Positions 1 to 64,000 of a DNA stretch of 64,000 nt are shown here, in pieces. Under the pieces are notes generated by a model. That model had not been told where the DNA came from. It was given only the letters and a program-made list of their open reading frames with translations, and did not search any database. This DNA comes from a virus. Lineage: Duplodnaviria; Caudoviricetes. A program made the translations under genes and the position numbers. The stretch's first letter is position 1, and each line of letters begins with the position of its first letter. Location: the IMG/VR virus record IMGVR_UViG_3300037361_000044, positions 96,001-160,000 of that record; one strand, written 5' to 3'.

Positions 1-2
1 AG

Positions 3-3000
3 CAAGGCCTCGTTGGGCACCATCTTATTGCGATTCTGCCAGCCATCACAACCAACGGGATAGTGGCGGACGGTACGTACATCAGCTTGCGTGGCACCGA
101 CGTACGCGAAACACAGGCATGTTTCAGCATGCTTGGCATGGCCACAGGCCTGTACATGCCAAATGTGCCGCCTCGATCAGACGCGGGTAAAGATCAGTCT
201 TTGCGCATGTGCAGTGTCGGGATTCTGGATGGCACGGCCAGCACAGATCCGGAGGGTGGCGCGCTCACCTACAGCTGGAGGCTGATTGACGCACCGTCTA
301 CCAGCTCTTACGCCTTTGAGGGGCATGACGGCTTCACTGTTCCGCTGCCCGTGCCCACTGGCTACACCGACAAGTTCTACTCCGCTGAGCTGGGCAACGA
401 GTCCCTACTGGATGACATAGTGGAGGGCGATGTCGTTCTCTTTGGAAGTGTGGCCTACTCCGTGGTGTCCACGGGCGTTGATGGCACTGGCTTCTACGTG
501 CAGACAACCACGAATGCTTTCGTGGACTCGTTGTCCTCAGTGACCTTCAAGCTCCTGCGCGCGCGCTTCTTGTCGAATGCGGCTACAGCCAAGCCCTCTT
601 TCTATCCGGACGTACCGGGCGTCTACAAGTTCGACTTGGTGGTGTACGACGGCCAGTACTTGAGTACGGCGTCCACCACCGTCGTGAATGTGATGGAGAG
701 CCAGGTACCAAAGGGCTGCATCCCAGACCTCAGCTTCATGTGGCAGCACCTGAGCGACTTCTGGAAGCTGGTGGAAGACCGCGAGCGCATTCAAGTATTG
801 TGGGAGAGTATGGCTCAAGTAGCTGCCGCTGAGCTCCTCACGCTGTGGCAGATCGACTATTCCAAGAGCCTGCGTGATATCCAGCGCACATTTCAGAGAC
901 GTTGGCTGCATTACGATCTGCGGCTCCCCGAGCCACTCCCCGGCCTCACTACGGTGCGGTGCAGCTACGGCGGCGTGGCCACCAATGTCGACATTGACTC
1001 GACGGCGGGCGTTTCTGGTGTGCAAGGCACAGCCCTGGTGATCGAATCGCCGGTGCATGCGACTGTGCGCATTCAGTTTCAGCAGGCCAATCCGTACACC
1101 GCCTCCAAGCTTCAGAGCACGCTGCAGATCAAGCTACAAGGTGCCGACAGCCGGTACAGCGTTGTGGTGTTGGGCACAGGGGCAGCTCAGCGTGTGCTGA
1201 TTGTGGCCCCCTTCTACTTCGTGGTTGGCTCTGGTTCCACCTTGCCGGTGTTCACGGTAGGCGCTGCGAATGCCAAGCCCAGTGGTGTGTGTGGGGTGCG
1301 ACTGGCCCCTCGCACATATCGAGTGGACAGGAGTCTGCAGGGGCTAAGCGTTGTCGAGGGTGACATCCTGGTGGTGGGCGGCAACGGGTACCGCATCTCT
1401 CGAGTAGTTGATGACGTGGGCGATCCCCTTCGGTACCAGCGTTTGGTGCTGCAGGCAGACTTGCCGATGATTCCCGGTGATGCCTGGTCGATCACAGCCA
1501 CGGTTACAAGCCGCCTGCTGAACTTCTACGGTGGTTTGGTCTCTGCTGGGGACCTTGCTGTCTTTGAGGTAACGGACTCCACGGTGGAGGGGTTGACCCT
1601 GTTGTCCGCCCCAGTCACGGCCGCCTGCGAGGCAGAGGTAACGAAGCTGGGTGTGGACCTGACAGCGCTGGGCGCTAGGTTGTCCGTGCCTACGGTTACC
1701 GCGAAGCTGGCGTACGTCACTCGGCGCACTCGGTTGCCGGTGGGGGACTTGGTTACGGATATCCCTTGCCTGCAGGAGAAAATACAAGAGTCGGACGACG
1801 GCGCCATTCTGCGCAGAAACGTCGACTACTTCCTAGAGACCTACCGAGATCACAACTCCATTAGATTCGTTGCAGGAAATAGTTGGGACCCCGGTGACGT
1901 GTGGCAAGGTGGCGTTCCACCGGACCGTCTGTGGTCCGAGGTGACGTACTTCGACAACAGGCCCGCGGTGGAAGCAAACTTCGGTATCCCTGCCGAGTTC
2001 ACATTGGACCAGTTGGCTTCCATTGAATCCGACTTGGATTACTTGTCGGCGGTGCGCGGGCTTTGGTACTCGTACCTGAACGGGCCAACCATGTTCAACC
2101 TGCGTGCGGGGGCGCAGATCCTACTAGGGCTGCCCTTTGCTGAAGAAGCGGGTGTGATCGAGGAGATTCGTACAGATTTCTCGGTGACGCAGGGACGCAT
2201 TCTTGTGCGTGACGCGGCAAACGCCGCCATCGTACGCTCGTACCACTTCCCGCTACCGCTGGGTCTGGAGACCAACCCCAGCACTGGCTTGCTGTACGCA
2301 GTGGGGGATAGCGTGACGCAGTTTGCCCCCTTGGTGCAGGGCGCCGAGGTCATTGACTACGTAAAGGATCCCACTTGGTTCGAGGGGATCATGCATCAAG
2401 GTGTCTTCTTCGAGGTGGAGAAGTTTCACAAGTTCATGATGCGCGTGGATAGTGCCGCGTTCAGTTTGAGCTCTCTCATGTTCGTTCGAAGCTTCGTGCT
2501 GCGCGTGAAGCCCACGTACACCTTCCCCCTGTTCGTAGTACGCTCGGCGGTAAAGGACACCGAGGTCAGTGTGCTCGACACCGTAGTCTGCACTGGACGT
2601 TTGGTGCTGAACGACGGCGCGCGGTTCGATGCATGGAACTACTCCACCATGCTAGATGACTACCGCGCAGCTGGCGGCGGCGTACGTAACCAACTCGATT
2701 CGAACAGCAATCCCTTCGACTCCACTCCGGTCTTCCCTACCCCAGACACCGAGATTCTATGGGGGTTGGACAAGAACTACTTGTCGCCCGAGGACCACAT
2801 CGTAGTGTCTTGGCTGTACGCGCATGCGGGGGGACCGGTACCTCTGGACGCTGGGTTCAAGTTGGATGGAGGCAACGTGCCGTCTTTCCCATTCTCGGCG
2901 ACACCACTAACCGCGGTTCCTGCTGCTCCGGGTGGGTACTTGTTCGGGAGCACGTTCACGGTGGGTGTGGCAGGGAACATCGAAGGCATCCGCCTGATCG

Positions 3001-3299
3001 TTCAAGGGGGTCTTGGCGCTGGGGCGCTGGGAGACTACGTGCTGTCGGTGCTGGTGAATAGCGTGGCGCACACGTCGGCCATCACTATTCCGCCGGGCGG
3101 TATGATCGGCTCCATATCCCTCACGGGCGTGGCTGTCGTGCCAGGTGATACCGTGGAACTGCGCCTGATTCCTGGTAGCTCGGGGGCGCGCACGCCTGAC
3201 TGGACGTACTTCTCGGCCATACTGGACTGCACGCCGGTACCCTTTCAACTCGACACCGGCTTGGCCGCCGGTACATACTCCAACAGCCGAGTGCTCTAA
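3..3299 (+). CDS. Large virion structural protein, probable baseplate wedge, with PKD/Ig-like segment (5'-truncated)
   Basis: Frame is open from base 3. PKD-like motifs LDGTASTDPEGGALTYSW and PDVPGVYKFDLVVYDG; lies upstream of tail-fibre genes. Confidence 0.6.
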   Translation, partial: QGLVGHHLIAILPAITTNGIVADGTYISLRGTDVRETQACFSMLGMATGLYMPNVPPRSDAGKDQSLRMCSVGILDGTASTDPEGGALTYSWRLIDAPSTSSYAFEGHDGFTVPLPVPTGYTDKFYSAELGNESLLDDIVEGDVVLFGSVAYSVVSTGVDGTGFYVQTTTNAFVDSLSSVTFKLLRARFLSNAATAKPSFYPDVPGVYKFDLVVYDGQYLSTASTTVVNVMESQVPKGCIPDLSFMWQHLSDFWKLVEDRERIQVLWESMAQVAAAELLTLWQIDYSKSLRDIQRTFQRRWLHYDLRLPEPLPGLTTVRCSYGGVATNVDIDSTAGVSGVQGTALVIESPVHATVRIQFQQANPYTASKLQSTLQIKLQGADSRYSVVVLGTGAAQRVLIVAPFYFVVGSGSTLPVFTVGAANAKPSGVCGVRLAPRTYRVDRSLQGLSVVEGDILVVGGNGYRISRVVDDVGDPLRYQRLVLQADLPMIPGDAWSITATVTSRLLNFYGGLVSAGDLAVFEVTDSTVEGLTLLSAPVTAACEAEVTKLGVDLTALGARLSVPTVTAKLAYVTRRTRLPVGDLVTDIPCLQEKIQESDDGAILRRNVDYFLETYRDHNSIRFVAGNSWDPGDVWQGGVPPDRLWSEVTYFDNRPAVEANFGIPAEFTLDQLASIESDLDYLSAVRGLWYSYLNGPTMFNLRAGAQILLGLPFAEEAGVIEEIRTDFSVTQGRILVRDAANAAIVRSYHFPLPLGLETNPSTGLLYAVGDSVTQFAPLVQGAEVIDYVKDPTWFEGIMHQGVFFEVEKFHKFMMRVDSAAFSLSSLMFVRSFVLRVKPTYTFPLFVVRSAVKDTEVSVLDTVVCTGRLVLNDGARFDAWNYSTMLDDYRAAGGGVRNQLDSNSNPFDSTPVFPTPDTEILWGLDKNYLSPEDHIVVSWLYAHAGGPVPLDAGFKLDGGNVPSFPFSATPLTAVPAAPGGYLFGSTFTVGVAGNIEGIRLIVQGGLGAGALGDYVLSVLVNSVAHTSAITIPPGGMIGSISLTGVAVVPGDTVELRLIPGSSGARTPDWTYFSAILDCTPVPFQLDTGLAAGTYSNSRVL

Positions 3300-3305
3300 C
3301 CTACA

Positions 3306-3314
3306 TGCTAGAAT
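3306..3314 (+). promoter_or_regulatory. Extended -10-like promoter element (TGCTAGAAT)
   Basis: TGn-TAGAAT in a short intergenic gap, 13 nt before ATG 3328. Confidence 0.45.
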
Positions 3315-3327
3315 TGCGAGAAGTCGA

Positions 3328-3957
3328 ATGAGGTTCCTAGAAACAGTCGAGGTCCAGAACAACCTCAAGCTCATCGCAAGGGATAGGGGCAAGATCGTCG
3401 CCAGACGAGAAGGCCACAACATCTGGCTGGACATCGGCCGGGAGTACTTGGCGGCGCTGATTGCGTTGACCTCGTACGGACCCGATACGCCGGAGCGCAA
3501 CGACCGTATCAAGTACATGGGCTTCGGTGTGGGCGGCACTCGGCAGGTAGCTCCCGGCATCGCCAACACGGCCCCCATTTCCGTGGCGTACCCGGGCACG
3601 AATGTGCAGACAGACCTTGACCCTACGGTGACCCGCTTGGAGCGCCCAGTGCGCGTCTCCGGCACCACCACGTCACCTAGCAGTCCGTATTCGGCAACGG
3701 ACGTTTGGCTTGGGACCATTCAGGCGCCGCCCATCCACACCACGACGAGCCAGGTGACCTTTCGACGGCTGTTTACGCAGACCGAGATCAGCTATGCCAC
3801 GTTCCTTTCGGTGCCACTCAGCGAGGTGGGCCTTTATACCTCGTTGGCTGTCCCTATTGGTCGGCCCTACAACACCCCCGTTGCCTATGACACCTTCGAC
3901 ACGATTTCAAAGACCGGTGCCTTTGAGATCGAGGTCGATTGGACTGTGAGGTTCTGA
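3328..3957 (+). CDS. Baseplate/tail-fibre attachment protein
   Basis: GHNIW..GR, YMGFGVGG, LSEVGLY and C-terminal KT.AFEIEVDWTVRF resemble phage tail-collar/baseplate proteins. Confidence 0.6.
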   Translation: MRFLETVEVQNNLKLIARDRGKIVARREGHNIWLDIGREYLAALIALTSYGPDTPERNDRIKYMGFGVGGTRQVAPGIANTAPISVAYPGTNVQTDLDPTVTRLERPVRVSGTTTSPSSPYSATDVWLGTIQAPPIHTTTSQVTFRRLFTQTEISYATFLSVPLSEVGLYTSLAVPIGRPYNTPVAYDTFDTISKTGAFEIEVDWTVRF

Positions 3958-3961
3958 GATC

Positions 3962-6103
3962 ATGTTCCATCGTTTGACAGTACCCACGTATTTCGGTGGT
4001 CTTCCAGTTGGGGCTGACTACCTCAACACGCCGTCCGACCCCAGTGTAGGCGGCTCTGGTGTACCTGCCACGGCAGATGGAAAGAAGTCAGGGGGACCCA
4101 ATGACGGGACCTACTTCTATGCCTTCGGGGAGGATGCTACATCCTACTTTCTCAACAGAGGGGTGAAGGCCGTCGGTGAGAACACCGATACGCTCGACGA
4201 CTACCTGCACAGGGACGTGGCCGTCCCTGTACGCACGTTGAGCTCAACCGCGGGCACGCCTGTCTCGGCCATCGCCATCACTGGGCAGATCTTCATCGGC
4301 GCTCTAGGCACCGTAAACAACCAGGAGAACCGCGACTCGCTGTTCAGCGTCTTGGACAGTAGTGGCAATGAGATTCTAGCGGCCACCGGAAGTGGCGTTG
4401 TACAGGTAGGCCTGGTTCACGACGGCAGCGGCAACAACGTGGTCGGCACCCTAGCGAGCGGCTTCCGCAATGGCGTATCGCTCACGTTGACCAACGCGAT
4501 CCCAGTAGGCACCACTTACTACGTGGTGTACGGTGAGCGCGGCAACTTGGCAGCGCTGCCCGTAGACGCGTTTACCAGCATCAAAGTACGTGCTTCGCAG
4601 GAGGTGTCGGCAGAGGTTGAGCGGCTTCTCCGTGACCTGCATGGAACCGAGGCCTACCAGTTTGCATGGAATGACCCGTGGCCCGTGTCCATCAATGGCC
4701 TGTTGCGTGGTGGCTTGGATGCAAGGTACCGCAACTCCAGTGCGGATGCAGGGACCACCGGGCACATTGATACGGCGGGGGCTGGCTCTCGTATTTATCG
4801 AGATGGCCCAGCTGTGACCTTTGCGTGTCCCAACTTTGGGTGGGACACCATTGGCTACGCGGAGAACAGCACCCCAGACCCCACGCTGGCCTGTTTGCGC
4901 ATCACGCGCTCTTCTACGGCCAACACCATGCCCAGTCAGAACTTGGGTGGGGACATCGGGCTGATGCAGGAGTCACCGTACGCGCATACGTACGACTACA
5001 CCAGCGAGCGCCCATGGGGTAACCACCTTACGGGCCCGCTGCTGTTGGATGTTGCCTACTACAACTTCGGCGCAAGCACGATCATGGGCAATACGCTGCT
5101 GACGCGTATCGGCACAGAGAACGTGGCCTTGCTGAATCCCGATGCGACTGGAGAAGGCCTTACCCCAGGTTGCCTGCGCACGCTTCAGGTTGCTTCCCCA
5201 GACTACTTGCGGCTTGGTGGCGCTACGGCGTTGCGCACCACAGACCTGATCGAGGTCATAAACCACTCGACAGGGGCTGTAATAGGCACCTTCCGTGTCG
5301 ACGACATTCTCTCGGATACCCGCTTCAGGCTTCGTGCGCTTTCCGGCGACAACGGGATCACCCCCGGCGTAGCCATGCAAGCCACGCAGGTCCGTCTACG
5401 CTGGTTACAACCAACGCTGTCCGCAGGTGGACGTTTCCGTGAGTACGCCACGAACCCCGACTACAACACTCCACACTTCATGGTGGCGCAGCCGGGTCAG
5501 GTCACCTCGGATGTGAATGAGGCCGTTTGGGCCACGCACAATGCCATCTTCCTTTCGGCGTTGAACAGCCGCAAGTGGAACGGCACGCAAGTCACCAACG
5601 ACATGCTCTTGAGCTCGATGGCATGGGGTGGCTTCGACATCTACGGAAGGCCAGCGGTCAAGGGCGTGCTCCGCGGTGATGGCGGCATTGACTGTATTGG
5701 CGGCAGGCAGCGGATGAACCTACTGAACCGGGCTGAGTACATAAGTTCGTACTCCGGTGCTGGTAGCGTCACTTGCGTCAGCCCCTACGGGGCGGCCTCA
5801 CATATCGAGTACTACGTCAACCCCACGGCTACGACGCACTTGACCTTCCAGTTCCTTATGAGTAGCTGGGGGTACGCCTATGAAGTGGGCGACGAGTTCG
5901 ACTTTGCGCTGCATATAGCAGCAGGAGCTGTCGGTCCGTTGGACATGATATGGCCAGCTGATTTTCACTTCAGTGGCAATGACGCCACGGTTCCTGGGGC
6001 AAATGCCACGGCAAACACGTACACGTTGCTGTACCGATTCAAGTACATAAATCGCAATGGCACGCCTGGTTGGTACGCCACACGCACCGACTACGACTCG
6101 TAA
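3962..6103 (+). CDS. Tail fibre/baseplate-associated virion protein
   Basis: 713-aa G/T/S-rich ORF in the tail module. Confidence 0.55.
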   Translation: MFHRLTVPTYFGGLPVGADYLNTPSDPSVGGSGVPATADGKKSGGPNDGTYFYAFGEDATSYFLNRGVKAVGENTDTLDDYLHRDVAVPVRTLSSTAGTPVSAIAITGQIFIGALGTVNNQENRDSLFSVLDSSGNEILAATGSGVVQVGLVHDGSGNNVVGTLASGFRNGVSLTLTNAIPVGTTYYVVYGERGNLAALPVDAFTSIKVRASQEVSAEVERLLRDLHGTEAYQFAWNDPWPVSINGLLRGGLDARYRNSSADAGTTGHIDTAGAGSRIYRDGPAVTFACPNFGWDTIGYAENSTPDPTLACLRITRSSTANTMPSQNLGGDIGLMQESPYAHTYDYTSERPWGNHLTGPLLLDVAYYNFGASTIMGNTLLTRIGTENVALLNPDATGEGLTPGCLRTLQVASPDYLRLGGATALRTTDLIEVINHSTGAVIGTFRVDDILSDTRFRLRALSGDNGITPGVAMQATQVRLRWLQPTLSAGGRFREYATNPDYNTPHFMVAQPGQVTSDVNEAVWATHNAIFLSALNSRKWNGTQVTNDMLLSSMAWGGFDIYGRPAVKGVLRGDGGIDCIGGRQRMNLLNRAEYISSYSGAGSVTCVSPYGAASHIEYYVNPTATTHLTFQFLMSSWGYAYEVGDEFDFALHIAAGAVGPLDMIWPADFHFSGNDATVPGANATANTYTLLYRFKYINRNGTPGWYATRTDYDS

Positions 6104-6114
6104 GGAAGAGCATC

Positions 6115-6537
6115 ATGCAAGACCTGGACATCATCGGACTGCTAACTCGCCCCGGCACGTACGTTCTTGGCTTGGCCATCTACATTGTGACGTTCTTTAT
6201 TCGTCGCATCGTGGAGGGTATTCAGCCGAAGTGGAAGAAGCAGGCAGATGCCAACGCAGCTAAGACCACGTACCTGACTACCTGGTCGCGTTGGTGGAAC
6301 GAGGTTATTCTGTACGCGATCCCCGTGTATTTTGGGGGTGCCAGTGGACTACTCAAGAGTGACTTCTTCTTTGCTGGCATCGGGGACAAGGGAGGACGCA
6401 TCATCTTCGGCGTCGCTGTGGGGTACTTGTCCAGCTTCCTGTACAAGTGCCTGCAAAAGGTAATCAAGCAGAAGCTCGGACTCGACATCGTTCCAGACGT
6501 GGACGCAAAGGACGGCGACACGCCGGCGGGTGGGTAA
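6115..6537 (+). CDS. Membrane protein with about 3 TM segments (holin candidate)
   Basis: ATG after TAAGGAAG; three hydrophobic stretches and a charged C-terminus. Confidence 0.45.
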   Translation: MQDLDIIGLLTRPGTYVLGLAIYIVTFFIRRIVEGIQPKWKKQADANAAKTTYLTTWSRWWNEVILYAIPVYFGGASGLLKSDFFFAGIGDKGGRIIFGVAVGYLSSFLYKCLQKVIKQKLGLDIVPDVDAKDGDTPAGG

Positions 6538-6538
6538 G

Positions 6539-6907
6539 ATGACGACCCCGGTCTGGCTTTTCTTGACGTGGGAGTGGCTCAAGCGGTACTGGAAGTGGCT
6601 GCTTCTTCCGCTTGGTATTCTTCTGTGGTTCTTAGGGCGAGCAACCGCCAAGAAGGAAGTCACTGTCACCAGCACGGCACTGGCCGAATCCGACACAGCC
6701 AAGGCAGCCATCGATGCGAAGGCTTTGGAACAGACGGCGCAGGCGGACGCGAAGGAGGCAGCCCAACTAGCGGTGGTTACATCCCAGCGCTCGGCGGCAG
6801 TTGCAGCGGCCACTCAAACGCAGATTGATGCGGCATCAGCTGCCCAAGGTGATTCGGGGGCAGTGAACTCTATACTCACCAACGTGGGCAAGGATATGAG
6901 ACGATGA
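6539..6907 (+). CDS. N-terminal TM + Ala-rich helical protein (i-spanin-like candidate)
   Basis: WKWLLLPLGILLWFLG anchor followed by an Ala/Gln-rich coiled coil. Confidence 0.4.
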   Translation: MTTPVWLFLTWEWLKRYWKWLLLPLGILLWFLGRATAKKEVTVTSTALAESDTAKAAIDAKALEQTAQADAKEAAQLAVVTSQRSAAVAAATQTQIDAASAAQGDSGAVNSILTNVGKDMRR

Positions 6908-7890
6908 ATCATGGGCAAGTTACACGGGCGCAGGGGATTCATTCTATTGTTGCGTTCGTGTACGCAAACGCTGCAGCACGTGCAGGGGCCACCGGGCTAA
7001 CTGCGGCAGATGTCGGTAAAGTGGCCCTGCAGGCGGACTCTGGAACTTACTGGATTCTTGCTAGCACCTCCCCCACGTGGCTGCAGGTGAACGTAGGGGC
7101 TGTGGTTCTGCCTTCCTGGAAAACATTATTTAGTGTGGACTTTACTGCGCACGCAGCGGTTGACATGTCCGTGGATGGTGCGGTGCTCGTTGGTGGTGTG
7201 TCAGCCACGAAGCAGGGGTCTTCTTATGGCTCGTCTTTTGTACTCAACGGCATTCAGCCAAATATGGGATTGAGTTTGATGCCGAATATGGCCGGCGCCA
7301 ATGATCCGCGCCAGCCGATCATAAAGAGGCCGTCCCTGCGGTTCCAGCTGAACACATTATTGGGCTCCAGCTGGCCGCATGGGATGCCGTTGCGTGTAAC
7401 TACGGTTTTGAATTACGTAGGCGCCTACATACCGAATGGTAATAACCAGTACTTGGGTGTGATTGCCCAGGGTACCAGTGTAGGGCGGATGGGTTCTATT
7501 ATTCAGCAGACAGGTGGGCATGCCAACGTTGTGACTAGTGTCACGACCTACTCAGCCCCTGATGGCAACTACTCGCTGAATGCAAGCACAGACTCTAACT
7601 ACACGGGGTTACGCGTGTTGCAACTTGAGCTACCGCAAGGGGTAGTGGGACCCATTGTCTACCGAGGGGCTGCAGGGACAGCCATACCCAGTACAGATGA
7701 CGCGGCCTGGCTGCACCTCGGCGTCGTAGCTAGCTGGGGCGGAACGGCTTCGTCTACGTTCAGCACAGACCCCACCGCAGGGTTAGCTGCTAACTGGGCT
7801 GTGGAGCTCGGTAACTGGGGGAGTGGTTACGAGAACGCGGCGCTGATTCCTCCGAAGTACACCAGCCTTCTTGTCGAGGCCTTCTCGTAG
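6904..7890 (+). CDS. Putative receptor-binding/fibre protein
   Basis: N-terminal ~60 aa resemble the N-terminus of 12096..14798; beta-rich C-terminal domain; visibly AT-richer DNA. Confidence 0.55.
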   Translation: MNHGQVTRAQGIHSIVAFVYANAAARAGATGLTAADVGKVALQADSGTYWILASTSPTWLQVNVGAVVLPSWKTLFSVDFTAHAAVDMSVDGAVLVGGVSATKQGSSYGSSFVLNGIQPNMGLSLMPNMAGANDPRQPIIKRPSLRFQLNTLLGSSWPHGMPLRVTTVLNYVGAYIPNGNNQYLGVIAQGTSVGRMGSIIQQTGGHANVVTSVTTYSAPDGNYSLNASTDSNYTGLRVLQLELPQGVVGPIVYRGAAGTAIPSTDDAAWLHLGVVASWGGTASSTFSTDPTAGLAANWAVELGNWGSGYENAALIPPKYTSLLVEAFS

Positions 7891-7892
7891 CC

Positions 7893-8444
7893 ATGCCCAC
7901 TTTCATGTTACGGGAGCTACAAGAAGAGTTCCCAGCTTTTTGTTTAGTGGCAAAAGCGGACAGTCGCCTCATGCGGTTCCTTGATGTACTTCTTCGCGTC
8001 ATCACGTTTGGTACTGCCCGCGGGTTTATGACGAACTTCATCACTACCATCGGGTACACGGTGTACGTGAACAAGGGGTGGGACGACTCGTCGGAGGTGG
8101 GCAAGATCATCGTCCTACGTCACGAGCGTGTGCACATGCGGCAGCGGCGCAAGTACGGGTCTTTCCTGTTCTCGCTGATGTACTTGCTGCTGCCGGTACC
8201 CTGTGTGTTCGCCTACTTTAGGATGAAGTTCGAGATGGAAGCGTACGCGGAGACGCTTCGGGCCATCGTGGAGCTCAACGAGGGGGCCATCCCCACCCTG
8301 AAAACGTATGGTCACAAGCAGTACGTGGTCAGCTTCTTCACAGGCCCCGCGTACTTCTGGACGTGGCCGTTCCGCAGAAGGGTGGAGGCGTGGTATGACG
8401 CCTCGTTGAAAAAGGCCTTGGTCTCAGCTCGAAGTCCCGTTTAG
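7893..8444 (+). CDS. HExxH zinc metalloprotease-like protein
   Basis: VLRHERVHMRQ motif with downstream FEMEAY third-ligand Glu. Confidence 0.65.
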   Translation: MPTFMLRELQEEFPAFCLVAKADSRLMRFLDVLLRVITFGTARGFMTNFITTIGYTVYVNKGWDDSSEVGKIIVLRHERVHMRQRRKYGSFLFSLMYLLLPVPCVFAYFRMKFEMEAYAETLRAIVELNEGAIPTLKTYGHKQYVVSFFTGPAYFWTWPFRRRVEAWYDASLKKALVSARSPV

Positions 8445-8454
8445 GCCCGTAGGA

Positions 8455-8463
8455 TGCTACCCT
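8455..8463 (+). promoter_or_regulatory. Extended -10-like element (TGCTACCCT), possibly a leaderless transcript
   Basis: Hexamer ends 7 nt before ATG 8471. Confidence 0.35.
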
Positions 8464-8470
8464 GGGGTGG

Positions 8471-8959
8471 ATGAACTGGCGAGCAAGCATCATAGTCCTC
8501 CTGCTTCCCGCTGTTGCTCTGGCTGAGCAGCCGCAGCTTCCGACACCCCAAGTGGTCACGTATCCACCCGGGGACGACAAGATCACGGTTGTGCGCAAGG
8601 GCGACCCGGTACCCTACACGGGCCAGCTGTTTGAGGACAACACAGCCCTTCGTTGGGCGGTGTGGCTTCAGCAGTACAAGGCCAGATACGGCCTCGACAT
8701 GAAGGCCGAGCAGGATAGCTGCCAGGTGCGCCTGCAGCATACCTCAGACCTGGCCAAGATCGAGGCAGACCGCACAGCCAAGATCGAGGCAGACCTCCGT
8801 CAGCGGCTGAAGGATACGGATGCTCAGAGACTGAAGCTCGAGGAGGAACTTCGAAACCCAGGCTTCTTCAAGCAGCCTGGGCTATGGGTTGGCGTAGGGG
8901 TAGTCACAACCCTGGCAGCGGTGGCCGTTACCGCGTACGCCGTGCACGAAACCAAGTGA
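8471..8959 (+). CDS. Exported coiled-coil protein with C-terminal membrane anchor
   Basis: Signal peptide ending AVALA, central coiled coil, C-terminal LWVGVGVVTTLAAVAVTAYAV. Confidence 0.55.
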   Translation: MNWRASIIVLLLPAVALAEQPQLPTPQVVTYPPGDDKITVVRKGDPVPYTGQLFEDNTALRWAVWLQQYKARYGLDMKAEQDSCQVRLQHTSDLAKIEADRTAKIEADLRQRLKDTDAQRLKLEEELRNPGFFKQPGLWVGVGVVTTLAAVAVTAYAVHETK

Positions 8960-8967
8960 GGTAGCCG

Positions 8968-9243
8968 TTGGCAACGATAACCATCGGGAGGAAGCTCAGC
9001 TACCTCACGGACTCTGTAACGACAGCACAGGGTCCGTCCGGTGGGCAACCGTGGCTTACGGCCGAGCAGAACCAGCTTGTACCCACGCAGTATGACTACC
9101 TGGGCCTGTCGTACCACCCAACCAAGACGGACTTGGTGACTGGCGTCGTCTACAAGATAGGCGGCGCTTCCGGTATTGTAGTCGCCACATTGGCCATTAC
9201 ATACGACGCCAACGACAACATTTCCTCCGTAACGAGAACCTAG
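8968..9243 (+). CDS. Small virion-associated hypothetical protein
   Basis: TTG start after GAGG; tightly packed in the operon. Confidence 0.55.
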   Translation: MATITIGRKLSYLTDSVTTAQGPSGGQPWLTAEQNQLVPTQYDYLGLSYHPTKTDLVTGVVYKIGGASGIVVATLAITYDANDNISSVTRT

Positions 9244-9569
9244 TGCCAAGGCTGGCCTTCAACCCATTTACCGGCAACTTCGACTACGTCACCAGGCGTG
9301 GCGAGAATACGCGTGTCGGTGTGGCGTTGTCGGGGGCCGTTGACGGTACGAACGTGACCTTCGCAACTCCCCAGAAGTTCTTAGTTAGAGGTGGCTGCAC
9401 CATCGCCGTGTACCTGAATGGTGTCCGCCTTTCCCCAGGAGCTACGAGTGATTACGTCATCGCGGAGTCTGGGGGTCCTGGCTCAGGCCATGATACAGTT
9501 ATTCTAGCTATCGCCCCCAAACCTACGCCAACCTTAGACCAGCTGGTGGCCGACTACATGGAGCTTTGA
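9243..9569 (+). CDS. Small virion protein (FNPFTGNFDY N-terminus)
   Basis: Overlapping stop/start; GAVDGTN..F and VYLNGVR motifs typical of phage decoration/tail proteins. Confidence 0.55.
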   Translation: MPRLAFNPFTGNFDYVTRRGENTRVGVALSGAVDGTNVTFATPQKFLVRGGCTIAVYLNGVRLSPGATSDYVIAESGGPGSGHDTVILAIAPKPTPTLDQLVADYMEL

Positions 9570-9570
9570 T

Positions 9571-11136
9571 ATGGCACGTACATGCATCCGTCAAGACGAA
9601 CAGATCGCACAGTCCGATACGTACAACGACGGAATAGCTCCGTCTCTGGCCAACTTCCAAACCAATGCCGGCAACATTCAGGATGACTTGAACAGCATCC
9701 GGTCTGACCTGTCCTACTTGAAGGACCAGCAGGTTGGCAACTGGTACGACACGCTGCTGTCTCCGACTACCTTCGAGTCCGGTACCACCCGCGGCGTCGA
9801 CAATCTGAACCAAGACCTGCACGACCTGGAGCGGAAGCGTATTCTTCGCTACTCCACGGCCTTGACCGACATCACCGTACCCAACACACAGAACTACGTG
9901 GTGATTGGGTCTGGGGCGCTGCCGGGTAACGTCATCGCTGCAATCGGGACCGTGACCACGCTAGGTACCGTGGTGGCCACGAACGCCACGTTCGGCGCGC
10001 ACTCCTTGGCTGCGGTTGGTGGAGCATCTACAATCAGTCCAAAGAACTTGGTTGGGGTGGTTGACGGAAGCACAAGAGACCCCATCTTGGATGCGTCTGG
10101 GCGGCGTATCTACGGTCTAGCTCAGTCGGAAAGTGCCACGAATGGGTCTACCATTACGATCACTACGCCCAACCGGGTGCAGGTCTCCTTTGTTGTTCTA
10201 AGCGCCACCGGCGACTCTCTGATCGCTTGTGCCGCCTCGGACATTCAGAACAAGACCGTCAACATTCACTGGGTCGAGCGCGTGTACTTGCTCGGTCTTA
10301 CCGAGCAGGACTTCTTGCGCGGCGCGGCGGTGGATGTGCCGAGTTCTACGACGGTTAGCCGTCAGGTGGCATACGACAACCAGGGAACGACCCCGGTGGA
10401 GTTGACCACGCATGCATCGCTAGACTTGAACGCTGCCGGGGTTTACTGGGAGATTCGAGACCTAGCAAACGCCACCCTTCTGCGCGTGACAGAGGGGTCT
10501 ACTGGAGGAACTACGGTCCTTCAGGTCGCCAGCGATGTCGACACGTTCGACGTGAACGCCATCGTGAATGACTTCAACGCAGGCATCCATGCCCGTACCG
10601 GTGGTACGCGGCCAATCGACATTGGGATCAATGATGGCGTTATCGAATCGACTGCGGGCGATCTGCGCATTCTTGGCGCTGGTGAGCTCTACCTCGACGA
10701 CGGCAATCAGACCGGCTCGACGTGGGCACAGACCTCTGGCATCAAGCTGTCGGACACGACCGCGGAGTGGGATACTTTCGAGACCAACTTCGGTGAGGTC
10801 TCGTTGCTCAACGCGATCAACCAGGCCTACAACTCGACCACCCACAATAAGGTCTACGCCGTCGTCACGGCTAACGTACTAGCCAACGTGGACGTGTCGG
10901 GCCCGACCACAGACAACAACCTGGATGTGGACCTAGGGAACCTGAGCGTAGGCTCGTTCATCAACGATTACGACTTGTACCTGAATGGCGTCTTGCTCCG
11001 CGCTGGGGCGAACGCCGCGGCGAACCACGACTACTACCCGGGGACCTCTTTGGCCCTTGGGCAGCTCAAGTTCGAGTTCGCCCTCAAGGGCACGGGCACC
11101 AAGCCCGACCAGCTCACCCTGGTGAAGTACCGGTAA
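9571..11136 (+). CDS. Virion structural protein
   Basis: 521-aa T/G/N-rich ORF with a C-terminal YLNGVLL motif. Confidence 0.55.
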   Translation: MARTCIRQDEQIAQSDTYNDGIAPSLANFQTNAGNIQDDLNSIRSDLSYLKDQQVGNWYDTLLSPTTFESGTTRGVDNLNQDLHDLERKRILRYSTALTDITVPNTQNYVVIGSGALPGNVIAAIGTVTTLGTVVATNATFGAHSLAAVGGASTISPKNLVGVVDGSTRDPILDASGRRIYGLAQSESATNGSTITITTPNRVQVSFVVLSATGDSLIACAASDIQNKTVNIHWVERVYLLGLTEQDFLRGAAVDVPSSTTVSRQVAYDNQGTTPVELTTHASLDLNAAGVYWEIRDLANATLLRVTEGSTGGTTVLQVASDVDTFDVNAIVNDFNAGIHARTGGTRPIDIGINDGVIESTAGDLRILGAGELYLDDGNQTGSTWAQTSGIKLSDTTAEWDTFETNFGEVSLLNAINQAYNSTTHNKVYAVVTANVLANVDVSGPTTDNNLDVDLGNLSVGSFINDYDLYLNGVLLRAGANAAANHDYYPGTSLALGQLKFEFALKGTGTKPDQLTLVKYR

Positions 11137-11160
11137 TTTCCGGGTACTGGGTAGTACATG

Positions 11161-11190
11161 AAGGCCGGGACCCCACAGGTCTCGGCCTTT
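11161..11190 (+). terminator. Stem-loop terminator candidate
   Basis: AAGGCCGGGACC-CCACA-GGTCTCGGCCTT followed by a short T-tract. Confidence 0.5.
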
Positions 11191-11191
11191 C

Positions 11192-11200
11192 TGGTATAGG
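11192..11200 (+). promoter_or_regulatory. Extended -10-like element (TGGTATAGG), possibly leaderless
   Basis: Ends 6 nt before ATG 11207; no obvious SD. Confidence 0.35.
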
Positions 11201-11206
11201 TGGCAC

Positions 11207-11803
11207 ATGTCTACACTTGAGAAGGCTGAAGTCAAAAAGCTCACCGCTATCAACATCGGCGCCGGCATCGAGGATATGCAGGAGCAGGCCCGTACCGCAG
11301 AGAAGATGCACCAGGGTGGCCACCTCATACTGAAGGAAGCCATTGGCAAGATTGCCGCGCTGACGGATGTTCTGCGCTCGGAGTTCATCGAGGGCGTCAT
11401 CAAACCAGCGGACATCGAGTCTCCGGAGAAGGTTGAAGCCCTGGTACGGAGGTACATAGCCCGATCTCAGAACATCGTGGACAACATGCGCATGGGCGAG
11501 GTGAACGCCCAGATTGCGGCAGCTGCGGCCGCCCAAGCCTATGGCAAGGCCATGACCGTGGTTACGAAGGTTGTGGCGGAGGAGCAGCGCAAGATCGATG
11601 CGGTGATGTCCCCGGAGCAGCCTGTGGAAGAGGACCGTCCTCAGGCCCGCGCGGTAGGCCAGCACCCCGGGGATCCCCTCGCTGACCGCCGTGTTGCGCC
11701 AAAAAGCCCCGAGGAGGGTATCCTAGGAGGGAAGGCTCCTACGGTTCCCCCTGCCAGTGGGAAGGCCCTGAAGCCCCCGAAGAAAGGTCCGGCGCGTGGT
11801 TAG
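11207..11803 (+). CDS. Hypothetical helical protein
   Basis: 198-aa ORF that fits the operon packing. Confidence 0.55.
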   Translation: MSTLEKAEVKKLTAINIGAGIEDMQEQARTAEKMHQGGHLILKEAIGKIAALTDVLRSEFIEGVIKPADIESPEKVEALVRRYIARSQNIVDNMRMGEVNAQIAAAAAAQAYGKAMTVVTKVVAEEQRKIDAVMSPEQPVEEDRPQARAVGQHPGDPLADRRVAPKSPEEGILGGKAPTVPPASGKALKPPKKGPARG

Positions 11804-12095
11804 GACTGCAGACAGATTTCCCGGTGAGCGCGAAGACGAAGGGATGGTCCTTTCGGACGAGGGCGTTGGCACATCCCAGGAAGGGGAAGTCAGGTACCAT
11901 GCTGGGTCTTTCCAGATGCAGGACGCCATAGGGGCGTTCAATCCACGCAGTAGCGGCAGCAGCTACACGGCAACACGCCGGGGTCAGATTCTGTTCTCAT
12001 TGGATGCCTCGACGTTTGTGCCGGCGAACCCAGTGGTGGACGACGTGGGCGACATCGTAACCGACGACACTTACGAGATGGTGGTGGAGACCTAA
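11796..12095 (+). CDS. Hypothetical virion protein
   Basis: Overlaps the previous stop and abuts the next ATG. Confidence 0.55.
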   Translation: MVRTADRFPGEREDEGMVLSDEGVGTSQEGEVRYHAGSFQMQDAIGAFNPRSSGSSYTATRRGQILFSLDASTFVPANPVVDDVGDIVTDDTYEMVVET

Positions 12096-14798
12096 ATGCG
12101 ACATTCCAAGCTCACAGCTACCGAAGGCATCCACACCGTCATTGCGTACACCTACGCTGACGCCGCGGCACGTACAGGGGCCACGGGCTTCACCGTCGAG
12201 GATGCGGGTAAGTTCGCCAAGCAGCTGGACAACGGCACCATCTGGATGCTGACGGCGTATTCACCGGTTACCTGGGCGTCCGGGGCAGGCTCGTCGGCGC
12301 CGTTGGCGCATGCTTCCACCCATCTCCCCGGGGGTTCCGACGCGCTGACATACGCAACCCCCTCGGACATTGGGACAGCCAATGCCGCGGGAACAGGCAT
12401 CAACACCGCGCGCGGCGACCACGTGCACAACCTGCCCTTCAGTGTGGTGCAGACGGTACTGGGTGGCTCCACGGGGTCGGTGGGCTTCAACTCCCAGAAG
12501 CTCACCAATGTGCTGGATCCCACCGCAGCGCAGGACGCTGCCACGAAGGCCTATGTCGACGCGTTGTCGCAGGGGTTGGATACGAAGGGCAGCGTAGTCG
12601 CTGTATCCACTAGCAACATCGCGTCGCTGTCGGGACTGGCCACCACCGTGGATGGCGTCCTGCTGAACACTGACAGTTGGCGTGTGCTGCTGGCGGGGCA
12701 GTCAACCGCCTCCCAGAACGGCATCTACCTGGTGCACTCTGGGGCATGGACGCGGTCGGCGGACATGGCCGCAGGCAGTGACGCAGCCGGAAACTACTGC
12801 TTTGTAGAACAGGGAACCTCCTACGCAGACAGCGGCTGGGTCTGCACCACGAATACTGGTAGTGCTGTCGTCGGCACCAACAGCCTGGCCTTCACCCAGT
12901 TCAGTGGTGCCGGGCAAATCACAGCCGGCGCCGGCATGACGAAGACCGGCAACACGCTGAATGTGATTGCCAATGCTGATGGCTCCATCGTCGTCAACGT
13001 CGACGACATTCAGGTTGGCGTAATCACGAACACGCAGCATGGTAGCCGCGGCAACGGGACGTTGCACACGGTTGCTACATCTACCGCAGCTGGCTTCATG
13101 CCACAGTCGAACTTCTCGGCGACGGTAGATCCCGCAGTAGGTAACGACAACACGCAGGGCTACGTAGCGGGGTCTATCTGGCATAACGCGACGGCGGGCA
13201 CTGTGTGGCATGCCATCAGCGTAGCCACGGGTGCTGCCGTGTGGAAGAAGCTCATCACCACCAGTATGGGTTTCGTCAATGGCGGCGAGGCTGGTGGTGC
13301 CGCCAGGACGCTGGGAAACACCGACGCCTACTCTCTGGCGTTCTTGACCAATAACCTGCAGCGTCTTCTCATCAACTCGGATGGGTCGATGCTGGTCACG
13401 GCTAGTACCGCAGCCAGCACAGCCTTCGCCATCAAGGCAGCCGCCGCACAAACAGGCGACCTCTTGATGTTCCAGAACTCCTCTGGAACAGAGATGTCCT
13501 GTATCACAGCTGCGGGGTGGCTCAATATCGCAGGCAGTACAAACCCGTTCCCCACGTCTCCGCTATTCGTTTCTCTGGCTACGAACTCGTACCTGCAGTT
13601 GGTTGCGCAGAACACCAGCACAGGAACCTCGGCCAGCTCCGACTTTGTAGCCACTGCCGACAACGGTTCCGACACCACAAACTTTGTAGACCTGGGAATC
13701 AACGGGTCTGCCTACAACCAGGCCGCGTACAACATAGGTGCGGCAGACGACGCGTATCTGTTGGCGGTAGGCGGGCACTTAGCTGTAGGCACAGGTACAG
13801 CTACAAAGACCATCAAGTTTCATACGGGAGGGACCACAACCACCCAACTGCGCGCCACCATCACGGATACGGCGCTGGTGATGAACACGCTCCCCATTCA
13901 GGGGGTTGTGGACCCAACTAACGCCCAGGATGCTGCCACAAAGGCGTACGTGGACGCCAACGCTGGTGGCAACATCGGGTACAAGCTGGTGGTAGCCGTG
14001 GCCACCACGGCGAATATCACGCTGTCTGGGACGCAGACTATCGATGGGGTGGCCGTAGCTGCAAACAACCGTGTGCTGGTGAAGAACCAGACAGCGGGTG
14101 CCGACAACGGCATCTACGTGTGCTCGGCAAGCACCTGGTCACGCGCGACGGACTTGAGCACAAGCGCCGAGTGTGACATCGGCGCTATCGTAGTGGTACG
14201 CAAAGGTACTGTCAACGCAGGCACCGAGTGGCTGTTAGCTACGCAGCCAGCGATTACATTGGGGTCTACGGCACTTTCATTTGTGCCGCTCACGTACGTA
14301 CCACTGGCTCGCCAGCAGTTCTCGGCCCCAGACTTCGATGACCCCGGGACGGACTGGTCCGTAGTGTACGCTGCGGGGCTTACAGCGGACTCGGTAAACG
14401 CGGCGGTCATGGTCCGCAGGTTCGACGACACAACGCAAGAGGGTGTCGGCTGGTCTGTGCTGATCCCAGCGGCAGCGACTCAGGTACGCTTCACGTTCAT
14501 GAGCAAGGCGTACGGCTCGCCCTCGGCGCCAGACCGTACGGTAGGTATTGCCCTGAAGAAGCGGGAGGTCCCCAACAATGCTTCTCTTGGGGCCTGGGCT
14601 TCTTCCACCTTGTCTGACTTGACGATCACGCAGGACGTGTACTTCCATCGAGCGTCGCAGACCGTAAGCCTCTCTACGCTCAGCTTGACGGCAGACCGCG
14701 TGTACCAGCTAGAGCTGGTTCGGCAAGGGCCCTCGGCAGGCACCGGCCTTGTTGGCGACTGGTGTCTGACCATGCTGCTGGTCGAGTGGCTACCGTGA
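12096..14798 (+). CDS. Tail fibre protein
   Basis: Two DPT.AQDAATKAYVD neck repeats, each followed by a T.NI.LSG..T.DGV...RVL...Q...NGIY domain. Confidence 0.75.
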   Translation: MRHSKLTATEGIHTVIAYTYADAAARTGATGFTVEDAGKFAKQLDNGTIWMLTAYSPVTWASGAGSSAPLAHASTHLPGGSDALTYATPSDIGTANAAGTGINTARGDHVHNLPFSVVQTVLGGSTGSVGFNSQKLTNVLDPTAAQDAATKAYVDALSQGLDTKGSVVAVSTSNIASLSGLATTVDGVLLNTDSWRVLLAGQSTASQNGIYLVHSGAWTRSADMAAGSDAAGNYCFVEQGTSYADSGWVCTTNTGSAVVGTNSLAFTQFSGAGQITAGAGMTKTGNTLNVIANADGSIVVNVDDIQVGVITNTQHGSRGNGTLHTVATSTAAGFMPQSNFSATVDPAVGNDNTQGYVAGSIWHNATAGTVWHAISVATGAAVWKKLITTSMGFVNGGEAGGAARTLGNTDAYSLAFLTNNLQRLLINSDGSMLVTASTAASTAFAIKAAAAQTGDLLMFQNSSGTEMSCITAAGWLNIAGSTNPFPTSPLFVSLATNSYLQLVAQNTSTGTSASSDFVATADNGSDTTNFVDLGINGSAYNQAAYNIGAADDAYLLAVGGHLAVGTGTATKTIKFHTGGTTTTQLRATITDTALVMNTLPIQGVVDPTNAQDAATKAYVDANAGGNIGYKLVVAVATTANITLSGTQTIDGVAVAANNRVLVKNQTAGADNGIYVCSASTWSRATDLSTSAECDIGAIVVVRKGTVNAGTEWLLATQPAITLGSTALSFVPLTYVPLARQQFSAPDFDDPGTDWSVVYAAGLTADSVNAAVMVRRFDDTTQEGVGWSVLIPAAATQVRFTFMSKAYGSPSAPDRTVGIALKKREVPNNASLGAWASSTLSDLTITQDVYFHRASQTVSLSTLSLTADRVYQLELVRQGPSAGTGLVGDWCLTMLLVEWLP

Positions 14799-14805
14799 GG
14801 TCCCT

Positions 14806-15510
14806 ATGGCAATGAACTTCGTAGGATCGAGTTCTCAGCGGCTGACTTTGAGTAGCTCGCTATCAACGTTTCAGAATGTGACTGGCGGTACCATCATGTG
14901 CTGGGTGAACCTGCAAGGCACGCTGCCTACCACGGAGACCGTCATCTACTTATACTCGGTGAATGGGTCCGGAAGCGCCCGGTTTTCGGTGTCCTTCCGT
15001 GGGCAACTTACGAAGTTTCGGGCCTCAGCGCGCCGGCTAGATGCGGACTCCGCCACCACAGTGGACGGTACAACCACGGTCGTAGCCGGAACCTTGTACC
15101 ACATCTGTGCGGTGGCAGAGTTCAACAATACAGCTCTGCGCCTGTACGTGAACGGGGTGCAGGAGAACTCAGCTACCATTGCGGGGTGGACCGCGGCCAC
15201 GTCGAACACGGCATCTACGTCCGCCTACGTGGCTTCGAATTCAACCGGCAGCTACTTCACTGGGCTCGTGACTGATGTGCGCTCTTACTCTAGGGCACTG
15301 ACCGCACAGGAGGTATTGAACGTGTACGGGGGCCGTGGCAGGGACTCGGTAGTCCTCAGCATGCAAGACCGCTGGAAGATGGCAGGGGACCCACCCGGTA
15401 ATAACGGAACTCCGCAGTCTATAGGGTTGCTGCAGGCGTGGGCGTCCCAGACGAACAACCCACTGTACGCAGAGAACATGGGAATCTCTTCGCGTCGAAG
15501 GAGCATGTAA
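14806..15510 (+). CDS. LamG/concanavalin-like domain virion protein
   Basis: TIMCWV, YHICAV, LRLYVNG, FTGLVTDVRSYSRALTAQEV. Confidence 0.8.
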   Translation: MAMNFVGSSSQRLTLSSSLSTFQNVTGGTIMCWVNLQGTLPTTETVIYLYSVNGSGSARFSVSFRGQLTKFRASARRLDADSATTVDGTTTVVAGTLYHICAVAEFNNTALRLYVNGVQENSATIAGWTAATSNTASTSAYVASNSTGSYFTGLVTDVRSYSRALTAQEVLNVYGGRGRDSVVLSMQDRWKMAGDPPGNNGTPQSIGLLQAWASQTNNPLYAENMGISSRRRSM

Positions 15511-16103
15511 TGTCGGATGTAGTCCACAGAGTATCCAAGCAGCTGCTGCGCAGCGTGAACACCCCAGACTACCCAGCAGCGGAGTGGCTCATCAACCCAG
15601 ACCTGACCCTACTGGAGACGGTGCCCCTGCAGTACCTCAAGGTGACCGGGGATACCCTGGCGGAGATGACTGCGGAGGAGAAGCTAGCTGTCGATTACGG
15701 CACGCTCGAGCAGGCACGCGCGCGGTATCTCAACATGGTGGACTCCGTGTGCGAAGCACGCATCATGTACGGGGATGGCGTCGAGATCCTGGGCTCCGGC
15801 AAGAAGGTTTCGACCAGCCTTAGTGCACAAATCAAGTGGATGGGCTGGTGCACAATCATCGACCAGTGGGAGGCACTAGGGAACTCATTTCCCTTCCGAG
15901 TCCGCACCAAGTGGGATGACGACTACATTGAGATTCCGAACGCAGCTGCCGTAAAGGAAGCCTACGGGACCATCGTGAACTTCATCACAAGCACGCTGCA
16001 GGAAGCAGAGGTGGTGAAGTCCACCATACAAACCTCCATGTCGATTAACAGCATTCTCGAGGCGGCAGCGCCGTACCTGGCTACCGCTCCGGAGGCTGCA
16101 TGA
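15510..16103 (+). CDS. Tail-fibre-associated (assembly/DUF4376-like) protein
   Basis: TAATG coupling; follows the fibre genes. Confidence 0.45.
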   Translation: MSDVVHRVSKQLLRSVNTPDYPAAEWLINPDLTLLETVPLQYLKVTGDTLAEMTAEEKLAVDYGTLEQARARYLNMVDSVCEARIMYGDGVEILGSGKKVSTSLSAQIKWMGWCTIIDQWEALGNSFPFRVRTKWDDDYIEIPNAAAVKEAYGTIVNFITSTLQEAEVVKSTIQTSMSINSILEAAAPYLATAPEAA

Positions 16104-16645
16104 GTGGCATCGCCATCACCGTAGAGAAGCAGATCACTGCTTTCCCGCTGTCCTTGAATTTGCAGCAGGAGGGAGTGGGCGGCATTTCCGGGCAGAGCCC
16201 GACGGTGAAGGTGCGCCGAGGGAACACGACGAATAGCTACCTGGACTTCGCGGACAACGCCTTCAAGACCTCCGGTTGGGCCTTGAAGGAAGCCACAATG
16301 CAGGAGGTTGGGGACGGGAACTACCAGAGGAGCTTGGACATTGCCGCGCTGGCGGTTGCCAAGGACGATGTACTGGTGGCCGAGTACCACGTCGATGACG
16401 GCGGTGACGTGGTTGGCTCAGCCCTGGACCTGCTCATCGTCACGGAGTTTGGGTTCGACCTGGCCTTTGTGCGCAAGTCCGTGACCAATCGCATGGCCAC
16501 CTTTGCGGGCACGCCAGGCGTCTTGCTGCTCTTCGACGACGACGATTCCACCGTGATCGGGCGTTGGGAGCTGAGGGACTCAGCCGACGGCGGCATCATC
16601 GCCACTGTGGCATCACCGGCCAAGAGGGGTAAGAATCAGGTATGA
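16100..16645 (+). CDS. Hypothetical virion protein
   Basis: ATGA coupling; MQEVGDGNYQR and LFDDDD.T motifs. Confidence 0.55.
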   Translation: MSGIAITVEKQITAFPLSLNLQQEGVGGISGQSPTVKVRRGNTTNSYLDFADNAFKTSGWALKEATMQEVGDGNYQRSLDIAALAVAKDDVLVAEYHVDDGGDVVGSALDLLIVTEFGFDLAFVRKSVTNRMATFAGTPGVLLLFDDDDSTVIGRWELRDSADGGIIATVASPAKRGKNQV

Positions 16646-16872
16646 ACACCAGGCCTGACAACCTCTCCGCGGGCTTCTTCCTGGGCTTTGGCTGCCTGAA
16701 GCTTACGCGGGGACTGGGGCCGTGCTCGGGCGTGCCCATTGTGGAGTCCGCCGTTGCCCACGCTAAGGATGGCGGCCCAGGCCCCCACGCCAGGGCTACC
16801 GTACCTGACCACCCTCAGGTACTTGGGGTCGACGTGAGCGGGCGTAGCGCCAAGAAGTGCAGCGACGAATAG
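16642..16872 (+). CDS. Small hypothetical protein
   Basis: ATGA coupling; last gene before the convergent junction. Confidence 0.45.
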   Translation: MNTRPDNLSAGFFLGFGCLKLTRGLGPCSGVPIVESAVAHAKDGGPGPHARATVPDHPQVLGVDVSGRSAKKCSDE

Positions 16873-16905
16873 GGGGCTAAGAAAAAGCAGGTTGTCCTGC
16901 TCTTT
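16870..16905 (-). terminator. Convergent-junction terminator: hairpin + TAGGGGGCTA motif
   Basis: TAGGGGGCTAAGAAAA-AGCAGG-TTGT-CCTGCT. Confidence 0.6.
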
Positions 16906-16912
16906 CCCATGG

Positions 16913-17104
16913 TCACCCTGCGGCGACCATGTTCGAACGTGCCCGCGACTGGCGCACTACTTCCAGTAGGCACGCTAGGAGATACTTGGGGCGGCTTTGT
17001 ATCGGCAAGTGCTTGGTGTCCCATGCTGTGCTCACATGGCCACATCCAGTGCATTGCCAAACAGCGCCGTCCCGGTGAATCTCCCCTTTACAGATCGTAC
17101 TCAT
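16913..17104 (-). CDS. Small Cys-rich (zinc-ribbon) protein
   Basis: MSTICKG...WQCTGCGH. Confidence 0.45.
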   Translation of the reverse strand: MSTICKGEIHRDGAVWQCTGCGHVSTAWDTKHLPIQSRPKYLLACLLEVVRQSRARSNMVAAG

Positions 17105-17150
17105 TGTAACCTTTCCGCACAACCTGAGTACGTTCTCGGGCCAGTACAAG

Positions 17151-17345
17151 TCACACCAACTCGCACTGTCGAACTCGTTGCTTCAGCAAATCGAGACTAG
17201 GGTCATCTTGAACCAACACGCCCAGCTGCATAGCCAGGCCCCGTAACCGCGTGTACGAGAGGGAGTTCAGGAAGCTCTCGCTCACTTCAATCACGTCACG
17301 GGGCCCCACTCTAGTGCAGTTCGGCCAGGTCTCGATCTCTACTAT
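17151..17345 (-). CDS. Start-less ORF, probable -1 frameshift extension of 17342..18205
   Basis: IVEIETWPNC...LNSLSYTRLRGLAMQLGV...ELV* lies in the -1 frame directly after the slippery G GGA AAA. Confidence 0.55.
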   Translation of the reverse strand: MVEIETWPNCTRVGPRDVIEVSESFLNSLSYTRLRGLAMQLGVLVQDDPSLDLLKQRVRQCELV

Positions 17346-18205
17346 TTTCCCTTGTTGACCTTGACCTTGGTGCCCTTGGGCTTGGCCGCAGGTACCTCCT
17401 CAGCCGGGTCGGCGCTGATGAATTGAGCGATCACGTTCTCCGTGGCGTTCAGCTCCTCCATAGCAATCTGGATGACGTCCGCCGCGTTGGCACCCAGTGC
17501 CTGCTCCGCAACCTTCAGGGATACGCTCGTTCCAATCGCCGTGTGTCGGTAGCCAAGAACGATGGAGTCTTGCAGTGCGGCCATGTTGTCGGCCAGCCCT
17601 TGAACCACACCAGCGATGTCATTCACGGTCTTCTGCAGACTCTGAACTACACCGAGAAGCTGAGCACCAGCTTGCGGTGCCGCTGCAGCAGTAGCTGGGT
17701 TACGCAGTGGGGCGGCAGCTGTGGCTGTTGCTGGCGTGCGTTGAGCAGCCGGGGCAGCCTTGGGGGCAGCCACAGGAGCGCGTGCTGGGACCCCACCGGT
17801 GGTGCGGCGCACGGGAGGCGGAGGAGGTGCTTCCTCTTCCTCGTCGTCGACCTCTTCCTCGGTCTCCTCGTCAACTTCTTCCTCGTCAACTTCCTCTTCC
17901 TCCTCTTCTTCCTCGGGAGGCGGGGCCTTCTTGGCCTTGTTGTTCACGGGGGTGCGCGCAGGAGCAGCGGGAGCTGCCGTGCCCTTCTTGGCCTTCTTGC
18001 CGCCGCGTGCCTCGATAAGCGCATCGCTGACTTGTTGGCACTGCGCCGCAAAGTCCTGGGCTAAGAAAGCAGTGCGGGCAGCTTCGTCGGCACCATCGAA
18101 GATACCAAGCTTCTGGGCAAGCACACGTACGTTGAATCGGCCGATGGTGGCGAGTTCAGCTGGATCGGTAGGGGCGGTTTCAATGGAGGCGGGGGTAACA
18201 GTCAT
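17342..18205 (-). CDS. Low-complexity protein with acidic tract and Ala/Pro/Lys linkers
   Basis: ATG 18205 after AAGGAAAACGAG; EEEEEEEEVDEEEVDEETEEE tract; ends GGA AAA TAG. Confidence 0.65.
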   Translation of the reverse strand: MTVTPASIETAPTDPAELATIGRFNVRVLAQKLGIFDGADEAARTAFLAQDFAAQCQQVSDALIEARGGKKAKKGTAAPAAPARTPVNNKAKKAPPPEEEEEEEEVDEEEVDEETEEEVDDEEEEAPPPPPVRRTTGGVPARAPVAAPKAAPAAQRTPATATAAAPLRNPATAAAAPQAGAQLLGVVQSLQKTVNDIAGVVQGLADNMAALQDSIVLGYRHTAIGTSVSLKVAEQALGANAADVIQIAMEELNATENVIAQFISADPAEEVPAAKPKGTKVKVNKGK

Positions 18206-18594
18206 GGTGTTCTCGTTTTCCTTATCAGTCGATGTTTTTGAACGAAGGGTTCGTTCCCGTGCAGGTCGATAATACATGCAATTACTTGCATGTCGGTACA
18301 ACCGAAGCACGGTCTAGGGTTGGGGGTTACTTTGTCCTTCAAGTGCCTTGCAGGGCAAGTGATTTGTGTTTCTATCTTCTTCCAGTGTTCGTGGAAGAAC
18401 GCGATGAACGCGTTCCGCCAGCCGTGCAGTACATGGTCCTCTTCCGTGTACGGCGGGGGCTCCTTCCAGCCCTCCAGGTAGGCAATCATGCATTCCGTCG
18501 CCTCGTTTGGCCTGACTAGGATGCCTGCCCTAATACATGTCTGGTAGAGCTCGGTGCGGTTGAACCTGTCATAGACTGAGGTTGAGCGCGTCAA
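18202..18594 (-). CDS. Hypothetical Cys-containing protein
   Basis: TTG start 9 nt after AAGGAGG; CP...CFGC....C motif. Confidence 0.55.
   Translation of the reverse strand: MTRSTSVYDRFNRTELYQTCIRAGILVRPNEATECMIAYLEGWKEPPPYTEEDHVLHGWRNAFIAFFHEHWKKIETQITCPARHLKDKVTPNPRPCFGCTDMQVIACIIDLHGNEPFVQKHRLIRKTRTP
18221..18230 (-). promoter_or_regulatory. GATAAG-type motif (GACTGATAAG)
   Basis: Same core as four other - strand upstream sites; could partly be the SD. Confidence 0.3.
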
Positions 18595-19018
18595 GTGGCG
18601 ATCCCTCCTTCTCGACGTCCCAGATCCAGATGTCCGTCTGCTCCTTCGGCCCCTGCACGGAGACGCCACCTATCGCATGGAAGTGTGAGTCGTCCACTGA
18701 CGTCACTTCGGCCAGTACATCTTCCAGCAACTTGAAGCGATTGGTGGTGTCAGCGTGCTTATACCTGGCCGCAGCGCTTTTTGGCCAGGTCACATTTAGC
18801 AGGTCTGTGAGGGTAAACCTGTAGAAAAGGCTGTAGGGACGGTTTGGCACCATCCCCTGAAGCACGAAGGCGTACTTCTTGGTCAGGTGGGCCGTGGCCT
18901 CGTTCTTGAACTTCCTTCCCTCCTTAGTAAGGTACCGCTTGGTACCCTTTGCCAGCTTGACGGTACCGTAGGCGTGGTTGGTGGAGACGGGGAGCATCGG
19001 AAGCACAAGGTGCCTCAT
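18569..19018 (-). CDS. rusA: RusA-family Holliday junction resolvase
   Basis: PVSTNHAY N-terminus and D.TN..K...D.L.....DDS motif. Confidence 0.7.
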   Translation of the reverse strand: MRHLVLPMLPVSTNHAYGTVKLAKGTKRYLTKEGRKFKNEATAHLTKKYAFVLQGMVPNRPYSLFYRFTLTDLLNVTWPKSAAARYKHADTTNRFKLLEDVLAEVTSVDDSHFHAIGGVSVQGPKEQTDIWIWDVEKEGSPLDALNLSL

Positions 19019-19671
19019 GTGGTTCTCCTGCCCATGCCACGACCACCAGTCACAGGCACACCGCGTGCCCCTCTGACGTTGGAGTTTCTGGTTGTGCCCT
19101 CGAACTCCTGGCGGCGAATCTCCACGGTCCGTGAGTGGAGCGCCTGCTCGTCTCCAGTGCCGTCAACGCGGGCTCCCAGCCTGAGAACTACCTCTTTCTG
19201 GAATAGCTTCTCTGTCTGAAGCTCTCGGTAACGGGGGTTCCTGCCAATCTTGTCCGTCATCTCTTGCGCGGATGGTGCTTTCAAGCCGCCTTTGGCCGTA
19301 GTCTTCTGGTTGTGTTTCCGCTCCGAGGTGCGAATACGGCGACCGATGTCGTCCATCTCCGCCTCTATCTCCAGTAGTCGCGCCTGGTGCTCTGCCAGCT
19401 TCTGCCTAAGGTAGGTCAGCCAGGCTGTCCTCTTCTCGTAGAGCTCCATGTACGCGTTGCTGTCCGTGGTTGTGAGCGCTTTTGGCGTCATTTCCGGGTA
19501 GTCGAACAGCGGCTCTTTGGGGATGGGGCATCCCACCACCATGTGCAGGTACTCGGTCACCTTTGAGGTAACCGACCACTGCTGGCGAATGTCTTCTTCT
19601 TCGGTGGCGCCGACACCATCCAGTACCTCATCGAGGTGTAGGCCACCCATGTGCTGTGGTTCTCTGTTCAT
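19015..19671 (-). CDS. Coiled-coil hypothetical protein (possibly a UvsY-like recombination mediator)
   Basis: Helical, charged ORF inside the recombination cluster. Confidence 0.45.
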   Translation of the reverse strand: MNREPQHMGGLHLDEVLDGVGATEEEDIRQQWSVTSKVTEYLHMVVGCPIPKEPLFDYPEMTPKALTTTDSNAYMELYEKRTAWLTYLRQKLAEHQARLLEIEAEMDDIGRRIRTSERKHNQKTTAKGGLKAPSAQEMTDKIGRNPRYRELQTEKLFQKEVVLRLGARVDGTGDEQALHSRTVEIRRQEFEGTTRNSNVRGARGVPVTGGRGMGRRTT

Positions 19672-20591
19672 GTGACTGGTGTCCTGGGCACACGCATACC
19701 GCTAGGCCCGTGGCGCTTCAAGCGCCTTTCTTGTACTTGCCTGTCTTTCTTGTATTGCTTGCTTCTTTCCTTCCGTTCCAGGCACTCCGGCTTGCACACC
19801 CAGGAGTAGCCGCAGAACTGGCAGCCGATTCCCTCCACACGAGGGGGTAGCTCATTGATGACCGCCAAGTGGCGGACTTCCTTTGTTTCCTGCTCGATGA
19901 CGTTCCAGAGCTTGTGGTCGAAAGGGAACAGGTACGGGCTTGTGCTGGGGATGATGTTCTGGTTCCCCTTGTTGACGTACATCGTGTACAGCAGGGGGAC
20001 GTCCAGGCACTTCATGTAGACGCAGGTCTGGCGGAGATGTTGGGGATCGGGCTCCGTCAGCTTCTCGTACTCTTTGGGGGACTTGGTCTTGATCTCCAGA
20101 CCTACCCGCATCGTGGCTGCCCCCCATGAGTGCTCATAGAAGATGAACACGCCATCGCAGCTGGATTCGATGCCGTACTGCTCGGCTACCAGCTGCAACG
20201 TTGGGTCGATGCGAACCTCCTTCTGGAAGGACAGGAAGCCCTTGCTCCTCTCGCAGAGTCGACGCCAGTCCTCTTGGATCATGGCGTGGTACATGTGCCC
20301 GATGCGGAACCTCTTCTTCCAGAAGGGGTCTAGGTCCGCATCTACGCGCTTTTCACCCTTCAGGGAGTACCATACTGTGCGTCGGCACTCGCCAGACATC
20401 TCCGAAGCGTGGATGCCCTGAGATCGTTGCTTGGCCCCGTGCCAGCCGGCCACAAAAGCCACGTCCTCATCATCGTTACGAATGAAGTCCTCGTACATGA
20501 TGCTGAGGTCCGAGGCCCATTGCATGTAACTGGCTACCTGGTCCTTTGGCTCAGTCGTCAGGTCCTTGATGGTTACAAGACCCATAGTCAC
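19668..20591 (-). CDS. Cas4-like PD-(D/E)XK exonuclease
   Basis: HASE...C.R, G...H, CDG, LEIKT, Q...YM and C-terminal CQFCGYSWVC (four-Cys Fe-S pattern). Confidence 0.75.
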   Translation of the reverse strand: MTMGLVTIKDLTTEPKDQVASYMQWASDLSIMYEDFIRNDDEDVAFVAGWHGAKQRSQGIHASEMSGECRRTVWYSLKGEKRVDADLDPFWKKRFRIGHMYHAMIQEDWRRLCERSKGFLSFQKEVRIDPTLQLVAEQYGIESSCDGVFIFYEHSWGAATMRVGLEIKTKSPKEYEKLTEPDPQHLRQTCVYMKCLDVPLLYTMYVNKGNQNIIPSTSPYLFPFDHKLWNVIEQETKEVRHLAVINELPPRVEGIGCQFCGYSWVCKPECLERKERSKQYKKDRQVQERRLKRHGPSGMRVPRTPVT

Positions 20592-20926
20592 TCCTTGTTT
20601 TGCTGGGCAAGCCAGACTTCATACGGCACAGCTACCCAGTGATCTTCGGTGCGTCCGTTAGCGTCGATGAACGTAACGTCCAGCACCGGTGTTTCGTCGA
20701 AGGCACACTCGCTTCGAATCTTGTCCAGAATCTCACGAGACATGGAGAAGGACATCTTCTTGGTGAACTTGCATTCAGCCCTGAACTTTCCCTTCTTCCG
20801 AACATCGCCCTTAGCCCACGGGAGGCACCCAGAACCCTTCTGGGTCTTACCTCCCGCTTCGTTTGCTAGCTTTGCTTCTTGTCTCCGAGAGCGCCTCTTG
20901 TTTTGCTTCGGGGTGAAGACGGACAT
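20588..20926 (-). CDS. Small PD-(D/E)XK nuclease / Holliday junction resolvase-like
   Basis: QE..LA...GG....GSG.....GDV......ECK.T motif. Confidence 0.65.
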   Translation of the reverse strand: MSVFTPKQNKRRSRRQEAKLANEAGGKTQKGSGCLPWAKGDVRKKGKFRAECKFTKKMSFSMSREILDKIRSECAFDETPVLDVTFIDANGRTEDHWVAVPYEVWLAQQNKE

Positions 20927-22308
20927 CAGCAGTAGATGCCAGAGACGCCCGCAACCATGCACACCTCGCGGCGCACGTCCCATTCGACCTCCGGAGCCTC
21001 CTGCAGTGCCTGGACGAACTGCTCCTTGCCATCGATCTGGCAGAGGTAGTCGTCCGGCTTGCCGTTGCGGAAGAAGGTGAACTTTCCTCCCGCCTCGCGG
21101 ATGACCCCATAGCGAAGGCCTGCCAGGAGCACGGTGTTGTACAGGTTGAAGCCACGCTCATCGTAGTAGTAGGGTGTGTCTCCTACGATGTTGTCGTGGG
21201 TGCCTTCTCTGCCCTTTGGCATCTTCCAGTTGATTTGCTTACCGACCACCACCTTGCTGCTGCCCTCCTTGAGCTTCTCACCGCTGCTCACCTGTACGTG
21301 GATTGCGCGCCAATGCTGCAGCGCCCAGGCGGACTTGTCGTCGGAGTAGTCTGGCAAGTACTTCTGCATGGGCCCAGGTGCTTCCGCCTTCTTGCGGTTG
21401 GTTCGAACCTGGGTGGTCATCATAAGCGTGGTGTAGTGCTCGGGGCTTCGTTTGATTGGACCGTAGTGCTGCATAAACCTGGTGATGAGGTTGGCACGGG
21501 CTGCCTGCTGAGCGTTGTCCTCGAGGGAGTCCAGACCAGCCTCTGCCCCGGGTATGAGGCTTTCGTAGCTGTCCAGGCCGATGATGCCGTACAGGTTGGA
21601 CCGGAGCAGGTCCTCAGTAGCATCCAGGATCTCCTCCATGGTCCCGGTCTCGATGATGGTGTTGGTGCCTACACTTCTGCGAAGCTCAGCCACCTCTTCC
21701 TTGGTGAGCGGTGGGTACCCCTGCTCCTCTCTCGACAGCTGCATGGCCTCGATGACGTTGAGCGGAAGCGGCACGATCCATCCGCAACGTCGAGCTTGGA
21801 TGTAGTCGATCCCTCCCTCAGGCGCGCCTAGGGCGATGAATGAGTAGTCCCCGTAAATACGCTGATGCTGCGCGAAGGTGTAATAGAGCAGCGTTGACTT
21901 GCTTGCCTGAGGTGGACCGCCGATCGTGACAAAGGACTGCGCAGGGAAGCCGCCGCCCAGGTCTACGTCCAATTGCAGGATGCCTGTGGGTCGGCGCAAG
22001 TACGAGTTCGAGCAGGCACTATCGGCAGGTATGACAATGGGCGGGCCGTCTTTTCCGCTGATGGAGGTGTTGATCTTGTTCAGCGTGGCGTTTACTTTGG
22101 CCTGCTGCTGCGCCAGTGTGGTGTTGGGGCGCCCTGCTAATCTCTTCACCTTAGCCCCGCCCTTACCAATCGCTGGTGCGCGGGGAGCCGGTGTTCTTGG
22201 CGGGCTGGGGGCTACGGCCGCTTTGCTTGTAGTCCCCTTTGCCACCTTCGGTGCAGCCTTTGCTGCTGTCTTCTTCGCAACCTTCTTCTTCTTCTTCGCA
22301 GCCATCAT
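20926..22308 (-). CDS. recA: RecA/UvsX-like recombinase with Lys/Ala-rich N-terminal tail
   Basis: PTGILQLDVDLGGGFP, Walker A variant GPPQASKST, Walker B IIGLDS, TQVR. Confidence 0.8.
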   Translation of the reverse strand: MMAAKKKKKVAKKTAAKAAPKVAKGTTSKAAVAPSPPRTPAPRAPAIGKGGAKVKRLAGRPNTTLAQQQAKVNATLNKINTSISGKDGPPIVIPADSACSNSYLRRPTGILQLDVDLGGGFPAQSFVTIGGPPQASKSTLLYYTFAQHQRIYGDYSFIALGAPEGGIDYIQARRCGWIVPLPLNVIEAMQLSREEQGYPPLTKEEVAELRRSVGTNTIIETGTMEEILDATEDLLRSNLYGIIGLDSYESLIPGAEAGLDSLEDNAQQAARANLITRFMQHYGPIKRSPEHYTTLMMTTQVRTNRKKAEAPGPMQKYLPDYSDDKSAWALQHWRAIHVQVSSGEKLKEGSSKVVVGKQINWKMPKGREGTHDNIVGDTPYYYDERGFNLYNTVLLAGLRYGVIREAGGKFTFFRNGKPDDYLCQIDGKEQFVQALQEAPEVEWDVRREVCMVAGVSGIYC

Positions 22309-22463
22309 TCCCTTTTCTTCTCGAACGGTTTTGTGCCGCAATTGGGGCAAATGAGTAGGTGGCCATGCCGTTCGCACTTGGCCCCGCACTCAGGGCAGCC
22401 TTGGGCAGCTGCCTTTTCCATCACGTCTTGCTCTACCGATTCGTCAACTCCGAGCTTGTCCAT
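22305..22463 (-). CDS. Small zinc-ribbon protein
   Basis: CPECG...CPNCG. Confidence 0.6.
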   Translation of the reverse strand: MDKLGVDESVEQDVMEKAAAQGCPECGAKCERHGHLLICPNCGTKPFEKKRE

Positions 22464-22764
22464 TTGTTTTCTCCAGGTTCTGCAGGGCTCTTGAGAAGTC
22501 CGTGCGTGCCTTGGAGAAGTGTACCCCAAAACCACGCCCAACGCTGGGCGCTGGGTGGGTTCCCCGGTACTGGACCAGGTTGCTTGTATTGGCCAGCCGC
22601 GGTCTGGTGAGTACGAACTTCCCGAAGCCGGCCAGTACAACCGGTTCACCCCGTGCCACCGCGTCTATGATCTTCCGCAGGAACAGCGCTGTGGTGCAGG
22701 CGGTGTCAGCTAGGGTGCTGCCAACCTCCTGAGCCACCTCTCTATCCAGATCGGCCTTGTTCAT
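22444..22764 (-). CDS. HU/IHF-family DNA-binding protein
   Basis: MNKADL...VA, GEPVVLAGFGKF. Confidence 0.8.
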   Translation of the reverse strand: MNKADLDREVAQEVGSTLADTACTTALFLRKIIDAVARGEPVVLAGFGKFVLTRPRLANTSNLVQYRGTHPAPSVGRGFGVHFSKARTDFSRALQNLEKTNGQARS

Positions 22765-22766
22765 GG

Positions 22767-23510
22767 TCAGTCCTCGTCGGGTACCTGAATGCACTCGAAG
22801 GGGAAGCCAAGCGCGCCGCCCTTGAAGGCAGCTTCGGGAACAATCTTCAACCAGCGTGGAGGGTCGTTCCGGAAATAGAACCCCCGCGACTGCGCCTGGT
22901 CCTTATCCGCCTTGGACACCATAGCCTTCACGGTAATGTGCGGCTCCATCGCTTGCTCCACAAGCTCCACCAAGTCGTAGCCAAGCTCATGCACCTTGGT
23001 CAGAAGCCGGGCGATGATGTCGCAGTCCGTGAGCGCGCGGTGGGCGGAGATGACAGGTACGCCGTGCGCCAGCGCTATGGATACCAGGCTCTTGCTGCCG
23101 TACTTGTTGGGCCAATGGATGTTGGCTAGCGTGCACACCCACTTCTTCTCGTCCACCAGACCCTTGTCGATAGTACCTGCCTGTTTCAGCATGCGCTTGT
23201 CGAAGGTCGCACTGTGGGCAAGTACGGCGCCAGCCCTGTCCATGAGATCGTGCAGTACTGCAGACGCTGGCGAGTTCTCTAAGGCCGTGGATAGGTCCAG
23301 CAGCGACTGCGGTATCCCGTGCACTTCTTCCGCTGTCATCCCACCAATGCTGCTGGGTGGAGGGGTCTTCACGGGGATGAGCGTGGAGAACGTGGTTACT
23401 GGTGCCGCGTGGACCAGGCTGTACAGAATCATGGCCACTTCGACTACTAGGTCTGAGTGGCGGAAGCCGGTGGTCTCGGTGTCGGTGATGAGTATTAGGT
23501 CTAGTGACAT
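22767..23510 (-). CDS. DEDDh 3'-5' exonuclease (DnaQ/epsilon-like)
   Basis: DTETTG, AHSATFD, HRALTD. Confidence 0.85.
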   Translation of the reverse strand: MSLDLILITDTETTGFRHSDLVVEVAMILYSLVHAAPVTTFSTLIPVKTPPPSSIGGMTAEEVHGIPQSLLDLSTALENSPASAVLHDLMDRAGAVLAHSATFDKRMLKQAGTIDKGLVDEKKWVCTLANIHWPNKYGSKSLVSIALAHGVPVISAHRALTDCDIIARLLTKVHELGYDLVELVEQAMEPHITVKAMVSKADKDQAQSRGFYFRNDPPRWLKIVPEAAFKGGALGFPFECIQVPDED

Positions 23511-23517
23511 GTGGTTC

Positions 23518-25572
23518 CTACTTAGCTGAGCCCCAGGAGGGACCCGATCCGACGTCGGCAAGCAGTGGTACGCCGATGTCCGTGGGGAATGGATGTTCCA
23601 TCCACTCGTGGATTCTGTTCTTTACCTCAGGTACGCTGTCGATGGGGCACTCTCCAACGATTTCATCGTGGACCTGCAGGCACATGCGATAGCCGTATTT
23701 CTCGCGAAGCTCCACGTCTTGGTAGAGGTGAATCATCGCCATCTTGCAGGCCTCTGCGGCGGTACCCTGAATGGGCATGTTGGAGGCTTGGCGTTCGGCT
23801 CTGAATCGAATGTAGTCCTTCTTGGCGTTGATGTTGGGTAGGCGTCGGCGCCTGCCAAGGAACGTGTACGCAGCTCCGTGCTCGCGGGCTAGTTCGCCTG
23901 CCTCGTCGAAGAACATCTGCACGGCCGGGTATTTGGCCATGTACTGTTCGATCTTTGCTTCAGCCTCCTCCACGGAGCAGCCCATGCGTGCAGCCATGGC
24001 CTTCTCCTTCATACCGTAGTTCAAGCCGAACCCGATGGTCTTGGCGTCACCACGTGCTTTGAGGCATTGCAGCACGTACTTGGTCATCTCCGTAGGCGGT
24101 AACTTCCCTTCCTTGACCTGCTTGTCCACCTTCTTGGCTAGTACAATATCGTCGTAGGGAAGGTCAAACACAAGGGAGGCGTTACCCATGTGGATGTCCC
24201 AGTTCCTGTGAAAGATGGCCATCATGGCCGGTTCCTGTGAGGCAGCTGCCAGGATGCGCATCTCTAGCTGCGAGTAGTCAGCCACCACCATCGAATAGCC
24301 AGGCGCGGCAATGAACGCGTTACGAAGGTGGAACCTATCCTTCTCGCCAGTCGTGACGTTCTGCATGTTAGGGTCGCTCGAGGAGAGGCGTCCCGTGCGT
24401 GCTACGTCTTGGTTCAACTTCATGTGCACACGGTCTTCGCTATCGAGCCGTGCCGGCATCTTCTGGATGTACGTACTGTACTGCTTGGAGATGGCCTCGT
24501 GCTCTACCAAGAGCTTGGCCACCTTTCCTACGGTGGTTCCTGGCCTATCGTCGGCAATCCACTGTAAGAACTTCGCATCGACTGACGGCTTCTTTACACC
24601 TGACTTGCCGCCCTTGGTCATCTTGTGCGGTCGTATGCCGTTCTCTTCGCAGAAGTACTTGGCTAGACCTGGACCACCGGTCTTCATGAGGCGCCCTGTG
24701 AGGCTGTTTATCTCGAAGCGCAGTGCCTCCATGTCACTGATGATGCTGGGTGTGATCTTCTCCAGGTAGGGGCGGTCCACTCGTAGACCGTTTCTCTCGC
24801 ATGCGTAGAGGACACGGGTGAATGGCACCTCCGTCTGGTCGTAGTAGTCCTTCATCGTTCTGATGTAGGGCCACTGGTCGTCGTAGAAGCTCTGTACAGG
24901 GGTCTCCGACATCTCCTTGGCTAACAGCTGTTCCAGTTTCCACGTGCCGTAGGCGTCGTTGGCAGCGTAGTCGATGAGCTTCCCCATGTTCTCTTGCTCT
25001 GCCTTGTGCAGCACATCGAGTGGGGAGATCTGCCGGAACATGCCGCAGCCGGTCTTCTTGCAGTAGCCAGTCTTGTTCTCGTGGGCAGCCTGCGTGGCAC
25101 CACAGCGGCATACGCCCTTGCGTACTCTGCCGAAGGTGTCTTCGAAGTTGGTCCATTTCCAACCCAGCATGCGTAGCGCCATCTCCTTCAAGCCGTGTGG
25201 CTCCTCGTCGTACAGGAGCGCGTGCATTACGGAGACATCTACGAGTCTCCCGGCGATGTTGACACCGCGGTTGGCGCACATGTGAACATCGAACTTTGCG
25301 TTGGCGAAGATCCAGTTCTTGTTCAAGTCCGCGAAGGAGTACTTGAACGCCTGCATGGTTTCCGCCGGCATTGTGAGTCTGCGGTCTCTCCCGTTTGAAC
25401 TTGTCCAACTCAAGGACCAGTAGAACGGCTTGCAACGCATGAGGTCGAGACCGTCGGTCTCGGTGTCGATGGCCACCTTCTTCTGGTCGTAGACCTCTCT
25501 GACGACGCCATCTAGGGCTGGGTCACTCAGCGTGTAGTACTCGGCGTCTGGTACGTCTAGGTTCCATGCCAT
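23518..25572 (-). CDS. polA: Family A DNA polymerase with 3'-5' exonuclease domain
   Basis: DTET, NAKFD, YAAND; RTGRLSSSDPNMQN; ADYSQLEMR; AKTIGFGLNYG; QVHDEI. Confidence 0.95.
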   Translation of the reverse strand: MAWNLDVPDAEYYTLSDPALDGVVREVYDQKKVAIDTETDGLDLMRCKPFYWSLSWTSSNGRDRRLTMPAETMQAFKYSFADLNKNWIFANAKFDVHMCANRGVNIAGRLVDVSVMHALLYDEEPHGLKEMALRMLGWKWTNFEDTFGRVRKGVCRCGATQAAHENKTGYCKKTGCGMFRQISPLDVLHKAEQENMGKLIDYAANDAYGTWKLEQLLAKEMSETPVQSFYDDQWPYIRTMKDYYDQTEVPFTRVLYACERNGLRVDRPYLEKITPSIISDMEALRFEINSLTGRLMKTGGPGLAKYFCEENGIRPHKMTKGGKSGVKKPSVDAKFLQWIADDRPGTTVGKVAKLLVEHEAISKQYSTYIQKMPARLDSEDRVHMKLNQDVARTGRLSSSDPNMQNVTTGEKDRFHLRNAFIAAPGYSMVVADYSQLEMRILAAASQEPAMMAIFHRNWDIHMGNASLVFDLPYDDIVLAKKVDKQVKEGKLPPTEMTKYVLQCLKARGDAKTIGFGLNYGMKEKAMAARMGCSVEEAEAKIEQYMAKYPAVQMFFDEAGELAREHGAAYTFLGRRRRLPNINAKKDYIRFRAERQASNMPIQGTAAEACKMAMIHLYQDVELREKYGYRMCLQVHDEIVGECPIDSVPEVKNRIHEWMEHPFPTDIGVPLLADVGSGPSWGSAK

Positions 25573-25610
25573 GGCTAAGAGAGAAGGCCCCCACAGGTGT
25601 AGGGGCCCTC
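25573..25610 (-). terminator. Hairpin + CTCTCTTAGCC terminator-like element
   Basis: GGCCCC...GGGGCC stem with the GGCTAAGAG flank seen at the other junctions. Confidence 0.45.
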
Positions 25611-25626
25611 CACCTTTCTGTGCTCG

Positions 25627-26832
25627 TTAGGCTGTTGGTCGGTACGGGCGCGTGCCCTTGCTTATCGGTTGACGGGTACCCTTCGGCACCGTGTCGGTCA
25701 TGACGTCGTCATCACCCGGAGGTACACCGAACAATGACTCTTGGCGTTCCAAACTGTCCGGCATGAAGATCTTCGGCAGGTCCAGCGGTTGCCGCAAGTC
25801 TTCTCCGTACATGTCTGCAATCGGCCGCGGCCCCATGGCCCCCGTGATTTGCAGAGCGGTCTGGTTACCGCCGTCCTTGGCAGTGGTTTCAACCCGCTTC
25901 ACCTTCAAGTCGAAGTCGAATAGGGTTGCCGGCTCTCCTTGATCACAGTTGTTACACTGGACCATGTCCTCGAGGTAGTCGGTAGCGCCGCAATGCGGGC
26001 AACGAGCTTCCTCAGTACGTAGCCGCTCCAAGTCTTCCTCATCCAGGGCCGTAGTGGACATGTCCACCACTGCTTCACCACAGTGTTGACAGATGAATGC
26101 CAGCTCTTCGATGGTGTCCGTACCGCCACACGTGTGGCAATTCTTGGCTAGGCTGTCTGCAAACTCTTGCAGCACTGCCCAGTGACCATAGGTCATTGAC
26201 CAATGCATCACGTGCCCTTCTTTGCGCTCGTACCCAGCCGCCGCGTACTCATCGTTCCCGCGTTTGGACCCCTTTACCCAGTTGTAGTAGGGCTCGTGGG
26301 TATTCGGGTTGATCTTCTCGTTGCCGTTAGCGTCCCTGTCAGGGACTTTGTAGAACGGTGCCTGTACCAGCACCGAGAAGGCCCACTTCTCACTGCGACG
26401 CATAGCATTTGGGTGCTTCGCCTTGTGCTTGTTGCGCTGGCGCCACTCCCACCAGTACCAATCGGCGGCGAGGCAAGGTTCTCCCTTACCTTTGAACATG
26501 CCGAGAGGACCTTCGGAGCCGATAACGCCGCGTTGCCTCACCCCATGGAAGTAGTCAACGTACTTCCAGAATGGCGTGAGGTCCGTGATGATTTGACCGG
26601 CATCATTGTAGTAGTAGTCTCTGTTGTCTTGGTCGATCCTGGGTGTCGGGTACGAGCCCTGTAGTATGCGGATGATGTCCGCAGGTCCGGTAGTGGGCGG
26701 CAAGTAGCGGTTGCGGAAGTTTGCTCCGCCTCCACCACCTCCCCCTCGAGGCGCACGCTGGGTGCTCCTCTTCATTTGCTGTCGTAGGTTAGCTCTGCCT
26801 GGTGTTACAGGTCGACTTTTTCCGAATGCCAT
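25627..26832 (-). CDS. Putative single-stranded DNA-binding protein with double zinc-ribbon insertion
   Basis: Lies between primase and polymerase; gp32-like features (IIRIL, H, C, FSVL, KR, DL..IF.P); four CxxC pairs. Confidence 0.5.
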   Translation of the reverse strand: MAFGKSRPVTPGRANLRQQMKRSTQRAPRGGGGGGGANFRNRYLPPTTGPADIIRILQGSYPTPRIDQDNRDYYYNDAGQIITDLTPFWKYVDYFHGVRQRGVIGSEGPLGMFKGKGEPCLAADWYWWEWRQRNKHKAKHPNAMRRSEKWAFSVLVQAPFYKVPDRDANGNEKINPNTHEPYYNWVKGSKRGNDEYAAAGYERKEGHVMHWSMTYGHWAVLQEFADSLAKNCHTCGGTDTIEELAFICQHCGEAVVDMSTTALDEEDLERLRTEEARCPHCGATDYLEDMVQCNNCDQGEPATLFDFDLKVKRVETTAKDGGNQTALQITGAMGPRPIADMYGEDLRQPLDLPKIFMPDSLERQESLFGVPPGDDDVMTDTVPKGTRQPISKGTRPYRPTA

Positions 26833-26872
26833 TTTTGTTCTTCCGTGGCCACTTAGGGGCCGTTGTATTTGC

Positions 26873-27844
26873 TCAGAATAGAGCCATCAGTTGGTAGTCC
26901 GTCGCGGACTGAATCAGCCCTTTTACTTCCTCACGAGGAACTCCGTCGGGCTGCAACGCATCGTATTCCACAATGCGTACGTCGGGGCAAAATGTAGCCA
27001 GTTCTTTGCTGATTGTTATGGTCCCGTCGATGCCGGCGTCGTCGTTATCCAGCATCAGGATGAATGGTCCTCCCATCTTTTGTAGTATCCAACGCTGTGC
27101 CCAGCTTAGTGTTTTGGTCATCAGACCGACTACGTTGGGAACTTGTGCCTGCCAGACCCACATGCAGGCCTTGAAGCCTTCCACGATTACAATCGGTACG
27201 TTGGAGGCCTTCATGACCTCCGGGAATACCACGTGGGCATTCCAGAGCAGGTTGCTCTTGTCCGTGTCGTAAGGCGGAAGCTCCCAGTGCCGGTACTCCT
27301 CCTTGTAAACCTTGTACCTGGACTCCATGTGTTCCAACCGCGCGCGCCCGCTGATGCCAACTAGGTTGCCGTGCAGGTCACGCAGAGGGTAGGTTGTCCG
27401 GTTGTGGTACTCGTCCACGCCTATACCGAAGTGCAGCAGAGTCTCCTCATCGAACCCATCATCCAGCAGGTCCTCAGGGCACTTGTGGAACATCCCCAAG
27501 ATGTCACCGGGTATGTGGGCATTGGTGTCGTGCACCACCACGCCTGGCTTAGTGGGGTCCGGTGGCGGTGGAAGGTTGTCCTTCAGGGACTTCAGCGTTT
27601 GCCCGTAGTGGTAGCGGATCTCGTCGGAGGTTAGCCCAACCTTCCTGAGGAAGCTGTTGAACGTGCCCTTCTCACCACACGCGTAGCAGATGTAGAGTCC
27701 GTTCTGCGTGTTCATGGCGAAGGAGGGGCTGTTGTCGGTATGGAAGGGGCACCTCATGATGACGTTGGTAGGGCCCGCTTTCCTGATGGGCCCATCTATG
27801 TACTGCTCCAATGTGGACAGCACTTTGTCAGACGCTGCTTTCAT
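26873..27844 (-). CDS. dnaG: DNA primase (CHC2 zinc finger + TOPRIM)
   Basis: CPFH...SF......CYAC; ISGR; IVEG; LDNDDAG. Confidence 0.9.
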   Translation of the reverse strand: MKAASDKVLSTLEQYIDGPIRKAGPTNVIMRCPFHTDNSPSFAMNTQNGLYICYACGEKGTFNSFLRKVGLTSDEIRYHYGQTLKSLKDNLPPPPDPTKPGVVVHDTNAHIPGDILGMFHKCPEDLLDDGFDEETLLHFGIGVDEYHNRTTYPLRDLHGNLVGISGRARLEHMESRYKVYKEEYRHWELPPYDTDKSNLLWNAHVVFPEVMKASNVPIVIVEGFKACMWVWQAQVPNVVGLMTKTLSWAQRWILQKMGGPFILMLDNDDAGIDGTITISKELATFCPDVRIVEYDALQPDGVPREEVKGLIQSATDYQLMALF

Positions 27845-29307
27845 CTAACCCTCATTCCTCTTGGTACGGATAGGTTCTGCAGGCGGCTCTGCGTGGCCGC
27901 CTGCGTCGTCCTCGCTATCTCGCTCTTTCTGGCCTTGATCGCCGCAGGGTCCTTCGATGAAGGCTTCTTCGAGGGAGGCATGACCCCACCCACGTCCTTC
28001 TCGTTGCTGCGGTCATCGCGCTGCTTGATGTTCAGCGCTTCACGTTCGTCCAAACATTGGATGAAGCTGAAGTCGGTGGCGCACTCGGCAAAGATGCGGC
28101 AGCCGCTGAACTGCCACTCACGAGAACCGCCAACGATAAGACTGGCTATGTCCTTCCCGCCAAACTCTTCCATGCGGTCTTCGTTCACCACACGCATAGC
28201 AGCCGTGGCGTCCTGAGCGATGGCGTCTGAGAATGCGATTTCGTCCAGGTTTGCGTTCTTGTGGCCGGCTGCTGCGCGTGTTGCTTGGATAGTCGCCACC
28301 ACCGGGGTCTCCGTCGCTAGAATCATCTGCCGGATGTCTCTGGAGATGTTCTGCACTCGGAAATTGTCCTTTTGGTTCTTGCCACCCTTGCTGTCGCTCA
28401 GCAGGTACATACCGTCAATGAACACAATGTCGGGCTTGTACTTGTCTACTTTGGCCTGTAGCCAATCAACTGTGTCTCCTCCGCCTCTACTGTCCTTTCC
28501 GTCCAGGGCTATCATGTTCTGGTGGTCGCGGACGTCTTTTGCAGCCTCCACGATCTGCTGCAGGGTTTCTCGCTCATCCACGGACAGCTCACCTTTACGT
28601 AGCCGTTGGTACTGGACCTGGGCCATGCACGCGCCTACGCGTTTGAATAGGTTGTCTCCTGTCATCTCTTTGGTGTAGATGAGCGGGCGCTTCCCTTGAA
28701 GAAACATGCAGGCTATGAAGTAAGCCAACATCCAGGACTTCTTACTCTTGGGCCTTCCGTAGAACACAATGTAGTCGTCGCTCTGCACCCCTTGCGTTGC
28801 GTCGTTGAATGGCTCCCACGGCCACTTGGCGATGGATAGGTCTTCACCCAGCGCCTTGCGGTCGTGGTCTATCAGTGAGCGGGATAGGGACTCTGCGAAG
28901 CTGACGTCGTTTCTTTGCCCATACCCTACAGCCAGGATGTTGCGCTGTATGCGCTCCATGGCAGCAATAGCAATCTCCATGGGATCGCCTACGCCCGTGG
29001 CTATCTGACGCACCACGGTCTGCAGCTCGAGCTTGTGCTTCTGCTGGCGTACCTGTTTGCATAGCGCCTCCAGGGACATCGTCTGGTCGCTGCAGAACAC
29101 GAAGTCGGGGTACAGGTTCCTGATAGCGTTCGTACCCAGCATTGACCTCTTGAATTGCGGGTCACGCAGCGCATACATCATTCCATCAAAGATGGCGTGC
29201 CCCTCGTCCGTGATGAAGTCGTCTTCTCTGATGCCCCAGTTCAGTGCCTCATTGAGCTCGCCATGTTCAATGATGTGGCTGAGTAGTTGCATTTCGGCGT
29301 TAGCCAA
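27841..29307 (-). CDS. dnaB: DnaB-like replicative helicase
   Basis: Walker A variant GRPKSKKS, EM, VFIDGMY, QATR, SDAIAQDA. Confidence 0.85.
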   Translation of the reverse strand: MANAEMQLLSHIIEHGELNEALNWGIREDDFITDEGHAIFDGMMYALRDPQFKRSMLGTNAIRNLYPDFVFCSDQTMSLEALCKQVRQQKHKLELQTVVRQIATGVGDPMEIAIAAMERIQRNILAVGYGQRNDVSFAESLSRSLIDHDRKALGEDLSIAKWPWEPFNDATQGVQSDDYIVFYGRPKSKKSWMLAYFIACMFLQGKRPLIYTKEMTGDNLFKRVGACMAQVQYQRLRKGELSVDERETLQQIVEAAKDVRDHQNMIALDGKDSRGGGDTVDWLQAKVDKYKPDIVFIDGMYLLSDSKGGKNQKDNFRVQNISRDIRQMILATETPVVATIQATRAAAGHKNANLDEIAFSDAIAQDATAAMRVVNEDRMEEFGGKDIASLIVGGSREWQFSGCRIFAECATDFSFIQCLDEREALNIKQRDDRSNEKDVGGVMPPSKKPSSKDPAAIKARKSEIARTTQAATQSRLQNLSVPRGMRVR

Positions 29308-29334
29308 AGTTCGGTGCTCCTTGCCCGGGTGGTG

Positions 29335-29374
29335 AAAAAGGGGGGAGCCATGCTGTGTCCCAGCATGGCTCCCG
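29335..29374 (-). terminator. Rho-independent terminator
   Basis: 12-bp perfect stem GGAGCCATGCTG/CAGCATGGCTCC followed by C/T-tract on the - strand. Confidence 0.6.
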
Positions 29375-29441
29375 TCAATGAGTCCTGTCAGACCCCAATA
29401 CCTTGTGGTGGGTACCCTGACAGGTCACCACGTCTTGGGGG

Positions 29442-29780
29442 TTATACCGAGGGCGCCTCGGTGGCTGTACCTGCGTGTTCCCCGATCCCACCAGGGTCGG
29501 GTGGGAAGAGCGGCCCGCCGGAAGACGCCACAGCCCCGGCTCCTTCCGTTTCGAACACCAGGCTGGCCAGGTCCTGCTCCATGCTTGCCCGCAGCTCCTC
29601 GAGTAGCGCCAGCGTGGTTGGAGACCAGTGTGAGCACGTGGTTCTACCGTAGGTCGACCCAGTTCTGGTATCGATGAAGGCACCGTGGCCGACCAGCGAG
29701 TGCCCTCGGTTGGCGAAGTTGATCTCCTCCATCTCCAGCAACGTCACAGCATTGAATCTAGGTGAGCCTTCTACCGGCAT
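29442..29780 (-). CDS. Hypothetical protein
   Basis: ATG after GGAGG; fits the operon packing. Confidence 0.5.
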   Translation of the reverse strand: MPVEGSPRFNAVTLLEMEEINFANRGHSLVGHGAFIDTRTGSTYGRTTCSHWSPTTLALLEELRASMEQDLASLVFETEGAGAVASSGGPLFPPDPGGIGEHAGTATEAPSV

Positions 29781-29781
29781 G

Positions 29782-30114
29782 TCACCCTCCCTGTCTGGCG
29801 GTCTCTTGTTCCGCCGCCGCTTGTAGTTCCGCACAGAGTTCGTTCCAGCCGTCGGTCATCAGCTCGTGCGCCTTGTAGAACGCCAGCTCCCCTGCCTTGT
29901 TGATGGCAGTTTCACTTTGGTCACAAGCCAGGGAGACGTTCGCCGATACTTTGACTGCACCGAAGTCGGAGCTTTGCGACACGCTGATGCTGACCCGCGC
30001 AGGCTGCAGCTCTTTGTTGGACCAGAGCGCTGTGAATTTGTCCTCTGTCAGTTGTCCTCTGGTGCCGCTTTTACCTTTGGCCTTGGGCGTGCGCTCAGTC
30101 GTGAAGTCGTTCAT
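29782..30114 (-). CDS. Hypothetical protein
   Basis: ATGA coupling with the upstream gene. Confidence 0.55.
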   Translation of the reverse strand: MNDFTTERTPKAKGKSGTRGQLTEDKFTALWSNKELQPARVSISVSQSSDFGAVKVSANVSLACDQSETAINKAGELAFYKAHELMTDGWNELCAELQAAAEQETARQGG

Positions 30115-30572
30115 AGGATGATCTTCTTCGGTATGTGGTACGTGCGCGCTGTGGTTTGAAACTCCGCCAAGCATTCTTGCGGAATCTTGCCACTGGCGAT
30201 GGCTGCTTCGACGCGGTTCTTGTCCACGGCGTATACCGTCTTCTTGGAGACAGAGCCACCGCACTGCAGAAAGAGCTCTTCACCAAGCTCTTCGTACATC
30301 TTATCTGCGTCGTTGTTGATCTTGGTACTGTAGTTGTCGAAGGGGCCGCAGGAGATGCCCTTCAAGCGTACTACCTTCTCGGCAGCCTCCAGGGCAGTGT
30401 TGTGCTGCTCCACCAGGTCGTCGAACTGACGGAACACGTCGGGATTGTCTACCCGCAGAGCCATGAGTTGTTCCTGGACGTCCAGGTAGGCACTCACTTC
30501 GGGTATGGCTTCGGCTGGCAGCCGAGCTCCGTTTTCTACGGCCGGTGTGGTCTTCTTCTTTTTAGCCGCCAT
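30111..30572 (-). CDS. Hypothetical protein (MAAKKKK start)
   Basis: ATG after GAGGAG. Confidence 0.55.
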   Translation of the reverse strand: MAAKKKKTTPAVENGARLPAEAIPEVSAYLDVQEQLMALRVDNPDVFRQFDDLVEQHNTALEAAEKVVRLKGISCGPFDNYSTKINNDADKMYEELGEELFLQCGGSVSKKTVYAVDKNRVEAAIASGKIPQECLAEFQTTARTYHIPKKIIL

Positions 30573-31407
30573 CTTCAGGCTCCTCTTCTTCCTCGTTACG
30601 TAGGTCGGGGTCGGTGTAGTAGGTGGGCACAATGCCCGTCACTTCCTCATGGTAGCGCCGGTACATCGCTCTGGCACGCTTTAGGTCCTCGGACAGCCTG
30701 TCGAAGCTATTGCCACGCCCGTAGTCCAAGATCGAATTGTTGGCGTCCTCTGGGTCTACCGTCGGTATCATGTGGTACCCAACAGGGAATGGCTCTACTG
30801 GCCGTTGCCACACGCCCTTGAACTTACGCTTCCAGACTTGCTTCTTCGCGGATAGCGACGGGACGAATCCAACCCCGGGGACTGTGATCATCATGGACTT
30901 GACCATGTTGCTCAGCTTTACCGAAGCTCCGGCTAGCGCCGAGGCTGCATGCTGGCCTAGCGCCACAATCACCACAGGGTCGACTATGTAGACCTCCTCG
31001 ATGAGCCGCTGTCGACAGGCCGTCATCTGCGGAATGTTGGGTGGCTGATCCGCCAGCATGGGTCCTTGGTCTTCGCCACGCCAGTTGGTCCGTCGGCGCT
31101 CCTGCATCTTGTCGTCCAGCATCGGAGCACAGCTTCGGCACGCTACCAAGTTGGTGTAGTAGGCTGGCTGGATCTGCAGCTGACGGACCATCTTCAGCAG
31201 TAACTGCCCTCCGGAGCTAGAGAAAAGGCCACGCTCTTGCTCATCCCTGGAGTTAGGAGCGGAGCCGATGAACATGATGCCGTTTGGGTCTCCACCACCT
31301 AGCAACACCGGCAGGTTTATGGGGCGGTACATGTGAAGGTCACATGCGCTGCAGCCGTCCCATTCTGCCGCTAGTTCTTCCATGGTTTTTCGTGCGTCTG
31401 TAGGCAA
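30562..31407 (-). CDS. Family-4 uracil-DNA glycosylase-like protein (divergent catalytic motifs)
   Basis: CSACDL, MFIGSAP, TNLVACR, C...L..E...VDP.VIVALG..A. Confidence 0.7.
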   Translation of the reverse strand: MPTDARKTMEELAAEWDGCSACDLHMYRPINLPVLLGGGDPNGIMFIGSAPNSRDEQERGLFSSSGGQLLLKMVRQLQIQPAYYTNLVACRSCAPMLDDKMQERRRTNWRGEDQGPMLADQPPNIPQMTACRQRLIEEVYIVDPVVIVALGQHAASALAGASVKLSNMVKSMMITVPGVGFVPSLSAKKQVWKRKFKGVWQRPVEPFPVGYHMIPTVDPEDANNSILDYGRGNSFDRLSEDLKRARAMYRRYHEEVTGIVPTYYTDPDLRNEEEEEPEDGG

Positions 31408-31408
31408 G

Positions 31409-34180
31409 CTATCCTCCTGTGCGTGGTGTCCTTATCCCCACCGTCGACCCTTGTCTGCGGGATAGAGACGGGTGGTCTACCTGCAGGTACTTGAATGGGC
31501 CGCCTTCATCCACGGGCCAATCCCTGAGGTGTCTTCGTAGTTTCATGCACTGCCCTATCAGTGGCCCAACATTGTCCTCCAAGAAAACCAGCTCAGAGTT
31601 GTGCTTGTCTCTTGGGCGCCCCATCACCTGCTGCAAGACGTTCTTGTCCGACATGGGCTCGCACACAACGATGGCTGACAGCTTCTTATCGTCCAACCCC
31701 TCTCTGCCGTACTTCATAATGGCAAAGATGACTTGGCGCTCTGCCAGCATGCGCATGCGGTCTGCAGGTTTTACTGCCTCCGTGAATAGTCCGGCATCAC
31801 TCTTCTTGCCCAGCAGTTCTAGCAGGAAGGCGCGCTGCCTACGCCTGTACTCCTTCTCTGTCTTCTTCCAGACCTCGTACTGGTCCAGCATCTGCTGATA
31901 CTTCTCTTCACGTGCGGTGAACGCTTCACGTTTGTTCTGTGGCAGGCTCTTGGTCAACGCTAGGTTCCTGCGAATCTCCTTCAGGGTGGCGGTGACTTTC
32001 TTGACGTAGGCGCTGCTGAGCTGAAGGGGTTGCAACGCCTCCCCGACCTCCTCAGGCGCTGGGTACGGCAGGTCCGTGTAGAGCGGGGTATTCGGATCCT
32101 TTGCTGTCCACAGGGTCATCAAGTTGATAACCTCGTCCACTGAGTAGGAGAGCACAATCACCTTGTGCCCCATACCGGTCAGGCGTTGCACCTCGGGTAT
32201 TACAACCGTGGTCATGCGCGTACGGTTGGAACCGAAGTACCCAGCCAACTTGCCAAGATGTACTTCCCCAGTCGTGTCGAGGATGGCGGCCTTCGTGGTA
32301 GGGTCTTCCATGTCCGGCTTGAACCCCGTCCACTTGAAGACGATCTTCGGTGGGTGGTCTTGCACCACGTCTTTGAAGATGATGTCACCCATGTGGTGCT
32401 GGCAAATGACCTGAGTGCCGTCAGTTCGGTCAGGCGTAGCGGTGAGCGCCAGACGGTAGCCGTAAAAAAGAGGAGCAGACTTCGAGAACGTAGGCGCGTT
32501 CACGTGATGCCCCTCATCCCAGATGCTTAGGCCAAACTTGCGACGGCACGCTTCCGGCATGGAATCTGCCCAGTTCGCCAAGGTCTGGTAGGTGGCCATG
32601 ACCACGCTCTTGTTCCAGTCCTTGGTTGAGCCCTGTATCAGACCAACACCGCCGGGCACCTCAAGGTGCCGTTCAATCTCCTGCATCCACTGGTGCAGTA
32701 GATGCGTGTTGTCTACCGCGATTAGCACAGGTACTTGCATCAGCGCTGCCAGGTGCAGCGCCACGACCGTGTTGTGCGTAACTATGAAATTCTCAGTTAC
32801 GTATAAAGAGTCCGCCGCCAGCACAGATATGCAGACGCACTCGGCAGTACCTGCGTAGCTTACCTGCTTTATGTACTGCCTGGTGTAGCGTCCATTGCCC
32901 CAGCGTGGGTGCGTTATGTGCAGCCTTACTGATGGTGCTCCTGCTTTCTTTTCTCCTTTGTAAGTGTAGTAGGTTTGTCTTCTCTCCTGGTGTACTCGGC
33001 ACCCTAAGGACCGCGCCAAGCAAGTCACATCCTCGGCCAATTGCTTTGATGATGTTGAGTATGTACGCCCACAGCTGGTGATGGACCCGTCCGTTACCAG
33101 GAGCCCGTCAAGCAGTGCCCACCTGTCCTTGACCTTCGCTAGCAGTAAAGGTTTTGGTATGAACTTGTGCAGAGAATCCACGCCCACTAGGCCGTACCGA
33201 GTCAATGCATCCCAGAGAGGGCTCTTGGCATCTCGCGCAAAGCGCACCATTGTGGTCAGGTTTTTGTTTCTGGCTGTCGCCGGTAGCAGGTCGGCCGCGT
33301 CTCCTGCCCTTTTGAGGGCCTTGAGTAACTTGTTGTGCAGCGCCCTATTTCCCTTGTCGATTTGTATGCGCCGTGCGCCGTTGTAGACAGCCGAGTGCCC
33401 ATCGCCCAAATAGACGCCAAGCACCCACGCGTCGTACAGACTGGGTGGGCCATCGAACTCAATTTCGCCGACACGAGGAATGGAGTGGTTAGCGCCCGCC
33501 TTAGTCGTCAAGGTTTTCTGGATCTCTCGAGTGGTTCTTACTACGCCTGGTATTCCTTTTCTTCTGTCCGACGGGGTTTGGGTTAGCCAGAGATGGTCGT
33601 TACAGCACTTGGTGCACGTACCGTCGTCCATCACAACCCTGTAGGTACGTAGCTTGCCCTGAGGGTACACGCCGGTTACGTGGACAGGCTTCCCGCTTGC
33701 GCCGATAACTAAGTCACCTGTCCGCAGGCCACCAATGGGTCTCCAGCCGGCTGGTGTGAGTACCGGTGTGTCTACTGGTTGCGCCTTACCCTTCCCACAA
33801 GCCAACTGCAGAGTTCCGCCCATGGCTAGTAAAAGAGCGCCTATGGCGTCACGTTGGATGGTCTTGCCCGTTGGCTGCAGGATGCCACCAGGTCCCGGCT
33901 TGTAGTCGAGATGTACTTTGCTTACAACCCCGGTTCTTTCGTAGAACTGCGGTCGGCAATCAACGCATTCGAACGTTAGTTCTTCTGGCTTCCAGAACGC
34001 GCGAGGTACCACCAGGTGGTGCTCCGACTCCTCCCAGAGTCGGAGACACCCAATAGTATTGCGGTCAGGAAGCTCGAATTCTAGCGCGCGCTTGACTCCA
34101 TCCACGTTTATCAGGGACTTCGGCACGTGTAGCATCGTGTCGATGTATCCCCTTGTTGGATCGCGCTTGACGAGCTTCAT
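31409..34180 (-). CDS. Superfamily 2 (DExH, XPB/UvsW-like) helicase containing an intein
   Basis: Walker A CGKGK|T split by the intein; DEGHH; LTATPDR.DG; EGLD; QVMGR. Confidence 0.85.
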   Translation of the reverse strand: MKLVKRDPTRGYIDTMLHVPKSLINVDGVKRALEFELPDRNTIGCLRLWEESEHHLVVPRAFWKPEELTFECVDCRPQFYERTGVVSKVHLDYKPGPGGILQPTGKTIQRDAIGALLLAMGGTLQLACGKGKAQPVDTPVLTPAGWRPIGGLRTGDLVIGASGKPVHVTGVYPQGKLRTYRVVMDDGTCTKCCNDHLWLTQTPSDRRKGIPGVVRTTREIQKTLTTKAGANHSIPRVGEIEFDGPPSLYDAWVLGVYLGDGHSAVYNGARRIQIDKGNRALHNKLLKALKRAGDAADLLPATARNKNLTTMVRFARDAKSPLWDALTRYGLVGVDSLHKFIPKPLLLAKVKDRWALLDGLLVTDGSITSCGRTYSTSSKQLAEDVTCLARSLGCRVHQERRQTYYTYKGEKKAGAPSVRLHITHPRWGNGRYTRQYIKQVSYAGTAECVCISVLAADSLYVTENFIVTHNTVVALHLAALMQVPVLIAVDNTHLLHQWMQEIERHLEVPGGVGLIQGSTKDWNKSVVMATYQTLANWADSMPEACRRKFGLSIWDEGHHVNAPTFSKSAPLFYGYRLALTATPDRTDGTQVICQHHMGDIIFKDVVQDHPPKIVFKWTGFKPDMEDPTTKAAILDTTGEVHLGKLAGYFGSNRTRMTTVVIPEVQRLTGMGHKVIVLSYSVDEVINLMTLWTAKDPNTPLYTDLPYPAPEEVGEALQPLQLSSAYVKKVTATLKEIRRNLALTKSLPQNKREAFTAREEKYQQMLDQYEVWKKTEKEYRRRQRAFLLELLGKKSDAGLFTEAVKPADRMRMLAERQVIFAIMKYGREGLDDKKLSAIVVCEPMSDKNVLQQVMGRPRDKHNSELVFLEDNVGPLIGQCMKLRRHLRDWPVDEGGPFKYLQVDHPSLSRRQGSTVGIRTPRTGG
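31431..31440 (-). promoter_or_regulatory. GATAAG-type motif (TGGGGATAAG)
   Basis: Upstream of the UDG-like gene and separate from its AGGAGG SD. Confidence 0.4.
32771..33784 (-). mobile_element. Class 3 intein (338 aa) with LAGLIDADG homing endonuclease
   Basis: Starts AQPVDTPVLTPAGW and ends IVTHN/T; LGVYLGDG and LDGLLVTDG motifs; W(B12), C(F4), T(G5). Confidence 0.9.
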
Positions 34181-34190
34181 CCTGGTTCTC

Positions 34191-34739
34191 CTATTCTTCT
34201 CGTTTGCCGAACGGCTCTACATCGAAGAAGTGCGCAAGTGTATGTCCGAACGACTTACCCATGGAGCGTGTAATCTCTGTGCCCAGTCTCCGCAACAGCC
34301 CTTGCCCAGTCGCGGGCTCACGGACTGTTAGGTACTGCGGCATTGAGTAGTTCACGGGCACCAGCTGGGCAAGCCCTCCCTGCGGATGGTACTGGCTCGG
34401 TGCCGCGTGCACCGGCGGGTATCCTTGGGTCTGCTGCCCGGGGTACATGGGAGGCCTGTACGGTTGGGCGGCTGTTACGTTGGGTTGCGTGAACGTGGTT
34501 GGTGGCGCCTGTGGTCGGTACAAGCTACTGGCTGGTACAACAGCCTGGCCGGCATGCTGCCGGTTGGCTTGGCAGCGGGTCGAGCAGGCGGACACCATGT
34601 CACAGGCGGGGCGCACATGCCCCCCATCCTCGTCGGTAAAGGCTGCGTCATTCCCCCCGACGCACTCTGGAGCGTTTCTGTCGAACTGCAGCCCGTAGCA
34701 ATTTGGCACAGTTTTCGTTGTTTGGTTCGTTTTCAGCAA
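34191..34739 (-). CDS. Hypothetical protein, Cys-rich N-terminus and Pro/Gln-rich linker
   Basis: TTG start after GAGGAGG; CYG....C...C...C..C. Confidence 0.5.
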   Translation of the reverse strand: MLKTNQTTKTVPNCYGLQFDRNAPECVGGNDAAFTDEDGGHVRPACDMVSACSTRCQANRQHAGQAVVPASSLYRPQAPPTTFTQPNVTAAQPYRPPMYPGQQTQGYPPVHAAPSQYHPQGGLAQLVPVNYSMPQYLTVREPATGQGLLRRLGTEITRSMGKSFGHTLAHFFDVEPFGKREE

Positions 34740-34850
34740 GGATCCTCCTCGTAGCCGTAGGTACGCTTCATGCTCCAATTCTCTTTTCCCCTTTCTGCCT
34801 CGTCGTTTGCAGCTTGTTCCGCTAAGTAACCCCATCTAGTATTCTTGTCG

Positions 34851-34859
34851 TGCTACAAC
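34851..34859 (+). promoter_or_regulatory. Extended -10-like element (TGCTACAAC)
   Basis: In the divergent gap upstream of the head operon. Confidence 0.3.
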
Positions 34860-34875
34860 GCATGGAGAGGCATCG

Positions 34876-36321
34876 ATGAAAACCGCCGGACTCATACTGG
34901 ACCTGTACGACAACCCGAAAGACCTCAGCAGCATCTACCTCACTCTGGATGAGGTTCCCGAGATGGTGAAGTCGGCTCAGGTTCTCAGCTCTGTGGAGCT
35001 GGACCAACTGCCAGACACCGCTTTTGCTTTGGTGCTGATGGAGGGTGAGTCACGTCTTCGCAAGTACGCTTGCATTGATGGTGGCGGCACCGAGGTGAAC
35101 GTGCAGTACTTCCTGCTACACGGACACAAGCTGCCTGAAGAGGCGCAGAAGACTGCTGCGGCGAACTTGATTACAGCTTGTGGTTGGTATGGCATCGAGC
35201 CGCCGCCCGAGCTGGAGAAGATCGCACTGGGTTTGAATGGCTTGATGACGGCGGCGATGGCGCCTTCGTTGCTGAAGGGCACGCACCAGCAGATCAGCAC
35301 AAACATGGCTGGGGCATCTGCTGGAGGAGGTCGTGTTATGCCGCTGTTGGAGCAGCAAACGCTAGGGCGCATGGCGAAGAGTGCGGAGGCTTCGGGTACG
35401 GCGCTGATGCCGAGCCAGGATGCCGGGGATTTGGGGGCAGCCGTTGCTCGAGGGCGTCCTGGCACCACAAACACCAGCGCCCAGAAGTCAGCAAGTACAG
35501 GGCACCTTGTTCCTGGCCACAATGGCGAGAAGGGCGACGTGCTTGAGCAGGCGTTTGGTGTTGCTGGCACGCAGTACCAAAAGGCACCACAGACACCGGT
35601 GCAGGCGCTGCGGCCGCATGTGGATGTCACTGGCAAGCAGCCACCGAAGAAGTTGGAGACCAAGATGGCTTCCGTCTACGCCTACGAGAACGTATTTCCA
35701 CTCGATGACTACGCGCAGGTGAAGCAAGCTTCCGCGTACTTTGATGCCAACTTGCCAGCAATGCCCCCGTCGATGCGACACGAGTTTGCTGTACACATGG
35801 TGGGTAGGGCTTCCGAGTTAGGCATAGAGTTCAGCAAGGAAGCTGCGGCGTACGGCTCTACGGAATTTGCCGAAGATGAGCAGCTTCAAGCAGCCTTGGA
35901 CATGCGCCGCCCGTTCCTGTCGAAGGAAGCCTCCGCCGCGGTGGACGAGCTCTACGCGCAACGTGCGGCACTGGGTCCAGCGATGTACTGCGAGCTGTTG
36001 GAGGGGATCGATAAGGTTGCTGAGATCGAGTGGCGGTACGACCGCGCCATCTTGGACCCTTACGCCTCCACGTTTGGCGTGAAGGTGGCGGAAGCTCACG
36101 AGACTTGGACGCACGCAAACGACTACGTCACCAAGAAGCAGATGGAAAGCTTTGCTGTCACTGCCGCGTTGGCCCTTCGGGATGACTACGGCGATGACTT
36201 CGTGAAGGATTTCCAGAAGGACCCGTGGGGGATCTTCAACTCGTTACCACTTCCGCAGAAGGTTCGTATCGCTCGCCGCGCCAGCGATAACAGCGCCACG
36301 GGCATGCACGATGTCCAGTAA
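34876..36321 (+). CDS. Head-module protein rich in K-x-A motifs
   Basis: About 12 KxA motifs; LPD.AFALV and FPLD...QV..A..YF segments; upstream of the portal gene. Confidence 0.6.
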   Translation: MKTAGLILDLYDNPKDLSSIYLTLDEVPEMVKSAQVLSSVELDQLPDTAFALVLMEGESRLRKYACIDGGGTEVNVQYFLLHGHKLPEEAQKTAAANLITACGWYGIEPPPELEKIALGLNGLMTAAMAPSLLKGTHQQISTNMAGASAGGGRVMPLLEQQTLGRMAKSAEASGTALMPSQDAGDLGAAVARGRPGTTNTSAQKSASTGHLVPGHNGEKGDVLEQAFGVAGTQYQKAPQTPVQALRPHVDVTGKQPPKKLETKMASVYAYENVFPLDDYAQVKQASAYFDANLPAMPPSMRHEFAVHMVGRASELGIEFSKEAAAYGSTEFAEDEQLQAALDMRRPFLSKEASAAVDELYAQRAALGPAMYCELLEGIDKVAEIEWRYDRAILDPYASTFGVKVAEAHETWTHANDYVTKKQMESFAVTAALALRDDYGDDFVKDFQKDPWGIFNSLPLPQKVRIARRASDNSATGMHDVQ

Positions 36322-37114
36322 AGAAGAGCTGTTCGATAGGATCCTCGCTAGCGTCAAGTCCAGGCAGCCCAAGCTACCGCTGGACGAGGAGCCCACAGCC
36401 GTAGTTGAGACCGCTCAGGGCGATGAGTCCGCCGCAGGCTTGCCCGCACCCCGCGAGGAGCAGTACAAGACGGCAGCGGCCACTCCGGAGAACTTCCTGC
36501 GGAATACCGAGACGCATCCCATCATCCTGGACCTGGTTCTGCTGAACAAGTACGGGGTTGATTGGTTGGGGTGGGAGCCTGAGACCTTGGTGGCAAAGCT
36601 CCAAGAGGACTTCCACACGTTCACGGTGGCCGACGTCAACATTGAGAAGATGCAGGCGTGCAAGGTGCTGCACCTGGTTGACGACTTTTGGTTGCGTTGG
36701 GAGGTGTTTCTCCCCTGCGTGGCAGCCTTCAACGGGCACCTGGCGGACTTCGACAACATGCAGGTGCCGACTGTGGCCGAGTGTATGTTGGCCGTAGATA
36801 TTGCCAACCGTATCCGTGACGACGTGCAATGGAGCGGTGAGCTCAAGACGTACTTGGCGGTGGTCCACAAGCATGACAGCGAGTTGGTGCCGCAGGCGCC
36901 CCTCGAGTTCGTGACGGTGGATACGGACGACCTGCACGTCGACTGTGAGGAGGTACGCCGCAGGTGGCCGGAAGTTAGGGCGAAGGGCCAGCTTCCGTCA
37001 GGTGCTAGTATCGAGGACGAGCAGCTGCGAAAGATGCTCGGCTCCTGGGTGTACCTGGAAGCCATGCGTACTCGTCTTCAATCTCAACTTCTGACGGTGT
37101 TGAAGCATGTTTGA
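36311..37114 (+). CDS. Head-module hypothetical protein
   Basis: Coupled to its neighbours; W..WEPETL motif. Confidence 0.55.
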   Translation: MSSKEELFDRILASVKSRQPKLPLDEEPTAVVETAQGDESAAGLPAPREEQYKTAAATPENFLRNTETHPIILDLVLLNKYGVDWLGWEPETLVAKLQEDFHTFTVADVNIEKMQACKVLHLVDDFWLRWEVFLPCVAAFNGHLADFDNMQVPTVAECMLAVDIANRIRDDVQWSGELKTYLAVVHKHDSELVPQAPLEFVTVDTDDLHVDCEEVRRRWPEVRAKGQLPSGASIEDEQLRKMLGSWVYLEAMRTRLQSQLLTVLKHV

Positions 37115-38261
37115 CCCAGACTTTTCCGAGCCAGCCATGAACGGGTTCCTTGAGCAGCTTCAGAAGGAAGCGCTCACGGCGCCTGTTTCCAGCATCATGT
37201 CAAGCTTGGCGCGGCCGGGGCGGTTGCACGCCATGCAGGCGGGCATGGGTAGCGGTATGGGGCTAGGTCTAGGTGCTGGCCTGCTTGGCGGAGGAGCCCT
37301 GGGTGGTGTCAAAGCGTACAGGCAAGCTCGCGCCGAGGGCGCCAGTCCACTCTCGGCGGTGGGCAGTACCTTGGGCGGTGTGGCGCACGGGGCTCTGCGT
37401 GGCGGCGTCACTGGGGTAGCCCTCGGCGCCGGCGGCGGTGCTCTGCTAGGTGCAGCCGCACCTACGCAGGTCATCTCAGCGACCAAGCAGCTGGCGAAGA
37501 TGCCCGGTAAGGCTGGAGAGTTCTCCAGGTTTGGGCAAAGGCAGGTACACAGCGTGACTGGCTGGAAGCCAGGTGGTGCAACGGCGTCCATTGAGCAGAT
37601 TGGAGCTGGAGCCCACGGCGCGCGCGAAACGGCAAAGGGGGCACTTGCAAGCCTTGGCAAGTCCCCGGAGATGGATGCGCTCGTGGCGGCGCATTCGAAG
37701 GGGCCTGCGGAGGTGGCGGCTGCTCGCCAAGCCTTGCAGGCAGGGCCGGGCGCGAAGCTTACACAGGCGCACAAGGCACTGCGCTCGGCAGAGACGTCGC
37801 AGCAGATGGGCCTGACCAGCCTCCCCGGGTACGCCAAGTCCATTGGCAAGAACGGTTTGATCCCCACGGTGGCCACAGGTGTCAAGGAACAGTGGCAGGC
37901 CTCGGGGCCAAAGGGCAAAGCCATGATGCTCGCGCTCCCCGCTATCTCGGCCGCTGGCACGCTGAAGGCGCCGGATCAGCCAGGAGGTAGAGGAAAGGGA
38001 GAGACAATTGGCAGATTGGCGGGAAGTACATTAGGGTCTCTCGCAGCTCCTATGTCTCTCACCGGTGGTCTGCTGCTTGGTAGTGCGTTCGAACACGCGG
38101 GTGGAGCCATGGGTAAGGGCGTTGACAAGCTGCGCGGCAGGCGCCCCGCGGTACCACAAGACCCGACTCCTCCTCCCGCCACGGCGCCAGGGGATACTGG
38201 GCAGGCGGCAGTTGAGCACGTTTACGGCACCGGCTACGGCGGCGCTGGAGGGTTGGAATAG
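37107..38261 (+). CDS. Gly/Ala-rich internal virion protein (ejection/pilot candidate)
   Basis: Gly-zipper hydrophobic helices after an N-terminal QKEAL motif. Confidence 0.5.
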   Translation: MFDPDFSEPAMNGFLEQLQKEALTAPVSSIMSSLARPGRLHAMQAGMGSGMGLGLGAGLLGGGALGGVKAYRQARAEGASPLSAVGSTLGGVAHGALRGGVTGVALGAGGGALLGAAAPTQVISATKQLAKMPGKAGEFSRFGQRQVHSVTGWKPGGATASIEQIGAGAHGARETAKGALASLGKSPEMDALVAAHSKGPAEVAAARQALQAGPGAKLTQAHKALRSAETSQQMGLTSLPGYAKSIGKNGLIPTVATGVKEQWQASGPKGKAMMLALPAISAAGTLKAPDQPGGRGKGETIGRLAGSTLGSLAAPMSLTGGLLLGSAFEHAGGAMGKGVDKLRGRRPAVPQDPTPPPATAPGDTGQAAVEHVYGTGYGGAGGLE

Positions 38262-38264
38262 TTC

Positions 38265-40301
38265 ATGAGTATCCCAGGCTCGTTGCAGATGGGTGGTGCT
38301 GGTGGCGCGTCGCGTTTTGCGCAGACGCGTGGGCGTATGGGCAACGGAATGAACCAAGGGGTGAACTACCCCAGTCCGTTCTTCGACATTGCGCATACGT
38401 ACCTGCCTACGACGGTCAAGGCGATGTTCCGGTGGTGCCGGTACTACTTCATGACCAACCCCATCATCAATGCCACGGTCTTCAAGCTCTCCGAGTACCC
38501 GATCACGGAGATTCAGATCGACCATCCAGAGCCCTCTGTGGCCAGACGTTGGAAGGAGTACTTCGAAGACCATCTGAATTACAGGGCGTTTCAGATCGAG
38601 TGCGGGCTCGACTACAACACGTATGGCAATTGCCTGTCGAGTTTGAGTTTCCCGTTCAAGAAGTACTTGACCTGTTCGTACTGCCAGCACCAGGCGGAGG
38701 CTAAGCGTATCCGTCCGCACTGGGTGTTCACCAACTACGAGTACCGACTTAGCTGTCCGAAGTGCGGGCAGGTCGGCACTGCCGCGGCCAAGGACATCTA
38801 CTTCAAGAATGAGGCCGGCATCTCGATGATGCGCTGGAGCCCGGAGGACGTTGAGATCAGCTACTCTGCTCTAACAGGCGAGCACACGTACTTCTACAAC
38901 ATCCCGCCGTCTGTTCGTAACGACGTCATCATCGGTAAGAAGGATGCCGTGGAGCAGGTGCCAGAGGTGTTCATCCAGGCACTACGCCAGCAGAAGGGCG
39001 TAGTGTTCTCGAAGGAGCTGTTCTTCCATCTCCGTCGTCCGACGCTGGCTGACCAGGACCGTGGCTGGGGGATCCCGCTGCTGCTGCCCTGTTTGAAGGA
39101 TACGTTCTACCTGCAGATCATGAAGAAGGCGCAGGAGGCTATCCTCCTCGAGCACATCGTGCCCCTTCGTATCCTGTTCCCGCAGGCAGGCTCTGGGACC
39201 TCGGATCCATACACATCGGTCAACCTGGTGGATTGGCGTGACCACGTGGCTACGGAAATAGCGCGTTGGCGCATGGATCCCAACTACATCCCAATCCTGC
39301 CGTTACCCGTTGGTAACCAGACGATTGGTGGGGATGGCCGCGCGCTGCTGATGGTTCAAGAGATGCAGACGTTGAGTGAGCAGCTCATCAACGGTATGCA
39401 GGTACCTCTGGAGTTCATCAAGGGTGGCTTGAGCTTCTCTGGTACGAACGTGTCTATGCGCATGCTCGAGAACCAGTTCATCATCTACCTGTCCCGCCAT
39501 CGTCGTATGGCGCGGTGGGTCATGCGCAGTGTCGCTGATTACCTTGGCTGGCCGCTGGCGGACATCCGCTTCAAGCCCTTCAAGATGGCTGATGACATCC
39601 AACGGAAGGCCTTCCTCTTCCAACTCAACCAGGCCAATAAAGTCAGCGACACCACGCTGCTGGCTGACTCCGATCTGGACCAGACGCGAGAAGACCAAAT
39701 CATGGAGCGCGAGACCGCTGCCCGTATCAAGGCGACGGAGAAGCAGCAGCTTGCCAACGCGGAACTGCAAGGCAAGCAGCAGGCCATCATGATGAAAATG
39801 CAGGCCAAAGCTCAGCAGGAAATGCAAGCCGCGTTGGCTGCCCCCTCCGCTCCGGGTGAGCCTGGTGGGCCAGATGCTGGCGCAGCGCCCCCCGGTGGGC
39901 AAGGTGGTGCACAAGTAGCTCCCGACAGCCCAATGGGGGCCATGCAGAGTCCACTCAATGCTGGACAAAACATGGGCATGGGCACCAGCCAATCCCCAGG
40001 GCAGTCGCCCCAGATGGGTGGCGCCAACATCATCGTGATGGCGCAGACCATCGCTCAGGAGCTCTCCACGTTGAATGCGGGGCAGCAGCTAATTGCCATC
40101 AAGAATCTGCGTATGCAGTCCCCAGAGCTGGCGGACTTGGTGATGCAGAACTTGCGGGCAATGCCGCAGCAGTCCAACGACCCAATGGCAATGGGAAACC
40201 CCAACGCGCAGCTGGGCATGAATGGGCAAGCAGCGCAGCAGGTGGATATGCGACCCTTGCCTGAGAAGCTTCCGCCTCGTCGCGCTGCAGGCATGGTCTG
40301 A
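38265..40301 (+). CDS. Portal protein with zinc-ribbon insertion
   Basis: NPIINATVFKLSEYP, DYNTYGNC, FHLRRP...GWGIP.L, Q-rich C-terminal tail; position in the head module. Confidence 0.7.
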   Translation: MSIPGSLQMGGAGGASRFAQTRGRMGNGMNQGVNYPSPFFDIAHTYLPTTVKAMFRWCRYYFMTNPIINATVFKLSEYPITEIQIDHPEPSVARRWKEYFEDHLNYRAFQIECGLDYNTYGNCLSSLSFPFKKYLTCSYCQHQAEAKRIRPHWVFTNYEYRLSCPKCGQVGTAAAKDIYFKNEAGISMMRWSPEDVEISYSALTGEHTYFYNIPPSVRNDVIIGKKDAVEQVPEVFIQALRQQKGVVFSKELFFHLRRPTLADQDRGWGIPLLLPCLKDTFYLQIMKKAQEAILLEHIVPLRILFPQAGSGTSDPYTSVNLVDWRDHVATEIARWRMDPNYIPILPLPVGNQTIGGDGRALLMVQEMQTLSEQLINGMQVPLEFIKGGLSFSGTNVSMRMLENQFIIYLSRHRRMARWVMRSVADYLGWPLADIRFKPFKMADDIQRKAFLFQLNQANKVSDTTLLADSDLDQTREDQIMERETAARIKATEKQQLANAELQGKQQAIMMKMQAKAQQEMQAALAAPSAPGEPGGPDAGAAPPGGQGGAQVAPDSPMGAMQSPLNAGQNMGMGTSQSPGQSPQMGGANIIVMAQTIAQELSTLNAGQQLIAIKNLRMQSPELADLVMQNLRAMPQQSNDPMAMGNPNAQLGMNGQAAQQVDMRPLPEKLPPRRAAGMV

Positions 40302-40345
40302 TAGGGGGCTAAGAGAAAAAGGGGTCTTGGCGGACCCCTTTCTCC
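40302..40345 (-). terminator. Convergent-junction terminator: hairpin + TAGGGGGCTA motif
   Basis: TAGGGGGCTAAGAGAA-AAAGGGGTC-TTGGCG-GACCCCTTT. Confidence 0.65.
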
Positions 40346-40350
40346 TTTCA

Positions 40351-40536
40351 CTACGCGCGGAGCTCGGGCCCCACCTTCTTGTTCTGCTCGCGCATGCCGA
40401 GCAGCTCAGCCTCGGTCTTGGCCAAGATTTGCTTGGTAGCTCGGTGCTTCCCAGCAACGTAACCAAGGGTTCCGATGACAGCTGCGCCGACGGTTGATGC
40501 GGTGGCAATGATGGCGATGCGAATAGCGTTGGTCAT
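40351..40536 (-). CDS. Small single-TM protein
   Basis: Hydrophobic N-terminal half and basic tail. Confidence 0.55.
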   Translation of the reverse strand: MTNAIRIAIIATASTVGAAVIGTLGYVAGKHRATKQILAKTEAELLGMREQNKKVGPELRA

Positions 40537-40587
40537 GGTCTTTTGCTTTCCTGGAACAACCGATGTGGCTGTTTTCCTCTTACCTTA

Positions 40588-40597
40588 CTTATGCCCG
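40588..40597 (-). promoter_or_regulatory. GATAAG-type motif (CGGGCATAAG)
   Basis: Intergenic, upstream of 40536. Confidence 0.4.
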
Positions 40598-40617
40598 CTT
40601 TCCCGGCGTTTTTGCAG

Positions 40618-41997
40618 TTATGCCACATCGTCTAGGAAGATGGTCTCGCCCCAATCTGCTGGAGCGCGTCTACGTGATCCAGGAACAATTCCCCAGATGA
40701 CGTTGATGCCACGCGGCTGCTCCTCGGGCGCTGTTCCGTCGCCATCGCTCAAGTAGATCACAGCATCTGGCTTCGGTCTGGCCTGCTCTGCCATCTCGAA
40801 GGCTGGGCAGAAGTCTGTACCCCCACGCCCCTTGATCTCCATGTGCTGCAGGTCCCTTATGGACACACGTGTTGGCGGTGTTTGTACTTTCGTGTCCGCC
40901 TCCATGTACCAGACGTTCATGACGCCGGTCTGCCGCATGACATCAACGCAGACGCGTAGCGCGTCACCCAGGTTCTGCTTCCCCATGGAGGCAGAGCTGT
41001 CGACTACGATCCATATTGTCGGCTCGTACGCGATCAGCCCAGGCCTTGGAAAGCCAACCAGTGTGGAGCGCTTTGAAGGTCTGCGCATGCTGTAGTCCAG
41101 GCCTCCTCTTTGGATGTTACCTACCAAGCTGCGTGTAGCTCTGCCGAGTTTTGCCACCCAGGGCACATGAAACACGGTGTCGCTGATTTCAACTATCTCG
41201 CTCCACGAGCCGGGCATGGTCCCGCGGCCCTCTCCTTCCATGTGCGCCTTTATTGCAGCCGCGGTGTCGCGTGCAAACTTGTGGCACTGCGTCTCTGAGT
41301 GCCCTATCCGATTGTCTTCTGACTTCTCCAATTCCTTTCTTAGCGGGTTGCCGGATACGCCACCGCAGCAGCCAGCCATGATCTTTCCCTGGTTTGGCTT
41401 TTCTCCGGGCTGCGGCGAGCTGCTGGAAGAACCCAGGCCTTGCCCAGGCTTCCCGGCACCGTTGCTGCCAGCAGCCTGTTTTTGGTGCTCCTTGGCCTCG
41501 TGCTTTTCCAGCAGGTGGTAGTACGCATCCGCAGTCAGCCCATCTTCGAATCCGTATTGAGACGGCATGAGCGCCCAGTCCGGGAATTCCCAAAGCGGCG
41601 CTTGCTTGATGACCTGGTTGCCGTTGTCCTTGGTGCGTATACTCCGCATTTGCTTGACCATCGTGCCGTTGATGAACAAGTCAGCTGCCCTGTTGTAACG
41701 CTCGGGGTCTGCGTAGCTCTTTCCTCGGTTGATGTGATGCAGCAGCGCGTGCAGGCACTCATGCCCTAGCCCAGTGGCAAGTACAAGCACGCTTATCTCG
41801 TTGAGCCAGTCGGGCTCGTAGAGAAGTACTAGCCGCTCAGTAACTGCCAGCGGGCCACCCGCTATCTCAGTAAGGCCCACGTAGGGCCTTGGAATGAGGC
41901 CGTACAGGGTGGCCCCGAAGTACGGCGCTTGTAGTTTCACATAGGCTCGAGCCAGCGCAAGCTTATTGCTTGTTTTGTCCGATCCGACTTCTGCCAC
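40618..41997 (-). CDS. DUF2201-type metallopeptidase-VWA protein
   Basis: HECLH; MIDAS-like VVDSSASM; GRGGTDF; YLSDG. Confidence 0.85.
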   Translation of the reverse strand: MAEVGSDKTSNKLALARAYVKLQAPYFGATLYGLIPRPYVGLTEIAGGPLAVTERLVLLYEPDWLNEISVLVLATGLGHECLHALLHHINRGKSYADPERYNRAADLFINGTMVKQMRSIRTKDNGNQVIKQAPLWEFPDWALMPSQYGFEDGLTADAYYHLLEKHEAKEHQKQAAGSNGAGKPGQGLGSSSSSPQPGEKPNQGKIMAGCCGGVSGNPLRKELEKSEDNRIGHSETQCHKFARDTAAAIKAHMEGEGRGTMPGSWSEIVEISDTVFHVPWVAKLGRATRSLVGNIQRGGLDYSMRRPSKRSTLVGFPRPGLIAYEPTIWIVVDSSASMGKQNLGDALRVCVDVMRQTGVMNVWYMEADTKVQTPPTRVSIRDLQHMEIKGRGGTDFCPAFEMAEQARPKPDAVIYLSDGDGTAPEEQPRGINVIWGIVPGSRRRAPADWGETIFLDDVA

Positions 41998-41998
41998 G

Positions 41999-43255
41999 TT
42001 AGGCCAGCTCTTTCAGGAAGTTCTGTACGCCGCTCTTGGATAGACGCACCAGTACAGGTCTCGCTGCAGCAACCACATCGCTGTTGCCGGAGTGCACACC
42101 CAACTGGGCCTGGATAAGACCCTCCACGCAAGGCACAACAACGTCGGATAGCTGTGCGTCGAATAGCTGACCCAGGCTCTTCCACAGCAGCGGTGCCACC
42201 TCTAGCTGCGCATCACGTGACGGTTTTTGCCGTACGTATGCTGTGGCGCTGTTGTACGCAGCTAGCACGATGTCCAGCCGGTGGGGGTTTACCTTCCACT
42301 TGCCTGTGAGCACATCCATGGGTTTCGGTATGTCCGTTTCTGCTGCGTAGGTCATGAACATTGAGCCGGCCCCTTCGCCAACGCAGGAATACACCAACGC
42401 TTCGCGGATACTGTCACCCTTATGTAGGATGCTCGCAGTAGTCCACGCCCGCATGGCGTAGTCCCACGTGCGTGGCGATGGCCAGCTTTTGCTGCTTTGC
42501 GGGTCGGACGGTGCCGGCATCTTGTGTAGTAGCGACGGATTGGCTTCCATGAATGCGGTGAACAAGCCTAGGGTCTCGGGAAAGATGGAAGGCCAATCCG
42601 AGATGACTACCTCTTCGATCTCAGCCAGGGTTGCTTGTAATCCCTCCAAGGTGTTGCCCATCTGGAAGGCGCTCCACTCACGCGCTGTTGGACCGGGGTC
42701 GGTCACGTGCATGAAGCGGTTGGCTAGTGGCGGGGAGAACCTGAAGCCCCCGGTGGCTATGTCCTCGGGGTTCGACGCCGCGAGCATTCGAATGCCCCCA
42801 GGAATGGGCTGGTCCCCAGCCACCCGTTCATGGATGAAGCTTTGGATGGCACCCTGTGTGGCAGGCGTGGCGCCGTTCACCTCGTCGAGAAAGATGATGC
42901 CGCGCCCGACCTTGATGAGCTCGCGTACCTGAGAGAGCGGGCAGATCTGTCTGGCCCCTCCCTTACCATCCGGGATGAGCGCCCCGGAGAAGTCCTCGGG
43001 TGGATGCTGCGCTGCGAACAAAGACCTGGCACTGATGTGCAGTACCTTGCTCATCTGTTTGATGCGGGCGGTTTTGGCGTTGCCAGGTAGGCCTTCGATA
43101 ATGAGGGGCAACCCCCAGAGACAATCGTCGTGGCCAGGGTACCCGTCCATGGGGGAGGCCAAGGCCACCTCAACCAGCTCGTTTAGCTCTTTTCTCCCCA
43201 GCGGCATTGCGAGGGGATTGGTCAGCGCGGTTGTACTTGCTTTCTTAGTTGCCAT
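41999..43255 (-). CDS. MoxR-like AAA+ ATPase
   Basis: EGLPGNAKT, IFLDEVN, AASN, PLANRF, PSPRTW. Confidence 0.85.
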   Translation of the reverse strand: MATKKASTTALTNPLAMPLGRKELNELVEVALASPMDGYPGHDDCLWGLPLIIEGLPGNAKTARIKQMSKVLHISARSLFAAQHPPEDFSGALIPDGKGGARQICPLSQVRELIKVGRGIIFLDEVNGATPATQGAIQSFIHERVAGDQPIPGGIRMLAASNPEDIATGGFRFSPPLANRFMHVTDPGPTAREWSAFQMGNTLEGLQATLAEIEEVVISDWPSIFPETLGLFTAFMEANPSLLHKMPAPSDPQSSKSWPSPRTWDYAMRAWTTASILHKGDSIREALVYSCVGEGAGSMFMTYAAETDIPKPMDVLTGKWKVNPHRLDIVLAAYNSATAYVRQKPSRDAQLEVAPLLWKSLGQLFDAQLSDVVVPCVEGLIQAQLGVHSGNSDVVAAARPVLVRLSKSGVQNFLKELA

Positions 43256-43256
43256 T

Positions 43257-43868
43257 CTATCCATCTCCAGCAGGCTTGTGACAGTCGCAGTTTCCGTGTC
43301 TCCAGCAGCGTTCGTAGAGACCATCCAGGCACACCTGTAGACCGGGCTTGGGCTCGAGTGGGGCTTCCCATAGGGGCTCGTCCCGTCCGTCTTCCATGTG
43401 CTTTAGACAGCCGATGCAGATGTGGTAGTCGTTCTGCATCTCCACGAACTTCGGGGTAGGTTCCCCGTTTGGCGCGCGCTCTGACCAGTGCATCTCACCG
43501 AATTGCAAGATGGCCACGGTCTCGCCCAGCAGTACATCACTGCGGCAAGCATCGCACTCAATCACCCCGTCGTCATCTACTACGGGCGGAGCATCTTCTG
43601 TGAGCTCTCTTAGGTCTTCCAGCACCTCCTCGCCACAGTCGAAGCAGTAGAACGTTGGGTTGTACATGTAGTCGCCGTCTGCGCCCAACAGGTCCACATG
43701 CTGCACCGTGGTCTTCGGCTGCACCGGCTGCACGACGCGTAGGAGGAATATCTCCTCGGTCATCATCAGTTCCGCACCGCAGTGGGCGCATACGACTCCG
43801 GCGCTCTCGTCCGTGTCTATCTCGTCTTCATCTTCTTCATCTTCTTCGTCGGTTACGTACGCAACCAC
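43257..43868 (-). CDS. Acidic Cys-rich protein with a duplicated CxxC domain
   Basis: CAHC, CFDC, CDAC, CIGC. Confidence 0.55.
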   Translation of the reverse strand: MVAYVTDEEDEEDEDEIDTDESAGVVCAHCGAELMMTEEIFLLRVVQPVQPKTTVQHVDLLGADGDYMYNPTFYCFDCGEEVLEDLRELTEDAPPVVDDDGVIECDACRSDVLLGETVAILQFGEMHWSERAPNGEPTPKFVEMQNDYHICIGCLKHMEDGRDEPLWEAPLEPKPGLQVCLDGLYERCWRHGNCDCHKPAGDG

Positions 43869-44467
43869 AGGCGTGTCCTCTCTCTGGGTTCGGTTCTCTC
43901 GATACTTACCCAGCGTCGTTCGATGGTCTCCAGACGCAGGTCTGGACCGCGCCCCGCAAACAGGTCCATGTCGTTGAGCAACATCAGCCGCTCGATGTAG
44001 TCATTGTTGGCGCCGTCGTGAATTTTACGTTCGAACTCAAGACCAGACGGAAGCACGGCGTCCACCGGGTACATCGCCCTGGCCTCGAGCTCCCGGTCAT
44101 ACAAGTCGTCCAGCAGATCGTCAGTGTCTACACAAAGACCCAGCCAGGCAGGATCATCCGGCTCCACGTACTGCTGGTCCAGCCAGGAGCAGTACGTGTC
44201 TGGGCTGGCAACACCAAGCAATACCTCGAGGTCTCTCTGGTTGCAGAAGCTGCAGAACCCCTTCTGGTCGTAGACCTTGGCGCGTAGTCCGCCCAGGCTC
44301 CTACCCGCCACGGGGGTGTACAACGCATGTATTGTCCAGACGCGTCGCGGGTTGTCTACGTCTATGAATGACTGGCCAAGTGCACCGAAGGTCTCTTCGA
44401 CTATGTGGGTTCCTGGAATGGGGGTAAGTAGCGCACGCCCTTCTGCTGTGAAGGGATTTACAAGCAT
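43853..44467 (-). CDS. Hypothetical protein
   Basis: ATG after GGAGG. Confidence 0.55.
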   Translation of the reverse strand: MLVNPFTAEGRALLTPIPGTHIVEETFGALGQSFIDVDNPRRVWTIHALYTPVAGRSLGGLRAKVYDQKGFCSFCNQRDLEVLLGVASPDTYCSWLDQQYVEPDDPAWLGLCVDTDDLLDDLYDRELEARAMYPVDAVLPSGLEFERKIHDGANNDYIERLMLLNDMDLFAGRGPDLRLETIERRWVSIERTEPRERTRLWLRT

Positions 44468-44559
44468 GGTTGGTTGGCCTCCCTGATGTAGTCTTGTAGG
44501 CGTAGAAGGATTCCGTAGAGCAGGCCGGCTATGAAGGCCCAGATGAATAGTTGCTGCAT
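44458..44559 (-). CDS. Small membrane peptide (33 aa)
   Basis: MQQLFIWAFIAGLLYGILLRL...; fills the gap in the operon. Confidence 0.4.
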   Translation of the reverse strand: MQQLFIWAFIAGLLYGILLRLQDYIREANQPCL

Positions 44560-44560
44560 G

Positions 44561-44707
44561 CTAGCGATCTTGCTGTTGGCTTTCGTCCGTTGGCTTCGTG
44601 GAAGGGTCCGCGTAAAGGCTGGCTACTAGCTCCTGGTACTCCCTGCCGGCACTCCTTGGCCGCGGGGGCGCTTCATTGCTCTTCTTGGGCGCAGCGGCTC
44701 TCGACAT
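44561..44707 (-). CDS. Small hypothetical protein (48 aa)
   Basis: MSRAAAPKKS... with a GGAGG SD. Confidence 0.45.
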   Translation of the reverse strand: MSRAAAPKKSNEAPPRPRSAGREYQELVASLYADPSTKPTDESQQQDR

Positions 44708-44731
44708 GTCGAATTTCCTCCGTACATGGTC

Positions 44732-44741
44732 CTTATCTCGG
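44732..44741 (-). promoter_or_regulatory. GATAAG-type motif (CCGAGATAAG)
   Basis: At the head of the - strand island, upstream of the SD. Confidence 0.4.
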
Positions 44742-44776
44742 CTAGTACGCAGCTATTGCGCAGTTTTAGCGACCAT

Positions 44777-44798
44777 GGACGCGGCGTCCGGCTATACT
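44777..44798 (+). promoter_or_regulatory. Inverted repeat + -10 element (TATACT) upstream of the RNAP gene
   Basis: GGACGC-G-GCGTCC palindrome followed by GGCTATACT. Confidence 0.4.
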
Positions 44799-44811
44799 GC
44801 TCGGAGAGAGC

Positions 44812-47800
44812 ATGGCGTACCTGGATCCCAACGAGGCATTTGACCACTTCAGAGACCGAACTCTGGAGGCGATAGGGAAGCAATTCCCGGTCGACGGCAT
44901 CAATCAGGTGCTGAGCTTGGAGCGGCTTGAAGTACCTGACGAGCTAAGTCCGGATGATATTCGCAGTCAGCACCACGCCAAGGTGAACGGCCAGACGTGG
45001 GGTGTTCCAATCATCGCGCACCTGGCATTGACGAACAAGCAGACCGGGGAAGTGACGCGCTCCCGTACACGGATTGCTGAGCTGCCAAAGGTCACTGGTA
45101 GGCACAGCCACATCGTCAATGGGCAGGAGTACCAGGTAGACAACCAGTGGCAGCTCAAGCCCGGAGCCTACGTGCGGCGTCGGCAGACGGGGCAGATCGA
45201 GACCATGTTTCAGTCAAGCAAACGCCCGTCTTTCGACGTCACGTTTGACGACGCCTCCAAGGAGTTCAAGGCTGAGCTCCCCGGTGGTAAGGCTATTGTG
45301 CCGTTGTACCCGCTGCTGTCCGCGCTCGGCGTACATGACGACGAGTTGGAGAGGGCCTGGGGTAAGGACATCCTGCAGACCAACAAGAGCTCGCGCAACG
45401 TGGCCGGCGCCGTGGCGCAGTACTACAAGACTACGAAGCGTGAGGAGCCCAAGAGCCACGAGGATGCAGTCAGGCACCTGGTCGACTCTCTGAAGCAGAC
45501 CGACCTACGTCCGGAGTCTACGGACATCACGCTGGGTAAGCCCATAGACCATGTGAACGGTGACGCATTGCTTAGGGCGACCAAGCGCATGCTGGCTGTA
45601 CAACGGGGTGAGGCGCAGGACGACCGCGACTCGCTGGTATTCAAGGACCTGCGAAGCGTGGGTGATTTCTCTCACGACAAGATCATGGCGGCCAGCGGTG
45701 ACATCCGCAGGAAGATGCAGCGCAAGATCAATAAGGCGACGAGCCCGCGGGATGTGGTCCCGTTCGAGGCGTTCAACAAGCCTATCCGTGAGACGTTCTT
45801 CAAGAACTCCGCGGCGCAGGTGGCTAAGCAAATCAACCCGGTGGAGATGGTCTCTACCGCGCAGCAGACCACAGTGATGGGCCCCGGCGGCATCCAGTCA
45901 GAGCAGCAGATTCTGGATGAGGTGAAGTTCGTAAACGCTTCCCACATGGGATTCCTGGACCCCATTCACACGCCAGAGGGCAGCAAGACTGGTGTGACGC
46001 TGCGTATGCCAATCAGCGTCACCCAGCACGGTCACGAGCCTAGGATACCCCTGTACAACATGCGTACGGGCAAGACCGAGCAGGTTGGTCCCGCTACGTT
46101 CCTCCGGTCGAAAGTGGTCCTACCAGATCAGGTGACGTGGGACGGCGACAAGCCAGTGGCTAAGTATCCTGCGGTGAAGTGGTCTACCACAGGCAATGAA
46201 GTTGCCGATGGCCATCTCAAGGATGCGGACTACGTGATGAAGCACTCCTCGCAGTTCTTCAACATCACTAGCAATCTCATCCCGTTCGTCAACAATACGT
46301 CTGGTGGCCGTGCGTCTATGGCCACACGACACATGGAGCAGTCCATTTCCTTGCTGCACCGTGAAGCCCCCATGGTGCAGGTGGGCACCGGCAGTAGTAC
46401 GGCAGGTAGCCGTACGTTCGAGGAGATCATTGGTTCACAGGCGTCGCATCGGTCTCCGGTGTCGGGCACGGTGAAGGCTGTGAAGCACGATGCCGTGGTG
46501 GTGACTGACCACTTGGGCAAGGACCACGAGGTTCAGGTCTACCGCAATTACCCGCTGAATGACGCGAAGTCGGTACTCGACTCCACCATTCTGGTGAAGC
46601 CCGGCGACAAGGTGAAAGCCTCGCAGGTGGTGGCCGACACAAACTTCTCGCGTAATGGCACCATCGCGCTGGGTACAAACCTGCGCGTCGGCTACATCCC
46701 CTACAAGGGGTACAACTTCGAGGATGGTGTAGTCATCAGCGAGAGCGCCGCCAAGAAGCTGAGTAGTGTGCACTTGTACAAGCACAAGGTCGGTGTTGAT
46801 GACGATACGGTCCTAGCCAAGCGGCACTACATGACACAGCACCCTGGTCTGTACAGTAGGGATCAGTTCTCCAAGATAGGCGACAACGGTTTGGCCGTGG
46901 TCGGTTCGAAGGTGCAGCCTGGAGACCCCCTTGTACTGTCCATGAAGAAGGCCGTCGTGAAGGACAGGACTGGTCTGTCCGCTATTCGCAAGAGCTTGGG
47001 AGAGACCTACTCGGATAGATCTTTGACCTGGGAGGGTGAAGGACCTGGCGAGGTTGTAAGCTCGTTCAAGAAGGATGGGGAAGTCGTTGTCCACGTGCGC
47101 GCGGTAGAGCCCATGCAAGTGGGTGACAAGATGGCGGGGCGCTATGGTAACAAAGGCATCGTCACCAAGATCGTGCCCGACCACGAGATGCCACATACCC
47201 CAGACGGGCGGCATATCGAGGTGGCGCTAAACCCCTCCGGCGTTCCCGGCCGCATGAACATTGGGCAGGTGCTTGAGACTGCCGCAAGCAAGATTGCGGA
47301 GAAGACAGGTAAGCCCTACGTTGTGCAGAACTTCGATGGCACGAACCAGCTGGAGACCATTCAGGCGGAGTTGAAGAAGCACGGCATTAGCGACGTAGAA
47401 GACCTGTACGACCCGATGAACAAGCAGAAGTTGGGATCGGCGCTGGTAGGCAACCAGCACATGATCAAGCTGCACCATCAAGTCGACAAGAAGGTGTCGG
47501 TACGCTCTGGGCTCAACTTGCCAGGCGGCGGCGTAGAGAAGTACAACTCCAACCTGCAGCCCACAGGCGGTGGTCATTCTGGTGGGCAGTCCATGGACCC
47601 GCTAGGGTTGTACTCGCTACTGGCGCACGGCGCTCGAGCGAACATCCGAGAGATGCAGACATGGAAAAGCGAAGGACCGGACATGTCTGCCTCCGCCGCA
47701 AAGCAGTGGCAGAGTCAGCATCACGATGTGTGGGATGCCATTCAGCACGGTGACCCGTTGCCAACTCCCAAGCCTACATTCGCCTTCAAGAAGTTCACGG

Positions 47801-50800
47801 ACATGCTGACGGGTGCTGGCATCAACATCGAGAAGCACGGGCACGAGTTTGTGCTTACGCCACTCACCAATCAGCAGATCCATGCGTTGACGGGTGACCG
47901 TGTGCTGCCGAAGCCCGCTGAGCTGCTCTATGCCAAGCCCGATCCCAAGACGGGTGAGCCCCGCCCAAAGCCAGGTGGGTTATTCGACGAGCGGTTGACC
48001 GGTGGGCACGGCGGCAAGAAGTGGAGTCGAATGACTTTGGCAGAGCCGGTACCGAATCCGGTGTTTGCCGAGTCCATTCGAATGCTGGCTGGGTTATCGA
48101 ACGAGCACTACACCGGGCTGGTACATGGCACGCATGTACTGGGCGCGGACGGCAAGGTTGTACCTATGGGCCCCGGTATTACTGGGCAGGCCGGTGGTGC
48201 TGCCGTCGAAACCCTGCTGCACAAGGTGGACATCGACAAGGATTTGGCCGCCGCGCGCAAAGCCTTGGATACGCTTCCTGCATCCAAGGTCGACAAGACT
48301 TTGAAGAAGGTGAAGCGGCTACAGGCGTTGAAGGACGCAGGACTTGGTGCAGCGGAGGCGTACATACTGCACTCGCTGCCTATTGTCCCTCCGGCGATGC
48401 GCCCCATCACCGTAATGCATGACGGTAGCTTCAAGTTTGATGATATCAACCAGCTGTATTCTCAGTTAGCGCAGAACAACAGCCAGCTGCAGGACCCCAC
48501 GCTGCGTGACAACCTGCTACCCGAGCGCCGTAGGGACCTACGCAGGGACTTGTACGACGGGGTTGGCGCCGTCATGGGCGTAGGCGTTCCGTATGCGGAT
48601 GCTGCGCACAAGGGCTTGATTCACCAGATCCAAGGGGCGGCTCCGAAGACTGGTTACTTCCAGAGCACGCTCATCAGCCGCAAGCAGGACTTGAGCATGC
48701 GCTCCACGATTGTCCCGGAACCAGCCCTGTCCCTGGACGAGATCGGGCTGCCCAAGGAACACGCTATGAAGCTGTTCTCCCCCTTCGTGGTAGGCGAGCT
48801 GCGCAAGTCTGGCATGGCACTGAACGTGGCTGACGCGCAGAGCATGGTGGCGAAGAACGCGCCAGCGGCTCAGCGGGCATTGCAGCGGGTGATGACGGAT
48901 CGTCCTGTGCTCTTGAAGCGTGATCCGGCCCTGCACAAGTACAGCGTACAGGCGTTCAAGCCGCGAGTGGTGGACGGTAACGCCATCAAGATTCATCCGC
49001 TAGTGACCGGCGGGTACAACGCGGACTTTGACGGCGACACCATGAGCGTGTTCGTACCTATCGGGCAGGACGCGGTGGCGGAGGCGCACAAGATGCTGCC
49101 CTCGAACAACTTGTTCAGCGAGGCTACAGGGAAGGTCATGTACCAACCCACCCTCGAGTCGGCGCTAGGGTTGTACAAGCTGTCGCGGGTCACTGACGCC
49201 AAGGTTCACCATGTGCAGCACCCAGCTGATGCCATCAAACTCGTGCAGACGGGCAAGCTGTCCGTCAACGACAGGGTGCAGTATGGGGGCCAGGTGACCA
49301 CCACTGGTCGCATTCTGATGGCAGCAGCGCTACCTGAGCCCATGCAGCAGTCCATTCTAGGAGACCTGCATAAAAGCCTGGATAAGAAGGGCCTCGACAC
49401 GCTGCTGACGCAGGTGGCTCGGGAGCATTCCGGGGACTACGGCTCTGTAGCAGACAAGCTGAAGGACATTGGCAACGGTGCCGCTAGTGGCGTCGTGACG
49501 GTGGAGCACAACAACTACACTGGAGACCACCGGTTGGACCCCCAGAAGCGGACGTATGTGCCAGTCGGGGTTCACACGTTGGCTCTGTCCGACTTCACCC
49601 CGGACATCGCTACGCGCGAGCATGTGTTGGCTCCTGTCCGCGTGGAGGTTGCCAAGATCAAGGGCAGCAGCATGACGCAGTACGCCAAGGACGCGGCAAC
49701 CGTGCGTGCCTGGTCAGCGGCAGACCAGCAGATGCAGAAGGACCACATGGCGAAGGCCACAGACAAGCCCTCGAACCTCATGACAATGCACTTGGCTGGC
49801 GTGAAGCCAGGCTGGGGGCAGTACAAGCAACTAACCCTCGCTCCGATGCTGGTGGCAGACGCATCAGGCCGCACTATCCCCGTGCCAATCACCAAGAGCT
49901 ACGCAGAGGGGCTGGACACGGGGGACTACTGGAACCAGATGCACGGGGCCCGTCGAGGGGCTGTGATGAAGGTCCAGGAAGTCCGTGAACCTGGTTACCT
50001 GTCGAAGCTGCTCATGGCCAACACCATGGACATGGTCGTCAATGGGGAGGATTGTGGTACCACGCGTGGCATTGCGCTGCCGGTCACAGACTCGGATGTG
50101 CATGACCGCATCCTGCAGAAGGACTTCAGCGTAAAGGGCGTGCACATCCCTGCCGGCACGATGCTGACGCCAAACCTGGTGTCTCGCATGCGTGCGGTGA
50201 GTCCCCGCGAGCAGATTGTGGTGCGGAGTCCGTTGAAGTGCGAGCACGCGAAGGGGGTTTGCCAGAAGTGCATGGGACTGTCATCGGACGGGAACATGCA
50301 TCAGATCGGCGAGAACATCGGTGTGTCAGCCGCGCAGTCGCTGGGGGAGCGCGCAGTGCAGCTGACTATGCGTGTGTTCCACACAGGCGGCACGGTGGAT
50401 ACCGGGGGTGGCTCCAAGGTGCTTGGGGAGTTTGACCGGTTGAATCAGCTCATGATGCTGCCAAAGCACATTGCCGATTCGTCCACACTTGCCATGCACA
50501 CGGGCACCATCGAGAAGATAGAGCCCACGGCGACCGGCGTCACCGTCTACATCTCCGGCAAGAAGCACCACGTGGGCAAGGACGCCAAGGGCGCCCCGCT
50601 GTGGAAACCTCTCGTGGACGCGGCCCCTGGCTGGGCTCCGCCAAAGGTGGGGATGCAGGTTACCAAGGGGCAGGTGTTGAGCGATCCATTGCGTACTCTG
50701 GTGAACCCACACGACCTGTACAAGGCCACTGGCAACATGGAGACCGTCCAGAACTACTTGGCGGACCAGGTGCATGCTCTGTACAAGGGTGAGGGCATCA

Positions 50801-51213
50801 AGCGCAAGCACGTGGAGACCGTGGTGAAGGCCATGAGCAACCTCACCAAGATCGAGGCGGCTGGGGATTACCCAGGTGTCCTCCGCGGGGAGTTTCATCC
50901 GACTTCTAAGATTGCCGCGCTGAACAGGGAGCTCATCCGGGCTGGAAAGACGCCCATCGAGCACAAGCCTGTACTGAAGGGGGTGGACATCATGCCGCTT
51001 TCGGTGCAGGAAGACTGGATGGCCAAGATGCAGCACATCCGGTTGAGCAAGACCCTGCTCGACGCGGCGGCCACGGGTGGTACATCGAACATCCACAGCT
51101 TGCACCCTATCCCCGGCATGGCCTACGGCGCTGAATTCGGTCTGAATCAGGAGCACGCCAAGAAGCGTCTGGCTTTGTCGCACCTACATGACGTGAAGGG
51201 ACACGAGTACTGA
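44812..51213 (+). CDS. rpoBC: Fused DNA-directed RNA polymerase beta-beta' subunit (single polypeptide)
   Basis: Beta motifs: TPEG, GYNFEDG, GDKMAGRYGNKG, NPSGVPGRMNIGQ. Beta' motifs: KRDPALH, NADFDGD (49018-49038), PGYLSK, DCGT, RSPLKC..GVCQKC, AAQSLGE..QLTMRVFHTGG. Confidence 0.95.
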   Translation: MAYLDPNEAFDHFRDRTLEAIGKQFPVDGINQVLSLERLEVPDELSPDDIRSQHHAKVNGQTWGVPIIAHLALTNKQTGEVTRSRTRIAELPKVTGRHSHIVNGQEYQVDNQWQLKPGAYVRRRQTGQIETMFQSSKRPSFDVTFDDASKEFKAELPGGKAIVPLYPLLSALGVHDDELERAWGKDILQTNKSSRNVAGAVAQYYKTTKREEPKSHEDAVRHLVDSLKQTDLRPESTDITLGKPIDHVNGDALLRATKRMLAVQRGEAQDDRDSLVFKDLRSVGDFSHDKIMAASGDIRRKMQRKINKATSPRDVVPFEAFNKPIRETFFKNSAAQVAKQINPVEMVSTAQQTTVMGPGGIQSEQQILDEVKFVNASHMGFLDPIHTPEGSKTGVTLRMPISVTQHGHEPRIPLYNMRTGKTEQVGPATFLRSKVVLPDQVTWDGDKPVAKYPAVKWSTTGNEVADGHLKDADYVMKHSSQFFNITSNLIPFVNNTSGGRASMATRHMEQSISLLHREAPMVQVGTGSSTAGSRTFEEIIGSQASHRSPVSGTVKAVKHDAVVVTDHLGKDHEVQVYRNYPLNDAKSVLDSTILVKPGDKVKASQVVADTNFSRNGTIALGTNLRVGYIPYKGYNFEDGVVISESAAKKLSSVHLYKHKVGVDDDTVLAKRHYMTQHPGLYSRDQFSKIGDNGLAVVGSKVQPGDPLVLSMKKAVVKDRTGLSAIRKSLGETYSDRSLTWEGEGPGEVVSSFKKDGEVVVHVRAVEPMQVGDKMAGRYGNKGIVTKIVPDHEMPHTPDGRHIEVALNPSGVPGRMNIGQVLETAASKIAEKTGKPYVVQNFDGTNQLETIQAELKKHGISDVEDLYDPMNKQKLGSALVGNQHMIKLHHQVDKKVSVRSGLNLPGGGVEKYNSNLQPTGGGHSGGQSMDPLGLYSLLAHGARANIREMQTWKSEGPDMSASAAKQWQSQHHDVWDAIQHGDPLPTPKPTFAFKKFTDMLTGAGINIEKHGHEFVLTPLTNQQIHALTGDRVLPKPAELLYAKPDPKTGEPRPKPGGLFDERLTGGHGGKKWSRMTLAEPVPNPVFAESIRMLAGLSNEHYTGLVHGTHVLGADGKVVPMGPGITGQAGGAAVETLLHKVDIDKDLAAARKALDTLPASKVDKTLKKVKRLQALKDAGLGAAEAYILHSLPIVPPAMRPITVMHDGSFKFDDINQLYSQLAQNNSQLQDPTLRDNLLPERRRDLRRDLYDGVGAVMGVGVPYADAAHKGLIHQIQGAAPKTGYFQSTLISRKQDLSMRSTIVPEPALSLDEIGLPKEHAMKLFSPFVVGELRKSGMALNVADAQSMVAKNAPAAQRALQRVMTDRPVLLKRDPALHKYSVQAFKPRVVDGNAIKIHPLVTGGYNADFDGDTMSVFVPIGQDAVAEAHKMLPSNNLFSEATGKVMYQPTLESALGLYKLSRVTDAKVHHVQHPADAIKLVQTGKLSVNDRVQYGGQVTTTGRILMAAALPEPMQQSILGDLHKSLDKKGLDTLLTQVAREHSGDYGSVADKLKDIGNGAASGVVTVEHNNYTGDHRLDPQKRTYVPVGVHTLALSDFTPDIATREHVLAPVRVEVAKIKGSSMTQYAKDAATVRAWSAADQQMQKDHMAKATDKPSNLMTMHLAGVKPGWGQYKQLTLAPMLVADASGRTIPVPITKSYAEGLDTGDYWNQMHGARRGAVMKVQEVREPGYLSKLLMANTMDMVVNGEDCGTTRGIALPVTDSDVHDRILQKDFSVKGVHIPAGTMLTPNLVSRMRAVSPREQIVVRSPLKCEHAKGVCQKCMGLSSDGNMHQIGENIGVSAAQSLGERAVQLTMRVFHTGGTVDTGGGSKVLGEFDRLNQLMMLPKHIADSSTLAMHTGTIEKIEPTATGVTVYISGKKHHVGKDAKGAPLWKPLVDAAPGWAPPKVGMQVTKGQVLSDPLRTLVNPHDLYKATGNMETVQNYLADQVHALYKGEGIKRKHVETVVKAMSNLTKIEAAGDYPGVLRGEFHPTSKIAALNRELIRAGKTPIEHKPVLKGVDIMPLSVQEDWMAKMQHIRLSKTLLDAAATGGTSNIHSLHPIPGMAYGAEFGLNQEHAKKRLALSHLHDVKGHEY

Positions 51214-52466
51214 TGCGCGGAGGCATGAAAGCAGCAAGAGGTGGTCGACACCCCCGCACGGAGTTCCGTACCAGCATGACCTCACCGGAGGGCTTGGGGG
51301 AGACGGACATCTTCATGTGCCGCGTGGTGAATGTGGATCTGGTGAACTACACGGTGGACGTGTACAGCCAGTTCGACCAGATGAGCATCCCAGCGGTGCC
51401 CATCGGCTCTCCATACCTGCACCCGAATCGAGGTGACGGCTTTTCTGTGACGCCGGAGGTGGGTTCGAAGTGCGCGGTGTGCTGGCCGGGGGACAGCTCC
51501 CCTCCTTTCATCATGGCCTTTGTGATGCCGCACGAGACAGTGCCCATGTCGGGCAGTACCGACGCACCCAATGGTACGTCTGATCGTGCCAGCTCCAACC
51601 AGGCGCCGACTTCTGCAAGCTTTGCTGGGGGTCGTGAAAAGGGCAAACCTGGCGACATGGGGATGCGCGGCAGGGATGGCCAGTTCATTATCCTGCATCG
51701 TGGCGGGGTGCTGCAGGTAGGCAGCACCGAGCTTGCGCAACGCTTGTACATACCACTGAACAACCTTGTAATGGATGTGGCTGAGAACTACGCCATGTAC
51801 AACTCTGGTGGTTCAATCAAGTGGGGAATACAAGAGGGCGAAGGCGAGACCAAGCTACCAGCTGAGTTCAAGCAGACGTTTCGTGTGTACGCCAACGAGC
51901 AGTACGCAGACGTGCGCGTGGGTGTTGGGCGACTGCATGACCCCGTACCCGAGACGGATGAGGATGGCATCACTGACCTGCAGGCGGCTGGCGTAGGCAA
52001 GACTGAGCCCGTGGTCTACGAGATGGCTTTGGCCCGCAATGGGTTCAAGGCAGAGGACGGGGCGCTTCTGGCAGGCACCGGTAGTCTGGTGAAGCTGCGT
52101 CTCGTATTCGACCGCGCCGGCAACACGTTCATGCGAATGGACGGCAACGTCAGCATCTTGTGCAAGAAGAAGCTGCGCGTGCGTGTGAAGGGCGAGCTCG
52201 AGGTCTTTGCCGACAACTCCTTCAGCATGACGGTGGCTCAGGGGGCCAAGGTCACCGTAGGTGGAAGCTTGGAGATCTCGGCGCCTGTCATTCGAATCAA
52301 CGGCGGAGACAAGCCCTTCGCCAGGGTGGGGGACCAGGTATCGGTGACGCTGCCGCCCACGCTGCTCATGGTGTCTCCGACACCACCAGGCTTCTCACCA
52401 ATCCCGCCAGGACTCAACACAACTATCGGCGTAATCACCAGCGGCCGCGCTGACTTCTTGGGCTAA
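51213..52466 (+). CDS. Baseplate central spike (gp5/gpV-like) with PAAR-like C-terminus
   Basis: N-terminal OB-like fold (PEVGS.C.V), beta-helix repeats, KPFARVGD...GVITSG. Confidence 0.6.
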   Translation: MRGGMKAARGGRHPRTEFRTSMTSPEGLGETDIFMCRVVNVDLVNYTVDVYSQFDQMSIPAVPIGSPYLHPNRGDGFSVTPEVGSKCAVCWPGDSSPPFIMAFVMPHETVPMSGSTDAPNGTSDRASSNQAPTSASFAGGREKGKPGDMGMRGRDGQFIILHRGGVLQVGSTELAQRLYIPLNNLVMDVAENYAMYNSGGSIKWGIQEGEGETKLPAEFKQTFRVYANEQYADVRVGVGRLHDPVPETDEDGITDLQAAGVGKTEPVVYEMALARNGFKAEDGALLAGTGSLVKLRLVFDRAGNTFMRMDGNVSILCKKKLRVRVKGELEVFADNSFSMTVAQGAKVTVGGSLEISAPVIRINGGDKPFARVGDQVSVTLPPTLLMVSPTPPGFSPIPPGLNTTIGVITSGRADFLG

Positions 52467-53111
52467 ATGGCAGTACAAGACATTGGCAGTTACACCTTGG
52501 GTGGCATCAACATCGGCCTAGCTGTGGGCATCGGTTTGATAAACCCGCTGCTGCTCCAGTTGGACCTTATGCTGACTGGGCAGTTCGGGTTGGGCCCTAT
52601 GCTGGCAGACATCCAGCTACAGTTCAGCGCTGCCATCTCGGCCGTGCTGCAGATGTCTCTTGGCATCAGCAACCCCTTCGCGGCGATACAAGCGCTCATC
52701 CTAGCTGTGGCCCAGCTGCAGGCATCACTGGCAGTGGCCCTATCTTTTGGGTTGCCCACGGTGTCCTTGCAGATAGGCGCACAGATCGCGGCGATGGCTG
52801 CCCTGAGCGGTGCGTTGGCCCTGAAGCTGGGAGGTATCCGGGCGCTCCTTGCGGTGGGGCTGGGCGTGAAGATCCCTGTTGTGAAGTTCGTGGGGCAGAT
52901 GTCTGGGGCACTTAGCGCGGGACCCGCGCACCTGCTGTCCTTCACGGGGACCACATTGGCTGTTGCCGGCGCTGAGATAGCCTCCCAGTTCTCTTCGGGC
53001 CTTGGCCCAGACGATCCCCTTTTACCTACCGACCTGGTAGATGGCATTATCATAGTGACCAAGGACCCTGCCGTTTTTCAGGCGCTGGGCCTATTATTGA
53101 AGACGTCCTAG
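52467..53111 (+). CDS. Hydrophobic virion/baseplate-associated protein
   Basis: Leu/Ala-rich; abuts the spike gene. Confidence 0.5.
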   Translation: MAVQDIGSYTLGGINIGLAVGIGLINPLLLQLDLMLTGQFGLGPMLADIQLQFSAAISAVLQMSLGISNPFAAIQALILAVAQLQASLAVALSFGLPTVSLQIGAQIAAMAALSGALALKLGGIRALLAVGLGVKIPVVKFVGQMSGALSAGPAHLLSFTGTTLAVAGAEIASQFSSGLGPDDPLLPTDLVDGIIIVTKDPAVFQALGLLLKTS

Positions 53112-53123
53112 GAGACCCCTCGC

Positions 53124-55166
53124 ATGCCCCAGCTATTCCGCACCACGCAGCTCGAATTCAACAAGACGGCCGCAGAGACCGCGCTGCCTGAGGAGCCCAA
53201 CGCCTGGCCCGATGCGGTGCTCCAGGAACTATACAAGCAGGTACCATACTTGGCTGACTTCGACCTCGAGGTTGTAATGACCGCGGTCGATGGTGAGCGC
53301 GGGTACGGTCTTGGGCATGTGGAGGTCTCGAGCAAGACCGAAGCGCCAATGACCGCGCCAAGTGAGCAGCTTCAAGCTGCGGGCATTCGAAAGTCCCGTA
53401 TTCCCGTGATCATCAAGGACAGCAAGCTGCTGCCCTTTGACATCCTGGTCACCGACGACTCCAAGGCGCTGCCCCTTACCGAAGGGCGACTGCGCCAGGC
53501 CATGTTCCGCCCGCAGAACTTCGACGTTACCTCGAAGACGCCCGGAGACCAGTCCATGATCGGCCAGCTGTACCCGCCTTTCCGCCAGAACTACGGGTTC
53601 GGTGGTGGTGGCGTTGCCACCAGCGCAGGCATGGGCGGTAAGACGGCTTCGGTCATGTTCAAAGAGGCGTCTGCTTCCATCCTGACGGGGGTGCTGTCCA
53701 CGGCGAATGTCACGGACCTGGCTGCCTTCGGAGAGGCGCTACAGGACGAGATGCTGAAGCAAGCCTTCATCGAGAACCCAGGTGCGTACGACGCGCTAGT
53801 GAAAGTGGCGGAGGCCAAGCCCTCGAGTACTGAGAAGCTGGCGTCGGCCATCCGCTACGGAATCCGCCCCAGTGTTGAGCAGATTGGCAGCGTCGGGGAC
53901 GGGACGTATTTCCGTAAGACCGCAAGCCACCATGCGTGGGACCCCAGCACGGAGATCCTCGACCGCGGGGAGCTGGTTGCTAGGTACGGGGTGAAGTTGG
54001 CGTTGGCCGCAGATACCGCCGGTGCCTTGACCCTCGCGCCCGACGGCGCAGGCCCCGTTGCCGAGGAGCCCGCACCGGGAGCTGGTGCCGGTCCGATCTC
54101 AGCCCCAGGCATGTACCAGGTGCAGACCACGGATGGGCAATCCCTTGCCGGTGCTGTCATCACCAATCTGCTTGATGTGGACGGTACGGCGCTTCCCATC
54201 TCCCTATTTGTGGATGGTCAGCACGCCGCGGTGCAGTCCGACATCTCTGGCAGCCCCATTGGGGAGTTCTCCCCTCCTGGAGCAGTCCCGGCCGAGCAGG
54301 CCAGTGGTAAGGGCGTGTTCTACTTCGAGGCTGGCGGTATCCCCACCGCCACCATACCGCTGTCCCTTGGGGCCACTGTGGCGCCGCTGCCTGGCGCCGA
54401 GGACACGGCTCACTTCGATGCCCAGACCTTCGATGGCCGTCAAATCAGCGTCAGCATTCAGGGGTATGTCGCTACCGTGGTCGGTGTGGAAGACCAGATG
54501 ATCATTCCCGACAGCTGGCAGTGGATCCCCCTCGACGCCGCGGAGGAGGTCACGCTGGCGGAGACCCCCGGAGAGGTGGGCAAGGTGGCTTCCGTCGCAC
54601 AGCGTTGCACCACGGTGGACATCCTGGCTGGTGGTGTCGATAGCTATGCGCTGCGGGGCATGCCGGTTGAGAAGCTGGCGTCCGATGATCGGAACTTCCT
54701 GACGCAGGACCAGGCGTTATTCGTTTTGGTTGGCTGCGGGGCCGACCCGCAGCAAGCCCAGCAGAAGCTGGCGCAGGCGCTTTCCGTACCCTCCCGCAAG
54801 ACCAGCATGCAGGTTGCCAATCAGCTGAAGATGGCCGCAGAGGTGCGGGGTGAAAGCTACCTGCAGGCTTCGAAGTACTTGGACAATATGCCAGTACATC
54901 GGGTGCGCATGTGGAAGGAAGCCGCGGTCATCCCCGACCCGGTTGCCGTGGACACCGTGCTCAGCCTGGGCTTCCTAAATCCCGAGAATATCTCCGCCTT
55001 CGTTGGGTACCTACCCACACTGGATGAGGCACAACGGCGCATGTGCGAGCTGCTGATTGGGGCACGCTTGGGTCTTCGGGAGCTGTCCGATGGGGCGCTC
55101 GAGCGTGCCATCCGGGCAGTAGAAGATGTAGTTGAAGGCCTCAAGGTCATAGCTTTCCAGGGCTAA
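53124..55166 (+). CDS. Head-module protein rich in K-x-A motifs
   Basis: About 13 KxA(S/A) motifs; C-terminal D..AVDTVLSLGFLNPENI. Confidence 0.6.
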   Translation: MPQLFRTTQLEFNKTAAETALPEEPNAWPDAVLQELYKQVPYLADFDLEVVMTAVDGERGYGLGHVEVSSKTEAPMTAPSEQLQAAGIRKSRIPVIIKDSKLLPFDILVTDDSKALPLTEGRLRQAMFRPQNFDVTSKTPGDQSMIGQLYPPFRQNYGFGGGGVATSAGMGGKTASVMFKEASASILTGVLSTANVTDLAAFGEALQDEMLKQAFIENPGAYDALVKVAEAKPSSTEKLASAIRYGIRPSVEQIGSVGDGTYFRKTASHHAWDPSTEILDRGELVARYGVKLALAADTAGALTLAPDGAGPVAEEPAPGAGAGPISAPGMYQVQTTDGQSLAGAVITNLLDVDGTALPISLFVDGQHAAVQSDISGSPIGEFSPPGAVPAEQASGKGVFYFEAGGIPTATIPLSLGATVAPLPGAEDTAHFDAQTFDGRQISVSIQGYVATVVGVEDQMIIPDSWQWIPLDAAEEVTLAETPGEVGKVASVAQRCTTVDILAGGVDSYALRGMPVEKLASDDRNFLTQDQALFVLVGCGADPQQAQQKLAQALSVPSRKTSMQVANQLKMAAEVRGESYLQASKYLDNMPVHRVRMWKEAAVIPDPVAVDTVLSLGFLNPENISAFVGYLPTLDEAQRRMCELLIGARLGLRELSDGALERAIRAVEDVVEGLKVIAFQG

Positions 55167-55840
55167 TCGAGTTGCATGAATCGGCGTCCTCTACTTTTCT
55201 TCTGAGGGCGCCGACGGCATCCCTTTGGTGTGTCCACCGCCGCTCGTAGCGGCCAGCCTCGCGCCAACCTATTCAGTACATGCGCCGGTATTCCACCGTC
55301 CCGGCGCCAGGCCGTCAGGTGCTTACTTTCGCCTCCGTACTGGATGATGAAGGAGTCGGTCCTATTCCTTGCCTGCTCGGCTGTGCTAGCCCAGTGGCAA
55401 TTGCTTGGAGTGTAGTCGCCGTCGTTGTCTTTTCTTTCTATGCTGTGCTTTCCGGTTGGTCTAGGTCCCATGTCTGCTATGAAATTCTCAAAACGACGCC
55501 AACGCGCGCAGACTTTTATGCCCCTACCGCCGTAGTACTGGTAGCTGTTAGTACTTTTGTTGCGGCAGCGATTCAGCATAGACTGCCAAACCCCGTACTC
55601 CGGAGTAGTGGATGCGCCATGTGTGGTTCTACGCGCGCTTGCTAGCTCTCTGTGCAGACAGCCACAGGAGTTTGTTTGACCGCGAACCAGGTTCATCTCC
55701 AGCGTGTCTATTGTGTTCCCGCAGGTGCATATGCAAATCCAGGTTGGCTTTGCACCTGTTTTGTACTGCCTACCTAGGCCTCGTCTCAATACCGTTAGCC
55801 TGCCGAACTCTTTTCCGGTAAGGTCTCGATGTACTGCCAT
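55163..55840 (-). CDS. HNH homing endonuclease (Cys-rich N-terminus)
   Basis: DLTGKEFGRLTV, WICICTCG, YGGRGIKVC.RW, SIERKDNDGDY.PSNC.WA...EQARN. Confidence 0.85.
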   Translation of the reverse strand: MAVHRDLTGKEFGRLTVLRRGLGRQYKTGAKPTWICICTCGNTIDTLEMNLVRGQTNSCGCLHRELASARRTTHGASTTPEYGVWQSMLNRCRNKSTNSYQYYGGRGIKVCARWRRFENFIADMGPRPTGKHSIERKDNDGDYTPSNCHWASTAEQARNRTDSFIIQYGGESKHLTAWRRDGGIPAHVLNRLARGWPLRAAVDTPKGCRRRPQKKSRGRRFMQLD

Positions 55841-56825
55841 GATAAGACGCGCTCCAGCTGAAGGTTACTACAAATATCTTATAGTACATCCTCAGGTGTA
55901 TGACAACGCGTACATCCAAACAATCGCCCAGGAGTTGAGCTTAGACTACCTGGGCGATTGGTACATCCAGTGGTTGCGTGAGCGGCTGAGACCGCCGACC
56001 CCGTTCTACCCTGAGGACCTGACGCACGATAAGTCTCAGCGCTTCCTGATGAAGGAGTCTCTGGTGCGTCCGTTCCATCCGGATAAGAACTGGTCCGCAG
56101 TACTGCGACTTTTGAACAAGCCTAGGATTCGGGAGGTCGTGGAGACCATGCTCCTGTCACAGGCGCCATACGCAGCCATCGTCCACGCTTTGGATGTGCG
56201 GCACTCCTTGAAGATCTCAGTGGAAGGTATCCGTCTGTTCAAGAGCTACTTCTGGGACATCGATCTGCTGGACAGCCTGGAGATGCGCACGCTGCTGGAC
56301 CTGCGCCACAGCGGAGCCTTGACGAACGGCAATGACAAGGAAGCGTTGACACAGTTGCCGTCCATCAAGCGCATGCGGCACACGGACCCGAGGGTAGTTG
56401 CATCGCGGCTACCGCATACGCCGTTGGCTGCAGCACTGGCGCAGCTTGAGCTCGGGGTGATGCCGAGAAAGATGGATCTAGGGGTCATTCTTGAGCAGGC
56501 GCAGACGGTGACGTTGCTACGCGGGGCTGAGGCTGCACACAACGGTGGGCCCCTGGGTGCCACCATGTCTCAGTCCTTCTTCAATTCAGCGGAGACCTTG
56601 CAGCGTTTGAAGGGGCTTGTTGTGAACCCAGAGGACAAGCTGCGTTCCGATTTGAAGCGCATCTCGTTGGCTACAACACAGAACAAGGTCCCAACGCTAG
56701 CGCAGTTGACGAACGGCAACCACACAACCAATGTGCATCCTGAACCCAAGGTTGGGATGCAGGTGGCCGACGCCGTATTCGATGAAGTAGAGGAAGAGGG
56801 AGATCCCGATGGAAGTGAATGCTAG
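55839..56825 (+). CDS. Hypothetical protein upstream of terminase (small-subunit candidate)
   Basis: ATG 55839; 328 aa, helical; position near TerL. Confidence 0.45.
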   Translation: MIRRAPAEGYYKYLIVHPQVYDNAYIQTIAQELSLDYLGDWYIQWLRERLRPPTPFYPEDLTHDKSQRFLMKESLVRPFHPDKNWSAVLRLLNKPRIREVVETMLLSQAPYAAIVHALDVRHSLKISVEGIRLFKSYFWDIDLLDSLEMRTLLDLRHSGALTNGNDKEALTQLPSIKRMRHTDPRVVASRLPHTPLAAALAQLELGVMPRKMDLGVILEQAQTVTLLRGAEAAHNGGPLGATMSQSFFNSAETLQRLKGLVVNPEDKLRSDLKRISLATTQNKVPTLAQLTNGNHTTNVHPEPKVGMQVADAVFDEVEEEGDPDGSEC

Positions 56826-57309
56826 AAGGGTAGACGTGGCAGAGACCAAGGCTGTCTTCGCGGAGCTTCGTGAGAGAGCAGGAGGCCAGGAAGAACCCGC
56901 GGCGCTGGGTAACGTGCTCAACGCTGTGGTGAAGTTCAATCAGGTGCGTGACTACACCACGTTCCTGGCGGAGTACACGTGCTTGGACGGAAACATCGTC
57001 GTGCACTTCTTCCCGCCGCTGGAGGCCTACGTAGGCGTGGGCGAAGCCCGCAAAGTGGTGGAGGAGTACCTGTTGTTTTGGCAGAAGAAGTTCCCGCTGG
57101 TACTTAGTCCAGTCGCCGAGGACTACTTCAAAGCCACGCGCCCGGTGCTTACTGCCCAGTACATCCCGGAGATGCAGAGTTGGTACCTGAAGGCAGGGGG
57201 TTTCGCCAACAGGCTGGATCCCGACGCCTTCATTTTGAAATTCTTCGAGAGATTGGATGCGGGGCTCGATGCGAGCTACCCCTCCCCTTCCCGTGTTCCT
57301 GGGGCTTAG
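56809..57309 (+). CDS. Hypothetical protein
   Basis: SD GAGGGAG; overlaps the upstream stop. Confidence 0.55.
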   Translation: MEVNARRVDVAETKAVFAELRERAGGQEEPAALGNVLNAVVKFNQVRDYTTFLAEYTCLDGNIVVHFFPPLEAYVGVGEARKVVEEYLLFWQKKFPLVLSPVAEDYFKATRPVLTAQYIPEMQSWYLKAGGFANRLDPDAFILKFFERLDAGLDASYPSPSRVPGA

Positions 57310-57589
57310 GCGGGGAGTACTTGATGTGCAGGGCGACGTGCCCTCGCTTTTGAGACAGCTCATCCAGCGCCCAGTGCGACCGCCTGGCATACCCCCTCAT
57401 GTAGCTACTGGCTGTTTTCCATAATTCTGAGGGTATCTTGGACGTCAGGCGGAATGTAATCTTGAATCCCGACTCGTCTTGGTCCACGGTAGCCTCCTCA
57501 CCCCAATGCAGGTTAGATGCCCTCCGTAGTGACGACCACATGTTTTGAACCAGCGTGTATGGATCCTTGGTTGGTGTTGGAGGGTACAT
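57230..57589 (-). CDS. Possible small hypothetical protein
   Basis: Fills the gap before TerL; start uncertain. Confidence 0.3.
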   Translation of the reverse strand: MYPPTPTKDPYTLVQNMWSSLRRASNLHWGEEATVDQDESGFKITFRLTSKIPSELWKTASSYMRGYARRSHWALDELSQKRGHVALHIKYSPPKPQEHGKGRGSSHRAPHPISRRISK

Positions 57590-57592
57590 TGA

Positions 57593-59428
57593 ATGGCTGC
57601 CGCTGAAAGGTTTACTGAGGACTACTCGGAGCACCCGGACGACTCTGGTGCAGAGGGTACCCCACTTTCTGATGAAGAGCTACAACGCCTGGCCGAGCTC
57701 GATAGGTGGGTGCCGGAGGCCGAGGAGTACTTGGACCTCTGCACGGATGACGACCCGTACAAGTTCCTCCGGGACGGTGACGCTCCGGTAATCCTCCCGT
57801 CTAGCTTCACTGAGTACGCCTTCTGGATGCCCACGAGCAACGGCTACGAGCAGTTCTCGTTCGAGGGGCGTCATCATCTGCGGCAGGTCTACGACACCCC
57901 ACGGCGTCGTGTATTGCTCATGTGCGGTCGTCAGGTCGAGAAGTCCACACTTCTTGGCAACAGGGCTTTGGCCTTGGGGTGTCTCATCCCCGCCTACAAG
58001 ACCCTTTATGTTAGCCCCTCGGCAACGCAAACCAAGACGTTCTCTAACGACCGTGTGAAGGATCCTATCGAGACCAGCCCTGTGCTGCGGGCCTTCACGA
58101 ACCGCATGCTGTCGCAGAACGTTTTCGAGAAGCAGTTCATCAACCGCTCGAAGATCACACTGCGTTACGCCTTCCTCAACGCTGACCGCGCGCGCGGTAT
58201 CCCAGCCAACCAGCTCCTCATCGACGAAATCCAGGACATCCTATCGGACAACATCCCGGTCATCGAGCAGTGCTTGTTCCACTCCCCCGAGGAGCTGAAG
58301 CGGTTCGTCTACTCAGGGACGCCCAAGACCCTGGACAACGTGATCGAGGATTATTGGAGCAACCGTTCCACGCAGAACCAGTGGGTGGTGCCCTGTGACT
58401 GCACGGGCGGGGAAGCGGGCCGTTACTGGAACATCCTTGGCGAGAAGAACATCGGCAAGAAGCACCTGATCTGCGAGCACTGCGGCAAGCAGATCTTTCC
58501 AATGGGTCCAGCCTCACAGTGGGCCAGCGCCGTGGAGTACGACCCGGTTCATACGCCCTTCGAGGGGTACCGCATCCCCCAGCTCATGGTCCCGTGGCTG
58601 GACTACAACGAGCTGCTCTACAACTACAACAGCTACTCCCGCAACAAGTTCTACAACGAGACGTTGGGTATTTCCTTCGATAGCGGGTTGCGGCCGCTCA
58701 CGAAAGCGCAGGTTCGCTCGAATTGCATCGAGACCATTCACATGGCGGATGCGGACAAGTACCAGAAGCTGTCCTTCAGCCAGCCTATCTTTGCTGGAAT
58801 CGACTGGGGCACAGGCGAGAACACGTACACGGTGCTCTCCCTGGGCATGTACATTCGGAACAAGTTTCGGATCTTCTATGTGCACAGGTTCACAGGAGAG
58901 GACATCGAGCCAGATCGGCAGCAGGAGAAGATTCGAGATATTCTACGCACGTTCAATGTGCGCATCATCGGCGCCGACTATGGTGGCGGCTACTATCCCA
59001 ACGACTACTTGACCCGCCAGTTTGGCCCAGACCGGCTGATGAAGTACCAGTACGTGGCCAGGCTCACGTCGAAAGTACGCTGGGAGAACAAGTTGCGGCG
59101 TTGGATGGTGCACCGCTCAGAGGTGATGAGTGCCATCTTCAATGCCATCAAGCGTGGCAATGTATTTGAGTTTCCACGTTGGGCTGAGTTCAATGACCCG
59201 TACGGCCAGGACATGCTCAACATCTTCAGCGAATACAACGAGAAGCTGCGCATGATTCAGTACGGGCACACCGCAGGAAAGACGGACGATACATTTCACT
59301 CCATCCTGTACTGCTTCCTGGCTTCCATGGTCATGCGTCCACGCCCGGACATCATCGCCCCTGGCAAGGAGGCCGAGGGGGTTGGCCCCGTCTGGAGTTC
59401 GTACTCGGGGCCTGTTGACCAGGGTTGA
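57593..59428 (+). CDS. terL: Terminase large subunit (lambda gpA-like)
   Basis: GRQVEKST, IDEIQD, SGTPKT, zinc ribbon, NETLG, GIDWG nuclease motif, DD.FH. Confidence 0.9.
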   Translation: MAAAERFTEDYSEHPDDSGAEGTPLSDEELQRLAELDRWVPEAEEYLDLCTDDDPYKFLRDGDAPVILPSSFTEYAFWMPTSNGYEQFSFEGRHHLRQVYDTPRRRVLLMCGRQVEKSTLLGNRALALGCLIPAYKTLYVSPSATQTKTFSNDRVKDPIETSPVLRAFTNRMLSQNVFEKQFINRSKITLRYAFLNADRARGIPANQLLIDEIQDILSDNIPVIEQCLFHSPEELKRFVYSGTPKTLDNVIEDYWSNRSTQNQWVVPCDCTGGEAGRYWNILGEKNIGKKHLICEHCGKQIFPMGPASQWASAVEYDPVHTPFEGYRIPQLMVPWLDYNELLYNYNSYSRNKFYNETLGISFDSGLRPLTKAQVRSNCIETIHMADADKYQKLSFSQPIFAGIDWGTGENTYTVLSLGMYIRNKFRIFYVHRFTGEDIEPDRQQEKIRDILRTFNVRIIGADYGGGYYPNDYLTRQFGPDRLMKYQYVARLTSKVRWENKLRRWMVHRSEVMSAIFNAIKRGNVFEFPRWAEFNDPYGQDMLNIFSEYNEKLRMIQYGHTAGKTDDTFHSILYCFLASMVMRPRPDIIAPGKEAEGVGPVWSSYSGPVDQG

Positions 59429-59452
59429 CGCCATACTGGTAGAAGCTAGTAT
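59425..59452 (+). promoter_or_regulatory. Sigma70-like promoter for the HNH gene
   Basis: TTGACG-16 nt-TAGTAT, 5 nt before ATG 59458. Confidence 0.4.
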
Positions 59453-59457
59453 GGTGT

Positions 59458-60138
59458 ATGCCTTCAAGGAAGTGTTGCCCAACTTGTAACCGTCCATACC
59501 CAGTGCTGCCAAAGCGTGCCTGTCTTGTCTGTAAGGAGCCGTTCAGCCCATCAGGTGTCACCAACGTCTGCTGCTCTAGGGAGTGTCAGCGCAAACACAA
59601 AGGAAGCTTTGCCGAGCGGTTTTGGGCACGCGTCAACAAGCATGGGTTAGTTGCAGACGGAATGAAAACGAGCTGCTGGCTATGGACCGGCAGGCTAGAG
59701 AAAAATGGATACGCTAGGGTGAAGCGTGCAGATTCGAGGCAGCAAGTGTCTGTGCATCGTGCCGCTTGGGAACTACTGCACGGTGAGGTACCAGCTGGCA
59801 TGTTCGTGTTGCATGAGTGTGACGTGCGCCATTGCGTTCGACATCTGTCCCTGGGTACGCACCAAGACAACATGAATGACATGTTCCGTAAAGGCAGGGC
59901 ACGCAAAGCACAAGGGGCTAGGCACGGCCATGCAAAGCTTACGCCTCAGCAGGTTATAGACATTGTCCGACGTCGGCTGTCTGGTGATACCCCGCGCGAA
60001 CTAGCAACTGCTTATGGGGTCTGCGAAGCGCAGATAGGCAGGATTTGCACAGGCAAGCGTTGGAAGGAGGCGCTGGCAGGTCTGGGGACTTACGAGTACA
60101 TGCAGCGAGGGAAGAAGGTACAGGTCTCTTTTGGCTAA
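59458..60138 (+). CDS. HNH endonuclease with C-terminal HTH
   Basis: CWLWTG, VHR..W...HG, VLHECD...C..HL..GT..DN..DM. Confidence 0.85.
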   Translation: MPSRKCCPTCNRPYPVLPKRACLVCKEPFSPSGVTNVCCSRECQRKHKGSFAERFWARVNKHGLVADGMKTSCWLWTGRLEKNGYARVKRADSRQQVSVHRAAWELLHGEVPAGMFVLHECDVRHCVRHLSLGTHQDNMNDMFRKGRARKAQGARHGHAKLTPQQVIDIVRRRLSGDTPRELATAYGVCEAQIGRICTGKRWKEALAGLGTYEYMQRGKKVQVSFG

Positions 60139-60178
60139 TAGGGGGCTACGAGAAAGGGGAGTTTTACTCCCCCTTCTT
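60139..60178 (-). terminator. Convergent-junction terminator: hairpin + TAGGGGGCTA motif
   Basis: TAGGGGGCTACGAGAAA-GGGGAGT-TTT-ACTCCCC. Confidence 0.65.
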
Positions 60179-60444
60179 CACTCAGCCGCGCGCCGCGTCT
60201 TCAGCGCTTTCTCTACTTCGTCGTAGCCCAGCACCACTGGCCAGGCGACAGCTGAGAAGCCAATGAGTCCAATAAACGCAGCGTTGGCCACGATTGCCAG
60301 CTGCCGTTCGGATAGCGGGTTGTCCTCTGTCACCGCGGCAATGAGCACGTCGGCAGTCCAGCGTGATCGTTTTACTTCTTGGTAGGCGTTGTAACCAACT
60401 ACTGCACCCATCGCTACGTAGGCTGTTGTCAATAGAAAGCTCAT
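60178..60444 (-). CDS. Small two-TM membrane protein
   Basis: SD GGAGG; two hydrophobic segments. Confidence 0.55.
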   Translation of the reverse strand: MSFLLTTAYVAMGAVVGYNAYQEVKRSRWTADVLIAAVTEDNPLSERQLAIVANAAFIGLIGFSAVAWPVVLGYDEVEKALKTRRAAE

Positions 60445-61205
60445 GGCGTTCCTCCACTACTCTCCTTATCCCCGAAATCGTCGTGGATTTGAGACAACGC
60501 CAAGGAAATTCTTCGAGGGTAGAGTTGGGAGATGACCTCGTCGGTCACGGCCTTATCCACGAATAGGGCATCGGCCATGCGCTGACCACGTCTCTCCAGC
60601 ACGTAGAAATAGGCCACGTGCCGCAGGCTTTTACGAGCAGCCTCGAGGCACGAGTAAGCAAAGGGTAGACTCATGTCACGCAACTTGCTTGGGCGGTCCG
60701 CCAAGCGATTGGCGAGTTGCATGTAGATCTCCCAAGGACTCGAGTAGTCCGTGATGTCCTCCAGCAGCCGCAGGTAGGACTCGTCTATTGCGTTGATAAT
60801 GGTGGCCCACTCCAGAATCTGGTCGGCGGGCACCCGGCTTAGATCCGACAACAGCAGCTCGTACGCCTGCGCGTGGATCTGGAACATGCTTTCCTGCTCA
60901 TAGGCCAGGCGCCTGTTGTCCAGCCCCAGCAGCTGGCAGAGCATGGAGAGCCGGTCGGCGACTGAGCTACTGAGGGCCGCGGCCTGCCTGGCTAGGTGCG
61001 CCACGGATGGCATGTCCATGGTCCGTCCGCGCAGTTCGAGTATTGCCCGGATGTCGGCGGGGTCGTAGAGGGAGTCGATGACGTGCTTCCCGCGGAAAGC
61101 TGGGCGCAGCTTGCCTTGGCGAACCAGTGCGGTGAGCCAGCGGGGGGTTACACCCAGCTGCTTGGCTGCAGCCTTGTGCGTGAGTAGCTTAGGATTCCTT
61201 CCCAT
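60441..61205 (-). CDS. MerR/excisionase-type HTH DNA-binding protein
   Basis: LLT..AAAKQLGVTPRWL..LVRQGKL...YDPADI. Confidence 0.7.
   Translation of the reverse strand: MGRNPKLLTHKAAAKQLGVTPRWLTALVRQGKLRPAFRGKHVIDSLYDPADIRAILELRGRTMDMPSVAHLARQAAALSSSVADRLSMLCQLLGLDNRRLAYEQESMFQIHAQAYELLLSDLSRVPADQILEWATIINAIDESYLRLLEDITDYSSPWEIYMQLANRLADRPSKLRDMSLPFAYSCLEAARKSLRHVAYFYVLERRGQRMADALFVDKAVTDEVISQLYPRRISLALSQIHDDFGDKESSGGTP
60465..60474 (-). promoter_or_regulatory. GATAAG-type motif (CGGGGATAAG)
   Basis: About 20 nt upstream of ATG 60444 and separate from its SD. Confidence 0.45.
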
Positions 61206-61240
61206 GGGCTGATTCGCATGGTACTTCTTACAAGGAAACG

Positions 61241-62575
61241 ATGAAAGGGCCAGCCATGAATGACTCACCCATGCAGACCATGCTGCAGCAACGCGACGCC
61301 CGCCCCATCCCCGGCGAGCACCTGGAAGTACTAGGCAAGCGCGCTGCCACAAGCTGGGTCACCGGTAAGTGCGCGTCGCTGCATGAGGCAGTTGTGGCGT
61401 CGGTCCACTCCGAGCGGCTTTCCCCCGAGCAGGTACGCCGAGTGGTTGAGTTTGCAAACCAGGATGCATACCAGCAGGAATTCCGCAAAGAAGGGCAGCA
61501 CAAGGTGGTTCATTTCGATTGCGGACCGGCGGATCCGGCGCAGGTTCTCCAAGACTTGAATGACGGCGGAGGTGGGTCGGTGTACGATCAGGGCAACCTG
61601 GACTACAGGATGTCCCCATCCATGGCAAAATCCGCGTCACTCAGCCGTACCCCGACCACGTCCATGGACAAGACCGCTTCCGCCGCATCAGAAGAGCCAG
61701 CGGTGCCGGGCTTGCCCAAACTAACCAAGCTCCCCAGTTTGCCCAAGCTGGCATCGGAGTCCCCTTACGAGGACCAGCTCTGGGGCCTGTTTGGCGCCGA
61801 GTCTCCTTCGGTGCTCCCCATGGCGGAGCCCATGGGCCCGCTGATGGAGGTTCGTCACAAGCTGGCTGGCGTTCACAACGAGCTCGTACACGAAGTCAAC
61901 AAGCTCGAGCTCGACTACGTCGAGGTCAGCAAGGACCTGTACCACTCGGTGAAGCAGGCCTCGTTGGAAGGACACCCGCTGGGGGACATCGTCGCGGCCT
62001 GGGCTACGGTCAACACCGACCCGGTGTACGTGAAGGTGGCCTTCCAGCTACTGTCGCCTCAGCTCCGCAGAGACGGCGTGTTCGACAGTCTTGAGGCCAT
62101 CGGAGAGTCCCTGCAGAAGCAGGCATCGGTGGGCACCCCCAACCCGGAGCATCCCCTGGTGCAAGCTTACGGGGACTTCGTTGCCACACTGAACAAGCTG
62201 GCAACTGCTCGCGCGCTGATGGGTGAGTACGCAGAGGGCTTGGAGTCCGCCGACTTGCTGCTGAAACAGGCAGCTGGAGGGTTGGTTGGTGCCGTGGGAA
62301 AAGGGTTGTCCGCGGCCAGCAAGGGGATTGATACCGCGGCAAAGCCGGTAGCTCACATGCTGGTTGGTGGAAAAGACGCCAAGAAGTTGGCACCACTTTT
62401 GGCCAAAGGTACCAAGCTCACAGGCGGTGCTGCCGCGTTGCTGGCCGGTAACGCTGCTGTCCAAAACGTGACGGACCGTCCCGCTGTGCGTAGCGCAGTG
62501 CAGGCGGCGCAGAAGGTGGTACCTGGCACGGCCGCGTACAACGAGCGCCGCTACCGCAACCAGATGGGAATGTAA
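61241..62575 (+). CDS. Head-module protein rich in K-x-A motifs
   Basis: LSPEQVRRVVEFAN..AY; about 10 KxA motifs; G/A-rich tail. Confidence 0.6.
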   Translation: MKGPAMNDSPMQTMLQQRDARPIPGEHLEVLGKRAATSWVTGKCASLHEAVVASVHSERLSPEQVRRVVEFANQDAYQQEFRKEGQHKVVHFDCGPADPAQVLQDLNDGGGGSVYDQGNLDYRMSPSMAKSASLSRTPTTSMDKTASAASEEPAVPGLPKLTKLPSLPKLASESPYEDQLWGLFGAESPSVLPMAEPMGPLMEVRHKLAGVHNELVHEVNKLELDYVEVSKDLYHSVKQASLEGHPLGDIVAAWATVNTDPVYVKVAFQLLSPQLRRDGVFDSLEAIGESLQKQASVGTPNPEHPLVQAYGDFVATLNKLATARALMGEYAEGLESADLLLKQAAGGLVGAVGKGLSAASKGIDTAAKPVAHMLVGGKDAKKLAPLLAKGTKLTGGAAALLAGNAAVQNVTDRPAVRSAVQAAQKVVPGTAAYNERRYRNQMGM

Positions 62576-62576
62576 G

Positions 62577-63167
62577 ATGACGAACCCAGCAGAAAAGTTC
62601 TTGGTAGAGAAGCGAGCGTTTGGTTTAGGCGGGGCTGCCAACGCGGCAAAGAGCGTGGGTCGCGCTGTCAAACCCTTCGGGCAAGCTGCTGGTATGGCCA
62701 TGGCCGGTGGCGTTGGTGCCGCTGGCTTTGCCGGTCTGGTTGGTGCCGCTGGCAAGCTGTTTACGGCTGCCACGAAGTCTCGAGACTTTCGGGCAATGCT
62801 CGAAGCCAACCCGGATCTGAAGGAGCACCAGAAGATGGACCCCGGTGGGTTCAATCGCATGTACTCGTCCCTGCACACCATGGCTCCGGAGTTTGCCAAA
62901 GAGCCCATGGTTGCTGGCTACTACATGCGGCAAGGCATGGAGGCCCCGCTTGAGGGGCGTGGTCAGGTCGCTGTGCAGGCGATGAACGCGCGCAAGCCCC
63001 AGCAGATGGGACCGGTCTCGGATATGGCTCTGCAGGGCTACATGCGTAGCATGGGTGGCAAACCAGACGGCGGTAAGCAGCTGCTCCGCGGGCAGACGAA
63101 GACCACATACGCGCCGGGTGATGAGGGTGTGGTTCAACGCGTAGAGACTACCGACAACCACTACTGA
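62577..63167 (+). CDS. Gly/Ala-rich internal virion protein
   Basis: EKRAF near the N-terminus followed by hydrophobic Gly-rich helices. Confidence 0.5.
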   Translation: MTNPAEKFLVEKRAFGLGGAANAAKSVGRAVKPFGQAAGMAMAGGVGAAGFAGLVGAAGKLFTAATKSRDFRAMLEANPDLKEHQKMDPGGFNRMYSSLHTMAPEFAKEPMVAGYYMRQGMEAPLEGRGQVAVQAMNARKPQQMGPVSDMALQGYMRSMGGKPDGGKQLLRGQTKTTYAPGDEGVVQRVETTDNHY

Positions 63168-63168
63168 C

Positions 63169-64000
63169 ATGATCAAGGTCAGCCTCTTTCAAGGTAGCGA
63201 GGAGTACGGTCCAGCAGCGGTACCGCTCTTTGGCGCGGCAGACAGCTACTTCGAAAAGGTAGCTTCTGCCTCGTTGCTACCGGAGGTGTCGACGTACATA
63301 GCCCAGTTGCAGCCACGTAACGACTCGCAGTACGTCTTGGTCAACGCCATGGGCGCTGGCGAGTACTACGGGTCGAACGTCAACGGCGACCGCTTCTCCG
63401 AAGAAGCCCTGATCCATTCGCCAAACGATTGGAAGGGCATCCCCGTCTACGACAAGGTGAAGTCTGCGGACTGGGCCTACGGGTTTCCGACCTTCTATGG
63501 GGCGCATGTATTCCCTCATCATCGCAACAAGGACGCCAAGCGTGCCCTTGGTTTCGTTGAACTAGCCGCTTGGAACCCGCACATGAAGCGGGTCGAGCTT
63601 GTGACAAGGCTGGACAACGCGCTGTGTTTGAAGTTCGGCGGTGAGGGCATCTGGGACAAGCTCAAGGCTGGCATGTTCCCTGACGTCAGCATGGGAACGA
63701 AGGTACCCTTCGACACCTGCTCGATCACGCTGGACAAGGAGCTCTACTACAAGGCTTGGGCGACGTACGACCCCAAGAAGCACAAGAGCCCAGGCGAGGC
63801 CATCCTCGAGTACCACAAGAAGCTCAAGGCCAAGGACGGCGTCGGCATTCGTGGTGTCAGCATCACACGCGCTGATTACTCCAAGTACGCGCGCACCCGT
63901 ATGAACTTCATCCTCCCAGATGGCCGCAAGGTCTGGGTGGACAACGACTTCCCTAAGTTCTTCGACCTCAGCTATGTCTTCATGGGCGCTGACCGCATAG
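63169..64000 (+). CDS. Putative prohead (capsid maturation) protease, 3'-truncated
   Basis: Not in the ORF track. MIKVSLFQ...EKVAS...GSNVNGDRF...HHRNKD...DVSMGTKVP.D.CSI: NGD-F / His / SMG pattern reminiscent of HK97/assemblin-type proteases. Confidence 0.6.
   Translation, partial: MIKVSLFQGSEEYGPAAVPLFGAADSYFEKVASASLLPEVSTYIAQLQPRNDSQYVLVNAMGAGEYYGSNVNGDRFSEEALIHSPNDWKGIPVYDKVKSADWAYGFPTFYGAHVFPHHRNKDAKRALGFVELAAWNPHMKRVELVTRLDNALCLKFGGEGIWDKLKAGMFPDVSMGTKVPFDTCSITLDKELYYKAWATYDPKKHKSPGEAILEYHKKLKAKDGVGIRGVSITRADYSKYARTRMNFILPDGRKVWVDNDFPKFFDLSYVFMGADRI

Follow-up and report, generated by a model that had tools for sequence, protein, structure and literature searches.

Sequence comparisons support the view that a 64,000-nucleotide stretch of an uncultured phage genome of 190 kb (the window; positions 96,001–160,000 of IMGVR_UViG_3300037361_000044) holds part of a phage-family-specific transcription system that is self-contained, with its own polymerase, sigma factor, promoter and terminator. 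A circuit of this kind had been put forward in the original prediction. Five complete genomes were compared in all, including four relatives (G001–G004) whose RNA polymerases (RNAPs) share 41–74% identity with that of the source phage. Coordinates refer to the window unless marked as genome positions.

The sole RNAP in the genome is encoded on the plus strand at 44812..51213 as a single beta-beta' chain of 2133 amino acids with only one beta' domain (Pfam Rpb2_6, 8e-58; Rpb1_2, 4e-29; Rpb1_5). Both double-psi beta-barrel domains are present along with the Mg-binding motif NADFDGD at residue 1403, consistent with the two-barrel enzyme that had been predicted. Matches to the NCBIfam rpoC (2e-139) and rpoB (1e-105) models are both below the equivalog cut-offs. 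The N-terminal zinc ribbon of beta' is gone, and a short GG-rich link is found instead (residues ~1056–1083); the clamp-helix segment (1190–1260) is conserved. A PF01000 search of the genome for an alpha subunit gave no match, with the control matching in 14 of 14 genomes, and the phage RNAP may therefore need host alpha. Judged by its sequence, the protein is a bacterial-type multisubunit RNAP core that carries the catalytic motifs, with neither the beta' zinc ribbon nor an encoded alpha platform.

The RNAP gene resides in the head module, with the portal gene on one side and the genes for the large terminase subunit (TerL) and the major capsid protein (MCP) on the other. As originally predicted, it lies on the structural strand and overlaps the spike gene: its TGA stop codon (51211–51213) shares a nucleotide with the ATG of the next gene (51213–51215) in the sequence TGATG. 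That gene (51213..52466, plus strand) encodes a probable central spike of 417 amino acids with a gp5/VgrG-like beta-helix. Its profile (A1) matches the T4 gp5 central-spike beta-helix in the PDB (9f4a, E 3.2e-6; T4 gp5, 3e-5) and VgrG weakly. The probable spike gene appears to be translationally coupled to the RNAP gene, and their adjacency is kept in G001–G004; portal-RNAP-spike synteny is kept in all relatives examined.

More distant orthologues of the RNAP (30–32% identity), the sigma factor (31–35%), the portal, TerL and MCP occur in Salmonella phage Arash (OQ632216.1; PMC10585845) and in Vibrio phages D69, D181 and D148. The polymerase gene follows the portal gene in Arash as in the source phage, and the source-phage portal (38265–40301, plus strand) shares 29% identity with Arash gp204 (E 2.6e-82). 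The RNAP is orthologous to Arash gp206 plus gp216, the Arash enzyme being cut inside beta', whereas beta and beta' form one chain in the source phage. Arash also differs in having a second sigma factor (gp196), whose counterpart is missing in the source-phage clade, and in the gene that follows the RNAP (gp217), which is unrelated to the spike-like gene. Orthology of the RNAP, sigma factor and portal, together with portal-RNAP synteny, places the enzyme in the Arash-like/mReC RNAP lineage. Members of the mReC lineage are likewise uncultured tailed phages of ~100–200 kb with a bacterial-like beta/beta' clade apart from cellular RNAPs (Weinheimer & Aylward 2020, PMC7481178). That paper deals with phylogeny only, and contains nothing on sigma factors, packaging, promoters or terminators. 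The MCPs in that study were matched by Pfam Gp23 (PMC7481178); a Gp23 search of the source phage gave no match, and neither did the control.

The genome encodes one phage sigma factor, beyond the window, at genome positions 26952–27722. Its best NCBIfam match is FliA/WhiG (1.4e-11), and regions 2, 3 and 4 are recognisable (alignment A4), but its score against TIGR02479 (44.6 bits) is under the curated cut-off of 189.6 and the protein is FliA/WhiG-like rather than a member of that family. It is an orthologue of Arash gp10 (6e-26). When 50,697 phage records were searched with this sigma factor, the four best matches (E 2e-21 to 3e-16) were the four phages with the best RNAP matches, and four far weaker partial matches (E ~2e-4 to 5e-4) fell in unannotated records. 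Sigma factor and RNAP occur together in all five complete genomes examined. The sigma dependence of the circuit was absent from the original prediction.

A model of the complex between the sigma factor and RNAP residues 830–1500 scored 0.75, compared with 0.06 for the best of three controls; 58 of 80 solved complexes and 2 of 110 mismatched pairs attained that mark. Contacts agreed by at least 96% between runs, with a partner pLDDT of at least 82. They join sigma residues 41–82 to the clamp helices (1199–1246) and sigma residues 163–203 to the flap (901–979). The model supports the presence of sigma-binding clamp helices and a flap in the RNAP, and also supports binding of the sigma factor to it, although resemblance to solved bacterial holoenzymes may account for the pass.

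Non-structural genes of the source phage are preceded by a promoter motif, here called P1, with the consensus gCAA-N16/17-GGnATAAG and GG(G/C/T)ATAAG at -10, the latter being mostly GGGATAAG or GGCATAAG in this genome. A position weight matrix (PWM) finds 28 sites of at least 13 bits in the whole genome and 0–1 in reversed-sequence controls, and 15 copies of GGNATAAG lie within 70 nucleotides of a start codon on the same strand compared with one in the reversed control. The original claim that the islands carry GATAAG-type motifs thus stands for the full motif, but the hexamer alone is hardly enriched (18 versus 13 expected). Genes that follow P1 include the replication module, the sigma operon and many ORFan cassettes; P1 is never found 5' of the RNAP, portal, TerL or MCP genes.

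Six P1 sites lie within the window, every one on the minus strand. A variant at 34783..34816 (site 34783–34790; GCAA-N16-GGGAAAAG, 16.5 bits) heads the replication block, and in the G002 orthologue a canonical P1 lies 38 nucleotides 5' of the start. The site at 40588..40621 (40588–40595; GCAA-N16-GGCATAAG, 24.8 bits) precedes the gene for a 61-amino-acid protein. Another variant, at 44732..44765 (site 44732–44739; GCAA...GAGATAAG, 13.9 bits), heads the island at 40351..44707 and is divergent from the RNAP gene; in eight relatives (alignment A2) neither its -10 nor its -35 varies (plus-strand letters CTCTTATCYCG and TTGC, respectively). The site at 60465..60498 (60465–60472; 22.6 bits) precedes the gene for an 88-amino-acid protein, and in this island (60178–61205) P1 occurs only ahead of the second gene. 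Full motifs are also present at 31431–31438 and 18758–18765.

The same signals recur in relatives, a co-occurrence of motif and RNAP homologue that had been proposed as a check. P1 is found as a -10 with a -35 in G001–G003 and as a -10 alone in G004; in G000, G001 and G002 it lies ahead of both the sigma operon and replication genes. In Arash, GGTATAAG occurs 31 times versus 5 control matches, and 30 of these 31 copies are opposite the polymerase gene, in islands like those of the source phage; the sole same-strand copy is just upstream of gp9-gp10, where gp10 is the sigma factor. A variant, GTTATAAG, occurs in Vibrio phage D69. Could these motifs reflect only chance or base composition, and the strand layout only a history of replication or insertion? 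The marginal enrichment of the hexamer and the absence of any excess in generic terminator and promoter scans would fit such an account. However, the full motif lies at a fixed distance from SD sequences and start codons, and its position is kept before orthologous genes in relatives with as little as 30% RNAP identity. We consider this explanation effectively refuted by the conservation data and assign it a negligible probability. These findings support P1 as a real, conserved element, by which non-structural genes would form a separate promoter class biased opposite the virion genes.

The minority strand carries 20 of the 28 sites (binomial p ~4e-8 to 7e-7). The remaining eight are on the plus (majority) strand, including one 5' of the sigma operon and several at accessory blocks, and strand is therefore not the rule for the regulon. 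All replication and early-type genes had been predicted to lie on the minus strand. This description fits the replication block, the islands and most P1 sites, but not the eight plus-strand sites, and one HNH endonuclease gene is also on the plus strand.

P1 resembles sigma-28 (FliA/WhiG) promoters (TAAA-N15-GCCGATAA) in its A-rich -35, a spacer of ~15 nucleotides and a GATAA-containing -10, but differs in the invariant G that ends its -10 (ATAAG) and in a regulon made up of phage genes. From this two-element architecture and the co-occurrence described above, we infer that the phage sigma factor recognises P1. The phage RNAP and sigma factor together would then read P1 promoters. The sigma factor might instead send host core to P1, as SPO1 gp28 and T4 gp55 do, leaving the phage beta-beta' enzyme to read structural-gene promoters with host sigma-A, with a different factor or unaided. 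Hijacking of host core is the common case for phage sigma factors (PMC7824862), an alpha subunit is missing from the genome, and the RNAP gene appears to be regulated together with the structural genes. Against this stand the pairing of sigma factor and RNAP in five of five complete genomes and among the best database matches, the retention of the P1 core TATAAG in phages that infect Salmonella, Vibrio or unknown hosts of 56–62% GC, the conserved clamp helices, and the model of the complex, whose pass may stem from solved holoenzymes. On balance, we regard such redirection of host core as improbable.

The islands end, as had been predicted, in a hairpin; a T-tract and a tail of TAGCCC come after it, and the reverse complement of this tail is TAGGGGGCTA. 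Exactly three copies of TAGGGGGCTA exist in the 190-kb genome (window positions 16870, 40302 and 60139), each at a convergent junction with a GC hairpin directly adjoining. Those at 40302..40344 (hairpin, TTTTTCTCT and TAGCCCCCTA in minus-strand order) and 60139..60174 are candidate two-way terminators acting on both strands. The GC-rich hairpin and T-tract at gene ends are those of an intrinsic terminator; the conserved TAGCC(C) tail is additional to the classical definition and is also seen in relatives, and Arash terminators carry a T-tract and TAG tails. The phage enzyme would stop at this combination of hairpin, T-tract and tail.

Plus-strand genes had been predicted to carry extended -10-like motifs. 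Genome-wide, strict TGnTAnnnT located 5–9 nucleotides from a start codon is enriched (nine sites versus one control), but the claim is weak within 34876–64000, where strict copies before start codons are absent. Here the gene at 34876 has GTGCTACAAC, and a conserved GnTATACT precedes the RNAP gene, with TATACT at 44793..44798 (plus strand), 13 nucleotides 5' of the start codon, and a G at -14. This TATACT is invariant in eight relatives, with variable flanks and no conserved -35. Sequence comparison shows the RNAP gene to have a predicted -10-only promoter of its own, which is conserved, and no P1. Full sigma-70 promoters show no enrichment (5 observed versus 6.3 expected). TGnTAnnnT is a generic bacterial extended -10, and structural-gene promoters, which the original prediction assigned to host sigma-70 RNAP, could be read by the host sigma-A holoenzyme or by the phage core with another factor.

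In virion-packaged RNAP systems (N4, phiKZ, crAss and P23-45), the polymerase is present in particles and is active before new protein synthesis. Since P1 drives the sigma factor gene, an initial dose of sigma would be needed. In sucrose-gradient-purified Arash particles, Gp206 yielded the most spectra (3516), more than the major capsid protein, with 1210 for Gp216 and 467 at 100% coverage for the sigma factor Gp10 (PMC10585845). Given this need and the abundance of both orthologues in particles, the most economical model is that the polymerase and sigma factor are carried in the particle, enter the cell by injection along with the DNA and then start transcription from P1. By analogy with Arash, a virion-delivered polymerase that starts infection is plausible, at roughly even chances. 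The fuller proposal, that this lineage packages a complete sigma-dependent holoenzyme (a one-chain, alpha-less core and a FliA-like sigma factor) with a positive-feedback loop between P1 and sigma and a dedicated hairpin/U-tract/UAGCC stop, is somewhat less probable. If true, this would be the first sigma-dependent virion polymerase, and its promoter and terminator grammar would be its own, kept in phages whose hosts range from Salmonella to unknown GC-rich bacteria.

A conventional cascade is an alternative. Host holoenzyme, available from the first moment, would read the extended -10s, including that of the RNAP gene, and would reach the sigma gene by read-through, with the phage RNAP and sigma factor acting as a non-virion middle enzyme for P1 and the Arash particle signal being contamination. 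No terminator was found before the P1 at genome position 25483, between the upstream structural genes and the sigma operon; sigma could therefore also be supplied by read-through, which weakens the bootstrapping argument. Moreover, the RNAP has no targeting motif and neither a conserved N-terminal propeptide nor an EK-x-A cleavage motif like that of neighbouring head proteins, and the list of 116 Arash 'particle' proteins is implausibly long and includes ribonucleotide reductases; its authors themselves allow for carry-over of abundant proteins (PMC10585845). However, such a cascade would put transcription of virion genes ahead of that of replication genes, and it sits poorly with the high levels of Gp206, beta' and sigma in gradient-purified particles and with the placing of the RNAP gene, which portal and spike genes flank in all relatives. 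We judge it unlikely, though a shade less so than the redirection of host core.

Delivery of the phage holoenzyme in the particle would resemble N4 in its proposed logic only, with an injected polymerase for early genes and late virion genes on the opposite strand that host RNAP may read. In N4, the virion RNAP is a T7-like single-subunit enzyme of 3500 amino acids that uses DNA hairpin promoters, and middle genes are served by a second phage RNAP, whereas the source phage has a beta-beta' enzyme and P1 is a linear two-element promoter. Like the enzyme proposed here, the virion RNAPs of the jumbo phages phiKZ and AR9 are two-barrel enzymes delivered by the particle, with early genes read from phage-specific promoters. 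These jumbo phages have two split-subunit sets that work without sigma or host RNAP, as opposed to one fused enzyme, a factor of the sigma-70 family and a promoter of two elements (-35/-10); with its single beta' domain and sigma factor, the source phage does not fit the phiKZ-like pattern of virion and non-virion RNAPs.

The remaining features of the window are as follows. The replication block (17151–34739, minus strand) encodes PolA, primase, DnaB, an SNF2 helicase and an exonuclease, and its likely start codon is TTG 34739, with a strong SD. The head-module operon at 34876..40301 (plus strand), with proteins of 481, 267 and 384 amino acids plus the portal, keeps its gene order in four complete relatives. 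The accessory island at 40351..44707 (minus strand; Pfam, PHROGs and translation) is present in G001 and G002 and missing from G003 and G004. It encodes the 61-amino-acid protein, a DUF2201 metallopeptidase/VWA protein (40618–41997), a MoxR-like AAA ATPase (41999–43324), a zinc-ribbon protein, a 204-amino-acid protein and a 48-amino-acid ORF from 44707. Beyond the spike gene lie a conserved 680-amino-acid protein, probably a head protein, with a conserved EKLA|S motif (53124..55166, plus strand), an HNH homing endonuclease (55163..55840, minus strand; phrog_374, 8e-62), TerL (57593..59428, plus strand; phrog_675, 5.4e-55; similar to Arash gp1) and the plus-strand HNH endonuclease (59458..60138). 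The minus-strand island at 60178..61205 encodes the 88-amino-acid protein and an HTH_17 protein that is regulator- or small-terminase-like. Head-module genes for proteins of 444, 196 and 571 amino acids, the last similar to Arash gp222, occupy 61241..64000 on the plus strand, and the MCP gene lies downstream of them, just past the end of the window.

A self-contained transcription system, comprising a polymerase, a sigma factor, a promoter class, and a terminator, is well supported by analysis of the complete phage genome (a single IMG/VR virus record of 190,298 bp, bases 96001-160000 of which form the window; CheckV completeness 100%; GC content 59%). Positions below are those of the window unless designated as genome positions, which refer to the whole record. 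Identical 201-bp ends (genome 1-201 and 190098-190298) make the assembly self-closing, and this duplication is most likely the overlap left when a circular or circularly permuted map is assembled. By our own gene calls, the plus strand holds ~78% of coding bases, with minus-strand blocks scattered in between. In all four complete relatives (G001-G004), the replication module is opposite in strand to the portal, RNA polymerase (RNAP), TerL and MCP genes, and one strand carries the portal operon, RNAP, a spike-like gene, a gene for a 680-aa protein, then TerL and later MCP. In the phage under study (G000), the portal gene (38265-40301, plus strand), whose product matches gp204 of Salmonella phage Arash (29% identity, E 2.6e-82), lies upstream of the RNAP gene. 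TerL (57593-59428, plus strand) lies downstream, a gp222-like 571-aa protein is encoded from 63169 (plus strand), and MCP (genome 164182-165303) is located directly beyond the window end.

The RNAP open reading frame (44812-51213, plus strand) encodes a 2133-aa fusion of bacterial type, with beta at approximately residues 247-1006 and beta' at approximately 1124-2095. It carries the Pfam domains Rpb2_6, Rpb1_2 and Rpb1_5, has NADFDGD at residue 1403, and contains the only copy of beta' in the genome. A short glycine-rich link takes the place of the beta' zinc ribbon, and the clamp helices are retained. A genome-wide search found no encoded alpha subunit, and the phage RNAP may need host alpha; the rifampicin pocket could not be confidently located in the beta part. 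This RNAP is 41-74% identical to those of the four complete relatives, and the lineage comprises 74 loci in IMG/VR, with Arash and Vibrio phages as its cultured members.

As originally predicted, the RNAP gene overlaps its plus-strand neighbour, its TGA stop codon (51211-51213) sharing a nucleotide with the ATG (51213-51215) of a gene for a 417-aa protein. A five-sequence profile of this protein matches the beta-helix at the C-terminus of T4 gp5 and of other central spikes related to it (9f4a, E 3.2e-6) and, weakly, VgrG, which makes the label 'baseplate spike' reasonable. An AlphaFold model built from the five sequences (pLDDT 37) was too poor for use, and Arash gp217 was ruled out as a homologue (hhalign probability 0.2%).

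On its own, the hexamer GATAAG shows only marginal enrichment across the window (18 occurrences versus 13.0 ± 3.2 expected), but GGGATAAG stands out in k-mer enrichment of gene upstream regions. Aligned sites define a promoter class, P1, with the form gCAA-N16/17-GG(G/C/T)ATAAG, followed ~10 nt on by a Shine-Dalgarno sequence. A weight matrix from 63 sites in four genomes, applied at a threshold of at least 13 bits, identifies 28 P1 sites in G000 compared with 0-1 in reversed-sequence controls. The proposal that minus-strand islands among the structural genes carry GATAAG-type motifs holds for the full P1 element. One P1 site (44732-44739, minus strand; variant GAGATAAG) heads the island at 40351-44707, and eight relatives with diverged flanks keep its -10 and its -35 GCAA without any change. 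Other minus-strand sites are at 40588-40595, 60465-60472, 31431-31438 and 18758-18765, and a variant at 34783-34790 heads the replication block. Although most sites (20/28; binomial p ~4e-8 to 7e-7) are on the minus strand, eight are on the plus strand (genome 25483, 37136, 50702, 54506, 57332, 74837, 77602 and 176777), so early-type genes are not all on the minus strand, and P1 marks a class of genes rather than a strand.

Genes behind P1 in G000-G003 comprise ORFan cassettes, replication genes and the sigma operon, and P1 was never found ahead of the RNAP, portal, TerL or MCP genes in these genomes. P1 precedes the block leading to DnaB in G000 and G001, and both the SNF2 block and DnaB-primase-PolA in G002. 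Pfam and PHROGs searches with ten P1-driven proteins gave almost no matches, the one domain found being a subtilase. In the search for promoters of a second class, gapped k-mer enrichment returned nothing beyond P1 fragments, and an EM motif search was set aside after it drifted to a purine-rich, low-information pattern.

Co-occurrence of the motif with this RNAP extends to related genomes. Counts of GGNATAAG exceed the reversed control in G001 (26 versus 10), G002 (20 versus 6), G003 (42 versus 18) and G004 (13 versus 0). Arash carries 31 copies of GGTATAAG compared with 5 control matches, 30 of them opposite in strand to the RNAP gene; the one on the RNAP strand, at position 11588, is immediately ahead of gp9-gp10 (sigma). 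This motif is not enriched in Vibrio phage D69 (9 versus 11 in the control), whose islands carry the variant GTTATAAG, then TGTA. Because the G-ending -10 core is kept across phages of Salmonella, Vibrio and GC-rich hosts, the sequences argue that a factor specific to the phage family, not the varied host sigma factors, would read P1.

A candidate for this factor is a 256-aa sigma-70-family protein (genome 26952-27722) in which regions 2, 3 and 4 are recognisable. Its top NCBIfam match is FliA/WhiG (1.4e-11, well under the cut-off). Sigma-28 promoters have an A-rich -35, a ~15-nt spacer and a GATAA-containing -10, and against this general background the layout of P1 is similar. The protein is kept in all four relatives and is orthologous to Arash gp10 (35% identity, 6e-26). 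A comparison with 50,697 phage records places its four best matches in Arash, D69, D181 and D148, the same phages that have the best RNAP matches; four further matches, in unannotated records, are partial and far weaker. Searches for a second sigma in G000 yielded only the known protein with PF04542 and one weak match (E 0.01, genome 28982) with PF04545, and no counterpart of Arash gp196 was found.

When sigma is modelled in complex with RNAP residues 830-1500, its region 2 lies on the clamp helices, with at least 96% contact agreement between runs and partner pLDDT of at least 82. The model's score of 0.75, versus 0.06 for the best of three controls, passes a mark attained by 58/80 solved complexes and 2/110 mismatched pairs, but signifies likeness rather than binding by this copy because bacterial holoenzyme structures exist. 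The model supports a predicted binding of sigma to the phage RNAP, and it does not distinguish phage core from host core as the partner.

The expectation that islands end at a hairpin plus TAGGGGGCTA was borne out: all three exact copies (16870, 40302 and 60139) are at convergent junctions beside an A-tract/GC-hairpin/T-tract. Read on the minus strand, these junctions give the hairpin, TTTCT(C)T, then TAGCCCCCTA. A (T)TAGCC(C) tail is found on ~16-18 terminators of the genome, chiefly on the minus strand, and also after some P1 units of the plus strand (177650, for instance, follows P1 176777). The tail is seen again in G002 and G003, where it often touches the -35 of the next P1; it is part of the terminator, because it is also found where no promoter follows. 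A weaker form (TTTTAGC or TTTTAGG) is present in D69 and Arash. Possible roles for the tail are an action on the phage RNAP or use as a site of RNA processing. A generic sigma-70 and terminator scan of 40260-60250 revealed no excess. At PolA (25573-25616, minus strand), a strong hairpin is followed by TCTCTTAGCC and at once by the ATG, with no Shine-Dalgarno sequence; either PolA relies on terminator read-through or its mRNA has this hairpin as a 5' structure.

Promoters of the full sigma-70 type show no enrichment (5 versus 6.3). Nine TGnTAnnnT sites in G000 and seven in G001 lie 5-9 nt ahead of a start codon, compared with ~1 in controls; examples are at window 8455 and genome 80124, 85527, 179674 and 187637. 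Nearly all sites are on the majority strand, where virion genes restart after inserted cassettes; they are conserved pairwise between G000 and G001, and a few occur in G002-G004. With so short a spacing, several virion genes of the two phages would have leaderless or near-leaderless mRNAs. The predicted extended -10 motifs of plus-strand genes are evident genome-wide, but 34876-64000 contains no strict match. There, an invariant G-n-TATACT precedes the ATG of the RNAP gene by 13 nt, and no -35 is conserved with it; the element upstream of the 34876 gene is GTGCTACAAC. Since TGnTAnnnT is a generic extended -10, host sigma-A holoenzyme is a candidate reader of the structural-gene promoters; the phage core, together with a further factor, is another.

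The original prediction, largely right in what it observed, is partly supported in its interpretation; we regard delivery of the RNAP in the particle as plausible, with roughly even chances. The RNAP may or may not be made late, and host RNAP may or may not read the late genes. In sucrose-gradient-purified Arash particles, the RNAP orthologues Gp206 (3516 spectra, top of all proteins) and Gp216 (1210) and the sigma Gp10 (467, 100% coverage) are abundant alongside MCP (1333), in a list of 116 proteins for which the authors allow carry-over (PMC10585845). Such abundance indirectly favours delivery, as do the position of the RNAP gene, flanked in every relative by portal and spike, its absence from the P1 regulon, and the need of a P1-driven sigma for a source of the first sigma. 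Against delivery, transcription running on from structural genes upstream could provide the first sigma, the enzyme may depend on host alpha, and the conserved EK-x-A motif is missing from the RNAP, whose GDKMAG is the universal beta motif. EK[IVLT]A, which looks like a prohead-protease cleavage site, is conserved and clustered in head-module proteins: MCP (residue 23), the 571-aa protein (residues 29 and 313), the 680-aa protein (53124-55166, residue 516) and the product of genome 161699-163584. Sigma has KQKVA|S close to its N-terminus. No match was found with the T4 families of Pfam (MCP, portal, prohead protease), and two of three controls were also silent.

To our knowledge, all characterised virion RNAPs (N4, phiKZ/AR9, crAss-like, P23-45) are sigma-independent, whereas a core plus sigma is proposed here; if true, a packaged bacterial-type core with its sigma would be a new solution among them. 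It would also provide a minimal beta-beta' enzyme, without alpha or zinc ribbon and with a defined promoter and terminator, for studies of RNAP assembly, sigma reading of a G-ending -10, and the effects of post-U-tract sequence on termination. The cultured members allow these predictions to be tested directly. That the polymerase lineage exists has been published (PMC7481178), as has the particle proteome of Arash (PMC10585845), and our literature search found no paper on the lineage's promoters, terminators or sigma dependence.

Several further features of gene arrangement were observed. Candidate promoters upstream of TerL and of 55896 were rejected when footprinting showed coding-type conservation instead, indicating an overlooked minus-strand ORF and a longer N-terminus. 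The 283-nt 'gap' 5' of TerL (57230-57634, minus strand) shows this conservation in eight relatives and probably holds a small minus-strand ORF that starts back-to-back with the TerL start codon. Paired genes for a DUF2201 metallopeptidase/VWA protein and a MoxR-like AAA ATPase (40618-43324, minus strand), between portal and RNAP, are present in G001 and G002 and missing from G003 and G004. Virion genes at genome 47914-50997, 80139-80489, 85541-86197 and 87848-91861 are contiguous in G003 and G004 and are separated here by P1-driven accessory cassettes of ~29 kb and ~5 kb; the resumed genes at 80139 and 85541 each have their own extended -10 element. Two HNH homing endonuclease genes (55163-55840, minus strand; 59458-60138, plus strand) are on either side of the TerL region, and a homing endonuclease also lies within the RNAP region of Vibrio phages D181 and D148. 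The SNF2/ResIII helicase (31409-34180, minus strand) is 923 aa long, versus 568-589 aa in G001 and G002, and has a LAGLIDADG_3 match at residues 355-401; its extra length could reflect an intein or the insertion of a homing endonuclease.

What the first reader, a model, noticed from the sequence alone, without database searches (positions are those of the whole stretch)
44812..51213. Phage-encoded, minimised single-chain beta-beta' RNA polymerase of bacterial type
Seen in sequence: one 2133-aa ORF carries beta motifs in order, followed without a stop by beta' motifs. The junction is near 47820-47860 (…GAGINIE|KHGHEFVLTPLT…) and the catalytic NADFDGD is intact. The beta' N-terminal zinc-binding domain is deleted (GGLFDERLTGG is followed directly by KKWSRMTLAEP with no Cys cluster), and the flap-tip and clamp helices are divergent. 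Established: E. coli beta plus beta' total about 2750 aa; fusions occur in Helicobacter and Wolbachia; phiKZ-like phage RNAPs are split, and crAss virion RNAPs are single-chain but remote. Inference: this is a distinct phage RNAP type, still close to the bacterial subunits, that may work without alpha or sigma (neither is encoded in this window).
Basis: partly seen in the sequence, partly recalled or inferred. Interest (0 to 1): 0.9.

Follow-up and report, generated by a model that had tools for sequence, protein, structure and literature searches.

The report
Single-chain bacterial-type phage RNA polymerase
A complete 190-kb uncultured phage encodes both large subunits of a bacterial-type RNA polymerase as one 2133-residue protein; hundreds of related phages share this design and carry their own sigma factor, and I found no paper that describes it.

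Summary
Window 44812-51213 (+) is one uninterrupted 2133-codon ORF with the beta domains followed by the beta' domains. The joint is at GAGINIE|KHGHEF (nt 47812-47850), NADFDGD is intact, and the beta' N-terminal zinc-binding domain is missing. The protein has only four cysteines, all in the second zinc site.

The contig is a phage genome (190,298 bp, CheckV 100%) with portal, terminase and replication genes and a single RNAP gene. The fusion is not an assembly artefact. More than 150 clusters at 50% identity span the joint, and the joint persists in relatives whose gene is split elsewhere (Salmonella phage Arash, Vibrio phage D69).

"Minimised" is overstated, because about two thirds of the shortfall against E. 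coli is lineage-specific insertions.

"Works without sigma" is not supported. The genome encodes a sigma-70-family factor outside the window, orthologous to Arash virion sigma Gp10. It co-occurs with the fused gene, and a model places it on the clamp helices. No alpha or omega homologue was found, so independence from alpha remains possible.

The likely role is the core of a phage holoenzyme, probably packaged in the virion.

Earlier follow-ups in this scan reached the same conclusion on other genomes. Rating: new variant of a known kind.

The parts
44812..51213 (+). Whole fused beta-beta' RNA polymerase gene (2133 aa + stop)
   Evidence: only RNAP copy in the 190-kb genome
44812..47832 (+). 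beta module (aa 1-1007), ending in GAGINIE, which aligns with the C-terminal GINIE of bacterial beta
   Evidence: phmmer vs PDB: aa 52-1009 align to cyanobacterial beta 71-1059 of 1104; MAFFT
45781..45900 (+). Rifampicin-pocket region with D516K, H526T, R529Q, S531T (E. coli numbering)
   Evidence: alignment; rifampicin insensitivity is an inference from known resistance positions
47122..47157 (+). beta double-psi barrel motif GDKMAGRYGNKG (active-site lysines K1065/K1073 equivalents)
47812..47868 (+). beta/beta' joint, GAGINIE|KHGHEFVLTPLT, with no linker; about 18 beta' N-terminal residues are missing
   Evidence: ordered in the AF2 model (pLDDT 92-95 around the joint)
47833..51213 (+). beta' module (aa 1008-2133)
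   Evidence: phmmer vs PDB: aa 1120-2094 align to bacterial beta'; TIGR02386 rpoC 469 bits
47974..48048 (+). Site of the deleted N-terminal zinc-binding domain (GGLFDERLTGG-HGG-KKWSRMTLAEP)
   Evidence: absent in all family members aligned, and in Arash and Vibrio D69; present in Rhizobium phage Y65 beta'
48448..48549 (+). Clamp helices (aa 1213-1246), predicted docking site of the phage sigma region 2
   Evidence: complex prediction interface; alignment
49018..49038 (+). Catalytic NADFDGD (aa 1403-1409)
   Evidence: D1405, D1407, G1408, D1409 invariant in 49 family members
50053..50271 (+). Second zinc site: C1748, C1810, C1817, C1820, the only four cysteines of the protein
50359..50391 (+). 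Trigger-loop motif QLTMRVFHTGG
51213..52466 (+). Downstream 417-aa gene whose ATG overlaps the RNAP stop; probable baseplate central-spike (gp5/VgrG-like) protein
   Evidence: Weak but converging: PHROG baseplate E=0.008; Atlas feature hits to Gp5_OB/Phage_base_V clusters, 0.94-0.96; Gp5_trimer_C, Gp5_C and Phage_base_V each hit by a single orthologue (E 9e-4 to 0.018); synteny conserved in 4 relatives. The fold failed (pLDDT 41)
38265..40301 (+). Portal protein (orthologue of Arash Gp204)
   Evidence: tblastn 31% identity, E 3e-77
57593..59428 (+). Large terminase (orthologue of Arash Gp1; PF05876)

Best explanation
The gene encodes the catalytic core of the phage's own DNA-dependent RNA polymerase. 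It is a bacterial-type beta and beta' joined head to tail in one chain, without the lineage-specific insertions and without the beta' N-terminal zinc-binding domain.

Shown here: the reading frame, the domain order, and intact catalytic elements (two double-psi barrels, NADFDGD, bridge helix, trigger loop, second zinc site). Also shown: the phage context, and conservation of the joint across a large phage lineage.

Inferred: (1) The chain pairs with the phage's own group-3-like sigma factor (G000 26952-27722, outside the window). The contacts would be the usual clamp-helix/sigma-2 and flap-tip/sigma-4 contacts, and the holoenzyme would read phage promoters. (2) The enzyme is made late with the structural proteins, packaged in the capsid, and injected to transcribe early genes independently of host RNAP. 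This follows the finding that its Arash orthologues Gp206/Gp216 and sigma Gp10 are abundant in purified virions. (3) The covalent joint substitutes at least partly for the alpha2 assembly platform, since the genome encodes no alpha or omega. (4) The substituted rifampicin pocket makes phage transcription insensitive to rifampicin.
For: ORF and motifs.

Phage genome: a complete phage genome with a single RNAP gene.

Conservation of the fusion: 120 clusters of about 2130 aa at 54-87% identity, on contigs up to 200 kb. The best 150 representatives at 50% identity all have E<1e-153, most with one stretch across the joint.

The joint survives secondary splits: Arash and Vibrio D69 carry beta+beta'N | beta'C; L016 carries betaC+beta'N | beta'C; L019 is split about 90 aa after the joint.

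Tree: in a beta' tree rooted on 6 bacteria, all phage forms are one clade (SH-aLRT 100). The joint-fused forms are a sub-clade, also supported at 100. Rhizobium phage Y65, which has a separate beta' with the zinc domain intact, falls outside that sub-clade.

Sigma: it shows sigma-70 regions 2-3 (PDB hits 7e-8; Pfam r3 9e-11; FliA/WhiG and SigB/F/G subfamilies) and is 35% identical to Arash Gp10. Eighty-five homologue clusters were found.

Predicted complex of sigma with aa 1010-1440: ipSAE 0.81, best of 3 controls 0.00 (mark reached by 58 of 80 solved complexes and 2 of 110 mismatched pairs). Runs agree in at least 43% of contacts; partner pLDDT at least 72. The interface is the clamp helices 1213-1246 against sigma 39-82. 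Sigma/beta' complexes are solved, so the pass may reflect likeness only.

Virion association in Arash: Gp206 gave 3516 spectra (the most of any protein), Gp216 gave 1210 and Gp10 gave 467 (PMC10585845).

Operon: the RNAP stop overlaps the start of a probable baseplate-spike gene, in a layout conserved in 4 relatives.

Alpha and omega: no alpha NTD, alpha CTD or omega hit in the genome, while the control genomes all score.
Against: No experiment exists for this phage. Packaging is inferred from a relative at 31% identity, and the Arash authors themselves warn that abundant enzymes may contaminate virion preparations.

The complex prediction is for a textbook pair and cannot tell a phage-core partner from a host-core partner.

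Absence of alpha and omega rests on Pfam HMMs. A divergent platform protein among the many ORFs of unknown function, or recruitment of host alpha, is not excluded.

The spike assignment of the downstream gene is weak: every E-value is above 1e-4 and the fold failed.

Read-level support at the joint could not be obtained.
Confidence: 0.7

Rival explanations
1. The same enzyme, but not packaged. It is synthesised after infection and, with the phage sigma, transcribes middle or late genes, while host RNAP reads the early genes. This would make it a non-virion RNAP, as in phiKZ nvRNAP or T7.
For: There is only one RNAP gene, whereas phiKZ-like phages need a separate virion set. The Arash virion list also contains many metabolic enzymes, which suggests carry-over. 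The fused gene has its own upstream intergenic region with a TATACT-like element.
Against: The Arash orthologue gave the highest spectral count in purified virions, and the sigma was also present. The gene sits between portal and terminase and is translationally coupled to a probable baseplate gene.
Confidence: 0.22
2. The fused chain still needs the host alpha dimer (and perhaps omega) to fold and assemble. The fusion would then be a neutral gene-structure variant, as in Helicobacter, not a replacement for alpha.
For: The beta and beta' parts are near-complete bacterial-type modules. From established knowledge, not tested here: artificial and natural beta-beta' fusions in E. coli and Helicobacter still use alpha.
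Against: The genome encodes no alpha or omega. A packaged enzyme would have to carry host alpha with it. phiKZ/AR9 RNAPs are active without alpha (PMC7598289).
Confidence: 0.3
3. The phage sigma redirects the host core polymerase (as T4 gp55 or SPO1 gp28 do) and is not the partner of the fused enzyme, which would use another factor or none.
For: Many phages without their own RNAP encode sigma factors (PMC7824862). Arash has a second sigma, Gp196. The complex model cannot discriminate between cores.
Against: The sigma and the fused RNAP co-occur on the same contigs across the clade. Both are abundant in Arash virions. The model places sigma-2 on the phage clamp helices with score 0.81, best control 0.00.
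Confidence: 0.15
4. The fusion is an artefact (assembly or frameshift error), or the gene is an ordinary cellular rpoBC on a misbinned bacterial contig.
For: None found. Some relatives do show frameshifted or fragmented genes that look like assembly errors (L015, L017).
Against: The same open frame occurs in more than 150 independent clusters from JGI, ENA, NCBI and Logan assemblies. The context is phage. Identity to bacterial beta is 25% and to beta' 29%. NCBIfam scores are far below the cut-offs.
Confidence: 0.01

Closest known systems
RNA polymerase of Salmonella phage Arash (Gp206 + Gp216, sigma Gp10; OQ632216, PMC10585845) and of Vibrio phages D69/D148/D181
   Same: The same RNAP lineage: 30-32% identity over 97% of the length, and the sister clade in the beta' tree. 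Both have the beta C-terminus covalently joined to the beta' N-terminus, the zinc-binding domain deleted at the same place, and an orthologous sigma. Portal, TerL, MCP and several structural proteins are also shared.
   Different: In Arash and Vibrio the gene is cut after the catalytic domain (1525 + 606 aa). The pieces are separated by 9 genes in Arash, or by small ORFs and a homing endonuclease in Vibrio. Their motif is AADYDGD and their trigger loop is divergent. The window enzyme is one chain with canonical NADFDGD and trigger loop. The Arash paper calls the pieces 'beta' and 'beta'' and does not note the fusion.
mReC: multisubunit-RNAP-encoding Caudovirales (Weinheimer & Aylward 2020, PMC7481178)
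   Same: Uncultured tailed phages with beta and beta' close enough to bacterial ones to be found by COG0085/COG0086, forming a clade apart from cellular RNAPs.
   Different: Every mReC entry I read in Supplementary Data 2 (one of its parts plus four rows from another) has separate beta (about 1000-1560 aa) and beta' (about 900-1390 aa) proteins. mReC MCP is PF07068 and TerL is PF03237. Here the MCP has no Pfam hit and TerL is PF05876. The paper mentions neither a fusion nor a sigma.
Cellular RpoBC fusions of Helicobacter/Wolinella and Wolbachia (NCBIfam NF007172, NF011417)
   Same: A head-to-tail beta-beta' fusion at the natural C-terminus/N-terminus contact.
   Different: Those are full-size cellular enzymes (2839-2890 aa) with the zinc domain, alpha and omega. 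The window protein scores 206+326 and 190+266 bits against cut-offs of 5372 and 4632. The fusion arose independently in a phage lineage.
phiKZ/AR9-type jumbo-phage multisubunit RNAPs
   Same: Phage-encoded two-barrel RNAPs that lack alpha and omega. One set is packaged in the virion and the enzymes are rifampicin-resistant (PMC7598289).
   Different: Those are split into 4-5 polypeptides, occur as two paralogous sets, are highly divergent, and have no sigma homologue. Here there is one gene, one chain and strong similarity to bacterial subunits (PDB E 1e-100), with a sigma-70-family factor present.
crAss-like phage single-chain virion RNAP (gp66 type) and YonO
   Same: A single polypeptide carrying both barrels.
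   Different: Those are so remote that COG/Pfam models do not detect them (PMC7481178). The window protein hits five Rpb1/Rpb2 Pfam domains at E 1e-8 to 1e-58.

Membership tests
Bacterial-type multisubunit RNAP large subunits (beta/beta') | beta double-psi barrel with the two active-site lysines, and beta' barrel with NADFDGD | tested here: met
   GDKMAGRYGNKG at aa 771-782 and NADFDGD at aa 1403-1409; invariant in the family
Bacterial-type multisubunit RNAP large subunits (beta/beta') | Bridge helix, trigger loop and second zinc site of beta' | tested here: met
   Alignment to Salmonella beta' 769-805, 910-945, and C814/C888/C895/C898
Bacterial-type multisubunit RNAP large subunits (beta/beta') | beta' N-terminal zinc-binding domain (Cys70/72/85/88) | tested here: not met
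   Replaced by HGG; there is no cysteine before aa 1748
Bacterial-type multisubunit RNAP large subunits (beta/beta') | Scores above the NCBIfam rpoB/rpoC equivalog cut-offs | tested here: not met
   359 vs 896 bits (NF001616); 469.5 vs 963.5 bits (TIGR02386)
Bacterial-type multisubunit RNAP large subunits (beta/beta') | Works with an alpha dimer and omega | tested here: inconclusive
   No PF01000, PF01193, PF03118 or PF01192 hit in the 190-kb genome; use of host alpha cannot be tested with these tools
Bacterial-type multisubunit RNAP large subunits (beta/beta') | Initiation through a sigma-70-family factor bound to the clamp helices and flap tip | tested here: inconclusive
   A sigma gene is present and co-occurs with the RNAP. 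The model supports clamp-helix binding (0.81, best control 0.00), but this is a textbook pair. No biochemistry.
Cellular RpoBC fusion (Helicobacter / Wolbachia type) | Cellular chromosomal context and a score above the NF007172 / NF011417 cut-offs | tested here: not met
   Phage genome; scores are an order of magnitude below the cut-offs
mReC (Weinheimer & Aylward) | Separate beta and beta' genes of at least 800 aa each | tested here: not met
   One 2133-aa ORF here; every mReC row I read lists two proteins
mReC (Weinheimer & Aylward) | MCP of family PF07068 and TerL of family PF03237 | tested here: not met
   MCP (G000 164182-165303) has no Pfam hit; TerL hits PF05876
phiKZ/AR9-type jumbo-phage RNAP | beta and beta' each split into two or more polypeptides, two paralogous sets, no sigma | tested here: not met
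   Single fused gene and single copy; sigma present
Arash-type phage RNAP lineage (joint-fused, zinc-domain-less) | beta C-terminus covalently continued by the beta' N-terminus, with the zinc domain deleted | tested here: met
   Shared with Arash, Vibrio D69, L016 and L019. In the beta' tree Arash, Vibrio D69 and L016 form the sister group (SH-aLRT 93), and L019's beta' (P0417) nests among the fully fused forms
Arash-type phage RNAP lineage (joint-fused, zinc-domain-less) | Orthologous sigma (Gp10 type) in the same genome | tested here: met
   35% identity, E 2e-29
Arash-type phage RNAP lineage (joint-fused, zinc-domain-less) | Presence in purified virions | not testable with these tools
   Known only for Arash (PMC10585845)

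The most novel reading that the evidence does not exclude
The fused chain plus the 256-aa phage sigma form a complete two-polypeptide bacterial-type holoenzyme. It would fold and work without alpha or omega, be packaged in the capsid, and be injected to start rifampicin-resistant early transcription. That would make it the simplest natural sigma-dependent 'multisubunit' RNA polymerase known, and one present in hundreds of phages.
Probability: 0.35. Interest if true: 0.8.

Novelty: new variant of a known kind. Interest (0 to 1): 0.62.

Why it matters
If the single chain is active with only its own sigma, it would show that a bacterial-type RNAP can dispense with the universally conserved alpha platform without being fragmented as in phiKZ. 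The question of what alpha is needed for would then become directly testable.

It would also provide a compact two-gene, sigma-programmable, probably rifampicin-insensitive transcription system for structural work and synthetic biology.

Evolutionarily, the joint and the loss of the zinc domain mark a large, so far unnamed lineage of ~190-kb phages. The lineage has cultured members (Arash, Vibrio D69). Its RNAP is closer to bacterial enzymes than any characterised phage RNAP.

Tried and rejected
- Fold of the downstream 417-aa protein from a 6-row alignment: pLDDT 41, unusable, so no fold search was made.
- The search for related loci in genome contigs: only a 2-kb Myxococcota-MAG fragment was found, which gives no host clue.
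- Literature searches for a described fully fused bacterial-type phage RNAP: nothing found.
- Sigma-70 consensus promoter and terminator scan around the gene: no more sites than in shuffles.
- BLASTP of the downstream genes against Arash Gp217-Gp225: no significant match.
- Apparent 'separate beta / beta'' relatives were examined. L015 is a frameshift inside a conserved beta motif, and L017 has out-of-frame junk at the break. Both look like assembly errors. L019 is a real split, but about 90 aa downstream of the joint.
- A second Arash sigma (Gp196) has no homologue in this genome.
- No tRNA genes in the window.

Full report
OBSERVATION. Window 44812-51213 (+) is a single ORF of 2133 codons. 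Pfam finds Rpb2_3, Rpb2_6, Rpb1_1, Rpb1_2 and Rpb1_5 in that order. PHROGs hits two families of unknown function that cover the beta and beta' halves, plus the phiKZ-type 'RNA polymerase beta subunit' families. GAGINIE occupies aa 1001-1007 (nt 47812-47832) and aligns with the last residues of Salmonella beta (…SLGINIELEDE). KHGHEFVLTPLT follows at once and aligns with beta' from about residue 12. NADFDGD is at aa 1403-1409. The protein contains only four cysteines (1748, 1810, 1817, 1820). These align with E. coli beta' C814/C888/C895/C898, so the N-terminal zinc-binding domain (Cys70/72/85/88) is truly absent: GGLFDERLTGG-HGG-KKWSRMTLAEP bridges beta' 64-99.

CONTEXT. The window is bases 96001-160000 of a 190,298-bp IMG/VR virus record that CheckV rates 100% complete. 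The window carries the following genes:
- a family-A DNA polymerase, a DnaB-like helicase, a DnaG-like primase, and an SNF2 helicase with a LAGLIDADG insert;
- a portal gene at 38265-40301 and a large terminase at 57593-59428;
- an HNH endonuclease.

tblastn of the protein against its own genome finds no second RNAP copy. The gene heads a plus-strand block. Its stop overlaps the ATG of a 417-aa gene, which has weak but converging similarity to baseplate central-spike proteins: PHROG baseplate E 0.008; Atlas feature hits to Gp5_OB/Phage_base_V clusters at 0.94-0.96; and Gp5_trimer_C, Gp5_C and Phage_base_V each hit by a single orthologue. The order AAA-ATPase(-) / two small genes(-) / RNAP(+) / ~418 aa / ~214 aa / ~700 aa is kept in four relatives at 55-78% identity.

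ANATOMY. phmmer against PDB sequences aligns aa 52-1009 with bacterial beta almost end to end (cyanobacterial beta 71-1059 of 1104). It aligns aa 1120-2094 with bacterial beta' (E 1e-89 to 1e-102 across Thermus, Firmicutes, Actinobacteria, Proteobacteria and others). Archaeal and eukaryotic subunits score only 1e-18 to 1e-24. The even scores across bacterial phyla argue against recent capture from any one of them.

Against Salmonella beta+beta' (2749 aa), the missing blocks fall into two groups.
- Lineage-specific insertions of enterobacteria, 412 aa in total: beta 215-296 and 318-356 (SI1), 938-1049 (SI2), 1126-1141 and 1161-1195; and beta' 948-1112 (SI3).
- Genuinely unusual losses: beta' 12-29, the zinc domain, beta' 127-151, 552-568, 704-717, part of the jaw (1148-1189), and the last 15 residues.

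'Minimised' is thus only moderately true. Identity to Salmonella is 25% for beta and 29% for beta'. The active-site lysine motif, bridge helix and trigger loop are canonical.

The rifampicin pocket carries D516K, H526T, R529Q and S531T. From the known resistance positions, this predicts insensitivity.

An AlphaFold2 model of aa 870-1480, built on 49 family sequences, has mean pLDDT 88.6 and pTM 0.85. The joint lies in blocks of pLDDT 92-95. Foldseek matches the model to bacterial beta' and cyanobacterial gamma chains (E about 1e-31, TM 0.62 over the beta' part).

FAMILY AND HISTORY. The word-indexed search returned 120 clusters at 90% identity. They are 54-87% identical and 2119-2163 aa long, or 2400-3000 aa when they carry LAGLIDADG or intein domains. 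They lie on contigs of up to 200 kb from JGI, ENA, NCBI and Logan.

An exhaustive phmmer search with aa 640-1500, which spans the joint, gave 14,329 hits. The best 150 representatives at 50% identity all have E<1e-153. Most have one stretch crossing the joint and lengths of about 2000-2160 aa, or longer with inteins. The fusion is therefore real and old.

The closest cultured relatives are Vibrio phages D69/D148/D181 (30% identity, 97% coverage) and Salmonella phage Arash. There the gene is cut after the catalytic domain (1525-1527 aa + 606-609 aa), but the beta/beta' joint and the zinc-domain deletion are the same.

Other layouts also keep the joint. L016 has betaC+beta'N (991 aa) followed by beta'C (616 aa). 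L019 is cut about 90 aa after the joint, at an ATGA-type overlap. Two apparent beta|beta' splits, L015 and L017, are frameshifts that look like assembly errors.

In a quick maximum-likelihood tree of the beta' part (31 rows, LG+G4, rooted on six bacterial sequences from three groups), all phage sequences form one clade (SH-aLRT 100). Rhizobium phage Y65 branches first; it has a separate 1127-aa beta' that keeps the four zinc-domain cysteines. The Arash/Vibrio/L016 group (93) is sister to the clade that holds the fully fused forms (96). The bacterial sample is small, so this tree says nothing about where the phage clade attaches among bacteria.

Inteins sit at about aa 388 (PIHTPEG), 775-785 (GDKMAGRYGNKG), 1410-1415 (just after NADFDGD) and 1860-1865 (trigger loop) in various members.

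PARTNERS. A Pfam search of the whole genome gave a weak Sigma70_r2 hit in a 256-aa ORF at G000 26952-27722, which is 68 kb upstream of the window. Several results identify this ORF as a sigma factor:
- It matches sigma factors of known structure over regions 2-3 (E 7e-8).
- It matches Pfam Sigma70_r3 (9e-11) and the FliA/WhiG and SigB/F/G NCBIfam subfamilies, far below their cut-offs.
- It ends in a region-4-like helix-turn-helix.
- It is 35% identical (E 2e-29) to Arash Gp10.

Its 85 homologue clusters lie on contigs whose lengths coincide with those of the RNAP hits in six cases.

A complex prediction of this sigma with aa 1010-1440 gave ipSAE 0.81, with the best of three controls at 0.00. 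That mark was reached by 58 of 80 solved complexes and by 2 of 110 mismatched pairs. The runs agree in at least 43% of contacts and the partner pLDDT is at least 72. The interface is the clamp helices 1213-1246 against sigma residues 39-82. Sigma/beta' complexes are abundantly solved, so this pass shows that the interface is still sigma-like, not that these two proteins bind.

Pfam models for the alpha N-terminal domain, alpha dimerisation, alpha C-terminal domain and omega found nothing in the genome, while they scored in 13-14 of 14 control genomes.

MECHANISM. The best-supported reading is that this is the core of the phage's own holoenzyme, directed by the phage sigma. In Arash, purified virions gave 3516 spectra for Gp206 (the highest of any protein), 1210 for Gp216 and 467 for sigma Gp10 (PMC10585845). 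The gene here sits among portal, terminase and baseplate genes. Together these points suggest that the enzyme is made late, packaged, and injected to transcribe early genes, as in phiKZ or N4.

This last step is an inference from a relative at 31% identity, and the Arash authors caution about carry-over. Whether the covalent joint replaces the alpha platform is open. phiKZ/AR9 enzymes prove that alpha-less two-barrel RNAPs exist (PMC7598289), but host alpha could be recruited.

COMPARISON AND NOVELTY.
- The enzyme is not a member of the cellular rpoB, rpoC or RpoBC equivalogs.
- It does not match the mReC set as defined. Every mReC row I read has separate subunits, and the MCP and TerL families differ.
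- It is not phiKZ-like, because it is a single copy, unsplit, and has a sigma.
- It is not crAss-like, because it is readily detected by Pfam.
- It belongs with the Arash/Vibrio-phage lineage, of which it is the unsplit form.

I found no paper that describes a fully fused bacterial-type phage RNAP. The Arash paper annotates the pieces as beta and beta' without comment.

Earlier follow-ups in this scan reached the same conclusion on other genomes of the family. This report adds five points:
- the joint survives all secondary splits;
- the zinc-domain loss is a second shared marker of the lineage;
- the protein has only four cysteines;
- the mReC supplement was checked for fused entries;
- sigma was modelled docking on the clamp helices.

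I rate the finding a new variant of a known kind.

Noticed in passing
G000 26952-27722 (68 kb upstream of the window; locus L003:1264-2034): A 256-aa sigma-70-family factor (regions 2, 3, 4; group-3-like), orthologous to the virion sigma Gp10 of phage Arash and conserved in the same ~190-kb phages as the fused RNAP.
   Followed up: yes
family members P0009, P0015, P0023-P0025, P0031 etc., mapped to P0001 aa ~388, ~775-785, ~1410-1415, ~1860-1865: Relatives carry large insertions at the most conserved catalytic motifs (PIHTPEG, GDKMAGRYGNKG, just after NADFDGD, trigger loop), giving proteins of up to 4739 aa. Many of the inserted proteins carry LAGLIDADG (PF14528) and one carries PF14890 intein-splicing domains. 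The window copy has no such insertion.
   Followed up: partly
window 31409-34180 (-): A 923-aa SNF2/ResIII helicase with a LAGLIDADG homing-endonuclease domain at aa 341-408; it may be an intein-containing helicase.
   Followed up: no
window 40618-43324 (-): A DUF2201 metallopeptidase/VWA protein and a MoxR-like AAA_5 ATPase are transcribed divergently from the RNAP gene. The ATPase is syntenic in three of four relatives (L021-L023).
   Followed up: partly
window 55163-55840 (-): An HNH homing endonuclease (phrog_374, E 8e-62) on the opposite strand inside the plus-strand structural block.
   Followed up: no
window 45781-45900: The rifampicin pocket of the beta module carries D516K, H526T, R529Q and S531T, which predicts intrinsic rifampicin insensitivity.
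   Followed up: partly
L019:11026-11373 (relative with the RNAP split ~90 aa after the joint): A 115-aa ORF with a weak Sigma70_r4 match lies directly after the beta' piece. It may be a minimal sigma-like factor encoded next to the polymerase in that sub-lineage.
   Followed up: no
L006 (JBMOIG010000394.1, 2-kb contig of a Myxococcota MAG): A fragment 34% identical to the N-terminus of the fused RNAP is binned with a Myxococcota MAG. It is too short to serve as host evidence.
   Followed up: no
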